From Chlorokybus atmophyticus (taxonomy: Eukaryota > Plantae > Mesostigma and Chlorokybus algae), in contig RHPI01002888.1 in NCBI GenBank assembly GCA_009103225.1, positions 82,122 to 146,121 on the forward strand: a DNA stretch of 64,000 bases, written 5' to 3'. A program made the translations under genes and the position numbers. A model generated the notes under the pieces. That model saw only the letters and a program-made list of their open reading frames with translations. It searched no databases and had not been told where the DNA came from. This document shows positions 1 through 64,000 of this stretch, one piece after another; the first letter of the stretch is position 1, and each line of letters begins with the position of its first letter.

Positions 1-13
1 AAATGAGCTTCAG

Positions 14-1990
14 GCATGGTACTCAGCTTAGCCGCACATGCATTGCAGGATCAAGCACAACTACTAGCAGAGGTTGTTCTTCAAGCGCACTCAATTGACG
101 AGCAAGGCAGCAAAGCCATTGAACGTATGGCTGTAGTTCAGAAGCTGTTTGACCTCAGCCAACTGAAGGTAAGCATTATCATTACACAGTCCGTTTGGAC
201 TGTCATGTCATGCTCAGCTGCGGCTTCCGCACCATTGCAGGGTGAGATGCAATCTCACAACTGCGTGTCATGTGCAAATTTGCCGCCAGTACAGGGAGCG
301 TGACGACCTTGTAGACACATTGCGCTCGTGGAAACGAAATGTGCTGTGCGACATGTCGGCCATGCGCGAATGGCGTTTGCGGAAGCATTATGGCGACAGA
401 TACGATGCACGCCGCAACCTGGTATGTTGTTGCTGGTTGGATGGGATGGGTGCGTGCATATGGCAATACGCACATGCGCGTGTGTTGTGTTGCTTTGACT
501 CCACGTGTGCTTAGTTGGGGTCTGATCTCGCTGCCCCAGGTTGATTGGGATTACCACATGCGGCTTCAATCTGTGGCATCCATTGTTCACTTCAAACAAT
601 ACAGGTGAGCACGGAGTGCGTGACACCTTGCACCTAGATGTTATCCTGACCTTGCCCAGCTTTGCTTATATGTGTACTGACTTGTGTGTGCTGATAACAG
701 GGAGTGGCGGGAGTTGGGGATTGCATATGAAGTGCGTGAAAGCACTTACACTGTAGCAAACAGGTCCCTTGTGTCGCATGCCGAAGGTACACAATCAACA
801 ACATCGATATCACACAGTGTCATGATGACGACAAAGTAATTGTGTGGGTTTGTTGTCTGTGCTCAGGCAGGACAATGGAGCATAAGGACAGGGTGGGTCG
901 CGAGCACGGGCGCTCGGTGCTGAAGCGGGGCTTCTGGGGAGACATTATCAATTGCCCGTACCTGGCATTTGGTATTGAGGCAGAAGACAAGGACTTGTTC
1001 AAGTTGTGAGTATGACAATGAAACCTTCTCACATTGTGTGCATGCGTGTGCGCATGCGTGTGCACATGTGCATGCGCTTGCTTGCATGTGTATCTGCGGA
1101 CGTGTGTGCGTATGTGTGCGTGTAGTGGTGGTTGTTCAATGGCTTATCTCCGTGTCGGCTTCGGTCTAGGTCCAACAACCAGCACGTCAAGACAGCCGTG
1201 GACGTGGCAGAGTACAACTTGACGGCGTTGCTACACGCGCTCAAGTCTGGCAGTGTTTACCAACACAACGAGTCCAAAGCGCCGAAAGAGTTCGCGCACG
1301 AAGAAACAATTAACAATGACGATGCGTGCACATCACATGATACAGCGTCTTCATCACAATACGAGCAGACAGTTCCTTCTTTAGCTGATACGGGTAATCA
1401 GACTGAACAGCACGCACACCAGGTGGTACCAGACAGTGACTTCAATGAAAATGCTGTCATGCGCCAGTCTTCGAATGAGGAAAGCAGCTGTTGCGGGTTT
1501 GATAGCCCTGAAGCATCTGCGGCTGTATCGAGCATGCACTGCATTCTCACGTGCGGCGATGTTGGCAAAACGCTGTTAACCAAAGCCAAATTGAACGGGA
1601 GGTTCCACCTTGTCGTTCTCGGATACAGGTCAAGAGTGTTGTGTGGCGGGTGTAATGTTATGTTGCGCATTGTTCTGCGGCGGGTTGTTGCATTGCGTTG
1701 GGTTGGGTTGGTTAGGTTGGGTTGGTTGAATACACATTGTCATGCTGCGGTCTGACAGTTGGTGTGTGTGCAGGGATATACACTGGGTTCAGAAAGGGCT
1801 GGAGAAGGTGGCTGCGCCCGGAGCGGTGTTGGTGTTGGAGGGTCCAAAGTACTTGACGGAGCTGAAGAAGGAGCAGGCGGATGAGGCCAGGAGCAAACTT
1901 GTCTCGCTCGTGCAGTCATTCGGCTGGCGGCAAGTCGCTCAGAATGCAGGCTTAGATGATGCGCACATTGTCCTCACACTGGCAAATTAG
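14..1990 (+). CDS. DNAAF3: Dynein axonemal assembly factor 3 (PF22), 3' part, multi-exon; 5' exons lie outside the window
   Basis: Exons joined at GT-AG give ...LFDLSQLK|YRERDDLVDTLRSWK...LRKHYGDRYDARRNL|VDWDYHMRLQ...|EWRELGIAYEVRESTYTVANRSL...|RGFWGDIINCPYLAFGIEAEDKDLFK...NNQHVKTAVDVAEYNLTALL, which are DNAAF3-type motifs. Last exon ends ...HIVLTLAN* at 1990. Confidence 0.85.
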
Positions 1991-2689
1991 ATGTTGGTGT
2001 AGCTCGCATTTGCTTAAAGCCCTTCCCGACCAGCGCTGAATGCCCATAAAACATGCAGCTTGAAAGATTTGCACATTTGACCGGTGCTGATGGTGTTTTT
2101 CATCTAGCCATCTAGCCAAGATGCTTGGGAAGATTCAACGTAATTGAATGCTCTGGGAGCACACAGAAAAGAGGAAGCATTGACAAGCATTGACAAGCAG
2201 CTTACATGGTGATAGGTGGCTGTGTGGTCCATACCTTATGGTCCATCACACACAAGCTCATTGTCACCTATGTTTGCAAACGTACATATGCACATGCCAT
2301 GTTAAGCAGCTACAAGTACTGAGAAAATCTATAGCACAATTCAATACCGTTTATTCAACACACAAATGCACCGGGCCGGCGGAGATCATAGGTAACTCCC
2401 CAAGCATGATCTACACTCGAGTGAACGTGCTTCTATGGAAAGTGACCAAGCCACAGCTGGGAAGTCGTAATTGTTCGTGTAATATACATCGTTGCACATA
2501 CAGCACCACCGCCATATACAGCACCTTCCTCGTTGGGTGATCAAGGCTTGGCCAACGCATCAAGGCAACATGAAACCTTCATCATCTTGCACTCGGACCG
2601 ACGGGGGAAAGAAGAATGTCTGTACAAACTCTGCGCCTGCTGCCTTGACACTGCACGCGCATGGCAAAGCAGCAGACATGCAGCAGGGG

Positions 2690-5600
2690 CTATCTTGACG
2701 TCTGTATATCCACAAGAAACTCCAACACGTCACTCTGCAGGAAGCCTCCTGCTGGCGAGACCACGTCGCGCAGCGGGCAGAAGTCCACAAAGCCCCATGA
2801 CAGATCTTGGCTACTGAAAGTATGAGACATATCTGCACATGAATACAAGGTCAGAATGCTCAATACACAACATATCAATACACTCTTCTACCTTTGGCTA
2901 TGGTTGCACGGGGGTCGTGATGATTTACAAAGGTGAAAGTGCATCTCTCAACAGTGCGTTTCCAGTTGGGAGGCAGCGCGTGGGAATCCGCCACATTCAG
3001 ATAGACTGAAAGCTGGCTCGCTGCACTCTTATCTTTAGACTAACAGAATGACACATACTGGTCAGGTATAGCGAAACAAAAACAGGGTGAACAAGGTTAA
3101 GCCGATCTGATGCAACCAACCCACACTCACGCCCACACCTGTACAGCGCGTGCGCGAACCAACACGCGCCACCTCCCGCCATCAAAAGGCTCAGAATACA
3201 CTGGTCTGACAAACTTTGTGCTGGCCTTGAAGCGCACGTGCCTCAGCGTCTGACCTACCCGTGACGCCCGGGGATGCCAGCCGTAGCGCAGCTCCAATGC
3301 ATCTCTGCGCAGGAGCAACAGTCAACGCCCTGTTTGTGTGTTGGCATTCAGTCCGAGCACGACAACACCGTGTTTTCACTTACATACCTGCAACAGTGTC
3401 CTGACAGTGTGAGAAAGACTTGTGAAAACAATATCTGGGAATGCGCACGCACGCATACGTGCGCGCTTATGTGCACAGGCATGGCCCCCACCCCCACTCA
3501 CACGCGCACATGCACATGCGCGCTTGTACATGACCAAGGTACCTGCAGTTGGGTTGGTGCATGTGCAGAAGTGCGTCGATGACAAGCATGAGGCAGGGCG
3601 GGTTGCCTTTGAGGACGTCCTCGCCATACACCCGAGCAGCCAGCGTCGTGGCCGGTATGCTCGCAAGCCTGACTGCGGCCATGAGTTCGGGCAAGTAGTC
3701 CAGTCTGGATGGCACGTCCACTTTCACCCACGCAAGGATGACTTCCAGAAGGGCCAACTCACTGCAGCAGTGGTCGCAGTATGAGCGCACGCAGAACACA
3801 GTTATGATACCTGCATCACTTTGGGTTCTTTGCTGTATAGCATACGAGCGTACTGGCATGTATGGCAATATATTAAGGGACAACACTCCGCACACTCAAA
3901 ACAACAGATCAACCAAGAGTCATGATTACAACCACAGGTCAATTACCTGGCGAGTGCAAGAGGGTCTTTTCTCAACAGGTTGATCAAAAACTCTCCAGGA
4001 AGGGATATGAACCACGCTCGGTGTGGCAACGAAGACAGGTTGACTGGATCTGCCAGTGCCTGTCATAAATGTTTTCACATGGCAATCCTCTTGAAGATGC
4101 AATCACAAGTGCACACAAGGGTCATACCTGCTCAATGACCATAACGTCAAGGTCTGGTGAAAGCAGATCTTGTATGCTGTACGACTCAGCGAGCCACAAC
4201 ATGTACAGCGAATTGGAGACCGTTAGCAGTCGCCGCAGAAAGGTCGCACATGCAGTGCGCACCGTGTCCACCTGAGACCAAACACCAGCATTGCAGTTTC
4301 AATCAACCAAGACAGTCTACTACATGACACTTGTGCAACAATTTTGCACAACAGAACACATACAGCCAAGAAGCAGTGTGTCGAACAGCATTGCATGGCC
4401 GCATAGCAGCGTGGTGTATACTGAACTTGGTGAGTGACTGTTGTGTAGTGCATTGAAGTTTAATGTGGTGTAGGGTAATTCATCGCCTGCATGCATGTGA
4501 CATGGAGGTGGGATACCTGCAACAGTTGCGCGACAGCAAGAAGCGAGCGCACATTGCGGGTGGTCACCACGAGGCTGCGTGTGTACATCGCCTCAATGAC
4601 GCGCTCCACAGCATCCGGTTCAACCAAGTCGCCGAGATCAACGACAGGATGGGCATCATCGCGAAACGGCTCTGCATACAATGTCAAATATGAAACTTTT
4701 GACGTGTCTTGTAAGCAATGGTATACGTCTTGTGAGCAATGGTATATGCGCAACTACGAGCAAGTGACGCAATTACACTGAAACTCACAGGAGTGCAAGT
4801 ACACACATTAGTACATGAACAATAGCAATGCAATGTAACCAGTGTCCCATTGCTAGCATCTATTGCAACTGCGTACCTACACAGTGACATGTAGACACAT
4901 GACTACGAGCACGATTGTGTTTGCACAGGGACTTGTCACGCAAGAAAGCACACAGTGGTATCTGCACAAGTATGCACACATACAATGCATGCATGCGTAC
5001 ACGTGCTTGAAGTTACTTGCAAAGATGCAAGTGCACTCAAGAGTTTACGCATATTTATATGTAAACTGATAGGTAGGTGACAGCACAGTCGCACGTGACT
5101 GTGTAGACACCACAGATGCGTTGCAACCATGCAACAAACATAGCAGCGGTAAAAGACTTGCGAGAAATATCAGGACAAACGCAACTGTACCAGACTGCAG
5201 CAGCGTGCGGAGGTATTTTGAGTCGGACGACAGTATTAATCTGCTTGCGGGGTTATCGTGGTCCCGGCAGCGCACTGTCACGTCTGCAAGCTTGCCCGAC
5301 CGCCACATGTCACAATGCGATTGGACAAGAGCACGTCCGTACCCCTCAAATGTAAACGTCTCCAGCGCATTGACCTGTAGCGTAATTAAGCTTGTTTTGT
5401 CTACAAGACCAGTATGTACTATATGCGGTAGGAGTGTGTATGTTGTGGTATTTGCAATGAGACATTGTATTGCAGGCATTTTCATGAGTACAGCTGACCA
5501 ACAGTTTGCAACATGCGGAGGTATGGAAGGCTTACCTCCAGGCCACTCGCCTCTGCCATAAAGCCCTCCTCAGCATCATCAGGAGCATCATACTGCACCT

Positions 5601-6326
5601 GATAGGGTTGTGGGCTGTATGAAGCACAGTGTACAACTATTGACCTGAAGATTAAAGAAGTTTCATTGCGAATGCAACAGTTAAGAAGCAAGTTGATACA
5701 GGTCGGGGTTGTCCACAGGCACGGACAGCTGGCAGGGCAGTCTGTACCGGAGCGTTTAGCAAGCTGTGCTGTTGGTTTGCAACGGGTGAGTACTGCAAAG
5801 TGGGAGTCCCTTCAGTGTGCGTGTGAGCGAGATCGGTTGCTGCTGCGTCATGCTGAGGTTCGTGAAGCACTTGCGCTAGCCGAGCCTTGCATTGGTGATT
5901 TGCACAACACACATTGCAGTCAGGTAGCTCGCCAAAGCAGCATTGACAGTGTGCATCCTTGCTGACACTCAGCACTCGCTTGCATGTTGACATTTCCCCA
6001 ACAAGAGAGGAGCTTCCATCTGGCCAAAGCGCCTTTCGCGGCATTGTAGACAACGTTACTTTGTTTAACCCTACCCACTACTCAAACCATGAACCTGAAC
6101 CTAGCGACACACAGCATTGTTCAAGCAAAGGACGAGTTGACCAAACATGCAGCGTACGCACGAATGACTTTCGTTTGTACCGTTGGCAGCCACACAGTAC
6201 ACGCTGCTTCACACCTCAAAAGTTCCTTCTCACCTGTGCAAGGTCCATGCGGCTGCCGCCAAACTCAGCCCTTGCCGCCTCCAAGATCTGCAGGGCGCCA
6301 TCCAGCTGGCCGGCGGAGGCCGCCAT
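2690..6326 (-). CDS. BTB/POZ-BACK-MATH(TRAF) protein, probable CUL3 substrate adaptor, multi-exon; 5' exons uncertain
   Basis: BTB: DMWRSGKLADVTVRC...ASRLILSSDSKYLRTLL and VEPDAVERVIEAMYTRSLVVTTRNVRSLLAVAQLLQV. BACK: SELALLEVILAWVKVDVPSRLDYLPELMAAVRL. MATH: GGRWRVLVR...FSLYLNVADSHALPPNWKR...HTFSSQDLSWGFVDFCPLRDVVSPAGGFLQSDVLEFLVDI, stop at 2690. Candidate start MAASAGQLDG at 6326. Confidence 0.75.
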
Positions 6327-8290
6327 GGCGGCTCAATCACCGCTGCAGAAGAGCTTCGCACTGTGCATGGCACAAAGATATCCAGCCTCTGAAGTAGCTC
6401 CCTCCGAGCCCTCCGCCTGCAAAACCCAACGCCTTCAGCCACACCCACGCCCCTCACACCGCCCTGCCCGCTAACGACGTCTCTGCGTGTTGGTGAGTCG
6501 CGTTGTGCGTGTGACAACGTTGCCAGCGGCTTGCTCGCCATCGAAAGTGTTGCTTTTGAATCTGTGGATTATGCCACACATTCACTGCGTATGTCCTACT
6601 GATTTCACACTTGCTGTTTGTGCTTTTGCACTCTCTTGTCTGGCGGCTGTTAAGCAGTGGTGGCTATTTGCCAAATGGCATGGTCAGCATCTATCGGGCA
6701 GACATGTTTCATGTAGATGTTATTTGTTTCGAAATCAGGACATCCATGTAATGTTTCATCACGAAATTGTTTGCTGGAGCTCGAATGTGAATACCGTAGT
6801 GCTCCGAAATCTTTGTGAAAGGTGCCACTAAGCTATTTGGTTCATGTTGCGTTAAACCCCGCCAATTAATGCATTCTGGTCTATAATCACTGAAATTCAT
6901 GAATGAAGTCGTTGGATAGTTAATATTCCGTACAAATTTTCGTGCGGAGTTAATTGTTTGACAAAGATATCGAGGCATTATCGTACCATACGTCAGGATA
7001 CTTTAACATATGAGCAGTTTACTGACATTGCGGAGTGAAAGCTGCTCGGCATTACAATGATTTATGATGCGATATATATAGTATACGCAGTTAATAACAT
7101 CCGCATCAATTGGTAACTACCTCTGCATATCGACTGCCACCTCCGGAAGAAGCACACAATAATGACCATTACAACCATAACCCCATTGTGGTTATGGTTG
7201 CAACCATGATCATTGATAAATAGACTCATAGTGAGCAACTTGCCTCATAGCAACTTGGTCACAATGCTCGCACGTGCGGGTATGCATATTTGCTCATCAC
7301 TACACAACCTTGTAAACAGCTTTATCCCTGGATCGATGTGGATAACCTACCACAATAACATAAGAACTCCATAAATAATCATTAGCGCTATGTTGTGAGG
7401 ATGGCCCAGTAAGTATGCTTCGAGCTTGATAAACATCCCGATGACCAATGTAAAATTGGACATCAAGTGAGTGTCATGCATACGCACGGAAAGATGGAGG
7501 GCGCCCCAATGTATACGTGCACTATGTTATGAGCATGGGCGTATGTTCCCTGAAATACAACAAGCATGTCAATTGTTGATGCTCACATACTGCACCGCTC
7601 ATAAAGTCACATTTCAACACCGGTATAAAGGGCCTTTAACACTTAATGTATTTATAGGATCAAGTTTTGCAAGGTAACACCATATAACATGACAACGTTG
7701 TACCAAGTTTTGATCTCTTAATGGTTGTTGTAGTTGTACCTTGAAGAAGCTTGACCACCACAAACATGAAGTGACAATGTTGTGTGCTCAATCAAATAAA
7801 GCGTATGTGTTGGCTAATATGAGCCATACGCGCTATCAAGATAGCGCGCCGAAAGCACAAGACATGCCAAGTAAGTTAAGCTCTTTGCGAAAAAGACGCA
7901 ATTGCAACTCATTGCCATGGCAACATGACTTGTCCATTACGCATGTCGACGCTTGTGTCCCCTTTGAACAACCCGAACATATGTACCTCACCCACACATA
8001 TAGCCCATACCCAGGTAAAGACGAGAGCATCAAGCAGCACAAGCAGCGTTTTACACCATACAGCAATTCATGAGCTGCAAAGACAACGCGAGATGAAGAC
8101 GGGGCGCCTTGCAGGCAACTGGTTAAACTACTCTCAATTTACACATATCACGACCGGCTGTGTAGATACAGTTCGCAGGCTAGCAAGTAGTAGCTAGTAA
8201 CTACTATGCAACCCCTGATCTGAAGGCAGTTTCAGCGGAAACACTTCCATACTGCAGCAAGTTGGGCCTATAATGCACCATAGTTGTGGC

Positions 8291-11142
8291 CTAAGCACAC
8301 ATGACTTGGTCGCAAACCTGCACAACAGCAAGCTCAGTCTGGCAAGTGCTGAAGTTTATTGTGCTCACAACATCATGACTGCCATGCACACACGCAGCTC
8401 TTCACAGTCATAATGTGCCATGGCAGCGCCTCAGCAAGTGCTTCGTAAAGGCTTACGCAGCAAGGAAGAGGGTGAGAGTGACGTACCTGCAATGCTTGGC
8501 CTGCAAAGAAACGCACGTCAACATCCGGGTCTTCATGCAGCTCTAGAAGGGTCGGCCTGATGGTATTCTCGACAACAGAGTGGTCAACAATGGGGATAAG
8601 GCCCTGGAGCATTTTGGCCACATTGAACTTGATATTGGGCACTTTGTCCTTGGCGGCGTTCACCACCACGGGCAGCATGGTCTGGCAGGTAATCTCTCCA
8701 CCGACAACGGGTGCAAGTAGAGAAATGGCAAACAGCACTGTCATGCGGTATAGGTAGTTCTTGATCATTGGGTTCTTGACCATGTCCAGCACCTGCAAGA
8801 TATTCGTTTTGACGGACTGTGACCGTGCTGATAATCATGGTGCGGTTCAGTAGATCATGACAAGAATAACTTTGTGTAGACCTATATGTACCTGAGGAAT
8901 GATGTGTTGCTGTGCCCACTCCACTCCAAATTCTTCGGCAAGCCGCTTGAGGTTGTGCGTGGCAGCTTCTCTAATGGAGTACACTTGATCGCCCAACCAG
9001 GCCATGCACAGCTCCCCCAGCTTACCATCAAAGAACTGGACACCCAGCTGGCTTGCAAGCAAAGGGATGTACTCAATGATTGCCAACCGCACACGCCAAT
9101 GCCGATCCTCAGCAAGCTCCACAATTGCTGGAAGCAGAGACTGTGACAAGAGGTCTATTCCAATCACCTGGTTGACCTGTACAAGTACCCGAGGTTGTAG
9201 AAAATCTGTAGAACCAATGCACAGGACGAGTTGCCAATTGCATGCACATGCTCCTACCTGGTCCAACTTGGAAATGATGTTGAGACGCACGTCAGGGAAT
9301 TCGTCTTTAAGCAGGTTCAAAAAGAGGGGCAGCAAGTGGTCGATAGTAGCCTGCTTGCCTAGAACCGGCGCCAAGCCCATGATGACTGAGGCAAGCGCGG
9401 CTCTTGCATGCTGCATTGCACAAGCATTAACATGTGTGCAGGCCCTTAACATGCTTGATAAAGGCGCACAAGCACTGGGTGATTATCACTCCAGTAAATC
9501 ATCCATGTAAAGCAAGAACAAAAAGCGACGAGGAAAAATGCAACTGTACCTGTGATGAGTCTGATGCGAGTTCCTTCACGCAAGGCAAGATGGTCTTGAT
9601 GGATTGCTCATTGTTTACCAGTGCACAAAACCGCGCCACCTTGCCAGCTGCAGCAATGCGCACTTCTGCCTCAGTGTCGCGCAGCAACTGCACATAAGCT
9701 GGCACCAGCTCTTGCCTACAAGACACAGAGGTTACAGCGCCTTGGAATAACCTCATGCATGCTACACTCACAGAAGCTCCGGCAGAACTCCAAGTACAAC
9801 GCAAGCTGCGGTCATGCAACTTTCAGCACTGCTTGCATGTAGTACCTCGACAACTCGGGGCCTATTGCTTCGCACAGCTCGTAAAGCTGGTTGGCAACCA
9901 TGTAACGGACACGCCACGACTTATCCTGTTGAGCGGTTGCACGCGTTGGTGTCAGTAGAAACTCAAGTGGCTTATGCACACATATACGCAACACGAGTGC
10001 ATACCTGCGCAAACGCGCGAATAATAGGCAAGACATGCATAATGCAGTCATTGCGATCGAGTAGCCGCCCGAAAGCTGAACAGTCCTCGACAGCCAACAA
10101 CCTGACTGAATCTTGGTCTGCCACGCAGATAATCATCAGAAACTATGAATATGTTGCAGTAGTAAACCGCACACATAACGCCAGCGACAGTGCGACATGC
10201 CATGTTGAGGTGTTGTACGCACCGTCTTGAGTAAGGTGCGTAAAGAGAGCCATGATCTCAGTTTTTACATACTCAGGCTCAGCCTTGGCGGCAAACTTGC
10301 CGAGATGCAGTGCAGCCGCCCTCCGCACCATGGGTGTATCATCATGGCACAATTGTGCAAAGAGAGCTCGCAGTTCGCCTCGCGTGCTGGAAGGTGCTCG
10401 AGGGTAGGCAACATGGAAAAGACCACAAGCTGAGACCCTCGCTGTGAACCATTCGCCAGTTGCTAAGCGCTTGATGAGAGGAATCAAGTACTCGGTGACA
10501 TGCTGTTCTTTCAATTGCTCCCCAACCTGCACAGCCGACACGATGCGCTCACGGTTCACAACAGAATCTGATCATCTCACTACAACATGCATTGCGATGG
10601 TCAAGTACGCATGTCAAGTGAAAAACATTAAGGAGTCCAGCAGGCAGTAACGCTGAGAATGAAAGACACAAGCAGTGATTGTGTCTAAGGTAACAGCTAC
10701 CTTGCCAAGCGACTCCACTGCTTTGTCCCTCACAACTGTTTCCTCAACAGTTGAGAGCGTTTCCAGTGGAACAAGCAACACATAAGCATGCTCTGGGCCG
10801 CCGACATGTGGCACAAACTTTCCCAATTCCTCTGCCAATGCCAGAAGCACCTGCGAATGAAGGCCCACCTGAATACAACGCTCCTGACACTGTTGAGCAA
10901 TTGCTGCCAATGCATTGCATCTGCCACTGCTCCAGACCGAAAGAGCAAGAGGGCACCTCATCCTCGTCATCGTTGCTCTCATTCAGGAAGGGTATCAACT
11001 CTTTCCTCGTGCGCTCTTCGCCCAGAGCAAATGCAATGGTCGAAAGTCTGCGGATGCTGTTGAGCCGTAGCTGTACATCTTCGTTCTTCAGCTCGTCAAT
11101 AAGTACAGCGATTGGATATAGAGAGTCCTCCTCCATAGCCAT
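8291..11142 (-). CDS. PP2AA: Protein phosphatase 2A scaffold (A, 65 kDa) subunit, HEAT repeats, multi-exon
   Basis: [53 protein letters not shown]; [11 protein letters not shown]; [11 protein letters not shown]; [23 protein letters not shown]; [12 protein letters not shown]; [11 protein letters not shown]; last exon VCDQVMCA* (stop 8291-8293). Confidence 0.96.
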
Positions 11143-12456
11143 TTTGCTGCAAAAGCAACACAACTTACCAAGGGCATGTTGAATGCAGATGTTTACAGCA
11201 TAACTCTAGCGATGTACAATGGGAAAAGCACAAAGCATAGATGTTACTAACATCTAAAGCTATAATCAAGCAGTAAGACATATACTAGAGCAAACTTCCA
11301 GCATAATCGCACTCCGACTCTGCACGTTTGACAGATATTTAATCTACGGACTAGGAGACTAGCACAAGCCGAAGTGAACCACAGAAATCCCCAACTAAGG
11401 CGGTGAGCCAAGCTAGAAACCCACACCAGAAACACCCACACAAGCATTCCAGCGAGCCACAGCAAAAGTCACGTGCGCCCAACTACCTATGCTATCCGGC
11501 GCCAACAAATCGCCCAACTGACCACACACAGCAAGCAAGCAACAGTATACACGCTACGAAAGCGATCCAGCAGCATGTGCCAATGAACCTGGCACGTCAG
11601 CTGCGGCTCCCCCATCCAGCACATCCATAGAGCAATAACGAGCATCAAGCCACGAAGCTCAAGAATCACAGCCGCAAACAAGCAGCTACTTACGCTGTTT
11701 CAACGTAGGCGTGGCCTAATACGTGAAGCCCCACTCCCAGCAGCACTCAAAACAACGCTTAAAGCAAGCGCAGGCAGCGCAGACGCCTCTGTAATCAGCT
11801 CAGGTACGTTACCCAACGACAAGCTCCGCGCCTCACGCAGGCCTTCTACGAGGCATCATATAAGGCCCGGAATTGCCTGCCTCCTGCTCACAGCCTTTGC
11901 CCTCCCTCACCCCGCCAACGCCGGCAGCAATGCCGCCGTCCACTCTGCTGCTTAGGGTTGTTAAAAGCTCCGTAGCAGTTAAAGCCACCTGCCGTCACAA
12001 GCCCGCCCCGCCATCCGCCGTCAAACACCGGTCGACCTGTTGCACTTTTAACAACTCTTAAGTTACGGTGAGTCGGCTGAAAGTCTGATTGCAAGCACGA
12101 ATGCATCCGACGAACTCTTAAGATGTGGAAAGTTTGACCCTGGGACTTCTGTGCTGTGCTGTCGCAGTTAGTGGTTACCCGTTAAACGGGCATGCACAAC
12201 AAGCAGGTGGCGGCGGCGACGGTGGCGGTGGCTTTGAGGAATTGGCGTTGACGAGTCGCTTGATTGTTGAGTACGGGACCTTGCTTCCCCGCTTACGTTG
12301 TCAATCGCGAGCTTCTGGCGGGATCAGTGCTGCAAGAGGTGAGGGCGTTAGCTGCCATCCAGAGGCTTGCAATGCTACTAGGTGATTTCCTTTAGCATGC
12401 AGTACTTCAACTTGCATACTTTGCTATGTCTGTTTCGGCTCATTGGTGCATTTCAG

Positions 12457-15400
12457 ATGGCAAGGCACCGAAGCAGCTCAAACGGCACTAGCAGCAGCAA
12501 ACCCCTCAGAAGTTCTTCAGAACCTGTGCATGAAGAGCCTTTAAGTGCTGTTGCAGCACAAGTTGCGGACGACAGTATAGCAGGCATGGCTTCAGCGCTG
12601 TCTGCGCTGCGCGAAATGGTGAAGTGGCCACAGCTGTACTCAGCAGAGGCGCACACACTGGGCGTTCGGGTAAGAGCTATACCTTAGCTATGCAGGTTGC
12701 CACCAGCGGGCTTAGAAATGCTGTTCAGCGGATGCAACAGAACTGAAAGCACTCGGCGTGCAAGGTTGCATGCGCAGGGCACTGTGACAGTAGGCATGCA
12801 ACACAGCTGTGACAACCATGTCAGTCAATGGCTACCGTGTAACAAATGTACCAGGACATGCATATTCGCACTGGTCGCTGCTTACAAGTACGTGTATGGG
12901 TACAGTGGCCGAGAGGGGTGCTGCTGCATGGCCCGCCAGGCGTTGGAAAGACCTTGCTGGTGCGTGCAGTTGCGCGGGAATGTGACGCCCTGTTGCAAGT
13001 CATCGGGTGCGATTGCATGTGACGCAGTGATTGCATCTTTGGCTGCTACGGCATGTGTTAGCCAGCAGATTCATTGCACGTGTGACGGGTTGTTATCAAT
13101 TCGTTTTGCATTGAAGACCCAGCGATGTCTTCGGAGCTTACTTGGGTGAAAGTGAGCGCCGTCTGCGGGAACACTTCTCTCAAGCTGAGAATGACGCTGC
13201 AACTGGCCGTACAGTCATCCTCTTCATTGATGAGATTGATGCTTTGTGTCCGAAACGAGACTCGAGGTGCAGTTTGCTCATGACTGTCCAAGTTGGTCTA
13301 TACCTGCAATTAGGCGTGCACTACGCAAGTATATGTGCTGGTGATTGCAGTGAAGCCGGCAGTTATGTCTGCATCCTCAGCTGGTTGAATGCATATGCAC
13401 TGTCACAACTGTGAATGCTTTGCAACGGTCGTGCAAGGGCGTTCAACTTTGCGTGCATCTTGTTGGCTTGCAGGAAACAGCATGAAGCCCGCGTAGTTGC
13501 GCAGCTCTTGACATTGATGAATGGTGGTTTGAGACCTGGAAGACAGGAGTCGTCTGTGGGCAGAGTGCTAGTTGTCGCTGCAACAAACAGGTCTCTCAGC
13601 ACAAGTGCATGTGGCCTGTGTATAGGGACATTTTGCCGTTTCATGCACTGTTGTTCCCTCACATGACACCAGTACCACGCTTTTGTGTGCTGGCCACTTG
13701 CTGTTGTACATATTTGTGGCACCTTGTAAGTTGCAGGCCCAATGTGCTCGACCCAGCATTGAGGCGGCCAGGCCGATTTGATGGTGAACTAGCCATAGAG
13801 CTGCCAACTGTCGAGGAGCGTGTTGAGATACTGCAACTGCACGCCAAGCACTTACCGCTGGCATCAAGCGTTGATCTACAAGCCGTTGCTGGGTCTTGCA
13901 ATGGCTACAGCGGGGCAGACCTTGCTGGCCTGTGCAGGGAGGCAGCTATGGCAGCCATACGCAGAGAGATGGTATTGCCATGCTTTGCACCCAACCTTTC
14001 TATGAACTACAACTGCTATTGCGCCCTACACATTGCATATGTTTCATGTAGAGTTTGGAGTGCTCAACCAGCGAGGTGCTTCCTTGTGACTTTCAAGAAG
14101 CTCTGAGCCGGGTTGGGCCGTCAGTAACCCGGGGCATAGCAGGTGCGTGGTAGATTGGCGCCAGTGCAATTATGGTGGGCATGTTGTACGATTGCTTAAA
14201 ATACACAACATGCTGTCAAACAGTTGGCACGCCATCCACCACGTGGGCTGATATCGGCGGCTTAGACCACATCAAGCGTCGCATGAAGCAAGCCGTGGAA
14301 TGGCCGATACTACACGATGCTGCGTTCAAGCGCTTGGGGTTGTCCCCGCCACGAGGGGTGCTGCTCTACGGGCCGCCTGGGTGCTGTAAAACAACACTTG
14401 CCAAAGCAGCTGCTAACGCAGCGGCTTCGACACTGTTTTCTCTGAGCTGTGCAGGTAGAAGCTCAGCTCTCATAAGCTCATAGTACAGAAAGGAGAGGTA
14501 ATGTGGATGCTAATCAAGACGTACATGCAGAGGCCTTCTCACTGTTTGTTGGCGAAGGCGAGCGGTTGCTGAGAGACATATTCCAACGTGCAAGGCTGGC
14601 AGCACCGTCCATTGTGTTTCTGGATGAGATGGATGCACTGGCCACCCGCAGGTGCCTACACCATCGCCGAAGCATCAATGCAAAGCATTACCTTTGCTGT
14701 CTGTCAAGGCTTGACAAGGGTTAAATATTGTCAGATCGCAGCATGAGGGAGGCTCTGGTCATGGAGGCACGTCACCAGGTATGGCTTTGTAGAGTATGTG
14801 GCTCGAGTTGTACGTGTCAACAGGGTTGAGCATGCGATCCGGCTCTTGCATGCGCGAACTGCCAGGGTCTGCTGGGCTCAGTGAAACAGTATTGTCGTCG
14901 TCAAAACTGGCACGACTTTGACAGGCGAGCGGCTGCTTTCTGTGTTGTTGACCGAGATGGACGGATTGGAGTCTGCCACAGGCGTACTTGTTCTCGCTGC
15001 CACGAATCGGCCAGATTCAATAGATGCGGCTCTGCTTCGACCAGGGCGTTTTGATCTGGTGCGTTCGTTGCTTGAAGACTCCCTTTGCCAGGAGTGTTTC
15101 TTCCCAATTGAATGCCTACGTGCTTTGCGATCAGGTGCTGTACGTGCCACCCCCTGATGAGATGGGACGTTTGGAGGCATTGCGCGTGCACACGCAGCGC
15201 ATGCGGTTAACCGATGATGTGGATCTTGCCGCCATCGCAGCATCTACACAGCTCTTCACAGGTGTGCGCATGTGTGTTCATGCGCCCGAGCATGTGTGCG
15301 TGTTCTCGTTTGTTCGTTTGCATAGTGCACACGCATGCATGCACGCACGCATACACACACACTCGCACGCACTGTGGTTGGCTTGGTTGTGACATGTCAT

Positions 15401-15618
15401 CAGCCTTCGTGCTATTGCCAACAGGGGCTGAGCTGCAAGGCTTGTGTCGGGAGGCTGCCATGACAGCATTAAGGGAGGACATTAGGGCGCCTGCCATTGC
15501 GCATAAGCACTTTGTCGCTGCCCGCGGATCAGCCAAAGCCTCTTTGACACCTCTCATGTTAGCTGCATACGAAGCCTTCCAACAAGGGCTTGGTTCCACC
15601 AAGGTGCCTGCACACTGA
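12457..15618 (+). CDS. CDC48B: Double AAA+ ATPase, CDC48B / AFG2B (SPATA5L1)-like, multi-exon
   Basis: D1: [46 protein letters not shown]2: [62 protein letters not shown]. No p97 N-domain. Subfamily assigned from motif recall, not phylogeny. Confidence 0.85.
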
Positions 15619-16151
15619 TGAACACACATTGCATGGAGATCTGAAAGTTATCATTGCTGGTGTTGGATGAGTCGGACCGTACGACAGCAGCTACCAACTA
15701 GTTCCCAGCCATTAGCCAGAACAACAGCAACGTGCCTATCACACCTGGTACTGCACTGTGGAGTACTACTGGTCAAGTTGTTGTGTATCAGTTGCTGGCT
15801 CATGCATGTACGAGGGTCCACAGGCATGGACCTTTATGTGCTTTTGAGTTTGATTGACCCGCTACACTTATGTCTCAATTGTGTAGGAGTCGTTCCAAAG
15901 ATCTTGCTTTAGTGTTTGTTAGGGTGTACATTTTGTATCAACTATTCGTGCTGTAGTCACTTGCAACCAGACATACTACTATGTCGAGTTGACACAACCA
16001 GTTGGCACGAATAACACCACAATTTCATGTAATTATACACATGGCGCATGTATACAAAGGCGTGTACAACAGGGGTATGCCACAAAGTCCGCAAGCATGG
16101 TGTTCTGGCAATCACGCCGACATACACGCAACACTCATTACACAGCCCACC

Positions 16152-16500
16152 ACCGGGCTAGCACTAGTCTTCACACTAACCCTATCAGCCTGTTAGTCAT
16201 ATGAAGCCTGCATGAAGCAATCACCTGCCCACACGGGCTGCAAGTCAGTCGCTGTTGGCCATGGCAAGGTAAACTCTTATATTGATTTCACACATTGTAC
16301 AAAAAGGTTCAGATGCTGTCCATGCCTAGCACACACAGCAGGTAATCAAAGTGGCAAGGATGGTAAGGATGGCAACAGCGACCGGGCTAGCACTAATCTA
16401 CACTTCCCCTATCAGCCTGCCCCGTTAGTCATACAAAGCCTGCATGAAGCAATCACCTGCCCACACGGGCTGCAAGTCAGTCGCTGTTGGCAATGGCAAG
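16152..16500. repeat. Imperfect direct duplication, about 120 bp unit at about 16152 and 16381
   Basis: accgggctagcacta...ctatcagcctg...gttagtcata...gcctgcatgaagcaatcacctgcccacacgggctgcaagtcagtcgctgttggc occurs twice, about 230 bp apart. Confidence 0.85.
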
Positions 16501-16909
16501 GATGGCAACAGCAATGACGACGACTCCTTCCCTCCCTCCCTGCGGTTGTCCCTCTCCTCTGCCACTCTCTCCTGCAGAGTCGCCCACGCTCTGTTCTTCC
16601 CTCGTCACCCTAACCCTAGCGTCAGCACTGCACCGCGCAGGGTGGCTGTGTCGCAAGTGACAGTTAGGTGTCGCAGCTGGCAGTTAGGTGCTGCTGGTGG
16701 GGGTGGGGGGTGGGGGTGGGGGGTCCTGTCCTTCGCACGGGCATGTTTCTACCTCTTTATAGCTAAAATATTTGCAGAGGCCACATTGACGCATGAAGAC
16801 TGCATTTGTAAACCACAGGAGATCAAAACGTCCAATTGGGAGCATGTATCCTGTCTGCCATTCTACTGATATGCAAATCCCGTGGCTAACTACCCGTGCA
16901 ACTGATCCA

Positions 16910-18705
16910 CTAAAATGGTGCCACCTCAAAAGTGTCATACTTTGGTGCGCCCGGGAAAGTCTGGTCGGGGTCAATGGCGGACAGCGTCTTGCCAATGCTG
17001 CGCGTATCGAACAAGGCCCTGATCACCAGGCTTGCAACATCTTCTCTGTGTATGCTGCCAACCACTTTGGTGGACTCGGTCAGGACAGCTGTCCCTGTAG
17101 CCGGCTCAGACTTCAACCCTCCAGGACGGATGATAGTCCACTCCAAACCGCTGCTCTTCAGGAAATCCTCCGCCTTTGTCTTTTCCACCAAGACAGGCTC
17201 CAAAGTCTGCCAATAGCATAAGCTTACAGCATAAACACACCATTGTTCTCAACACAATGCTGCATGTGTTGCACCGACAGCTTCGTTTACTGTACATGCT
17301 GGCAAAATAGTCTGCGAGGAACACAACACACCTGATAAACATTGGGCGGTGTGGCATCTTTGCTATCACCTGTGCCAATACTGGTCACAAGGACGAACCG
17401 TTTCACACCCGCCTCCTTGGCCGCCTTGATGATGTTGATGTTTCCCTCAGAGTCGGCTGCCGGATTGCTTGGTGTGCCTCCCACGGTGGAAACCACAGCA
17501 TCCAAGTCCTTGCCATTGATGGCTGCCTTGACAGTATCGGGCTTGAGTGCGTCGCCCATTGCCACAATGGCCCCTGCAACAGCGATAAGGCATATGAAAA
17601 AACTCAGGACGCAGTAGCTAAACTCTGCAACAACAGTGGTACACATGCTAAGTCTTTGCTGTATCATAATACTGACGCAGCTTTATGGAACAGAGTGGCA
17701 GCGAGCTTGCATGGATACGGGCACAAACGCACACATGCGCGTGAAGATATGCAGACGCAGCCATACGAGAGCACACCCACATGCACACAGCCAGCTTACC
17801 ATATCCTTCGATGACCTTCTGCCTTGTTCCGCTCCGCTGCAATGCTGTGACCCAGGCACCCTTTTCAGAAAGCAAGCGAGTCACTTGCAAGGCTACCCCA
17901 CCGCCACCTGTGTTGTCAACCAGATGTTGTGTCCGTTCCCAACTCCACGCTGTCACTTGTGCATGGGTTTACCAACACAGTGCACAAAAAATGAATGAGG
18001 CTTACCAGCAACCAGGATGCTGGAATTATCGGGTTCAAGATCGCTGCGAACAACAGCTCGCCGCCGCTGCTGTCGGTTGTGCTCTGTGCCCCTCAGCTGC
18101 AAAGACAGTTGTACAAGATGACCACTGCTGCGCCTTAAGGGCAACCCTGCATTAGAGGACGCAACTAAGTTGACAACGCGTGTGTGCCCAAGAATGCCAG
18201 CACGGCAGAATGCACTTGGGCTGTGTGTTATGGCCAATGCAATGCAGCACTGCTGTCAGCAAATAAATCATAGACACATGCAGTCACGCATGGCAGCATA
18301 CGCAGTTGACAGCGTTGGAGTCGTGCAATCAACCAAGAAAAGGTGAGTAAACAGTACAGTAGAACACACAGTAAGAATGTAGAAATGGGCAAAGGATGGA
18401 CAATGCAGCAATGCTTCCATGCATTCTGCTTACTAGAGCCATAAGCCGCAAGATGCGAGCTTTATTCACTTCTTGACACATGCAAAGCTCAACCAAGATC
18501 ACACGCTGCAGATGGCTAGCTGCATAGAAGCCAATGCAGCATGGCCAAAGCATCCCCCCACCCGCTGAAGCTCACCTGCTGGCCGCCGAGCTGGGGAAGG
18601 ATGGGCCAGCACCGTGCGCCGGGCGGCAGCTTGAGCATGCAACCGTTTGGGGACGCATGCTGCCAGCGCTCCCGCGCTCACGCCGAGAGCCACCGCCGCC
18701 GCCAT
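16910..18705 (-). CDS. NAD(P)-binding Rossmann-fold atypical SDR / epimerase-like protein, probably plastid-targeted, multi-exon
   Basis: Spliced model MAAAVALGVSAGALAAC...RRAVVRSDLEPDNSSILVAG|GGGVALQVTRLL...GDALKPDTV...VVSTVGG...EGNINIIKAAKEAGVKRFVLVTSIGTG...EKTKAEDFLKSSGLEWTIIRPGGLKSEP...SIHREDVASLV...EVAPF*. The N-terminus is A/R/S-rich like a transit peptide. Confidence 0.85.
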
Positions 18706-18726
18706 TGCACCCGCCGCCTCCGCCAG

Positions 18727-18744
18727 CAACAACAACAACAACAA
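18727..18744. repeat. (CAA)6 microsatellite between two divergent start codons
   Basis: caacaacaacaacaacaa runs directly into the ATG at 18744. Confidence 0.9.
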
Positions 18745-18830
18745 TGGCAAGCATACGCAGATCCGCTAGTTTGTTGCTGGCGCCATTGTTGGCGGCGGCG
18801 GCGGCGGGGGTGGGGTGAGGCTGAGGCGTC

Positions 18831-21800
18831 ATGCGCGTAGTGGCGCCGCAACAGCAGCTGCTGCTTGGCCGTGCCGTGGGGAGGAACAACAAGCTTGGCC
18901 AGCAGCAGCTTGCTGGCAGCACCAGCACACTAGCTAGGTGGACGACAAGGAGGACCTGGAGGAGCATTAGCAGTAAGCCAGGCTTGGTGTTGCGGACTGC
19001 TAGGGTTTCAGGCGGGGTTGGCGTCATGGCGTGCTTGGGCGCCGAGTCCTTCGCCGTCGTGCCCCGCGGCTGGACGGAGCGCGTCCCCAGCCTGGAGGCC
19101 TACGGCGCCCGCCATAAGCACTCCCTCGCTGATCCGGATGCCTTCTGGGCTGAGGCGGCGCAAGCTTACCATTGGGAAACGCCTTTTAGGGTCAGTCAAA
19201 GGATTTGACCATTTGCATGCTACACTCAGTGTTGCTCACTTTCTTGTGTGCTCGCTTGTCCACACGACTCAATGCAACCAGCATTGTTGTCCCTTGAACG
19301 CGCACAGCTGCATTGTCAGCAGCATGCATGCGTCTTGAAGCGTTTGCGTTTGTGTGCACAGGAGCAACACCATTCGTACAACTTCGACCGGACGCAAGGC
19401 CCCATTTTCAGCAAGTGGTTTGAGGGCGGGAAGACAAACATCTGCTACAATGCACTTGATCGCCACATTGCAGCAGGCAAGGTATGCTTATAATGCTTGT
19501 GATGCTTATGATGCTTATGAATGCAATCAAGCCTTTGTGCTCAATCTACGCATCATGTGGCATGTGTGGTTTTATAACGAGTTAGTACTTTGCAGGGAGA
19601 CAAAGCGGCTTTTTTGTGGGAAAGCAATGATGGCAGCCAGACGAAGACAGTTACGTATAAGGAGCTCCTTGAGATGGTGTCAAAGACTGCAGCCTTTCTC
19701 AAAAGCAAAGGTGTCAAGATGGGAGACAGCGTCACGATCTACATGCCTATGATTCCCGAGCTGCCAGCTGCAATGCTGGCCTGCGCAAGAATTGGTAAGT
19801 ATGACGTGTACTGCATGGCATGTCAGTATACAGCGATAATTGCTCAGCATGTGTCTGTGTTTTCGTTGCAGGTGCAATACACTCTGTCGTCTTTGGAGGG
19901 TTTGCAGCAGATGCACTCGGGGAGCGCATTAAAGACAGCGAGTCAAGTGTAATCCTGACTTGCTCTGCATCTGCTCGAGGAAAAAAAGTGATCCCTTTCA
20001 AACCGATTGTTGACAAGGCCCTGGAGGTATGGCAGTCTATTCACCCTTCAATTGCGAATGTGGTAACAAGTGTATCGGGTAAATCAACTGCGTTTTGCAG
20101 ATCGCTGCTGCTGCCGGGCAAAATGTACACACGTGTCTTGTGTATGACAACTATTGGACTATGAAGCGCGACGATGTCAAGATGACTTCTGGCAGGGACC
20201 TCTGGTGGCAAGATGTGGTTGATACCTTCCCTGCAGAGTGCCCAGTATGTGTCCACACTTACACTCAAGCACATGGCACACGCGCACTGGCACAAGTGCA
20301 CAAACAAACAGACGCATACACTTGCATGCGCGTACGTGCGCATGCACACTGTCCTGCATTGCAACCCCATTGCCGTGACAAGACACTTTCGCAGGTGGAA
20401 TGGGTCGACTCTGAGGCAGAGCTTTTCATGCTGTACACCTCCGGTAGCACTGGCAAACCGAAGGGTGTTGTTCACGGGACCGGTGGCTACATGGTGCACG
20501 CTGGGTTGACCTTCCAGCTGTCGTTTGACCACAAAGATGACGATGTGTTCTGGCAAGTGTTGATGTCACGATTGTCTAACAGTACCACATGACTGTGTGC
20601 GAGTCTGTGTTATGCATGGCCACCTTGCCCTGATAGTTGCTGCTTTCTGCTTGCTACAGGTCAAGTGCAGACTGTGGATGGGTGACAGGACACACTTATG
20701 TTACATACGGCCCTCTTCTACACAATGCCACATGCGTGTTGTTTGAAGGGATTCCCACTTACCCGCAGGTTGGTACTATTTGATGCATGCGCACTGGGTC
20801 CTAGCTGCTCGTGTGACAGCTTCTTGCTGTGTGTGCAGCCAGATCGGTATTGGCAAATCATCGAGAAATACAATGTCTCTATCTTTTACACAGCTCCCAC
20901 CGTTGTTAGAAGTCTTATACTGGAAGGTGACCACTGGCCAGAGAAATACAGGTACCTGCATAATGCAAGTGTTGAGCATGGTCAAGTGTGACTGGTTGAT
21001 GCTGAATGTGCGTCATCTGTTGTCTGTGGCAGGATGGAGTCCTTGAGAATACTTGGTACCGTTGGTGAGCCCATTAATCCCGAAGCATGGCATTGGCTCT
21101 ATGAGAAGATTGGCGGCAAACGTTGCCCTGTTGTTGACACGTGGTTTCAGGTATGTCATTGCATGCATGGCTGACACAGGTCACTTGTCTTGCATGCGTG
21201 TGTGTCTCTTATTTGATGTTGTGCAGACTGAAACTGGCGGACACATGATGCTGCCTTTGCCTGGTGCATGGCCATTGAAGCCGGGATCAGCAACGCTCCC
21301 GTTTTTTGGCGTTGAACCCGTGCTGCTAGATGAAGACGGCAATGAGTTGGAAGGTAAGTTGAATGTCCTTTACAGTATTGCTGACATTATCTCAGTCGCT
21401 GTTGTCGGCAACATGCTTCAACCACCTGGCGTAAACCTCACCAAAACTTGACATAATTCTTGTCAAGTTTCTGTTCTGGCAATCCAAAATTTGACAACAA
21501 AACCTGCCAAAATAAGTCCGCAAGCCACATTGTGTGCTGAGTCTGTTGCGCAGCAGTTGGATAACGCTACTTGATAGCATGACATGTATGCTCTCAAGTT
21601 GCAAAATCTGCAAAACCACAGCAAGCAGGTGTGTGATGCATAATGAAGTCCAAGTCCAAACTTGATGCATGTGCAGGGCCTGCCACTGGCCTGCTTGCGA
21701 TTAAGCGGGCTTGGCCTGGGATGATGAAAACTGTTCGCAACGATCACGCGCGCTTTGAGCAGACGTACTTTGATGATAAGAAGTTGAAAGGGTCCGTTTC

Positions 21801-22588
21801 TCTTCTTTGAAAGTATAAACTCTCGCGATAGATACATGGTCTTTCTTGGTCGTCCTGATTTGCGTTTTTGCAACAGATACTACATCACAGGCGATGGTTG
21901 CCGACGAGACGAGGATAGTTACCACTGGATCACTGGCCGTGTTGATGACGTGATAAATGTTAGCGGACATCGCTTGGGCACGGCAGAGATTGAAGCAGCG
22001 TTGACATCGCATCATGTATGTCCATTCCTAGTATTTGGCTGCTGTGGTGTGCCTTTGCTGGAATGCATACCGAATGCGTGCCAACAAGCGAATGCTGCAT
22101 TTGGCTGATGCTTGTATGTGGTGGTGGTAGGGTTGCACGGAGGCAGCAGTGGTTGGTGTTGAACATCCTGTCAAAGGGCAGGCTGTGTATGCGTTCTGCG
22201 TGACTGCTTTTGGGGTGGAGCCAAGCGAGCAGCTGCGCGACGAGTTGAAGGTACTGCACTGTTGGCCATGGCTACATCACAACCTTGCAAGCCGTCAAGT
22301 ACATGCACACGTTTTAACTTTCTCTGTTTTGCGGCACAGGCATCTGTGAGGCAAATTGTTGGAGCTTTTGCGGTGCCGGATACAATTCACTGGGCGCCAT
22401 CCCTTCCTCGCACGAGATCTGGCAAGTTACTGCGACGAATGATGCGCAAGATTGCCAATGGCGACTTCGAGAACTTAGGCGACACAAGCACGCTGGCTGA
22501 GCCGTCTATAATTGAGAAGCTGATCAAGCAAAGCACGTATGATGTCAACTTGCAGCCAACAAAGCAGTTGCAGGCTGTTGTAGAATAA
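18831..22588 (+). CDS. ACS: Acetyl-CoA synthetase (AMP-forming) with N-terminal targeting extension, multi-exon; start may be 18744
   Basis: [10 protein letters not shown]; [17 protein letters not shown]; [30 protein letters not shown]; [17 protein letters not shown]; [11 protein letters not shown]; [13 protein letters not shown]; [39 protein letters not shown]; [18 protein letters not shown]; stop at 22588. Confidence 0.94.
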
Positions 22589-23845
22589 CGGATGCTGCAG
22601 AATGCTGTTGTGGAGACCAGCACTGGACATCCACAGCTTTTTGTACTGCATGTACTCTCATAACCGGTTGATAGTGTGCAGAGTCACAAAAGGTAGTACA
22701 CAAATTTGTTATGTTGGCATAAGTAACACTCGCACACTCAGCCCGCGGGGGCTTTACATTTCAGGGCGATCGCTACAACACTGCAATGACCCTGGCCAAG
22801 TGTGCAGGTACTAGGCGCAGGTAGAGTTGCAATGGGCAAGGAGAAGGGTCCAACCTACAGAGCATTGCCGTGAACCTTCATTCTCATTACGTCTAGTTGT
22901 GCAAGGGCACTCTTGCATGCGATGACAAGTCAGGTCTCCCCAACTGGCCAGGCCCTGGTGGCCGTGGTCTGTGAAGCCGCTGTCAGAATGTTGCCACCGG
23001 GGGCGCGCAAGAAAGACCCCTTCGCACATGTTGATACAAATGTTCAATACCATGTGCTGTATCAATCAATTCAAGTTGCACGCGTTTTTATTGGTTAAGT
23101 TGTAATTGCACATGCTGCACTTTCAACATCAACAGTGCGCTTGCTTTTACAAGCACATTACCTCGTGACAGACTTGTCAAGTCCTTTGTATCAAAATGAA
23201 CAGACTATGTCTCAATGTGCCTTGCTGATGGCAGCAAGGTGGCTAGACCGCATTAAGAGCTATCTGGATAGATAGATGCAAGAAGCAAGTGTGGCGTCCA
23301 ACACCATCATGCTATGCACAAAAATTAGCAGCAAGAAAAGCTGTTTACAAGTGGGAACTTCTTCCTCCATGCTATATCACCATACCTTATGTGCAGAATC
23401 AAGCGTGAAGTACTTCAACTGTTGCACTACTACCCTGACAAAACAACCAAGCCAGGAAATACAAAAAAGTATACAAAAAAGTTTACACCTGATCCTGCTA
23501 TGGTCAGCAACTGTTGACCTGAACTAACGTGGCCATTGCCACCAGAAACGTATCTTCGCTTAACACTAGTACGTATTGCATACTGTGACCTGTAGGGCCG
23601 CGTGGTGGTTGGTGTCTGATGTGGCGGACACTAGGTTCGCTGCTCCCGCACTTGCGTGCAGGCGCATGAACAACCCACTCTCCTTGACTAGTTATAACCT
23701 TCTCCTCACCTACATTGACTGCCACAAAGCACTGCCTGTGTGCGCAGCTAATCACGTTTGCATCTATAAAGCTGCTGTCCAACCGTACACCATGCGGTCA
23801 AGGACGCCCACGCCTTGTAGGGCACCTTATATTAACTACATTCGC

Positions 23846-26800
23846 TCAATATGTGGTGCGAGGCCACACCACTGGGTTGGCAGCGCTTCGCGCGTGCTCC
23901 AGTGTGTGCATACGTCTGTCCTGATGCAACTTGTCTTCACTTACGGAAGCTTGGGGCCAGACATCCGGGCGTCGAGGGCTAGGCATAGGCCTTGGAGGAA
24001 AAAAGCTGGGCTGGCCCACAGGGCCTGCGTAACCCAACATACCTGTGATATCAACAGAAATCATCAGTACACTATGAACTGTGCCGCACGACGTCAAATT
24101 GTACACAACAACAATGCACGCATCGCGTTATGTAAAGCAGTGACGCAATGTCAGCTCATCCCGGCAACAGACTTGGTTGCTAATTGGTCAAGTGTACTCA
24201 CCTGGATGCACCACAGGCTGGGGCTGCGCGTGATATTGAGGGGCTGCCTGCGAGATTCCCCAAGCAGGTTGAGGGTACATTGTTGCGCCGCCAGTCAGTG
24301 CGGCGTGTGGCAAAAAAGGACCAGCATGCGGGTGCGGCACCATACATCGATGCGGCATGCCATACATGTCAGCCTGCAGCAAACTGTACGTGAGTGCCTT
24401 GCAAGTTAGAGGAAGAGGTGTAACCAATTGACTGTGCGGGGACAATGGTGACACCGCTTCGTTTGTTGTCGTTGCAACGCCTGCGTGGCAACTGAATGTC
24501 ATAAACTGACCATGAAGTGTGCGCGACCGTGACGTGAGCGTCGCCTCCTCCGCCGGCGTGTATGGGCCTGCCCAGGGACTGTGCTGCCCTCGCTGCCTGC
24601 TTCCGGTACCTCCTCGCCATCTGATGAGCCTGGTGTGTCCTGAGCATCCGCCTGGCCCTCCGATACGCCCCTGGACTCGGTTTCGGATGTGGCTGGCTCG
24701 GGTCTGACAACAAGTCATGGTAAAGTGTTTGCCAAAAAGCAATGCAAGTCCAAACTAGGCCTTCTTCAGTGCAGTATGGTACCTTGTTTCTGCTGCTTTC
24801 TGACCATCGCATTGCAGTGCCTCACGTAAAACGTTTTGCAAATCCGGGGACGACCTTTTCACTTCCTCCTACAAGAAACAGAGGTAAGTGGTGTGTTGTG
24901 TGAGTTGACGGGTAATGTGACACATGCAAGCGCTTAGCAGAAGAGCAACTTTATAACCTGTCTTAGGGCGCCAGCAATGCGTTGCCTGAGCAGCTGTTGC
25001 TGAATGCGCTCGGAGATGTCCCTCTCAACAGTGACGAATGCAAATGACTTTGCTTTCTGGTCTGCAGGCATGTGCAGGCATGTGCAGGCAAGGGCCTCAG
25101 CATGCAGCATAGATAGATAAATAGCACAGCAACACTTCTTAGTACCAACCTGGATATAGCCTGTAATTGACATCAAGCCAAACCGCCGCACCAGACTTCT
25201 TGACACGCCGTAATTTGTAAAAGCCTGATAGTTGGAGGTCTACCTTCCGTCCCGCAAGAAACGCTTGCAGAGTGTCGCCGGACAACTGCTTCGCTATAGT
25301 GCTCTGAAAACGACAACACTATTTGAACACCTGCTTCTGGGCGTATGTGCACAAAAAATAATTTCCCTGCAAAAGCAACCACGATATATATAGTTGCGGG
25401 AACAAAGGGACTCATACTTGAATGCTGATAAGGCGTGACAAGTCCTCGCTATAAACATAGTCGTAGTCGGACTTTCCCAGAAGCTCCCTTACATCATAAC
25501 CCAGGACATCATACACCGCTGGCGATACATGAGTAATGTTTCTCTCTGAGTCCAACTGCCAGTAGACGAGTTGTTGAACAATGGGCGGACCCCGCCAACA
25601 AATACGATGAAGCGCATCTGCCACTGATAGGAGACTAACCTGAAAAAGCATGTCGGGACATGCCTCCTCAACAGCGGAGGCTCGTTGTAGGGACTCTTGC
25701 AGCTTGTCTTGTTCTGATGTGTCTCTCCCCACAGTGATGACATGGCTGCATTTACCATCGATGTAGCAGAACGTCATTTGCAACTGGAACCACCTGTATT
25801 CCCCCGATTTCGCCTGTAATTGTATCTACACAACAAGCCCCTGCTTGAGATGAAGAGCCACCACAGGGCTGCAGCAGACTGAGAGATGCGCAAGCACACA
25901 CACGAGTTGAATGACAAAAGGCCGTTGCAGCCTGACATCCTTGCTGACCAGCCATTAAACAAGTTAGCTGCCAGTGACTCAACCACACACACTTGGCTAT
26001 TCTCTCTGCAGTACGACAGTTCAGACGGACCTGCTCCATAAGTGAAAAGGTTTCGAAGTGCTCATCCCAAAGCCGCTGGAACCGTTCGACAAGGCGAGTT
26101 GCCCTGCAGCATGTCAAGTCCATGAGAACGATGCAATGTTGACACCATCGCATCCTTGGAACAGTAACAGCATGTGGCTACAACAACAGCTTGTGTCCAG
26201 CTTATGCAACTTTGTTTGTCTGTGATAACCTTGTACTTGCCAGCCTTTGAACCAGGACGGCGGCTCTCAAGCGCTTACCTCTTCTCATCTGTTAGTATTG
26301 TAGACGGCTTGCCGATCAGTTCTTCGGGTGCGTAACCCAAGTGCTTTGTAACAGCACTGTTGCAAAAACGGATGGTATTGCCATCAGCATCGGTTTGCAA
26401 GATGAGATCTGCCGCTGCGTCCATAATTAATTGCAGTTGATTCTTGACTTGGCTCAACTCTTTGTTAGCATCCTGCAGCAAGACCAGACGTCCCGTTCAC
26501 AAACCTGGCATAGCAAATCACCAGCAGAAAGTACGCCAACACCTCACCAGTATCTACACACCTGCAACGCCTGAGTGCGCTCCCTGACACGGCGTTCTAA
26601 GTCGCTGTTGATCTCCAATATGTAGTCCTCATGTCGTTTCCTATCAGATATGTCACGGCTAATGCCAATCACACCCTGATTCACACAATTATCTCATGAA
26701 CACAACATCAGTATCACCCGCAGAAAAATTGAAGGTGGAAGCACTCACCTGAAGTTGACCGTTCTCATCCAATATTGGTCTGTCAGTGACCAACATATGC

Positions 26801-27505
26801 AGCCTTGTGCCAGAGCGAGTGAGAACCGGAAACTCGCCTGTCCAGTCCTCGCCCTGTAGATTAACATTGCTTTTGGTAAACTTGTTGATGTGGGCGCATG
26901 AAGAGATATATGCATCACATCTCAAGTATAGGTTATGACGATGCACGAGGACAAACACAATAACAACTGCACGCCCAAAGTGTGCGTGCGTACGCCGGCG
27001 CATGCCAGCACACGAGTCATCGCTTAACAACAGGGTTACCTGGACTAAGCTGGACATGATATCATGTGCAATCTGCGTATCAGTTTCAGGAACAACAAAG
27101 TCAATGATGTCTTTTCCGAAAGCCTCGTCGATTGTCCAACCATATGTACGCTCCGCATTCTTGTTCCTGTAGGCGGCCATGTAAGCAATATGCAATTATT
27201 TGCACACAAGCATTGACAAGCAGTACAAAGCGGTACCAGAAGATGATTTTCCCCATCTGGTCTGTAGTGATAATGGATTCACCAACAGAGTTCAGCATCA
27301 GGTGCTGCAGCCTTGACGCGGCTGTAATCGACTCCAATTGCTCTTGCGTTGCAACGAGCACATTCAGGAGCCGCTGGTGCTCTTCCTGGGTAGCAACCAG
27401 CTTGGTGCGCATGTCTTCAACTTCCATCAACGCTCGCTCCTTTGCGTGGCGCTCCGCCTTGAGAGACAGCCGTAGCTGCTCAGCCTCGTAACGAAGCGCC
27501 TCCAT
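23846..27505 (-). CDS. Three-PAS/PAC-domain sensor-like protein with coiled coils and a low-complexity tail, multi-exon; both ends uncertain
   Basis: PAS1: MLNSVGESIITTDQMGKIIFW..NKNAERTYGWTIDEAFGK...GEDWTGEF...GVIGISRDISDRKR. PAS2: IMDAAADLILQTDADGNTIRFCNSAVTKHLGYAPEELIGK...VITVGRDTSE. PAS3: EEACPDMLFQLDSERNITHVSPAVYDVLGYDVRELLGK...FVTVERDISER. Exons join in frame at GT-AG. Confidence 0.8.
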
Positions 27506-28971
27506 CTCACTGTGTTGGACAGAGGAAACGTTAGGCTGCAGCTAAATCAAGAACACATGTTGGTCTTTGTTGCAAACAGCACCCCGACAAGCTCGCATGC
27601 TGATGCAATCAAGAGACAACCTTGCGTGCTTGCGCTGGTCTTGCTCAGAAGAATCGTACACTCCCATCCTGTGAAAACTGTGCTGCAGCATTCTGGTGTC
27701 CTTGTGTGCTGGCACCATCATGCACTGTAGCACATCGGGTGAGCTGTTATGCAACGCAATTCAACAGAATGCAAGCCAATGCAACGCAATGCAATGCCAA
27801 CCAGCCCTCAACCAGCCGAACAAGGCCGCAGTGCACGCAGCCAAAATGGCAATACGCTAAAGCTGTTTGAAGCCAAACAGGGCTGCACATGGTTCAGAAC
27901 CATTGTGGTCTGGTTTTCCTTAATGCAAAGCAAACTGGCTTGACGAAATAAAGTACACACATATTTGTGAGACAAACTGCATGGGCTTGCAAAGTATGGT
28001 GCTGAAGCAGTAGTACAGATATTGGCTCTGAAGGCAAATACCGGCCTGTGTGCCAGTGCTTGCAATATTCATCCATTCTACACGATCAGAAGAACCTAGC
28101 GGGCAGCGATCGTAAGCGATGCTTTGCCCGCCAGCTGAGTATGCACACCACAGCAGCAGAGTCAAGTCAACTAAGTAGCGTGTGTTACTTTGTAGCAAGA
28201 GATTGCACCCCGTCACCCCAGAAAAACTTCTGACTGCAAGCTATCAGATACGCTGGTGCAGGCTGACAGCTGCCACCAAAGCTGCTTTGTGCAGCCGTGC
28301 TGCCAGCTAGCCGCCAGGCGCTGTCAAGCTGTGAATGCATCGCAATTAAGCAGCAGCATGAAAGCCAATGCAGCGCAGAGTAACGCTGCTTGAACCCTTA
28401 CCTGCATACCGTCAGGAAGCTCTCAGCATCAGCGCCGCCGGGCACGGTGCGCCCATACCGTCTGCCAGCTGGCAAATCTCCACGGGCACTTCCCCGCTGG
28501 CTAGCACTGTCCCGCCCCAACCCACTCTCTACCAACCGCCACTCCCGCCTTCAGCTCCACCACCCCAGGCAAGAACAAGCCACAACAATCCTCGTCCAAT
28601 CACACGACGCCCCGCGGCCTCCGCCGCCACCGCCCTCCGCCGCCGCCATGGCCGTCGTCGTCGTGGAGAAACTCCGCCACCTCTGCTAGCAGTGCCTGGC
28701 CCAGCATCAATGCCAGGCCCGCGGAGTCTGGTGTAAATGTAAGCCACCAGTTTCCACTCCTCGTCGTGCCGTGTCCCGCGCCTGTCCATGGTGTCGGTCT
28801 ACCGTACGACCTAGGCTTGTCAGGCCTACACCATATGGTTGGAGCACTGTACTGCGTCAGATACACTGACCACCGTGGTACGGGCAACAACAGGTGGCTG
28901 TACCGCTTGTGTACTAGTTGCTGTACTTTTGCTTTCTTCTTGGTAACGTGCTCAGCAGTGTGATCGGCGGT

Positions 28972-29594
28972 TGAACTGGCAGTAGCAGTTTACTCATTGG
29001 TCTCAACCTCGTCAACAGTTACAACAGTCACAGACACATGTACTTGAATGCAAAGGCACAACAGTGTTGTGACAACACTCCACTGAATGACAACACCCAT
29101 AAGGTATGACATAGCAAACACACACAAGTGCAACAATCACATGCTACTGCTCTAGGTATGTAATAACTTCTATGCTATGTGTGTGATTGTAACAAGCATA
29201 TTAACATAACAATCAGCATGTTCACGCAACAACTCGTGCATTGCGCACAACTCAACTCCAACTATAATTGAACTATGATTGAACTGTCCAACTATAATTG
29301 AACTGTCAGTAGCAGTTTACTCATTGGTCTCAACCTCGTCAACAGTTACAACAGTCACAGACACATGTACTTGAATGCAAAGGCACAACAGTGTTGTGCC
29401 AACACTCCACTGAATGACAACACCCATAAGGTATGACATAGCATACACACACAAATGCAACAATCACATGCTACTGCTCTAGCTATGTAATAACTTCTAT
29501 GCTATGTGTGTGATTGTAACAAGCATATTAACATAACAATCAGCATGTTCACGCAACAACTCGTGCATTGCGCACAACTCAACTCCAACTATAA
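28972..29594. repeat. Tandem duplication, period 327 bp, nearly identical copies
   Basis: cagtagcagtttactcattggtctcaacc... starts at 28980 and 29307; both copies end ...ctcaactccaactataa (29267 and 29594). Confidence 0.92.
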
Positions 29595-30480
29595 GCGCTA
29601 CATTATTACAACTTGTGTATGATTTCTTTTGTTTTGCGTGCACTACCATGCCCGCTTATATACTGCTAGCTATACAGGTATATATTGTAGATATAGCATA
29701 GAGATAGTATAGTCGCTGACATTATTGCTGGCAGCTTAGCTGATATATCACACCATGTTATGATATCGAATTTGTTGTGATATCATTTAACTACTCCTAA
29801 TTAGTATAATTGTTAATGTATCGTTTAATTACTCCTAACTAATTTAATTGTTAATGTAATACAACGCGATTATCCCATTACTCTCCCCTTAAAAAAGGTT
29901 TGCTCTTCATGAGTCTTCATGTTTTTCATATTTGTGAACTTATCGCAATTTTCATATATCTTTGTGATAGGATTGCATGTCTTCTTTTGGGTAATCGATA
30001 AGGTGATCTTCTTTGCCAAAAGTAGTTGATTATTGTCGCTTTTGCCTCGCTCTCTTGAGGGCAAACTTCACTTCTGGAGACGGCGATGCACGCTTGTGCT
30101 TTATCCGCTTTGCATCCTCCTTTATACGCAAACTTTAATGGCCATGCTTTGTAATAAGCATTATCAACCTCGAGCTCATTGCTATTGAGGTTCTAGTTTA
30201 ATAGTTGCGGCGGTTGCCGTGGTGTCGCTCACACTGTGGCTCTTTTCTTCGCAATATGTGCGCGGTCACTGCCAATGACTTCGCATATTGTAATTATGAT
30301 AGGAGTTGCCTTTGCGAGCATGCTAGCCCACGCCAAACAAAAGAAGTCATGCACAAATTGCAATACAATATAGCGCTTGGTGTTGTGTGAACATGCTAAT
30401 AATTATGTTAGTATGCTTTTCATTATCATACACATAGCATAGAAGTTATCACATAACTAGAGCAGTAGCATATGGTTGTT
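29457..30480. mobile_element. Possible degenerate non-autonomous foldback/TIR element: imperfect inverted arms of about 150 bp around an AT-rich core
   Basis: 30338-30480 (aaaagaagtcatgcacaaattg...gtgaacatgctaataattatgttagtatgc...cacatagcatagaagttatcacataactagagcagtagca) is a diverged reverse complement of 29457-29630. No TSD identified. Confidence 0.45.
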
Positions 30481-31261
30481 ACACAAGTTCAACCACATAC
30501 CTAGTAGTTTGTTATGCGACCAATCATCGACCACGTGCACTGAGTTTTGCATACCGTATTTGTGCGAATACAACCCCCCTTACAAACAAGGGGTGCGGCT
30601 GATTGGGCCGGTTGATTGGGCCGGCCGGCATTAGGGTACATAAACACATCACATGCGCAAAGGCTAGGCGGCAATTGGTCGCATGGTAGTTGTTATGCGA
30701 CCCATCAGCGGCCATCACATACGGCACCCGCGACTGCCGGGCTGCGCGTTATACGCGACCCGCCCGCCTCTCATGGCTAGGCGGCGACTACTAGCTATCG
30801 GCCGTTTGATCTCTTCTAAATACTTCTTGACCGTCCATAGCACATCACCACGTCCTGCAACTGCTGATGTCACAGCCCACTCGACCATAAAAGACTTGGT
30901 GCTATTATGGTCGATTTGTGGTAATTTAATGTAGCTTCCCGTTACATTCCCCCCCACTTAAGAACACTGACGTCCTCGGCAGATGGCTCCCATCAGCTTG
31001 GGAATCATCCCAGGGGTCTGATTAGGGTCGGTCACCGGCCCCACCACCCAAAAACCGGCTAACTTAGGCCCATACCGATCAACGCGCGCATAGCGCACCG
31101 CTGCCGGCCCCACGGGTTGCATCGCGACATGCAGGTCGCGTCCTGCCGCGCCGACTGAACGCCGGCGCGACTGCCATAAGGAAAGTCGCGACCCATCGCT
31201 GATGGCACTTATGAACATTTACAATGTTACTGGATCAAGAAACAACAACCGCGGAATTCGT

Positions 31262-31335
31262 GTGCAAAGCAGGGATCGAATCCAGGTCTCAAACTCCGAT
31301 GACCAATGTCACAGCCGACTCGACCATAAAAGACT
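31262..31335 (-). pseudogene. Decayed tRNA-like / SINE-head sequence with Pol III A and B boxes
   Basis: Minus strand: TGGTCGAGTCGG (A box), about 25 nt, then GAGACCTGGATTCGATCCCTG (B box / T-arm-like). The acceptor stem does not pair. Confidence 0.4.
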
Positions 31336-31998
31336 CAGCAGCATGCCGCCTTTTTAGCCCTCACTTTAACTGATTCACACCATACCACTTCTTACCAACG
31401 ATCACCGTATTTATCCAAACACAGCGTCCCCCTCAAATATAGCAATTCCCTTATTATATTCGATGGGGCACTGTATTTGACCATACAATGCCACTTCCTT
31501 GTATACAGCTGCCCCTCCGCTTGCAGGCGGGGAAAAGGGGCTGATAAGGGCAATATCGACCGTTGTCGCAGTATCTACGGGCTCGGTTACATTAAGCACA
31601 CCACAGTTTGTGGTGTGTTTATTGTAACAACAGGTTACACGGGGGTGACCTGACGCCCCGCACAGCGATGCGGCGGTCCCATCGGACGGCCTCACTAGAC
31701 GACCATCATCCGATCAATCCGCAAAACCATAACATAAGATAAGCTGCGTTACGGCGCAGTTACGCACCGATTACTTTAATAAGGGGCTCATTGTTACGGT
31801 GTATAACTTACGTTGAACGGCATGCCGGGCGGCAAAGCCCGCAGGGCCCGCCAGGCGTGCCGGTAAAGCGAGGTCTGCCTCTGTCGATAGTGTGGTGCTT
31901 GCCATGGTCGAGGGTTACGCCGTCTCGGACACACTGACGAGCGCTCATGCCGTGGGCATGCTGGTGCTGCGCGCAGCATTAAAGCAACACAAACAAAG

Positions 31999-32094
<96 letters not shown>

Positions 32095-32237
32095 NCTCCC
32101 CTCCTTACTGTACCTACTGTGCTATAGTACACACAATCAACAAGCCACTACGATAGTGAATGAACAAGCAACTCAGAGATGTTATGTCTTGGCTGATGCT
32201 CTCCTCCTTACTGTACCTACTGTGCTATAGTACACAC

Positions 32238-32825
32238 AATCAACAAGCCACTACGATAGTGAATGAACAAGCAACTCAGAGATGTTATGTTGTGACTGAT
32301 GCAGCAAACACATCACCGCCAAGCTCACAGCAATGACAAGCACAGCGCACAAGATATATCATACATTGTGTCTCACGTGGTAAGGCAGTCCTTGACAACC
32401 GGGATGGTGTGCTTCCAGTTCAAGTCGCTTCACCAGCTCGTAAAGTCAAAGTCTCTACTTTTAATACTCACTTACAGTGACACCAGCGAGTCTAGTAACA
32501 TGACTTCCTACTTATACATATCAAATGATGACTGTGTAGTGCCACGCGGCCACTAGGCCAACGGTCACATTGAGGCCGTATGCTACTACGAGAATCCTTT
32601 AAGACTCGATATAACACATGAGTTAATAACAGATTCCTAACTGCTCAGCTACGCGCGGTTCCTACAGAGAGTTTTATAGAGTAGCCCTAGCTACATGCTA
32701 CATACAGTACGAAGTTGCTAGCAGTAGACTAGGGCGCGCGCGGTCTTCATGCTGGTAGCCCGGGCTTGGGGCTGGATGTAGGTATGCTCGAGGAGGACTA
32801 GCATGCGAGGGTATTTGGCATGACA
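32238..32825 (-). repeat. Copy A 3' L repeat (LTR-like)
   Basis: Homologous to 47539-48181, visibly diverged and with an internal deletion of about 58 bp; ends ...ggcatgaca, followed by gc-tgtcg. Confidence 0.85.
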
Positions 32826-33101
32826 GCTGTCGTGCCTGCCATGGTCGAGGGTCACGCCGTCTTGGGCACACTGACGAGCGCTCATGCCCTTGGCATGCTA
32901 TTGCTGCGCGCAGCATGTGGCAACACAAACAAAGACAACCCCCCAGACATAGGCTCGAGGATAAGCCTATGTGAGGATCTGCTCAGTAGTAGAGCTGGAG
33001 ACGCTCTCCTCCTTACTGTACCTACTATGCTGTAGTACACACAGTCAACAAACCACCCCCCCTGAAGTTCTAGGGTAGCCTCCTGCTCCAGGACTTAGTT
33101 T

Positions 33102-34460
33102 CTACCGACTGTGTGGGGGACCGTTGATGCAGCAGTCATCGCACCAATACTCCCACAGCGGCACCTTGTTTAATGGAGGGTCAAGGCAGTAACAGTGCAT
33201 GCCTTGGTTGCAGCCTTTGCATAACAGCATCAACGGGTAATTGTCAACACTGCCACATCTCTCGCAACGGGTGCTGGATCTGGTCGAAGCTAGCAACGTC
33301 GGGAAGATGACAGGGCAGTTCACCACGTTGTCCATCATGCGCTCGCCTTGTTGTCCCAGAAGGTCTAGTACCCCTTTGAGATACACCTTCAATACCTTAT
33401 AGAAAGTGCGCCCGATGAAGGTGTCAAGGGTGTCTTGTGTAGCCGCCATGCGGTAGACGAAGTCTCTTGGCTGGAAGCAGCGTTCTCACTCCTTGTAGAA
33501 ACCCCTACGCACCCGCTCGTAACGAAGCGTGTCGTGCTGCTGAGCAATGCGCAGGTTGTTGAAGGCCATGGGGACAGTGTGCACGAACAGCCCGCTGCGC
33601 ACTGTGAGATCATACAGCATCTCGTCGCGGTTGTCGAGATTGTCCACCACTCTGTTGACCTCTTGCTGTGCGCGGAAAGGGAGCAATGGCTGCCTTTCAA
33701 ACAGCAAATTGTATGGGCTGTACTCTCGCAGTGCTGCCTGATTGGACAGCCGGTATCCCATAGCTACCCATGGGAGTGGGTATCCCATAGCTACCCATGG
33801 GAGTGGTCATCCCATGTGCTCGTCTCGTAGTTGAGGACGTACATGCGCAAAGCCTTTTTGATGGTCTGCACAGTATGCTCAGCGAGACCATCGGCTTGTG
33901 GATGGTCGCGGGAAGTACGGCGATGGTCGATGAAGCATCTATCCATAAGATTGTCGAAGGCTCCTCTAAACTCCGTACCTTGGTCGATAATGACTTCAGC
34001 ACGGCTGCCGAAGCGTCCGAGTACATGGGAGATAAAAGCCTGTGCTACTCTTTCGCTGCTCTTGTCGGGAAGGAGCACCAGCTCCACCCATTTGCAAAAG
34101 TGCTCGATTAAGATGAGGATGTAGCGGTTGCCTCGTGCTGAGGGCGATAAGTCCCCGAGGATGTCCAATCCCCATCGGTAAAACAGTCCCAAGATGGGAA
34201 GGGGATGCAAGGTGGCGTTGCGCGTGTTTAGGCTCGCGCGGACCATGTCACACTGCTGGCAGTCGCTGACGATCTCGCGCACCTTTTTGTGCACCCCATA
34301 CCACCAATACTGAGTCTAAACTAGACTGGCTGTGCGCTTGACACCGAAGTGTCCGAGCTCGGTGTGAAGGGCAGCAATAGTGCCTTCTCGCGCAGCTGAT
34401 GTTGAGACCTCCTTGTCCTCATTTTGTATCCGTCGATACAGGTTGTCGTCGACCCAGCAA
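33102..34460 (-). pseudogene. Copy A integrase (rve) plus C-terminal PHD finger, frameshifted
   Basis: WGLDILG, VIIDQGTEF, QADGLAEHTVQTIK (D-D-E core); CERC...LLCKGCNQGMHCYCLDPPLNKVPLWEYWCDDC (PHD-like, C4HC3). Confidence 0.9.
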
Positions 34461-34609
34461 TAGATGCTGAGTGCGTTGCTTGATGCGGTCTTCCTCGCGC
34501 GCGCTCATGCCCACTGAAAATTGTCCAGGCCGGAGCAGAGCGAGGAATGGCTTGTCAAGCCAGATGTCCTGTCGTGTGTCAGTGGGTGCCAACTCCTATT
34601 CGTCCACCT

Positions 34610-35034
34610 TGTTGAGAGTCATTCCTACATACGATCAGCATCGACCCTCCACACAGGAGTAGAAGGTCGTAAGGATGGGCACTAGGTCCGGACTTAGCAA
34701 GATGGCGTCATCGGACCAGACTCCGGACTCCAGACTGGAGCCTTACTAACTGCTTCGTATCTCCGCGTATACTTACTCATGTTGGGCGTGTAAGACCTTG
34801 TTGGAAAGCTCTGGTTGTAAAAAAGACAACACAGCTTAGAGCGCGTCAAAAGGCTGAGTATAGCTTACGCAGTGCTTGCAAACGTAGACTTGTGTGTAAC
34901 TGGCTGGTATAAGAACCAGCAGACAACTTGTAATAGATGAATGTGATGCGACTTGTGTATGCTCTGGTGGCGGTAGCTCTGTCTCTGTGTGTCTATGCTT
35001 GCCTCAACTACATGTGCATGCTAGCCCTTCAATA
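34610..35034 (+). repeat. Copia 5' LTR (425 bp)
   Basis: Matches 39102-39519 with about 14 substitutions and one 7-bp indel (manual count). Confidence 0.95.
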
Positions 35035-35048
35035 GGTTATGGGCCCAC
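35035..35048 (+). promoter_or_regulatory. Copia primer-binding site of the half-tRNA-iMet type
   Basis: GGTTATGGGCCCAC lies directly after the 5' LTR and resembles the GGTTATGGGCCCAG PBS of Drosophila copia, which is primed by a tRNA-iMet 5' fragment. Confidence 0.8.
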
Positions 35049-35161
35049 ACTACGCTTGAGGAGTGTGAGACTAGCTTGTGTGCATAGTAGTTCTACACTA
35101 CGGTAGCTTGTTGGTAGCAGAGCCTTGGGTGTCAACTGCAAGAAAGGCAGGCTCGACAAAA

Positions 35162-38100
35162 ATGGAGGCGACCTACGACAAGGGGCAGATTGCAAAGCTG
35201 GACACCGACGACTACAACACATGGTGCGTGGAGATGAAGGCCTTGCTCATCCACAAGAAGGTGTGGAAGTACGTTGATCCGAAGGCACCACCACCAACAC
35301 CAGGAGCGAACACTGTGTGGTCAGAGCATTCAGCAGAAGCACACTCTTTGCTTGTGTTGAACAGCAAACCGCATCACTTTCCCTGCTCACTGCATGTGAA
35401 GATGGTAGACAAGCTTGGGAAAAGCTATTAGCCGTATTCAGCGCCAAGAACAATGCCAAAAAGTTGCATCTACGCAAGCAGCTCAGCGCACTCAGGAAGG
35501 AGGCAGCAGAACCCATCACAAAGTATGTTGCGCGCGAGAGAGAGCTGTAGGCGGACCTCATTAACGTCGGCCACAACATGGGGGAGACGGAGGTAGTGCT
35601 GGCCATTATTGCAAGGCTACCAGCAGAGTACGAGGTCGTCGCAACCCTGCTGGAGACGTCATCATCGGAGTTGACGTTGGACGATGTGCTACCGAAGCTG
35701 CTCACCGTGGAGCAGAGGGTTGTGAAGAAGGACGAGCAAGCGGATGCCGTCGCCTTCTACACCGGCAAGCACGCAAAGAAGAGCAACCATGAAGAGAAGT
35801 ACAAGGGCAACAAGCCAGGCAATCCTCGTCACAAAGACCTCACATGCCACTGGTGTGGTTGGAAGGGGCACATTGTGAAGGACTGTAGGAAGAAACAACA
35901 GGGGCAACCTAGAGCAAGCACCAGCAACAGCGGCAACGAGCACCAACACAAGGAGAAACATGTCGCCTTCACTGCATCCAGTTCGAGGGCGGGCACAGCT
36001 TTCTGGGTGGTGGACTCTGGCTGCGATCGTCATCTCACACCAAACAAGGAGGTGATGGAGGGCTACAGGAAGCTGACGTCCACAATCAAGGCGGCGGGCT
36101 TCGGTGGCGAAGTATTGGTGGCTGAGGGAGTTGGCAACATACGACTCCAGTGCAAGGTTGGTAACACACTACACGAGGTGTTGTTACGCAACGTCCTGCA
36201 TGTTCCTAAGGCTATTGCGAGTCTATTCTCTGTGAGGGTTGCGGAGCGCTTAGGCGTGGAGATCCTATTTCGGAAGGGTGGCTGCTCAGTCATCCTTGAT
36301 GGGGTCGTGCACATGGTTGGAATCGCTGATCCGGGAGGGCTCTACCACGTGGAGCAGCACCCTAAGGACATTGACATTCAAGCCATGATGGTGAAGGACA
36401 GGAGTCGCCAACATTGTGGCATCGAAGGTTCGGGCATCTTAGCTACGTTAACCTCACTCGCCTTGTCGCTGAGAAGATGGTCAAGGGCATCCATCTCAGC
36501 ACAGAAGAACTCAAGAATGCATCAGGTGCACTTTGTGAACCATGCATGGTTGCAAAGCAGCATGCTATGCCATTCCCATTATCCTCTTCATGCAGTCAGC
36601 ATCCTTGCGAGCTTGTGCACATGGATGTCTGTGGCCCTATGCACATTGTGGTGAAGGGAGGGGTCAGGTACTTTGCTACATTCCTCGACGACTGCAGCAA
36701 GCTATCCGTCATCTTTTCGTTGACACTGAAGTCAGAAGTTGCTGGAGCTGTGCGCACAGTTGTGGCCTTGTTGGTGACCCAGTCTGGCAACAAGATGCAG
36801 GCAATGAGGAGTGATCGAGGAGGGGAGTACATCAACAAGGAGTTGAAGGAGTTCTTCGCCAGCAAGGGCATACGCCACGAGACAACGGCACCCTACTCCC
36901 CGCAGCAGAATGGAGCAGCTGAACGCCTCAACAGGACACTCTTGGAGCGTGTTCGAGCCATGCTCAATGACACCAGGATGGAAGACAGTATGTGGAAGGA
37001 GGCGATACTTGCTGTCAACTACATCCGCAACAGGTTTCCGGTGAGCTCAGAGCAGAAGACTCCGTGGGAGCACTTCTATGGAGCCACACCAGATGTGAGT
37101 GGTATGCGTGTGTTTGGATGCACGGCATATGCACTAGTGCCTCAACAGCTCAGGCACAAGCTGGAGCCGGTCAGCAAGAAGGGCATTTTCGTTGGCTATG
37201 AACCGGGTTCCAAGGCTTACAAGATCTTGCTCGAGGATACTCAGAAGATCATCGTGAGCAGAAAGGTGGTTTTCCACGAGGGATTATCACAACCAGAAGC
37301 AGGCTTCTTTCCTCGAGATGAAGATGAAGCACAGCCGGAGGAACTTCCTACAAAAGGGGGAGTTGCAGGCAAGGCCATCATCGAAGATAAGGGTGAGCAG
37401 GACTGTACTGTAGCAGACAAGCAGTCGCACCTGCAGCAGGAGCACGCAGCTCGGAGATACCCAATGAGGGAGAGAAAGGCACCTGACTTCTTACACAAGG
37501 CACACGTCGCCAGTGTGCACAATGAGGAGCCAAGCACCTACGAGGAGGCATTGTTAGCACCAGATGCGGAGCAATGGCAGCGTGCTATGGACGAGGAGAT
37601 TGCGTCACTCCATGCCAACAACACTTGGTCACTGGAGCAGTTACCGCAAGGAGTGAAGACCATTCCAGTAAAATGGGTTTTCAAGATGAAGCGTGATGGT
37701 CAGTGCAACATTGAGCGCTACAAGGCAAGACTGGTGGCAAAGGGCTTCTTGCAGCAGGAAGGTGTGGACTTCAACGAAGTGTTTGCACCTGCAAGTAAGC
37801 ATACCACGTTCCGTGCACTGCTAGCTATGGTTGCTGCTGAAGACCTTGAGCTGCATCACCTGGATGTGAAGACTGCCTTCCTCTACAGAGAGCTGGAGGA
37901 GGAGTATCTTGATCGAGCAACCACCTGATGTGAAGAACGGGAGAGAGGCACAGCGTGCAAGCTGATCAAGGCACTGTACGGGCTGCGACAGGCACCGCGT
38001 ATGTGGCACATCAAGCTCACCAAGGAGCTGGAGGCACTTGGCTTCACCGCATCCTCTGCAGACCCTGGGCTCTTCATCCATGCAGACAACAAGGTCTGGC

Positions 38101-39059
38101 TGCTCGTGTATGTTGATGATATCATCATCACCGCCAGGCAGGTGCACCACCTGCAGGAGACAAAACTTGCTCTACAGCAAGCATTCTCAGTCCGTGATTC
38201 TGGAGAGGCCTAGTGGTTCCTTGGCATGGTGATTGAGCGCGACAGGGTTGCACGCACAATCAAGATCAGTCAGGAGCAAATGGTGAGAAGACTCGTCACC
38301 AAGTTTGGGCTCACTGAAGCAAAGACCAAGACCACACCGTTGGCACTTGGCATTGCCCTCATCAAGGCAAAGGATGAGGAGGTACTCGACAAGGCTCAGT
38401 ATCCATATGGTGAGCTGATAGGCAGCATGCTCTATCTGGCAGTGTGCACACGTCCCGATGTTGCACATGCTGTGGGAGTACTTGCTCGCTACATGTCTGC
38501 ACCGAGCATGGAGCACTGGAGAGCAGCAAAGGGAGTACTACGCTATGTTGCTGGGAGCGCAACAGTTGGCATCAAGTTTGGGAGCGGAAGCACTGAGTTG
38601 GAGGGCTACTGCGACTCGGACTTTGCTGGTGACCTCAACAGCAGGAGGTCCACTACAGGCTACGTCTTCAAGCTGAACGGAGGCGTGGTGAGCTGGAACA
38701 GCAGGCTGCATCCAACAACAGCAGCATCTACATCAGAGGCTGAGTACATGGCAGCGGCAGCAGCAGTGAAGGAGGCACTCTGGCTTTGCAAGCTCATGGC
38801 AGACTTGGAGCACCCCATGGCGTGCATCGTCATCAACTGTGACAACCAAGGAGCCATCAAGTTGTTGAAGCACCCTATCGCCTCGGCAAGGACGAAGCAC
38901 ATTGATGTCATGCATCACTTTGTGCGTGACAGAGTCACAAGGAAGGAGGTGGAGTTCCAGTACTGCAACACTGAGGGCATGCTGGCGGACTTCATAACAA
39001 AGCCATTGTCACCGCTCAAGTTCAAGACTTGTTGCGCACGACTTAGCATTTGTGTTTGA
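35162..39059 (+). pseudogene. Copia gag-pol polyprotein with several frameshifts and stops
   Basis: IAKLDTDDYNTWCVEMKALL (gag); CHWCGWKGHIVKDC (zinc knuckle); WVVDSGCDRHL (protease); WHRRFGH, LVHMDVCGP, MRSDRGGEY, QQNGAAERLNRTL (integrase); YKARLVAKGF, LLVYVDDIII (RT); GYCDSDFAGDLNSRRSTTGY, CDNQGAI, RTKHIDV (RNase H). Confidence 0.95.
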
Positions 39060-39101
39060 CTACAGGAGCAAGCGTTGGAGGTCAAGCTGCACGCGTGGGA
39101 G

Positions 39102-39519
39102 TGTTGAGAGTCATTCCTACATACAATCAGCATCGACCCTCCATACAGGAGTAGAAGGTCGTAAGGATGAGCACTAGGTCTGGACTTAGCAAGATGGCGT
39201 CGTCGGACCAGACTCCAGACTGGAGCCTTACTAATTGCTTTGTATCTCCGCGTATACTTACTCATGTTGGGCGTGTAAGACCTTGTTGGAAAGCTCTGGT
39301 TGTAAAAAAGACAACACAGCTTAGAGCGCGTCAAAAGGCTGAGTATAGCTTACGCAGTGCTTGCAAACGTAGACGTGTGTGTAACTGGCTGGTATAAAAA
39401 CCAGCGGACAACTTGTAATAGATGAATGTGCTGTGACTTGTGTATGCTCTGGTGGCGGTAGCTCTGTCTCTGTGTGTCTATGCTTGCCTCAACTACATGT
39501 GCATGCTAGTCCTTCAACA
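39102..39519 (+). repeat. Copia 3' LTR (418 bp)
   Basis: Preceded by the purine-rich gcgtgggag; followed by TSD CACCT. Confidence 0.95.
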
Positions 39520-39599
39520 CACCTCAGGGTTGGCAACGAGCGCTTCCTCTAATAAGGGGTCGGTGACGGTGACAATGGGCTTGAGAGAGGGCACATCCT

Positions 39600-41260
39600 C
39601 GTCTGCTGCTGCCTCCGTGGTCTGATTCTTGCGTCCTGAACGTAGCGCTACGACAGCGAACATGGTCGCCACACCTGGAGGTGCGGCTGCAGGACCCCAC
39701 TCGTGTCGGGCTGCTGTCGCCTCGTTGGTGTTGAGGTGAGGGTTGCAATTAAGGCCATTTGCGTCCTGGTTGACCAGGCCTGCCCGATGCTCCACCTCAA
39801 AATTATACTCCTACAGCAGTAGTGCCCACCGTGCCAACTTGCCTGTCAGGTGCTTGTTGGTCATCAGCCACTTTAGTGCTTGGTGGTTGGTGATCAGTTG
39901 AAACTGCTGTCTATACAGAAAGGGGCGGAAGAAGGAGATGGCCCATACTGCGGCGAGACACTCCCCCTCGTAGCTGCTGTAGTTGGCCTCAGCGCTGTTG
40001 TTGCTGCGGCTGGCATACGACACTACGCGCTGCTTTTTTATTATTGTCGTGCTGCACGAGCACTGCTCCCATGCCGAGCTTGCTTCAATCTATGTGCAGG
40101 ATGAATGACCTGTTGTAGTTAGGTCGCTGCAAAATGGGAGCTGTGGTGAGCCAAAGCTTCAACTCCTCGAAGGCCTCTTGTTGTGCCTCCTTCCACATAA
40201 ACTCAATTTCCTTCCTTAGCAATTCATTGTAAAGCCGCGCGTATTTCGCAAAGTCCTTAACAAACCGTCTGTAGTAGTTGGCAAGGCCGAGGAATGCACG
40301 CAGTCGCGTGAGATCAGTGGGGGCAGGGATGGCCACCAGTGCCTCCACCTTGGCTTGCTGTACATACACTCCGTGGGGCACAATCATGTGCTCACGGTAC
40401 CTTGTGGGTAATAAAGGTGCACTTGTCGGGGTGCACCGTCATCCCTACATTCTTCAGTCTCTGTAGCACCTCCGCGATGTGCCTGAGATGCTCCTCATTG
40501 CTGCGACTAAAGATGAGGATGTCGTCGATGTAGCAGCGTGCGAAGACTCATCCCTTGAGGGCTTTGTCCATGACGCGCTGAACTTGGCAAGAGCATTCTT
40601 CAGTCCGCAGGGCATGACCTTCCACTGGTACCGCCGGTTGCCCCAGAAGGAGGTCCTGTGCTTGTCCTCCTCCTCGATGGCGATCCGGTTGTACCCTTGG
40701 CGCATGTCCATGATACCGAAGACTATACAGTCTCCTACATCATTATAAATACCTTCTGCGGTAGGCAGTGGAGGCCTGTCTTGCTTGGTCTTCTTGTTGA
40801 GGGGACGGTAGTCACCGCACACGCCGGTCTGTTCAGTTGCCTGCTGAATCCTTCTTCAGGGGTATGACGGTCGCGGCCGCAAAGTCCAATGTAGATTCCT
40901 CGATCAGGCATGCATCTAACAGAGTCTTGCACCTCTGCTCCACCAAGTCTTCTTCCAACTTGGAGAGTCTGTACTGTCGTCGGAACACCGGTTCGGTGTC
41001 CACCAACTCGATGTTCATGTGGTAAACTGAGCAGATGCTCAGTTTCTTCACGCTGAAGCTGAATTGACTCCTTTACTTGTTGAGGAGAGCCTTGAGTTGT
41101 TCTCGTGTCTGGCCTGTAGCCAATGGTTCAATGGCATGGGACCAGGACGTAGTGTTGGCGACCACTGGAATGTCCTCCACAATGACTGCTGCCTGCTCCT
41201 CCAATGTGGGCGATCTCGAGGGCATTGTGTGCCGCTTTGGTCCCTCGAACGCGATCAGCC
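39600..41260 (-). pseudogene. Copy A reverse transcriptase and RNase H, frameshifted
   Basis: PVFRRQYRLSKLEEDLVEQRC; CGDYRPLNKKTKQD; MDMRQGYNRI; LTRLRAFLGLANYYRRFVKDFAK; YASRSNNSAEANYSSYEGECLAAVWAI; GKLARWALLL. Confidence 0.92.
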
Positions 41261-41269
41261 CCGCCCCCC

Positions 41270-41517
41270 NNNNNNNNNNNNNNNNNNNNNNNNNNNNNNN
41301 NNNNNNNNNNNNNNNNNNNNNNNNNNNNNNNNNNNNNNNNNNNNNNNNNNNNNNNNNNNNNNNNNNNNNNNNNNNNNNNNNNNNNNNNNNNNNNNNNNNN
41401 NNNNNNNNNNNNNNNNNNNNNNNNNNNNNNNNNNNNNNNNNNNNNNNNNNNNNNNNNNNNNNNNNNNNNNNNNNNNNNNNNNNNNNNNNNNNNNNNNNNN
41501 NNNNNNNNNNNNNNNNN
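41270..41517. other. Assembly gap (N run)
   Basis: 248 N. Smaller gaps at 32095 and 61102-61111 sit inside poly-C runs. Confidence 1.
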
Positions 41518-41699
41518 CCACTACGATAGGTAGTGCTATATACACAGTTCTTTACACGAGTGGATGATGTGTTACACTGTTAAGTGAGGTGAATGAATAA
41601 GCAACCTAAAGATGCTATGTCCTGACTGATGCAGCAAACATTACCGCCAAGTTTACCCCCCCGCCAGGTGCTCGAGCTCTTTGAAGGACACATGGCGGT

Positions 41700-42670
41700 C
41701 TTGCAGAGTAAAGCACATCTCTTACAACCACACCATGCTGTTCTGGTCCATGGCGCACCCCAACATCTGACAGTGCTTACAGTCAGCATGGAACCTGTGA
41801 TACAGCCTGAACAAAATCCCATGGCGCGTTTGCGCTCACGAGCGTAAGATTCCTCCAGCCGGCCTCTGTTGGATTCAAACACCATGCCGTCGCCTTCGTC
41901 GCGGAAGGCATATGAACCTGGAATAGACACCAGAGTTGGGAGCGCATGGCGCGGGTGGCCGCGCTGATTGCACTGGTTGAAGTGCTGGTGATCGTGTCGC
42001 GTGATCGGGTGTGGCGTGCGCTCAAGGTCCAGGATATCGGTGACGGTGAGATTGCGTGGAAAACCGCTATGCAGATGCTCAGCAGCAAAGAGATCCTCCA
42101 CTGTGGCTAGGTTGGTCCACTTGGCGCGGACGCGATGAGCACGGAATCCATGACGCGCTGCATTGATTGATTTGAGAGGATGCCCCAGCAAGAAACACAC
42201 CTGTCAAAGGCTGTTGGCCACGTGATGACGCTTATCGTCCTCGGAGTGCACTTTCTCAATGATGTACCCCAGAGGCCTGAAAAGCCGGTTGCTCTGCGGG
42301 AGTTTGATGACGCGCATCAGCTCCGAGAACAGTTGCAAGCGAGGATCAAAGAGTCCTTGGCCTCTGCCTGCTCACAAGTGTCCTTGACACTCCCATCCTG
42401 TTATCAGCAAGTCAATGTTGCCCACAGCCAGGTCGAGATCCGCAGTGATTACGCGGATGTCCTATGGCAGCGCCTTCAGACTGCCTTGCAGTGCTAGTAG
42501 TGGCAGCTGCTGCGGGTAGCACTCGTGTAGGCGGCACAAACGGTGGTTTAGGGCGATCTGTGCGTGTGGAACAGGGTCACAGTAAAGGTACCTGGTGACC
42601 GTCGCGCCGGTGTTAAGGACAGCGGCGAGGCCACTATCTATACCTTCAAACAGTTCCAACACGGTGATGC
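41700..42670 (-). pseudogene. Copy A C5 cytosine methyltransferase domain (DNMT3-like), inactivated
   Basis: LELFEGIDSG (decayed motif I); NIDLLITGWECQGH (IV); INAARHGFRAHRVRAKWTNL (VIII); EESYARERKRAMGF (IX-like). Stops consistent with CAG>TAG and CGA>TGA. Confidence 0.9.
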
Positions 42671-42999
42671 CTTGTTGTCGGCGAAACGCGTGACTCTACT
42701 ACTCAAGTGGCCACCTGGTATTGCTCTTGAACTGCAGCTTGGTCTTTGTAGAGAGGGAACCATGCAGTGAGCCGTGCTCTAATAATTAATAAATGTGCGA
42801 ACACTTGTGCGCGCCAATGGCGCTCAGATGGTTTCTGTTCGGCCACTTCTTCAGTGGCATCCTCTTGGACCTCATCGTATGGGGTAGGAGAGTATTGGTC
42901 AGAATTGTGGGTGATTACCGTTACTGACCTGTCAGTGGTTGTCGAAGCCGACCGGTAGGTGGCTATTATAGCTGACCTTGAATGAGAGCGAGTGCGAGC

Positions 43000-45900
43000 C
43001 ACCAGCTCGAGAGGCAGGTATCCTTGAACCTCTCCATCTTCCTCATCCCAATGGGGACGAAACCATGCCTGCTCTGTCTAGCAATCCAGCCCCATGCCAA
43101 CAGAAAAATTGAAGTCCTCTCCCAGCAGCAGGTCCAAGGATTCCGCGTCAGTGACCACACATTTCTGTATGCCTTTAGTGATGTGGGAAGGGTCTAACCC
43201 TGGGCGAATGCAGAGGGCCTGCCTGGTGATGCCAATCCTTGTCGCGGTTGATGGTTGCTGTGTCGAAAACGTATGGGCAGGGCATCAGCTCAGCGCTGGT
43301 GATGCCAAAGTCGCGTGCGAGGTAGCGCCCAATAACAGGCTGGCTCCAGAGTCTAGCATCACGCGCTTGGGTGCCCACCCGTCGATGGTAACATGCTTGC
43401 TTTTTTCGGCGATAATGGCTGCGTTGGCGTAGATGCGCATCCGCTTGAACCGTCGGTGGCGTCTGCATGGGGTGACTGCTGCTGCGTGAGTTCTCCGGTG
43501 GTGTCGAGCGGAGTGCGGCAAGCGCCCCTCGATCGGCTGAGTCTTGCGAACCTCCTTATCGGCGGCCTGACCTGAACCATCATGGTCTTGGCTGTTGGTA
43601 TACTCGCTGCGGCCTGGGTGCTAGCGGTGCTACCTGTGGCTGCCTTGATTGTGGCGTAGGGAGATTGCGCCTCTGTATGGCCGAGATCATACCTGGCGGT
43701 GTGGCCATTGGCTGTCGGGGAAGCCCTTGGGGAACCGGGTGTTTGTGGGCCCGCCTCCCGTGCAGCCTGTTTTGCCACATAAGTCTTGTGTACACAATGA
43801 GCCGCCTCCCTGACCAGTGTACCTTCCCATGTGGCTGTTGGATTGCTGATCTCGTCACTCCAGCGATGGTTTTGAGGCATGGGTTGAAAATACATTGCGC
43901 GCACGAGCCGCGCTCTTATGTCGTGGGTGATGGTGGGAACCCTTAAGATCCCTGCCATGTAGGTATCCCATCTGCCATTGACCACCCCCACTTCTAGCAC
44001 CGTTGTTGCCCGTGCACGCACAGTGAGGTAGATCGTCGATTGTTGGACATGCTGCTCATAAGCAACTGCGATGCGTTTGCGTTGTCGCGCTGTATCCACT
44101 TTTAAAAACCTCAGTGTGGCCTCTTGAGCTCTTTCAAAGGTGTTGGTGGCTGCCGAGGCCACCTCGATATAGGCTTGCCGTAGCGAGTGAAGAAAGGCGT
44201 CTTGCCATGACAATATGGTGCCAAATACGAACAAAGGGACTGCGGGGTGCTTAGCCAAGTCACTAGTCTCGCTCGCGCTGCACTGCCACCTTCTCGCATC
44301 CCCATCATCTGTCTCAAGCCAATGCCTTCTTGTCGTTGTAGCATGGTTGCTTGTCGCAACAGGGCAGTGCAAACTTGCTCTTCTTTAACTAGGCCTGCTC
44401 CGTCCCGTTGTGTACACCCTTGTAGTGTAAGGTAGCCTCTCCCTAAACCTCGCTGATCATCAGGTAAATCTTCCACCAAGGCGGGTAGCAGCGGGGCGAT
44501 CACCCCCCTAGTTTGTTGGGCCAGCGCCCTCGCCTGGTCAATGTCGGTCTCAACCAACAATTGCTGGCCTATCGTCCAGAACGACACCTTGCACCGTTGA
44601 GATAGAAGCACGAGCAGCGGCAAGGGCCTCTGCCCGTGCGTTGATGGCTGTAGTTTGGTCATGTCGCCAGGTGAACGCTTGTTCCGCAGCAGCGTAGCGC
44701 TCGTGAAGTCGCGTAGCAGTGAGAGTCCTCGGTGTTTCATCGGCCCAAAGGCATGTCAGCTGCATCGCTGACGTACTGCTGCACGTTGGGTTACCAGTCT
44801 CAATATGTATTCAGCGGATTGGCTCGAAAGGCTCGTGATGGACTTGTGCAGGCTGGCGAGCGCGATTTGCATGTTGTCATGCAGAGTCTCAAACAGCTGC
44901 AAGGCCGACTCCAGCACGTCAGGTGTTCTAACCACAATTGCGCAGTCTCGCATGGGAGGCGCCGTGCCGGTGAGGATTTCATCCTCCATTTGCCGCTGGG
45001 TCTGCTCCGGCAAGGTGTGATATTCAGGCAGGGGGAAAACATGATTCAATGCGCGTTGTGCGCTCTCCTCCTCGCCTAAAAACAATTGTAGTGGGATCTG
45101 CTCCACGCATGATGGTCTCCCATGCGCGCTCAGCTTGCTGACCTCTCAGGACAGCCTGAGTGGCGTCGAGGGCGGGCAACGTAGCTGCGCGCGTTGCGGC
45201 AGTTGCAGCGGACTCGACAATGGCACTGGCAATAGGTGCGATAGTGCCGGTCAGTGGCGCGAGAGTGGTTTCAACGCTCGCTGACGTAGGTGCTTTTGCA
45301 GCTGGAGCGGGATTGGTGCGATTTACTACTGCAGTGGCTGTCGCCATCGTGCTCACCAGTGTTGGCGTCATGATGCCCACTGGTGTACCAACTTCTGGTG
45401 CAACTGGAGTAGTTGCTGCTGACATTAACGGCGTCGTAGCCGGTGTGGCCGTTGCTGCTGATGCATCACCGCTAGTGGCTTCAGAGGAGGTAGCTGCTGA
45501 CGATGTTGCGGCGGTTCCCCTCGTGCTCGTTGGGATGGCTGAACACGAGACGGAGTGCTCGTGTCTTTCGTGTGCTTCGGAGCCATCAGTGCCCATCGGG
45601 TAGAGTAGCAGGCGCGGTAGTCCTGCTCTTGGTCTTCCTCCAAGCGTGCCATACGCGCCATGAGGGCAGCAATATGGTCATAAGTTGGCGTGTTGGCTAG
45701 AGCCTTGGCGGCAACAGCAGCAGCACGCAGACGTTCTTCCAGTCCCTTGCGCTGAGGAGGACGATTCTTCCCCCTGTAGCCTTGCTCTTCCTTGCGAGCG
45801 TTGGCGTAGTTATTGTTGTTGTTATAACCTCCGGTGTGGTTGCTATTGTAGCCACCAGAGTTGTTGCCGTTGTGGCCTCTATTGTTGTTGCTGTTGTAGC

Positions 45901-47330
45901 CACCAGAGTAGTTGTTGCAGTAGCTGTTGGCAGGTCTCAACTCAAGGAACTTGAGCCAGCAAACTGACTCAAAATGACCCGTCTTGTGACAGTGGTTGCA
46001 AATCAGAGTTGATTACTCTTCGATGCACTCCTTTTGGTAGTGCCCATGCCGTCCACAGCGATGACACAGCACAGGGGCAGGCAAAGCGACATGAGCTGAC
46101 CGTTTCTCTTTGTCGCGTGCCGGTGGAGCGTCCCGGCAACGTTTGCGGCGAGGAGGCTCAATAGTTGTGCTGGCTACAGCTGTGAGGCGCTGCGATTGGT
46201 GTCCAGCAATGCCTTCTCATACACCAAGCGCTTGTGGATGGTTTGTGCAGTCTCGATGGCTTCTTTGAGCCCTTTTTAAGGGGCCTGCTGTAGTTCAGGG
46301 TCAGGCGCGTCCACTCGCTCAAGGTGGCATCCAACTCATTAACATACACCACTGCAGCAGCCTTGTCACTGACAATCTTGCAGTCAGTGTTTTTCAACAG
46401 CCCTTTCAGTCTAGAGTACAGGCGTAGAGGGTCCTCGTTGGTCCGAACCCGTCTCAGCTCCTCCACTTTGCTGGTGGTGTGAGGTGGGACGAAGGTGCGA
46501 CGAAGTGCAGCGTATAGATCCTTGAGTGAAGAGTTAGAGATGGCAGCACATACAGTAATGGCTGGTGCGCGCAGTGCAACTGACCCGAGGGTGAAAGCAC
46601 TGCCTCCCGCACGAGAGCCAAGTGTTGCCAGAGGTAGAGGCGTGCCCACCTCAAAGGCTGCAGCTCGTTGTTCTTTCAAGATAGCAGCAGAACGGTCCAG
46701 GATCCGGGCCCGCCGTGCGACCATCATGGTCTCAATCTCTGCAGGGGTCAGGTTAATGATCACCAACTCAGGCTCCTCCTCTGCCCTCTCGATGGCTGCA
46801 GCTATGGACAAGCCGATGACAGCAGCTGGAGTGGCAGGTTGAGCGATGGCTACGGGACTGTGCAGCGACGCATATGCTATGATGCTGGCGAGCTCGACAT
46901 AGCCATTAATTTGATATAGTTCAGCAACAGACCTTCAGACATTGTGTGCTTCATGTTTCAAGGATTAAGCAGCAATGTGGAAAGAAATCTCATCCGACCA
47001 GTCTTTGTTCATTAAAGCTTGCTGTCGCATTGTGGAATGGCACTTGATGATGAAGTTTGCCAGCGAGGTGGTGCCAGCACGTCCGGAGAAGCGCAGGGAT
47101 GTCGTTGAGCAAGAAGACTTCATCTCGTGGTCGTCACTGTCAAACGATAGTGGGGAAGCTTGATGGCGAGGAGTAGACCGGAACGGAGTGAAGCGGGAGA
47201 CAGAATGCGAGCTTCTGCTGCTGCGATCGCTGCTTGCGTTGCTGGTCCGCTCGAAGGTGAGATTGAAGGTTGGACTCTAGCTGCTGAGGTCACCCTCGCC
47301 TATTGGAGAGCACGGGGTGGGCCTGCTCAT
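43000..47330 (-). pseudogene. Copy A gag, Asn-rich stretch, conserved spacer domain and aspartic protease, degenerate
   Basis: Collinear at protein level with copy B (MSRPTP... start, PLRLYSRL, LTLNYSRPL, zinc knuckles, EYHTLPEQTQRQMEDEILTG, KRVMLDSGAS). Confidence 0.85.
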
Positions 47331-47538
47331 ACAGCTAGTCCATAGGTGCAAGTGTATGAAGGGTAGTGTGTTTGTGCTCTACTGTCTGTCCTGATGCTGC
47401 TACCACTCACCACACTAGTGCTTGTGTGCGCACTATGTGATGACAGTGATAACGAGTGCACAGGGATGTATTCCCCGATACAGACTGCACTATGTGATGC
47501 AGAATGCGACGCACTCACTTGAGCAAAGAGGGTGACAC

Positions 47539-48181
47539 TGTGCATAAACAAGCCACTACGATAGGTAGTGCTATATACACAGTTCTTTACACGAGTGGAT
47601 GATGTGTTACACTGTTAAGTGAGGTGAATGAATAAGCAACCTAAAGATGCTATGTCCTGACTGATGCAGCAAACATTACCGCCAAGTTTACAGCAATAAC
47701 AAGCACATCGCACAAGAGCATACACTGTGTCTCACGCAGTAAGGCAGTTCATGGCAACCGGGACGGTGTGCTTCAAGTTCAAGTCGCTTCACAAGCTCTT
47801 AAAGTCAGAGTCTCTACTCTTCGCACTCACTCACAATGTCACCAGCGAGTCCAGTGACATGACTTCCTATATATACATGTCAAATCATAACTGTGCAATG
47901 CCACGCGGGCACTAGGCCAACGGTCACATCGAGGCCGTATGTTACTACGGAATCCTCTAAGGCTCGATATAACACATGAGCTAGTAACAGATTCCTAACC
48001 AATCAGCTACGCGCGGTTCCTACAGACAGGTCTGTAGAATAGCCCTAGCTACATGCTACATGAAGTACGAAGTGGTTAGCATAAAACTGGGGCGCGCGCG
48101 GTCTTCACGCTGGTAGCCCGGGCTTGGCTGAATGTAGGCATGCTCAAGGAGGACTGGCATGCGAGGGTAGTTGGCATGATA
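47539..48181 (-). repeat. Copy A 5' L repeat with predicted promoter
   Basis: Begins TGT at 47539 next to the conserved primer site and ends ...ggcatgata. TATA-like TATATATAG at 47867-47875 (minus strand). Confidence 0.85.
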
Positions 48182-48220
48182 GCAGGGTATCTTTGAGCAA
48201 CGGATTTGCTTCTTGAAGGC

Positions 48221-49290
48221 TGTCGGGTCGAGGGGAGTCGAGGGTCACGCTGTCTCGGACAGCTGCATGGACAGCCATGCTGTGCTGGACATGCTGCTGC
48301 ACCACCTGTGTAACGCGCAGCCAAAAACAAAAGATGACCCCAACCCTCATGGTGACAAGTGCTTCGTGCAGCTGGTCTGCTGCTGCTGGGTAGCACGGGC
48401 AGATGGAGTCGGTGTTCTCCCTAGTGCACATGCTGTGCTGTAGCACACAAAGTCAACAAGCCACTACTATAGGTAGTGCTGTTTACATAGTTCTTTGCAT
48501 GGGTGGAAGAGAAATTACACTGTTAAGTGAGGTGAATGAGCAAGCAACACGTGGATGCTATGCCCTGACTGATGCCCACAAGCACACCGCGATCAAGTAC
48601 ACACAGCTCACAGCAAAGACAAGCACGGTGCACAAGAACATGCACAGGCTCTCACACGGTGAGGGGATTCTTGAGAACCGGGACGGTGTGTTTCGTAGTT
48701 CAAGTCGCTTCACAAGCTCTTGGCTTTCTCACTTACAGTGTCACCAGCTGATCCGGTGAACACTGTGCCTACTTATACAAGTCAACTCATGACTGTCCAT
48801 AACATAAGCTAACGGTCATATCGAGGCTATTTCCACAGGAAATTGCCACTCGATATGAAACCCAACTTATAACTGAACTCACTACTGAACAGCTACGCGC
48901 GGTGCCTATGTAGGCTATGGTCATGAGCTACTCTAGAGACATGACCTAGCTACTGGTCAGAGACGCGCGCGGGTCGCCATGCTGGTAAGCCGGGCGAGAG
49001 TCTCGCTGTAGGCATGCCCGATGACGACTGGCATGCCCGGGCGATAGGCATGACAGCTGTCGGGTCGAGGGTCACGCTGTCTTGGACAGCTGCATGGACA
49101 GCCATGCTGTGCTGGACATGCTGCTGCACCACCTGTGTAACGCGCAGCCAAAAACAAAAGATGACCCCAACCCTCATGGTGACAAGTGCTTCGTGCAGCT
49201 GGTCTGCTGCTGCTGGGTAGTACGGGCAGATGGAGTCGGTGTTCTCCCTAGTGTACATGCTGTGCTGTAGCACACAAAGTCAACAAGCCA
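48221..49290 (-). repeat. Copy B 3' terminal S-L-S repeat block
   Basis: The two S copies (233 and 243 bp) are near-identical apart from a 10-bp duplication and a few substitutions. The outer S overlaps L by the motif aagtcaacaagcca. The inner L/S junction is gaca-gc-tgtc. Confidence 0.92.
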
Positions 49291-49335
49291 CCCCCCCTGG
49301 GCTCCGGGGGAGGTTCCAGCTCCAGAGCTCAGCTT

Positions 49336-50660
49336 CTAGCGCAAGTGAGGAGGGCCGTTGGTACGGCAATCGTCGCACCAATACTCCGCCATAGGTATCG
49401 CGTCCAAAGGTGGCTCCAGGCAATAGTAATGCAGGCCCTTGTTGCAGCCATCGCATAGCATCATGAGTGCGTCGTCACCGGCGCTGCCGCAGCGTTCACA
49501 GCGTGTGCTGCGCGCGGGATGAGGGTGCTGGATACGCCCGAAGCCGGCTACGTAAGGAAGATGACATGGCGCACAGTTCACCATGTTGTCCTTCAACCTC
49601 TCTCCTTTTTGACCAAGAAGGTCCAGCTCCCCTGTGGAGTACACTTTGAGTACCTTGTAAACGGTGCGGCCTACGGAGGTGTCAAGCGTGTCTTTGGTGG
49701 CTGCCATGCGATAGGCAAAGTCCCCCGCTTGAAACCGCCGTCGGCGCTCCGTGTAGAATCCGCTGCGTACGCGCTCCTAGCGCAGCGTGTCGCGATGCCG
49801 CGCGATGCGCAGGTTGTTGAAGGCCATGGGGACGATGCTTGAAAAGTGCGGCGCGCGTGGTGATGTCGTGGTGCATCTAGTCGGGGTCGTTGAGGTTGTT
49901 CACGACGCGATCCACCTCCTGCTGCGCAAGGAAGGGGAGCAATGGTGGTCGCCCGAACAGCAGGTAGCACGTGCTGTACTCCCGCAGAGCCGCCTGCTTG
50001 GACAATCGATATCCGAGGGCCACCCACGGGAGGTGGTCATCCCAAGTGTTCTTCTCGTACTCCAGCACGTACTTGCGGAGTGCCTTCTTGATGGTCTGTA
50101 CTGTACGCTCGGCGAGACCGTCGGCTTGAGAGTGATCACGCGAGGTACGGCGGTGGTCGATGTAACATTTGTCCAAGAGGGTGTCGAACTCCCCTTTGAA
50201 CTCAGTACCTTGGTCAGTGATGACCTTGGCGCAGCTGCCATATCGGCTGAGAACGTGAGAGAGGAAGGCTTGAGACACCCCCCTTCTGCTCTTGTCGGGT
50301 AATGGTACCAGCTCCACCCATTTGGAGAAGTGCTCGATCATGACCAGGATGTAACGGTTGCCATGCGCTGAGGGTGCCAAGTCCCCCAAGATGTCGAGCC
50401 CCCATAGGCAAAAGAGACCGGAGATGGGGAGTGGGTGCAAGGTGGCGCTACGCGTGTTGAGGCTGGCGCGCACCATGTCACTGCTGGCAGTGGCTGACGA
50501 ACCCGTGCACCTGTTTTGTTAACCCATACCACCAATATTGTGCCCTCACTAGGCTGACTGTACGCTTGACACCGAAGTGTCCAAGCTCAGTGTGGAGGGG
50601 AGTGATGATGCCCTCGCGCGTGACCGGTGTCGGCACTTCCTTGTCTTTGTCGTGGAAGCG
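49336..50660 (-). pseudogene. Copy B integrase (HHCC-like, D-D-E) plus C-terminal PHD finger
   Basis: LHTELGHFGVKRT; WGLDILG; VITDQGTEF; QADGLAERTVQTIKKAL; CERCGSAGDDALMMLCDGCNKGLHYYCLEPPLDAIPMAEYWCDDC; stop at 49336. Confidence 0.93.
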
Positions 50661-50921
50661 GCGATACAGCTTGTCACCTGCTCATCGATAGTGACGGGTG
50701 CGTTGGTTGACCCGGTCCTTCTCTCGGGCGCTCATGCCGGAGGGAAGCTGGCCACTTTGAAGAAAGGAGAGTGATGGCTTGTTCTGCCATATGTTCTGCC
50801 TGGTGTCAGTGGGCGCCAGCTCTGTGTTATCGACGTCAATATTGGCTGCGTGGGCGTCTCCCAAGGGTGTGGTTGCCGCAGGGCCGGTAGGCTCAAGGGC
50901 AGGAATTTCCCCTGCCACTGC

Positions 50922-52560
50922 TCAGGCCGTGGTGTTGGTCTTGCGCCCTGAGCGCAACGCGGCAGCAGCAAATATGGCTGCCATGGTGGGGGCTGTTGCT
51001 GCAGGGACGAACTCATGCCGCGCTCCAGTTGCGTCGTTGGTGCTAAGGTGAGGGTTGCGACTGAGGCCATCGGCGTCTTGGTTGGTGAGGCCAGCGCGGT
51101 GGTCGATCTCGAAGTCGTATTCCTGCAACAGCAGGGCCCATCGAGCAAGTTTCCCTGTCAGATGTTGGTTGGTCATCAGCCACTTGAGGGGCTGATGATC
51201 AGTGATCAGTTGGAACTGTCGACCAAAGAGGAAAGGTCGGAAGAAGGAGATGGCCCACACTGCAGCGAGGCACTCCCCTTCGTATCTGCTGTAGTTGGCC
51301 TCGGCGCTGTTGTTGCTTCGGCTGGCGTATGACACCACCCGCTCCTTCTTGTTCTCATCGTGCTGCACCAGCACCGCTCCCATTCCCAGCTTGCTCCAGT
51401 CGGTGTGAAGGATGAAAGGCTTGGCGTAGTCCGCACGTTGAATGATGGGAGCGGTGGTGAGCCTGCTCTTCAGCTCCTCGAAGGCCTGCTGTTGCGGCTC
51501 CTTCCATGCGAACTCCACCTCCTTCTTTAGTAGCTCGTTGAGGGGCCTTGCGATCTTCGCGAAGTCCTTCACGAACCGGCGATAGTAGTTGGCAAGTCCC
51601 AAGAAAGCGCGCAGACGTGTGAGGTCTGTCGGGGCAGGGATAGCTGTCAGAGCCTCTACTTTTGCCTGCTGCACATACACACCATGGGGCACAATCATGT
51701 GCCCTAAGTACGGCACCTTGTGGGTGAAGAAGGTACACTTGTCGGGGTGTACGGTCATCCCCACTCCCTTGAGTCGTTCCAACACCGCTTTGATGTGCTG
51801 AAGATGCTCCTCGTTGCTGCGGCTGAAGATGAGGATGTCATCGATATAGCACCGCGCGCAGTCCAGCCCCTTCAAGGCCTTGTCCATGACGCGTTGAAAC
51901 TTGGCAGGGGCATTCTTCAGCCCCAACGGCATTACCTTCCATTGGTACAATTGTCGGTTGCCCCAGAAGGAGGTCTTGTGCTTGTCCTCGTCCTTGATGG
52001 CGATTTGGTTGTACCCTTGACGCATGTCTTGGATGCTGAAGACTGTGCAGTCTCCCACATCATAAAAGATACCCTCTGCTGTGGGCATGGGGTACCTGTC
52101 TTGCTTGGTCTTGTTGTTGAGGGGGCGATAGTCGCCACACATGCGTCGCTCTGTCCAGTTGCCTGCTGAATTCTTCTTCAGTGGCATGACGATTGCTGCT
52201 ACGAAGTCCGATGTGGACTCTTCGATAAGGCCTGCATCAAGCAGCGCCTTACATCTCTGTTCCACCAGGTCCTCCTCCAACTTGGAGAGCCTGTATTGCC
52301 GTCGGAACACCGGCTCAGTGTCCACCAGCTCGATGTCCATCTGGTACACTGAGCATGTACCCAGTTCCTTCACATTGAAGCTGAATTGGCTCCTCCACTT
52401 GTTGAGGAGAGCCTCCAGCTTCTCTCGAGTGTCTTCTGTGGCCAACGGGCCAATGGCATGGTCCCAGGAGGTTGCATTGGCAACCACGGGAATGTCCTCC
52501 ACTGTCACTGCTGCTTGCTCCTCCATGTGGACCACCTCGAGGGCTGTGTGAGCTGCCTTG
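50922..52560 (-). CDS. Copy B reverse transcriptase and RNase H, uninterrupted reading frame (Gypsy type)
   Basis: RMCGDYRPLN, QDMRQGYNQI, MPLGLKNAPAKFQR, CYIDDILIFS, YLGH, FILHTDWSKLGMGAVL, YASRSNNSAEANY, ITDHQPLKWL, LARWALLLQEYDFEIDHRAG. Confidence 0.96.
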
Positions 52561-52619
52561 GTGTGCCTGTCGGCTACACGATCAGCCCACCAGCCAAGTG
52601 TTCGAGATCCTTGAAGGAC

Positions 52620-53600
52620 ACGTGGCGGTCTTGCAATGCGAAGCTCAGCTCCAGCAGCCAAACCATGTTGTTCTGGTCCATGGCGCGGCCAAGCAGCTGG
52701 CATTGCTGACTGACTGTCAGCGATGAACCCGTGATGCTGTTGGGGAAGAATCCCATGGCGCGTTCACGTTCGCGTGCGTTGGGTTCCTCCAGCCTGTTGG
52801 TGGTCGCATAAAACACCATCCCGTCACCACTGTTTCGAAATGCGTAGGAGCCCGGGTAGGACACCAACGTGGGGAGTTCGCGACGGGGCTGACCGGGCTG
52901 ATTGCACGGGTAGAAGTGGTTGTGGTCATGACGCAGGACAGGTTGTGCTTTGCAACCGGGGTCAAGGATGTCATCGACCAGCAGGTTGCAGGCCGAGTGC
53001 TGCGTGTGTATTCTGCGGTCATGAGTTCCTCCACGGTGGTCAAGTTTGTCCACTTGGCACGTACACGACGTGCGCGCGAGCCATGTCGTGCCGCGTTCAC
53101 CTTGAGTGGGTGCCCCAGAATGGAGCAAACTTGTCGGTAGCTGGAGGCAATGTGCGGACGCTTGTCGTCCTCTGAACGCACATTTTCGGTGACGTATCCC
53201 AGGGGTCTGGAGATCTGGTGGTGTTGAAGGAGGTGGATGATTCTCATCAGCTCCCAAAACAGCCCGCAGCGAGGGTTCTCGAGGCCTTGCCCCTTGCCTG
53301 CCCTGGAGTGCCCTTGGCATTCCCACCCAGCTATTAACAGGTCGATGTTGCCGAGGGACAGTAGGTGATCTTCAGTGATCAGCCGGATGTCTTGTGGCAA
53401 TGCTTTGAGGCTGCCTTGCAACGCCGAGAGGGGTAGTTGACGTGAATACCTTTCGTGCAGTTGGCGTAAGTGGTGCTTGAGGACCGTTTGCGCGTGTGGG
53501 TCTGGGTCGCAGCAATAGTATTTGACAACCTTCACCCCCGTGTTGAGGACCGCGGCAAGACCACTGCCAATGCCTCCAAACAGCTCCAACACTGTGATGC
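52620..53600 (-). pseudogene. Copy B C5 cytosine methyltransferase domain (DNMT3-like), with a frameshift near 53000
   Basis: Motif I VLELFGGIGSG; IV DLLIAGWECQGHSRAG; VI YVTENV; VIII VNAARHGSRARRVRAKWTNL; IX-X EEPNARERERAMGFFPNSIT...QQCQLLGRAMD, comparable to DNMT3A ERIFGFPVHYTD...RQRLLGRSW. Confidence 0.92.
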
Positions 53601-53899
53601 CTTGTTGCCTGCGAAAGGTGTGGAACTCCACCACTCCGGTGGCCACCATATGGTGGTCCTGCACCTTGTTGTGGCTGCGGTAGTTGGGGAAGCGCGTGGT
53701 GATCAGTGGATGGCTGAGCAAGACGTGTGCGTCCACCTGTGCGCGCCAGCGCCGTTCAGCTGGGTCTTGTAATGCTACTTCCACGTGGTGGCATCCTCCT
53801 GCTCCTCGTTGTACGGGGTGGGAGAGGAGTCGACGTTTCGACACGGGAACGTGGCACCAGCAGCGGCTTGCGTCTGAACGCCGTCGTATGTGGTTGTTG

Positions 53900-54443
53900 C
53901 AGCCTCCCGTGTGCGGGCGTGGCTGCGTGTGGCCACGGCAGCTACTTTGCGTTGGGCGCGCGTGCGCGAGACCAACTCGAGAGGCAGGAAACCCTGCACC
54001 TCTCCGTCATCCTCATCCCAATGTGGCCAAAACCACGCTCGCTCTGTCCAGCAGTCGAGGCCCATGCCCATAGGGAAGTTGAAGTCCTGCCCACGCAAAA
54101 AATCGAAGGAGCCGGCATTGGTGACTACACATTGCTGGACGATCTCGGTTGTGTGGGTTGGGTCTAACCCTGTCAACCGAATGCAAAAGGCCTCCCTGGT
54201 GACTCCCATCACCTTATCTCGGCTACCTGTGGCAGTGTCCAACACGTACGGGCAAGGCACCAAGTCGGAGCTTGTTATGCCGAGGGACCGCGCGAGGAAG
54301 CGCCCGATGATGACAGGCTGTGCTCTAGTGTCCAACATTACTCGCTTGGGTGCCAGGCCGTTGATGGTAATGTGCTTGCCTTGGTTGGCCACCATGGCAG
54401 CATTGGCGTTGACGCGCAGCCTCTTCATACGAGCTGTCTGCAC
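53900..54443 (-). pseudogene. Copy B retroviral-type aspartic protease
   Basis: HITINGLAPKRVMLDTRAQPVIIGRFLARSLGI (D-T/S-G motif decayed here; DSG in copy A) and FDFLRGQDF. Confidence 0.8.
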
Positions 54444-56832
54444 CTTTGCCTCAGTTCTCTCAGCTGGGGGTGTTGAGCGCGTTGCAGCCAGAGCTCATCT
54501 GCCTGCTGGGTCCGGAGAACCCCCTCCTTGCCCTCTCCCTCTGTCGAACCGACCTTGTCGTAGTGGTTGGTAGACACGGGGGGGCCTCGGTGCTGGAGGT
54601 TCCGGCGCTGGTTGTGGTGGCGGTGCAGATGGATGCCGCCTCTACGAAGATGGAATCATGCCCGCGGGTGTACCCAGTGGCTGTGGAGGAAACCCCGGCG
54701 GACCCGGTGTTTGTGGGCCTGCCTCGCGTTCAGCTTGCTCCGCGGCGTACGTCCATCGGACAGCATGAGCCGCTTCTCTGACCAACGTCCCACGTGGCCG
54801 TGGGCTCGGTGTCTGTGTCGGTCCAATGATGATATTGAGGCATGGGCTGTAGGTATACGGCGCGTAGTAGCTGTCGCCGCATGTCGTGAGTGATGGTGGG
54901 GACTCGCAAGATCCCTGCCATGTAGGCATCACACCTTCCTTGTACCACTCCCACATTGAGCACGGTCATGGCGCGCGCCCGTAAGGTGCGCTGGAGGTCA
55001 GTCTGCTGTGCGTGTAGCTCATGAGCAATGGCGATGCGCCGCCGTTGTCGTGCGGCTTCCACCCCTGGCAGCCGCAGCATTGCCTCTTGCACTCCCTCCA
55101 GCGTGTCCGGGGTTGTGGTGGCAGCCTCGTCGTATGCTTGTCGCAGCGAACGAACGAATGCCCCCAACCATGATGCTCGGTTGCCAAAGGCAAACAGGGG
55201 GACAGCAGGGTGATTGGCAACGAGCCATGTCACGAGACGGGCTCGAGCGGCGCTGCCCTCTTGCATCCCCATCATCTGTCTCAATGTGTTGCCCTCAGGC
55301 CTGTGCAACATGACTGCTTGCCGGATGAGTGCGGTACGGAGTTGTTGCTCCCCCACCATACCAGCTCCTCCTCGTTGTGTGGTGTCCCCTTGCGGGGTGA
55401 GGTACCCTCGCCCCGCATCGCGTTGATCCTCAGGCATGTCGACCAAAGGAGGCAGCAGCGGGGCGATTACCCCCCTCAATTGTTGCGCCAACGCCCTCGC
55501 TTGGTCTGCAACAGTTGCTTGTCTTGGCTGTTCGATGGCGACTGCCGTGGAGTACCCTGTGGTCAGCGCCGTGGAGGCGCTGGCAACATTTGCCGGAGCT
55601 ACGGTTGGTACAATAACGGCATGTGCTGCTTCGTACGCCTGTCGGCGCGCGTCCACTTGGGCAGCTTGGTCCACCTAATAACGATGTGCTTGTTCGAGGG
55701 CAGAGAAATGCTCTTGACGACTGCCTGGAGTGAGCCCCCGGAGAGCGGGATCAGCGCCCAGCGCGATGTCTGACATGGTGACCACGAGGTCTTGTATTTT
55801 GTGGCGCTGGAGTCCGAGTGGGTACAGTGGCGAGGGCGCGAGGTCGATCTGTTGAGCGGGCATTGGTTGCCGCGTTTGACTGGGTGCGCCCTGCAATCGT
55901 GCGTGTAATGCCAAGAACAGCTGAATGGCCAGCTCTAATACTGCAGGTCGCCGGTAGGTGACCCCGAAGAGACGATCTTTCATCTCTGGTGCAGTGCCGG
56001 CGAGGATTTCATCCTCCAGCTGCTGTTGTGTGGGTTCCGGCAGCGTGTGGTACTCTGGAGGTGGTAGGGGCAAGATGCGATCATCGCGTGCCACGCGCGT
56101 GGTGCGTTGCCCCCCTGGTCCGTACGCAATGGTGGTGGGCTCCACGTTGCGTAAAACCGACGCCCAGGCGCAGTCTGCTTGTGGTCCGCGTGGCACTTGC
56201 TGTGTGATGTCAAGTGCTGGTGGCGGTGGCGTTCGAATCTCATAAAGTGGTGCAATGGGTGCGGCAGCACTACTGGAGGCGATGGTGGTGGCACCTGCAG
56301 CAGTCGTCGTTACTGAGGTGGCAGCGATGAGGGTGGCAGCAGTTGCGGCCGATGTAGTCGCTTCGATGGAGGCAGGAGTGGTGGATTCACCACCCACAAA
56401 CCCAACGACCATGGTTGTTGCGGCGTGGGTGCTTTCCATCACCGGGGACAGTGTGGTGCCAAGAGTGCTGGCACCTGCTGTCGTGGTCGGTGTGGACGCC
56501 GACAGTGTCGTCGACGGCGTCTTCCCAGCAGTGGTTGTGGCCGAGGCAGCACCACTTGTGGCGTCCGACAATGCTGCTGTTGATGACGTGCCAGCTTCCC
56601 TGCGCGCACGTCTTGATGGTTATACGCGTGACGGCGTGGGAGTGTCCCTATCCCGTTTTGGTGCCATCAGTGCCCACCTAGCAGCATAGCAGGTTTGATA
56701 GTCCTGCTCCTTGTTCTCCTCCAGCTGTGCCACGCGCGCCATCCGGGCTGCCACTTGGTCAATAGCTGGTGGATTGGCTGGTGCCTTTACAGCAGCAGCT
56801 CCAGCGCGAGGACGTCCCTCAGGTCCTTTGTG

Positions 56833-58500
56833 CTATGGAGGGCGGTTTTTCCCTCTGTAGCCCGCATCTTCCTTGCGGGCCCCAACATTGTTGTTGTTGT
56901 TGGGGTTGTGGCCACCAGCGTTGTTGCCATTGTTGCGACCACCAGCATTGGTGCTGTTGTTGTAGCCGCCTGCGTGGTTGCTGTTGTTGTAGCCCCCGTT
57001 GTTGTTGTTATTGTTGTTGTTGTTGTTGCCGCGGTAGCCAACAGCGTTGTTGCCGTTGTTGTAGCCAATAAAGGGCCGCAGCTCAGGGAACTTGAGCCAG
57101 CATACTGTCTCCAAGTGTCCCGTCTTGTGGCAGTAGTCGCACACAAGGTTGCCGTAATCTTCGGTGCACTCCTTTTGGTAGTGGCCATGTCGACCACATC
57201 GGTGGCACAGCACTGGAGCCACAAGGGCAGCATGAGCTGACCGTTTATCCTCGTTGTGGGTACCTTGCGGCTCTCGGCTGCGGTCCCGCCGAAGAGGCTC
57301 TGCACTTGTGCCTGCCATAGGCCACGAGGCACTGCGGTTGGTGTTCAGCACCGCTTTCTTATACACTGCGCGCTTATGGATGGCTTGTGCAGTCTCGAAA
57401 GCTTCCTTGAGGGTGTAGCCGAGGGGCCTGCTGTAGTTCAGCGTCAGGCGCGTTGACTCGCTCAGGGTGGGATCCAACTCGGCCACATACACCACTGCTG
57501 CCGCCTCCTCACTGATGATCTTGTAGTCACTGTCTTTAAGCAACCCTTCCAACCGTGAATACAGTCGGAGAGGGTCCTCGATGGGCTTCCGTCGAAAACG
57601 CCTCAACTCCTCCACCTTGCTGTTGGTTTGAGGTGGGAAGGTGCGCCGGAGTGCGGCGTAAAGGTCCTTCAACGGGGAGTCCGACATAGCCGCGCCCACC
57701 GTAAGCGCGGGTGCACGCAATGCCACTGAGCCGAGGGTGAAAACACTGCCTCCCGCTGGAGCACGCGAGTTCGGTGTTGGTAGCAGGGGCGTGCCCATCT
57801 CCAACGCTGCAGCTTGCTGCTCCTCTTGTTGCTCCCTGATGATGGCAGCGGTGCGGTTGAGTATCCTGATCCGTCGCTCGGCCTTCTTGCTTTCGATCTC
57901 TGCAGTAGTCAATGAGGCCACTACCACCTCAACTTCTTCATTCTCTGCCTTCTCCATGGCTGCAGCTAGAGTGAGACCCGTGAATGAGGCTGGCGGGGCC
58001 GCTGCTATAGGGACAGTAATCGATGGGCTATGCAGTGACGTGGAGAATATTGTGCTGGCCAGTTCGCCATAGCCATCAATCTTGTGCAACTCAGCGACGG
58101 ACTTCCACACATCATGTGCTTCGTGATCAAGGTATTGAGCGGACACACGAAACGATACCTCATCTGTCCAATCCTTGCTCTTGAGGGCTTGCTGCCGCAT
58201 CTTGGAGTGGAACTTGATGATGAACTCGTCAAGTGAGGTGGTGCCAGGGCGTCCGGAGAAGCGAAGGGAGTTGGTTGAGCTGGAAGGCTCCATCTCCTCG
58301 TCGTCACTGTCCGACGGTGGTGGAGATGCTCGTCGTCGAGGAGTGGAGTGAGAGGAGGTGAAGCCGGAGACGGGGCGTGAGCCTCTGCTGCTACGGTAAT
58401 CGCTCCCTTCACTTGCGCGCTCGTAGGTAAGGTTGGAGGTTGGGCTCCAGCTGTTGGGGTTCCCTTCTTCTATTGGCGAGAAAGGGGTGGGCCTGCTCAT
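56833..58500 (-). CDS. Copy B Gag (555 aa open frame) with two CCHC zinc knuckles and an Asn/Gly-rich tail
   Basis: CHRCGRHGHYQKEC and CDYCHKTGHLETVC. The frame continues past premature stops into the spacer region (ORFs 55675-56571 and 54730-55674 are in the same frame). Confidence 0.88.
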   Translation of the reverse strand: MSRPTPFSPIEEGNPNSWSPTSNLTYERASEGSDYRSSRGSRPVSGFTSSHSTPRRRASPPPSDSDDEEMEPSSSTNSLRFSGRPGTTSLDEFIIKFHSKMRQQALKSKDWTDEVSFRVSAQYLDHEAHDVWKSVAELHKIDGYGELASTIFSTSLHSPSITVPIAAAPPASFTGLTLAAAMEKAENEEVEVVVASLTTAEIESKKAERRIRILNRTAAIIREQQEEQQAAALEMGTPLLPTPNSRAPAGGSVFTLGSVALRAPALTVGAAMSDSPLKDLYAALRRTFPPQTNSKVEELRRFRRKPIEDPLRLYSRLEGLLKDSDYKIISEEAAAVVYVAELDPTLSESTRLTLNYSRPLGYTLKEAFETAQAIHKRAVYKKAVLNTNRSASWPMAGTSAEPLRRDRSREPQGTHNEDKRSAHAALVAPVLCHRCGRHGHYQKECTEDYGNLVCDYCHKTGHLETVCWLKFPELRPFIGYNNGNNAVGYRGNNNNNNNNNNGGYNNSNHAGGYNNSTNAGGRNNGNNAGGHNPNNNNNVGARKEDAGYRGKNRPP

Positions 58501-58707
58501 ACAGCTGATGCGATGGTGAAAGTGGATGAAGGGTAGAGTGTTTGTGCTCTACTATGGGATCTCCAGTGCTGCTATCACCCAACACACTGGCGCTTGTGTG
58601 CGCTATGCGATGACGGTGACAACGATGCACTGCGATGCGTACAACTACAGATGGCGATGCTGATGTGCAGCCTGCAACTACACTCGCTTGAGCAAAGAGG
58701 GTGACAC

Positions 58708-59316
58708 TGTAAGTCAACAAGCCACTACTATAGGTAGTGCTGTTTACACAGTTCTTTGCATGAGTGGAAGAGAAATTACACTGTTAAGTGAGGTGAATGA
58801 GCAAGCAACACGTGGATGCTATGCCCTGACTGATGCCAACAAGCACACCGCGACCAAGTACACACAGCTCACAGCAAAGACAAGCACGGTGCACAAGAAC
58901 ATGCACAGGCTCTCACATGGTGAGGGGATTCTTGGGAACCGGGACGGTGTGTTTCGTAGTTCAAGTCGCTTCACAAGCTCTTAGCTTTCTCACTTACAGT
59001 GTCACCAGCTGATCCGGTGAACACTGTGCCTACTTATACAAGTCAACTCATGACTGTCCAGAACATAAGCTAACGGTCATATCGAGGTTATTTCCACAGG
59101 AAATTGCCACGCGATATAGAACCCAACTTATAACTGAACTCACAACTGAACAGCTACGCGCGGTGCCTATGTAGGCTATGGTCATGAGCTACTCTAGAGA
59201 CATGACCTAGCTGCTGGTCAGAGACGCGCGCGGGTCGCCATGCTGGTAAGCCGGGCGAGAGTCTCGCTGTAGGCATGCCCGATGACGACTGGCATGCCCG
59301 GGCGATAGGCATGACA
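58708..59316 (-). repeat. Copy B 5' L repeat with predicted TATA box and transcription start
   Basis: Sense strand TGTCATGCC...GTTGACTTACA. TATAAG at 59033-59038 lies 27-32 nt upstream of the self-primer sequence beginning at 59006. Confidence 0.9.
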
Positions 59317-60803
59317 ATGCAAGGTCGTTGTGTTGGGCGGCGACTTTCAATATATCTTACCGGTTGTGCCGCGCGGAACACGTTCTGAAATTATACACGC
59401 CAGTTTAAAGTACTCCACAACGTGGAGCCGGATCAAGGTGATGAAGCTGCACATCAACATACGTGTGTAGACGCGACAAGCTGCAGAGGAATTCGGAGCA
59501 GAGCAGCAAGAGTTTAGCGATTTTTGGCAGCGCATCGTTGACGATCGTAACCATGTGTTTGTCGACATAGGGGTGGAGATGTTGCGCCTGGACACCGACC
59601 TTTACTGTGAAGCTTGCAGTCTTCAAGATATTTATTAAAGCCATGTACAGTGAGTTGCGCAATCAATGGACACCGAAAGCTCTCGCCGAGTACGTCATCA
59701 ACCGAGCAATCCTCACGCCCCAAATTGTGACCATCGACGAGATCAACGCGCTAATGATGGCACGTTTTACCAATAATACGTGCCGGTGAACATTTAGATA
59801 TATCTACAGCCGCATATAACCATCATGCATGTATTCTAAGAATGCCACTTACCCGCCACAATGCGCAGATGAGGGGAGGGTATATCGCAACGCTGATTCC
59901 GTGGCACCAGAGGTGCAAGTAAACCACCACCCCATTGAGTATCTTAACAGCATCGTGGTGTTCGGCTTACCTCCGCATGAGTTGCGTCTCAAGATAGGCA
60001 GCCTGATCATATTGCTGCGAGATGTGATTGATGGGCTAACGAACGGGACGCGTCTGATTTGCAAAAGCCTTATGCAACATATGATTTATGATGAAGTGGC
60101 TACGGGACCGGCTAAAAGCAGACAAGTGCTCATCCCTCGACTGATGATTACGCCCTTAAGTGTGGAGGGTATGCCGTTCACGCTGAGGCGTAGACAATAT
60201 TCAATACGCGCAGCTTTCGCCAGGACCATCAACAAGTCTCAAGGCCAAGGCTTACACATGATGGGAGTTTAGTTGCCTGAGCATGTATTCACGCACGGTC
60301 AACTGTATGTGTCGTTGTCGCACGTCGGTGGCAGAGCGGGTGCGCCTGCTGGCAACCAATAACGTGCAGCAAAAGAAAGTCGAGCCCGCAGTGGTGTACA
60401 TAAGGAACGTTTTGTATCATGAGGTTTTGTCTCGCGATGTTTTAAATGGATACGTGTATATTTAACGCATTAAAACTATATCCATCTCAATGCACATTGG
60501 TTACATATACATTGGTTATATATGTATACATTCAATGTATGCATGCTTCATCAAGTATCAATCTATAATGTCATGATGACATGTTAGTTAGTCATAGTAT
60601 TTACATATCTATATTATCAACCTTCGGCCTGATGGTGTTGATTCTCCTATCGCATTGTAATCCTGAAAATGATAAGCACATCACATATAATTCAAAAATG
60701 CGCAACAATCGCATATGCATAAAATATACCAAAAATGCGTACATTATAAATGGCTTGATTTATGTCCTTTCACTCATGGTTGTGCCACGGGTCAACGCAC
60801 TAG
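59317..60803 (+). mobile_element. Helitron remnant: C-terminal Pif1-family helicase (degenerate) and possible 3' end
   Basis: KVVVLGGDFQYILPVVPRG; RAILTP; PIEYLNSIVVFGLPPHELRLKIGSLIILLRD...GLTNGTRL; VLIPRL; FTLRRRQYSIRAAFARTINKSQGQGL; VFTHGQLYVSLS. Weak 3' signature cacggg-8 nt-CTAG at 60786-60803. Confidence 0.85.
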
Positions 60804-60948
60804 CTCAATTACAAATACACATGTTTTCATTCAATTCATATAATGTACAGCATAAAAGTTTACGTCGAACTGTATTGCTTAATGAAAGACATGCTCATTG
60901 ATGCAAATCTGACAGACAATTGTAATAGCCACATGTGCGGCTTGATTA

Positions 60949-63900
60949 CCGTAATTACCCCAACACAGTCCCCCCTTTTTGTACGATCCCTCCCTTGATT
61001 TTGCTGAGGGGGACTGTGTATGGGGGGGGATTGTGTTACAGTTGGGGGGACTGTGTCGTGTAGCTAAGCGCAGCCCCCCCCCCCCCCCCCCCCCCCCCCC
61101 CNNNNNNNNNNCCCCCCCCCCCCCCAAGCTATGTCATCAAACTCTACACCCGCTGATCGTAATCTAACTTGTGGCGCCGAATGCAAGTGCGCAGCTGACT
61201 GGCTGCTTGGCAGCAAGGTTGTTGAAGTGGGCGGCGGTGTAGTCATGGTGGGGGCTAGAGCTGTTAGGCATGCAGCGCGCAACACCGTCTGGAGCGCGAA
61301 GGTGCTGCAGTCGAGGAGGTTGCCAAGATAGCTGCAGAGGCGGCAGCCAAGCTTGCCTCAAAGGCGGCAGCAGAGCAGCTGGACGCTGGGGGTGAGAGGC
61401 ACAGCGGCGTCAAGAAGCGTATCAATGCTGCCCGCACCAACAATGGGCGCAATTGAAGATGCAAGCGGCGCGCATTTACATGCCATCAAAAGGTATGCAT
61501 GTGTCTCAAAGTAGTTGTCTCGTGCTTTGTGTAACTGTGCGTGCATGCGTGCATGCTCTGTGCTGGCGTAGCATGCACGCACATCAACACACAAGCACAT
61601 GCACAATCACCGTGTTTGTGTCATCAGAGCTGCGTGTATTTGTCAGTTTGTTGTCTGTGTGCATGCTACATTAATGCAAGTGCCATTCACATACCATACC
61701 ATAAGAAGGTATGCATGTATCTCGAGGTAGTTGTGCGCCTGTGCGTGTATTGTGCTGTGTGTCAATGTGCGTGCATGCCCTGTCATTGTCACACACAAAC
61801 ACATGCACAATCAGCGTGTGCATGTGCTTGTGTGTTCATTCAATGCTGTACTTGGCAGCTGCCAAGGTAATTGTATCTGCGCCTGTTTGCGCCGCCAACT
61901 GTGTGTAATTATGCATGCATGTGTTAATACTCAGCACAATCAGCGCGTGTATGTGCTTGTATGCTCATCAGAGCTGCGCGCTGTGTGTAGTTGCAAGTGT
62001 GGTTGCAAGCGTGTCAACGTGCATGCACCGTACTATGTGCTATGTGTCTGGTTGGCTTGACTGACAAGCTGTGCACATGGCAGCGCAAATTCATTGACAT
62101 TGCCAAGCATCTTGGCATAAAAAGGAACCGAGCGCAAGCACAGCATCCACGCCAAGAGCTTGCAGAACTGGCTTAAGCAAGAGCTGGAAATCAAGTCTGC
62201 ATGTGCGTGTGATTGCAGACTGAAGGGTGGCGGTAGGACACTCTCAACTCCAGAGCTGGACACTCTTGTGTACAACTACATCGTTGATAAGAGATCGCGC
62301 GGGCTGAGAGTGACACAAGGCATCATTAGGGTATGCATGTGATACACCTGTTTTTGCATGTGTCTCTCAAGGGTACAACCACACACACACTCACACACAC
62401 AAACGCTGATACACGCAACAAACACGCACACACGCTGAGCTCAATCACGCACAAACCAGCACTTTGAGTAGCTCAATCAATGTATGTGTGCAGCTGGAGG
62501 CTAAGCGGCTAGTTGCTAAACACAATGCCAACCTCAATGATGATGGCGAGAAGCGGTAGCTGAAGGCCTTTTTGAATTGGGTGGTGCGCTTCATGGCGCG
62601 CCATGATCTGACTGTACGTGCACGTATCAAAGTCGGTCAGAAGCTCCCTCGTGGAACAGACAAGTTAGGGCCACCGCATGTTCATTACCCTTATGAAGGA
62701 GCGGAACAAGTATGCCTCCATTCAGAACATTACCATGGATGATGTGCCAGTCATGGTGGACATGCCCGCAACTCGCACGGTCAACCAGCAAGGCAGCCGC
62801 ACTGTCACCATGAAGACAACAGGTGATGCATGCAAACACGCAATCATTGCATGCTTATCCTGGCTCAACACATGCATGGCTTGGCCTCACACCCATTGAG
62901 CATGCAACAAGAAGAAGAACATTACCGTGGTGTTGGCCTGTGCAATGAACGGCACCAAGCTGCCACCAGTCGTCATTACGAAGCGCAAGATCTGCCATCT
63001 GATCTGATCGTACCGGATGGTGTGGTGGTGTGGGCAAACGAAGCGGGCTGGATGGATGAGGCACACACATGTGAGTGGGTTGAGGTGGTGATGCGCAAGC
63101 GGCCGAAGCGGGTCTTTGGCACGAGAGCGCTGCTTGTATAGGATTCCTTCTCAGCACACATGTGTGAGTTCGTGAAGCCAGCAACGCAGGCCGGCGGTAT
63201 CGACCAAGCTGTCATGCTGGGTGGGTGTACGCCTATTCTTTAACCTTTGGATGTAGGGGTCAACAAGCCTGTGTAAGGACATGCTTCGTGCCAGGTGAGT
63301 TGCTAAGATATGCATGTGTTAATGTTGTGAGGAGTGCACAACTCGCTAGGTTGCATGTAACTTTGCGTGTGTGCCGCATGGGTATGTTGCTCTTGGGTAA
63401 GGTGGCAATGATGGTCGCCATCTTATGTTGTTGATTATGACCAACATTGCACTTGTTATGATAAGCAATGGGCGTTGTGGATGGCAGACCCTGCCAATCA
63501 TTCCTACACTGCAGGCGGCAACTCGCGGCATGCACGCACTGGTCAACCGTAGTTTCGTGGGTGCATCAGTGTTGGGAGCAGTTGTCCCCGCAGACCATCA
63601 TCAATGCATTCAAGAAGGCGGGCGTGTGTGAAGCTGATTGGACACCAGATTATGCTGCTAATGATAACGCGGACAGTTTCGTCGATGAGTTGCCGTTGGA
63701 GGTACAGGAAGAGCGCGTGAACCGCAGTTCTAGAGAAGTTGCGTGTGCGCGATGAGGCAAACGCTTCAAGGGCCAACCACATCGTGCTGTCCAGTGATGA
63801 GAGCCAGCTTGATAGCATGTGTACCAGTAGCGATGATGGTGATGACTCTGATGATGACCTTGTGTAGTGAGAGATTATTATCGGTGTTGTGTGTTGTTGC

Positions 63901-64000
63901 TATCAATGTGCGCACGCACGCGCACGCACGCACACACACACAAACACATGATATCATAGTTGTGTCAACACAGACACCGTCAAGGGGGATATAAAGGGGG
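60949..64000 (+). mobile_element. pogo-superfamily (POGK/Passer-like, DD35D) DNA transposon, degenerate, transposase split by introns; right end not seen
   Basis: Candidate TA + CCGTAATTACCCC left end at 60947. HTH/CENP-B region LQNWLKQE...ELDTLVYNYIVDKRSRGLRVTQGIIR|LEAKRL...FLNWVVRFMARHDLTVR; ITMDDVP; ITVVLACAMNGTKLPP; WANEAGWMD; LLV*DSFSAH...GGCTPIL*PLDVGVNKP with 35 residues between the last two Asp. Confidence 0.85.

Follow-up and report, generated by a model that had tools for sequence, protein, structure and literature searches.

Two adjacent Gypsy elements with split terminal repeats

The window analysed here, a 64,000-nt stretch of the Chlorokybus atmophyticus contig RHPI01002888.1 (positions 82,122 to 146,121), contains two Ty3/Gypsy elements on the minus strand, designated A and B and separated by 39 bp (Table 1). 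When their repeat parts were delimited by self-blastn and direct reading of the sequence, both elements displayed the layout reported in a preliminary description of this DNA, L...S-L-S, without two equal LTRs. In B, the 14-nt motif TGGCTTGTTGACTT closes both copies of L and opens both copies of S, as previously noted, and a single occurrence (48463-48450) is common to the start of the outer S and the end of the 3' L. The palindrome GACA-GC-TGTC was confirmed at the inner S/L junction of both elements, and the outer ends lie at its two halves, exactly in B (TGTC at 59316 and GACA at 48221) and in decayed form in A (TATC at 48181 and CACCACA at 31891).

The coding region of B is split into at least seven ORFs. 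Pfam matches to rve, RVT_1, and RT_RNaseH identified a Ty3/Gypsy element with a DDE integrase, as had been proposed, with the Pol domains in the order PR-RT-RNaseH-IN and a DNA methyltransferase (DNMT) domain inserted between PR and RT; this order was repeated in a Sphagnum-like contig (L002). The two ORFs of 298 and 314 aa between gag and the protease had no match in Pfam or the ESM Atlas. No tyrosine recombinase was found: Phage_integrase (PF00589) had no match among the ORFs of at least 150 aa on the two strands of A and B, nor among the L002 ORFs. The reverse transcriptase (RT) in the window was approximately 44% identical to annotated Klebsormidium nitens proteins and 55% identical to its best matches.

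Element A is interrupted by a nested Ty1/Copia element, an assembly gap, and a homopolymer run. On both sides of the gap, A runs colinear with B, positions 41241 and 41656 of A corresponding to 52562 and 52586 of B, and the gap together with the 139 nt on its right (41518-41656) forms an insert of approximately 0.4 kb in A relative to B. These 139 nt are 100% identical to the tail of A's own 5' L (47553-47691), whereas the two L copies of A share only 86% identity, so the insert at 41270-41656 is probably an assembly artefact, and the reading frame and continuity of A are not traceable across 41270-41517. Furthermore, a 104-nt tandem duplication (32096-32302), which copies the L-end/S-start joint of A, precedes the outer S.

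Table 1. Features of elements B and A in the window
Feature	Position	Strand	Remarks
Element B, complete long form	48221-59316	minus	L, primer site, internal region, G7 tract, S, GC, L, S; ~11.1 kb
B upstream flank GCAT	59317-59320	minus	downstream flank GCCT (48220-48217); 3/4 target duplication match
B 5' L	58711-59316	minus	starts TGTCATGCC; 14-nt motif at its end, 58724-58711
B TATA-like box TATAAGTA	59031-59038	minus	within 5' L, 32 nt upstream of predicted RNA start
B predicted RNA 5' end and self-primer GGTGACACTGTAAGT	58992-59006	minus	0/2000 shuffles reach 15 nt
B primer binding site ACTTACAGTGTCACC	58700-58714	minus	perfect 15-nt complement of 59006-58992; straddles L/internal boundary
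B gag ORF	56833-58500	minus	CCHC zinc knuckle
B two ORFs, 298 and 314 aa	54730-56571	minus	without recognisable domain
B aspartic protease	53775-54443	minus	Pfam search
B C5 cytosine DNA methyltransferase domain	52717-53844	minus	PF00145; between protease and RT
B reverse transcriptase and RNase H	50922-52703	minus	Pfam search
B DDE integrase core (rve)	49351-50476	minus	C-terminal region aligns with PHD-finger tail of L002 integrase
B G7 polypurine tract	49291-49297	minus	directly adjoins inner S
B inner S	49058-49290	minus	opens with 14-nt motif (49290-49277), terminates CCCGACA
B palindrome GACA-GC-TGTC (GACAGCTGTC)	49052-49061		perfect; inner S/L junction; proposed integrase site
B 3' L	48450-49055	minus	97.7% identity to 5' L
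B outer S	48221-48463	minus	98.7% identity to inner S; closes GACA at 48221
Element A	31891-48181	minus	older, diverged subfamily; layout as in B
A 5' L	~48181-47547	minus	86% identity to 3' L
A assembly gap	41270-41517		between DNMT (right) and RT (left)
Nested Ty1/Copia within A	34610-39517	plus	LTRs ~420 nt, 95% identical
A G7 tract	33062-33056	minus	adjoins inner S
A inner S	33055-32828	minus	by repeat comparison
A palindrome	32831-32822		identical to that of B; inner S/L junction
A 3' L	32827-32259	minus	by self-blastn
A homopolymer and duplication	32000-32302		~100-nt poly-G run (32000-32101) with N at 32095; breaks outer S
A outer S	32148-31891	minus	interrupted

Distribution of the layout among relatives

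Relatives were fetched from Marchantia, two Calypogeia families, Closterium, and K. nitens, together with approximately 40 moss-like metagenome copies; the copies from outside the window belong mostly to one moss-like family. The layout recurred in every DNMT- and PHD-bearing Gypsy relative fetched. The full L..S-GC-L-S arrangement was present in A, B, the Sphagnum-like contig, two Calypogeia elements (L003 and L006), Closterium (L008), and an internally deleted derivative (L004), which keeps the layout and the ends around an internal region of 2.7 kb. Element L004 had been considered as a mirror form, but this was dropped because its ends, once reverse-complemented, proved to belong to an ordinary minus-strand long form. 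The S-GC-L-S 3' end was also present in Marchantia (L001) and K. nitens (L007); the 5' L of the latter was absent within 10 kb, and its 3' end alone was usable. DNMT was found in A, L001, L003, L004, L006, and L008, with a partial match in L007, and the layout-bearing relatives carried RT and an integrase with a PHD finger (IN-PHD) alongside it; the gene order of the clade is gag-PR-DNMT3-RT-RNaseH-IN-PHD. Because the same layout occurs in independent assemblies of other species, chance is excluded, in line with the earlier argument that chance truncation was unlikely.

Within the metagenome set, 20 distinct long-form (L..S-L-S) 3' ends were identified. Meanwhile, the relatives also included a short form, L..S, which the preliminary description had not foreseen and which was approximately as common as the long form. 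Copies with symmetric S-GC-L LTRs, the alternative named in that description, did not appear: none of the 23 5' ends in the relatives was a canonical S-GC-L end, and B likewise lacks two equal LTRs (L on the left, S-GC-L-S on the right). The L pair and the S pair of a single element showed similar identities (97.7% and 98.7% in B, 99.3% and 100% in L003, and 86.8% and 86.9% in L016), indicating that both pairs derive from one event. Logan contigs from public runs were fragments of 100-260 nt, broken at the repeat borders.

Integrated ends and the inner palindrome

The integrated ends in the relatives examined were TGTCATG...CACGACA, each end coinciding with one half of the inner palindrome. 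Aligning the flanks of other copies, as the preliminary description had suggested, gave perfect 4-bp target duplications in seven relatives (L002, GGTC; L003, CACC; L006, GTCA; L013, TTTT; L021, ATAA; L022, ACAA; and L051, ATGG). Eight further elements, B among them, had a duplication matching at three of four positions, and none was detected at A, L008, L009, or L030. The duplications span the whole L..S-GC-L-S unit. Perfect 4-bp duplications at TGTC...GACA ends, as in the young relatives, are characteristic of a DDE integrase. The inner S/L junction was GACAGCTGTC in A, B, Calypogeia, Closterium, and K. nitens (where our analysis of the locus gave S-GACAGCTGTC-L-S), while among the 17 moss junctions located, almost all depart from it by transitions alone; in every lineage examined, the junction was derivable from GACAGCTGTC.

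Reverse-transcription signals and the L|S joint

Putative self-primer complements of 15, 15, 14, 12, and 11 nt, adjoining L, were found in five unrelated sequences; in shuffle tests, they were equalled in 0 of 2000 shuffles in four cases and in 4 of 2000 in the fifth. In three of the five lineages, the 11-15 nt complement lies approximately 31 nt downstream of a TATA-like box, where the RNA start is predicted. Priming by a tRNA was also considered, since TGG opens the 14-nt motif. A tRNA complementary to the motif would have to carry the acceptor stem UUGUUGA, however, and the relatives lack TGG; the self-primer complement was adopted instead. On the other side, a run of G6-G11 adjoins the start of S in nearly all moss and liverwort copies, K. 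nitens, A, and B, and in Closterium a mixed purine tract takes its place. A G-run adjoining S and a primer site adjoining L suggest that the LTR of reverse transcription would be S-GC-L, and thus that the provirus is a permuted cDNA.

In the commonest L|S joint, the end of U5 stands directly on the start of S, and the variants differ from it by -2, +1, +4, +6, and +10 nt. The added bases begin with primer-site sequence, and the +1 and +4 additions consist wholly of it. The moss and liverwort joints are blunt, within -2 to +10 nt (deletions or primer-site-derived extra bases), and a terminal redundancy is seen at the joint of A and B (14 nt) and of Closterium (5 nt). The earlier proposal that joining proceeds through the 14-nt motif therefore fits the Chlorokybus family and, in part, Closterium, but not the moss and liverwort families with their blunt joints. 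Judged from its sequence, the L|S joint looks like two cDNA ends joined together. The self-primer of Tf1 is reportedly not removed (J Virol 2006, cited in PMC6317226), which recalls the primer-site bases retained at the cDNA end here.

A model for the origin of the split repeats and its alternatives

We propose, with a probability of roughly 0.55, that A and B represent an old streptophyte Ty3/Gypsy clade in which the termini produced by reverse transcription do not coincide with those on which the integrase acts, the integrase cutting a palindrome inside the LTR. The model is built on sequence signals, with the RNA start, a poly(A) site near the end of L, the cDNA termini, and cleavage all predicted. 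The minus strand would be self-primed as in Tf1, by pairing of the predicted RNA 5' end, approximately 31 nt downstream of the TATA box in L, with the site adjoining the end of L, and the plus strand would begin at the G-run adjoining S. The LTRs of the resulting cDNA would be S-GC-L, with tips that are not integrase sites; the putative sites, TGTCATG... and ...CACGACA, would instead lie head to head inside the LTR as the palindrome. In the primer-site-proximal LTR, the palindrome would then undergo two 3'-processing cuts that free an L-start end and an S-end, while the reverse-transcription termini (the U5 end with a few primer-site bases, and the S start) would become joined, probably guided by the 14-nt redundancy in the Chlorokybus family and in a blunt, slightly variable manner in mosses and liverworts. 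Insertion with a 4-bp stagger would yield L..S-GC-L-S, whereas pairing of the L-start end with the S-end of the other LTR would yield the dead-end short form. Alternatively, the short forms may not be primary products but the result of later S x S deletion. Regarding the choice of LTR, the primer-site-proximal LTR is expected to be double-stranded long before the other, a kinetic argument for its sole use. On balance, we lean toward the view that palindrome cutting and cDNA-end joining would be obligatory for every transposition in this streptophyte-wide clade, from Chlorokybus-grade algae to mosses and liverworts.

An unlikely alternative is that the linear cDNA closes to a free two-LTR circle, either of whose identical palindromes is opened by the integrase for insertion of the circle. 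The geometry is right, the L|S joint is similar to the circle junctions of retroviruses, and the integrases of PFV and HIV-1 are known to cleave the palindromic LTR-LTR junction (PMC1180852, PMC1905944). However, the two palindromes would share identical surroundings, at least 85-240 nt to one side and 300-780 nt to the other, so the mirror form L-S-GC-L..S should equal the long form in number. The mirror was found in none of the 23 5' ends in the relatives against 20 long 3' ends, where approximately 8 were expected (P ~5e-5); nor does a free circle by itself explain the short form. The absence of the mirror form indicates that the process is directional, and its substrate is probably an asymmetric late replication intermediate rather than a free closed circle. 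Of the mechanism put forward in the preliminary description, cutting of the internal palindrome by the integrase is thus largely supported by the ends, the duplications, and the joint, but the free symmetric circle is not.

Somewhat more doubtful is a route in which reverse transcriptase switches template a third time, jumping from the U5 end to where S begins in the upstream LTR, and copies S as far as the palindrome, the integrase trimming the left end there and neither a circle nor host end-joining being involved. Such a switch is directional by nature, its failure would produce the short form, the redundancy of 14 nt (A and B) or 5 nt (Closterium) would guide it, and the few bases added at blunt joints resemble template jumping. 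Nevertheless, the 2-nt deletions and 6-10 nt insertions suit end-joining equally well, and sequence alone cannot separate this route from the palindrome-cutting model preferred here.

A secondary origin from ordinary LTR elements by tandem or nested insertion, unequal recombination, or misassembly might be suspected from the proximity of A and B and from the gap, homopolymer, and duplications in A, but it is very improbable given the identical arrangement in at least six taxa with independent assemblies, the target duplications enclosing the entire unit, the equal divergence of the L and S pairs, the internally deleted derivative with unchanged ends, and the failure to find a canonical form. 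Equally hard to credit is a tyrosine recombinase, in cis or in trans, inserting a circular intermediate, as the A1..B1-A2-B2 repeats described for PAT-like and Ngaro elements (PMC4157794, PMC7192593) would suggest, since the ORFs of A, B, and L002 lack a Phage_integrase domain, a conserved rve is present, and the TG..CA inverted termini and 4-bp duplication contradict it.

Relationship to known elements

PAT-like, Ngaro, and TOC elements of the DIRS order share split direct repeats with A and B, but they encode a tyrosine recombinase, whereas the present clade has a DDE integrase, TG..CA ends, and a 4-bp duplication; the DIRS order inserts without the duplication of a staggered cut. The resemblance is convergent, and a split direct repeat does not by itself identify a tyrosine-recombinase element. 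In Tf1/Sushi and Tcn1 elements, the primer site pairs with the start of the element's own RNA rather than with a tRNA, as it would in A and B if their RNA starts where predicted, and self-priming has been predicted for the plant Tcn1 clade (PMC6317226). However, they are described as ordinary LTR elements, with none reported to have split repeats, and their integrase tail is a chromodomain where the present clade, which also carries a DNMT, has a PHD finger; the likeness would be one of priming features.

The two-LTR circle junction of spumaviruses and HIV-1 resembles the inner junction of A and B in being a head-to-head palindrome of att ends, which retroviral integrase cuts to give processed ends, as we infer for A and B. 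In retroviruses, this palindrome comes into being only through the joining of the ends, and its function is disputed, whereas every LTR of the A/B clade already contains it, and no integrated ends other than its halves have been seen. Since the 1980s, retrovirology has held that the substrate of integration is linear DNA and not the circle junction. If the proposed model is true, the clade would be a natural counter-example to this rule and a tractable test system, a natural and obligatory version of the old model of the circle junction as an att site, and a convergent route to repeats deemed typical of tyrosine-recombinase elements.

The layout itself is not a new observation. DIRS-like repeats on a Gypsy body were noted for KnitGypsy-Dnmt3 of K. 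nitens by de Mendoza et al. in 2018 (PMC5890265, Fig. 4c legend), so the preliminary description's question of an existing account is answered for the layout, but how it arises is not explained there. KnitGypsy-Dnmt3 shares with A and B the Gypsy body, a DNMT3-like domain in Pol, and the DIRS-type repeat arrangement; that report is silent on the ends, target duplications, palindrome, priming mode, and short form, and offers no mechanism. The present analysis adds the spread among relatives, the ends and duplications, the palindrome, the self-primer, the joint, the short form, and the missing mirror. In practice, standard LTR finders would take the L pair as LTRs, leading to wrong ends, target duplications, and ages, and would miss the short forms. 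Furthermore, the clade, with its DNA methyltransferase and PHD reader, is far wider than the single alga of the first report, and the annotated Marchantia gene model Mp_2g26090 belongs to this DNMT Gypsy clade.

Structure and coding content of the elements

The two neighbouring Gypsy-DNMT copies, A and B, were delimited by self-comparison of 30–61 kb and by reading the minus strand directly, and their coordinates agreed with those in the preliminary description. Both have the long form, L..S-GC-L-S, in which L and S are the two units of a split repeat.

Coordinates and contents of elements A and B in the window
Feature	Position	Strand	Remarks
Element B	48221–59316	minus	order L, internal, G7, S, GC, L, S
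B 5′ L	59316–58711	minus	self-comparison and direct reading
B G7 tract	49297–49291	minus	direct reading
B inner S	49290–49058	minus	followed by GC
B 3′ L	49055–48450	minus	self-comparison and direct reading
B outer S	48463–48221	minus	self-comparison and direct reading
B gag		minus	CCHC knuckle
Two B ORFs (298 and 314 aa)	54730–56571	minus	about 1.8 kb between gag and protease
B aspartic protease		minus	
B C5 DNA methyltransferase domain		minus	
B RT-RNaseH		minus	
B rve integrase		minus	tail aligns to PHD finger of a relative
Element A	31891–48181	minus	part order as in B
Nested Ty1/Copia in A	34610–39517	plus	gag, integrase, RVT_2; LTRs about 420 nt, 95% identical

The perfect palindrome GACAGCTGTC forms the inner S/L junction of B (49061–49052) and of A (32831–32822), and the outermost bases of B are TGTC at one end and GACA at the other. 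Both L copies of B end with, and both S copies start with, the 14-nt motif TGGCTTGTTGACTT. Identity is 97.7% between the L copies of B and 98.7% between its S copies; within each element the L and S values are similar, as expected if the four pieces arose in one round. The L copies of A are only 86% alike, its L/S joint carries a 104-nt tandem duplication, and a roughly 100-nt homopolymer (32000–32101, with a single N at 32095) interrupts its outer S; this stretch resembles an artefact of sequencing or assembly, or else a G-run that has expanded. A and B have the same orientation, and the interval from the 3′ end of B to the 5′ end of A is only 39 bp (48182–48220), possibly because the elements prefer to insert near existing copies. 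Outside the elements, the window contains host-gene exons, namely a PP2A-A-like HEAT-repeat exon (8847–9452, minus) and a DUF4471 exon (1132–1755, plus).

B is a broken copy, with its coding region split across at least seven ORFs. The 298- and 314-aa ORFs had no match in Pfam or the ESM Atlas, and L002, a relative on a Sphagnum-like contig, is about 1.3 kb shorter than B from the 5′ L end to the protease. The integrase has a PHD finger at its end in place of a chromodomain: PF00628 was detected in L002 (13055–14179), and the tail aligns in A and in B (49351–49500, minus). One element thus unites a writer of DNA methylation with a histone reader.

Element A contains an assembly gap (41270–41517), with RT on its left side and DNMT on its right. 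The flanks are colinear with B (A 41241 = B 52562; A 41656 = B 52586), and the gap, together with the 139 nt on its right, adds about 0.4 kb that B lacks. These 139 nt (41518–41656) are 100% identical to the 5′ L tail of A itself (47553–47691), far above the identity between the two L copies of A, and are probably a scaffolding or gap-filling artefact; therefore, the continuity and frame of A across the gap cannot be claimed.

Distribution of the split layout

The RT-RNaseH ORF of B had no close relative; the top matches, from Calypogeia, Marchantia, Closterium, metagenome proteins, and K. nitens, were about 55% identical. Among the relative loci, which were picked by protein similarity only, the complete L..S-L-S arrangement was present in L002 (adjoining a PPR-DYW gene), two Calypogeia fissa families (L003 and L006), Closterium (L008), and L004, a minus-strand copy with an internal deletion, and the 3′ end S-L-S was present in K. 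nitens (L007) and Marchantia (L001, reading S-GATAGCTGTC-L-S). The split layout is thus real and wider than the preliminary description knew, and all seven loci also encode DNMT, RT, and IN-PHD (the DNMT match of L007 being partial). The L004 copy (4129–8723, minus) retains full L..S-GC-L-S ends, and its internal sequence, which includes an RT remnant, amounts to only 2.7 kb; the copy is nested in another DNMT-Gypsy element, directly past the G-run of the latter. In Marchantia polymorpha, the annotated gene model Mp_2g26090 (L001:10001–14057, KZ772697.1) corresponds to the DNMT-RT-RNaseH part of such a retrotransposon.

As an observation, the split layout is already in print: KnitGypsy-Dnmt3 was described in Klebsormidium nitens with its DIRS-like repeat layout noted in the legend of Fig. 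4c, and no mechanism was offered (de Mendoza et al. 2018, PMC5890265). Among the papers searched, no other used that name. The present analysis newly shows that the layout is conserved from algae to mosses, and it adds the target duplications, the conservation of the palindrome, the covariation of the self-primer, the make-up of the L|S joint, the occurrence of both long and short forms, and the strictly directional outcome.

A metagenome scan added 80 loci of a moss-like family, which were annotated with L and S queries and counted as distinct loci. Long-form 3′ ends (S-L-S) occurred at 20 distinct loci and short-form 3′ ends, defined by unrelated flank of at least 0.7 kb after S, at 17, while a single L was found at all 23 of the 5′ ends. 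Two features that the preliminary description had named as contrary to its reading were looked for: no canonical copy (S-GC-L..S-GC-L) was found among the annotated moss-like loci, and no tyrosine recombinase was matched by any ORF of at least 150 aa on either strand of A or B, or by the ORFs of L002.

Integrated ends and reverse-transcription signals

The integrated ends, without exception TGTCATG... and ...CACGACA, form an imperfect inverted repeat of 7 bp. Perfect 4-bp duplications flank seven relatives (L002, GGTC; L003, CACC; L006, GTCA; L021, ATAA; L013, TTTT; L022, ACAA; L051, ATGG), and a further eight, B (GCAT/GCCT) among them, agree at three of four positions, the mismatches being mostly transitions in old copies. 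Long and short forms are flanked alike, and four of the long forms have the duplication around the entire unit, which was therefore made by one integration event. In A, B, Calypogeia, K. nitens, and Closterium, the inner junction reads GACAGCTGTC, which in Closterium belongs to a longer perfect palindrome of 16 nt; of the 17 locatable moss junctions, nearly all depart from GACAGCTGTC solely by C-to-T or G-to-A changes. The earlier proposal that the palindrome is the integrase site appears largely right.

A run of G6–G11 adjoins the S start in almost all moss and liverwort copies, K. nitens, A, and B, with a mixed purine tract in its place in Closterium. The S start and L end are not conserved and have neither TG nor CA. 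The sequence adjoining the 5′ L end is a perfect complement of a site within L (15 nt in B and L002, 14 in L003, 12 in L006, and 11 in L008), and the primer-site sequences are wholly different between lineages. Of 2000 shuffles each, none matched this length in four cases and 4 did so in the fifth. The complementary site lies 31–32 nt downstream of a TATA-like box in B, L002, and L006. By sequence, this would be a self-priming signature of the Tf1 type, and self-priming has already been predicted for the plant Tcn1 clade (PMC6317226).

Proposed directional integration of a joined cDNA

The border signals define two differing sets of ends: reverse transcription would yield a cDNA with S-GC-L LTRs, and integration would use the halves of the palindrome inside them. 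There is biochemical precedent, in that the palindrome at an LTR-LTR junction is cut by PFV and HIV-1 integrases (PMC1180852, PMC1905944). The long form would then be a cDNA whose two tips were joined and whose primer-site-proximal palindrome was opened, and the short form a cDNA trimmed at both palindromes, although short forms may be primary products or S × S deletions. The long form should be the sole replicating form, because the first strand transfer requires an L downstream of the G-run and only the long form retains one.

The L|S joint is not passed on by the RNA, since the 5′ L is the template for U5 and the inner S the template for the S start. The joint is therefore a record of the joining step, which may involve host end-joining or a third template switch. 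The preliminary description had the joint guided by the 14-nt motif. This holds for the A/B family, where a single motif copy remains and the joint is homology-guided, but not for the moss family, whose modal joint is U5 end|S start, with variants of −2 nt (L021 and L034), +1 (L044), +4 (L020), +6 (L024), and +10 (L039). The extra bases start with primer-site sequence, and those of the +1 and +4 variants are primer-site sequence throughout, as expected of a cDNA end from which the self-primer had been incompletely removed. This variation resembles the heterogeneity of retroviral circle junctions.

The joined tips of the long form agree with the circle proposed in the preliminary description, but a free closed circle with two LTRs does not suffice as an explanation. 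Its two palindromes are identical across hundreds of bases, and the mirror product (L-S-GC-L..S) should therefore be as frequent as the long form; about 8 mirror forms were expected among the 23 moss-like 5′ ends, and none was seen (P ~5e−5). We therefore infer that the reaction is directional. A kinetic reason is suggested: the primer-site-proximal LTR would be complete at once after the second strand transfer, and the other would stay single-stranded until plus-strand synthesis had traversed the entire element, and thus integrase could commit to the first palindrome.

A solo L-S unit at L070, a moss-like locus (6060–6524, minus), is 95% identical to the L002 repeats, and could have arisen by L × L recombination of a long form or by direct insertion of a small product of joined cDNA.
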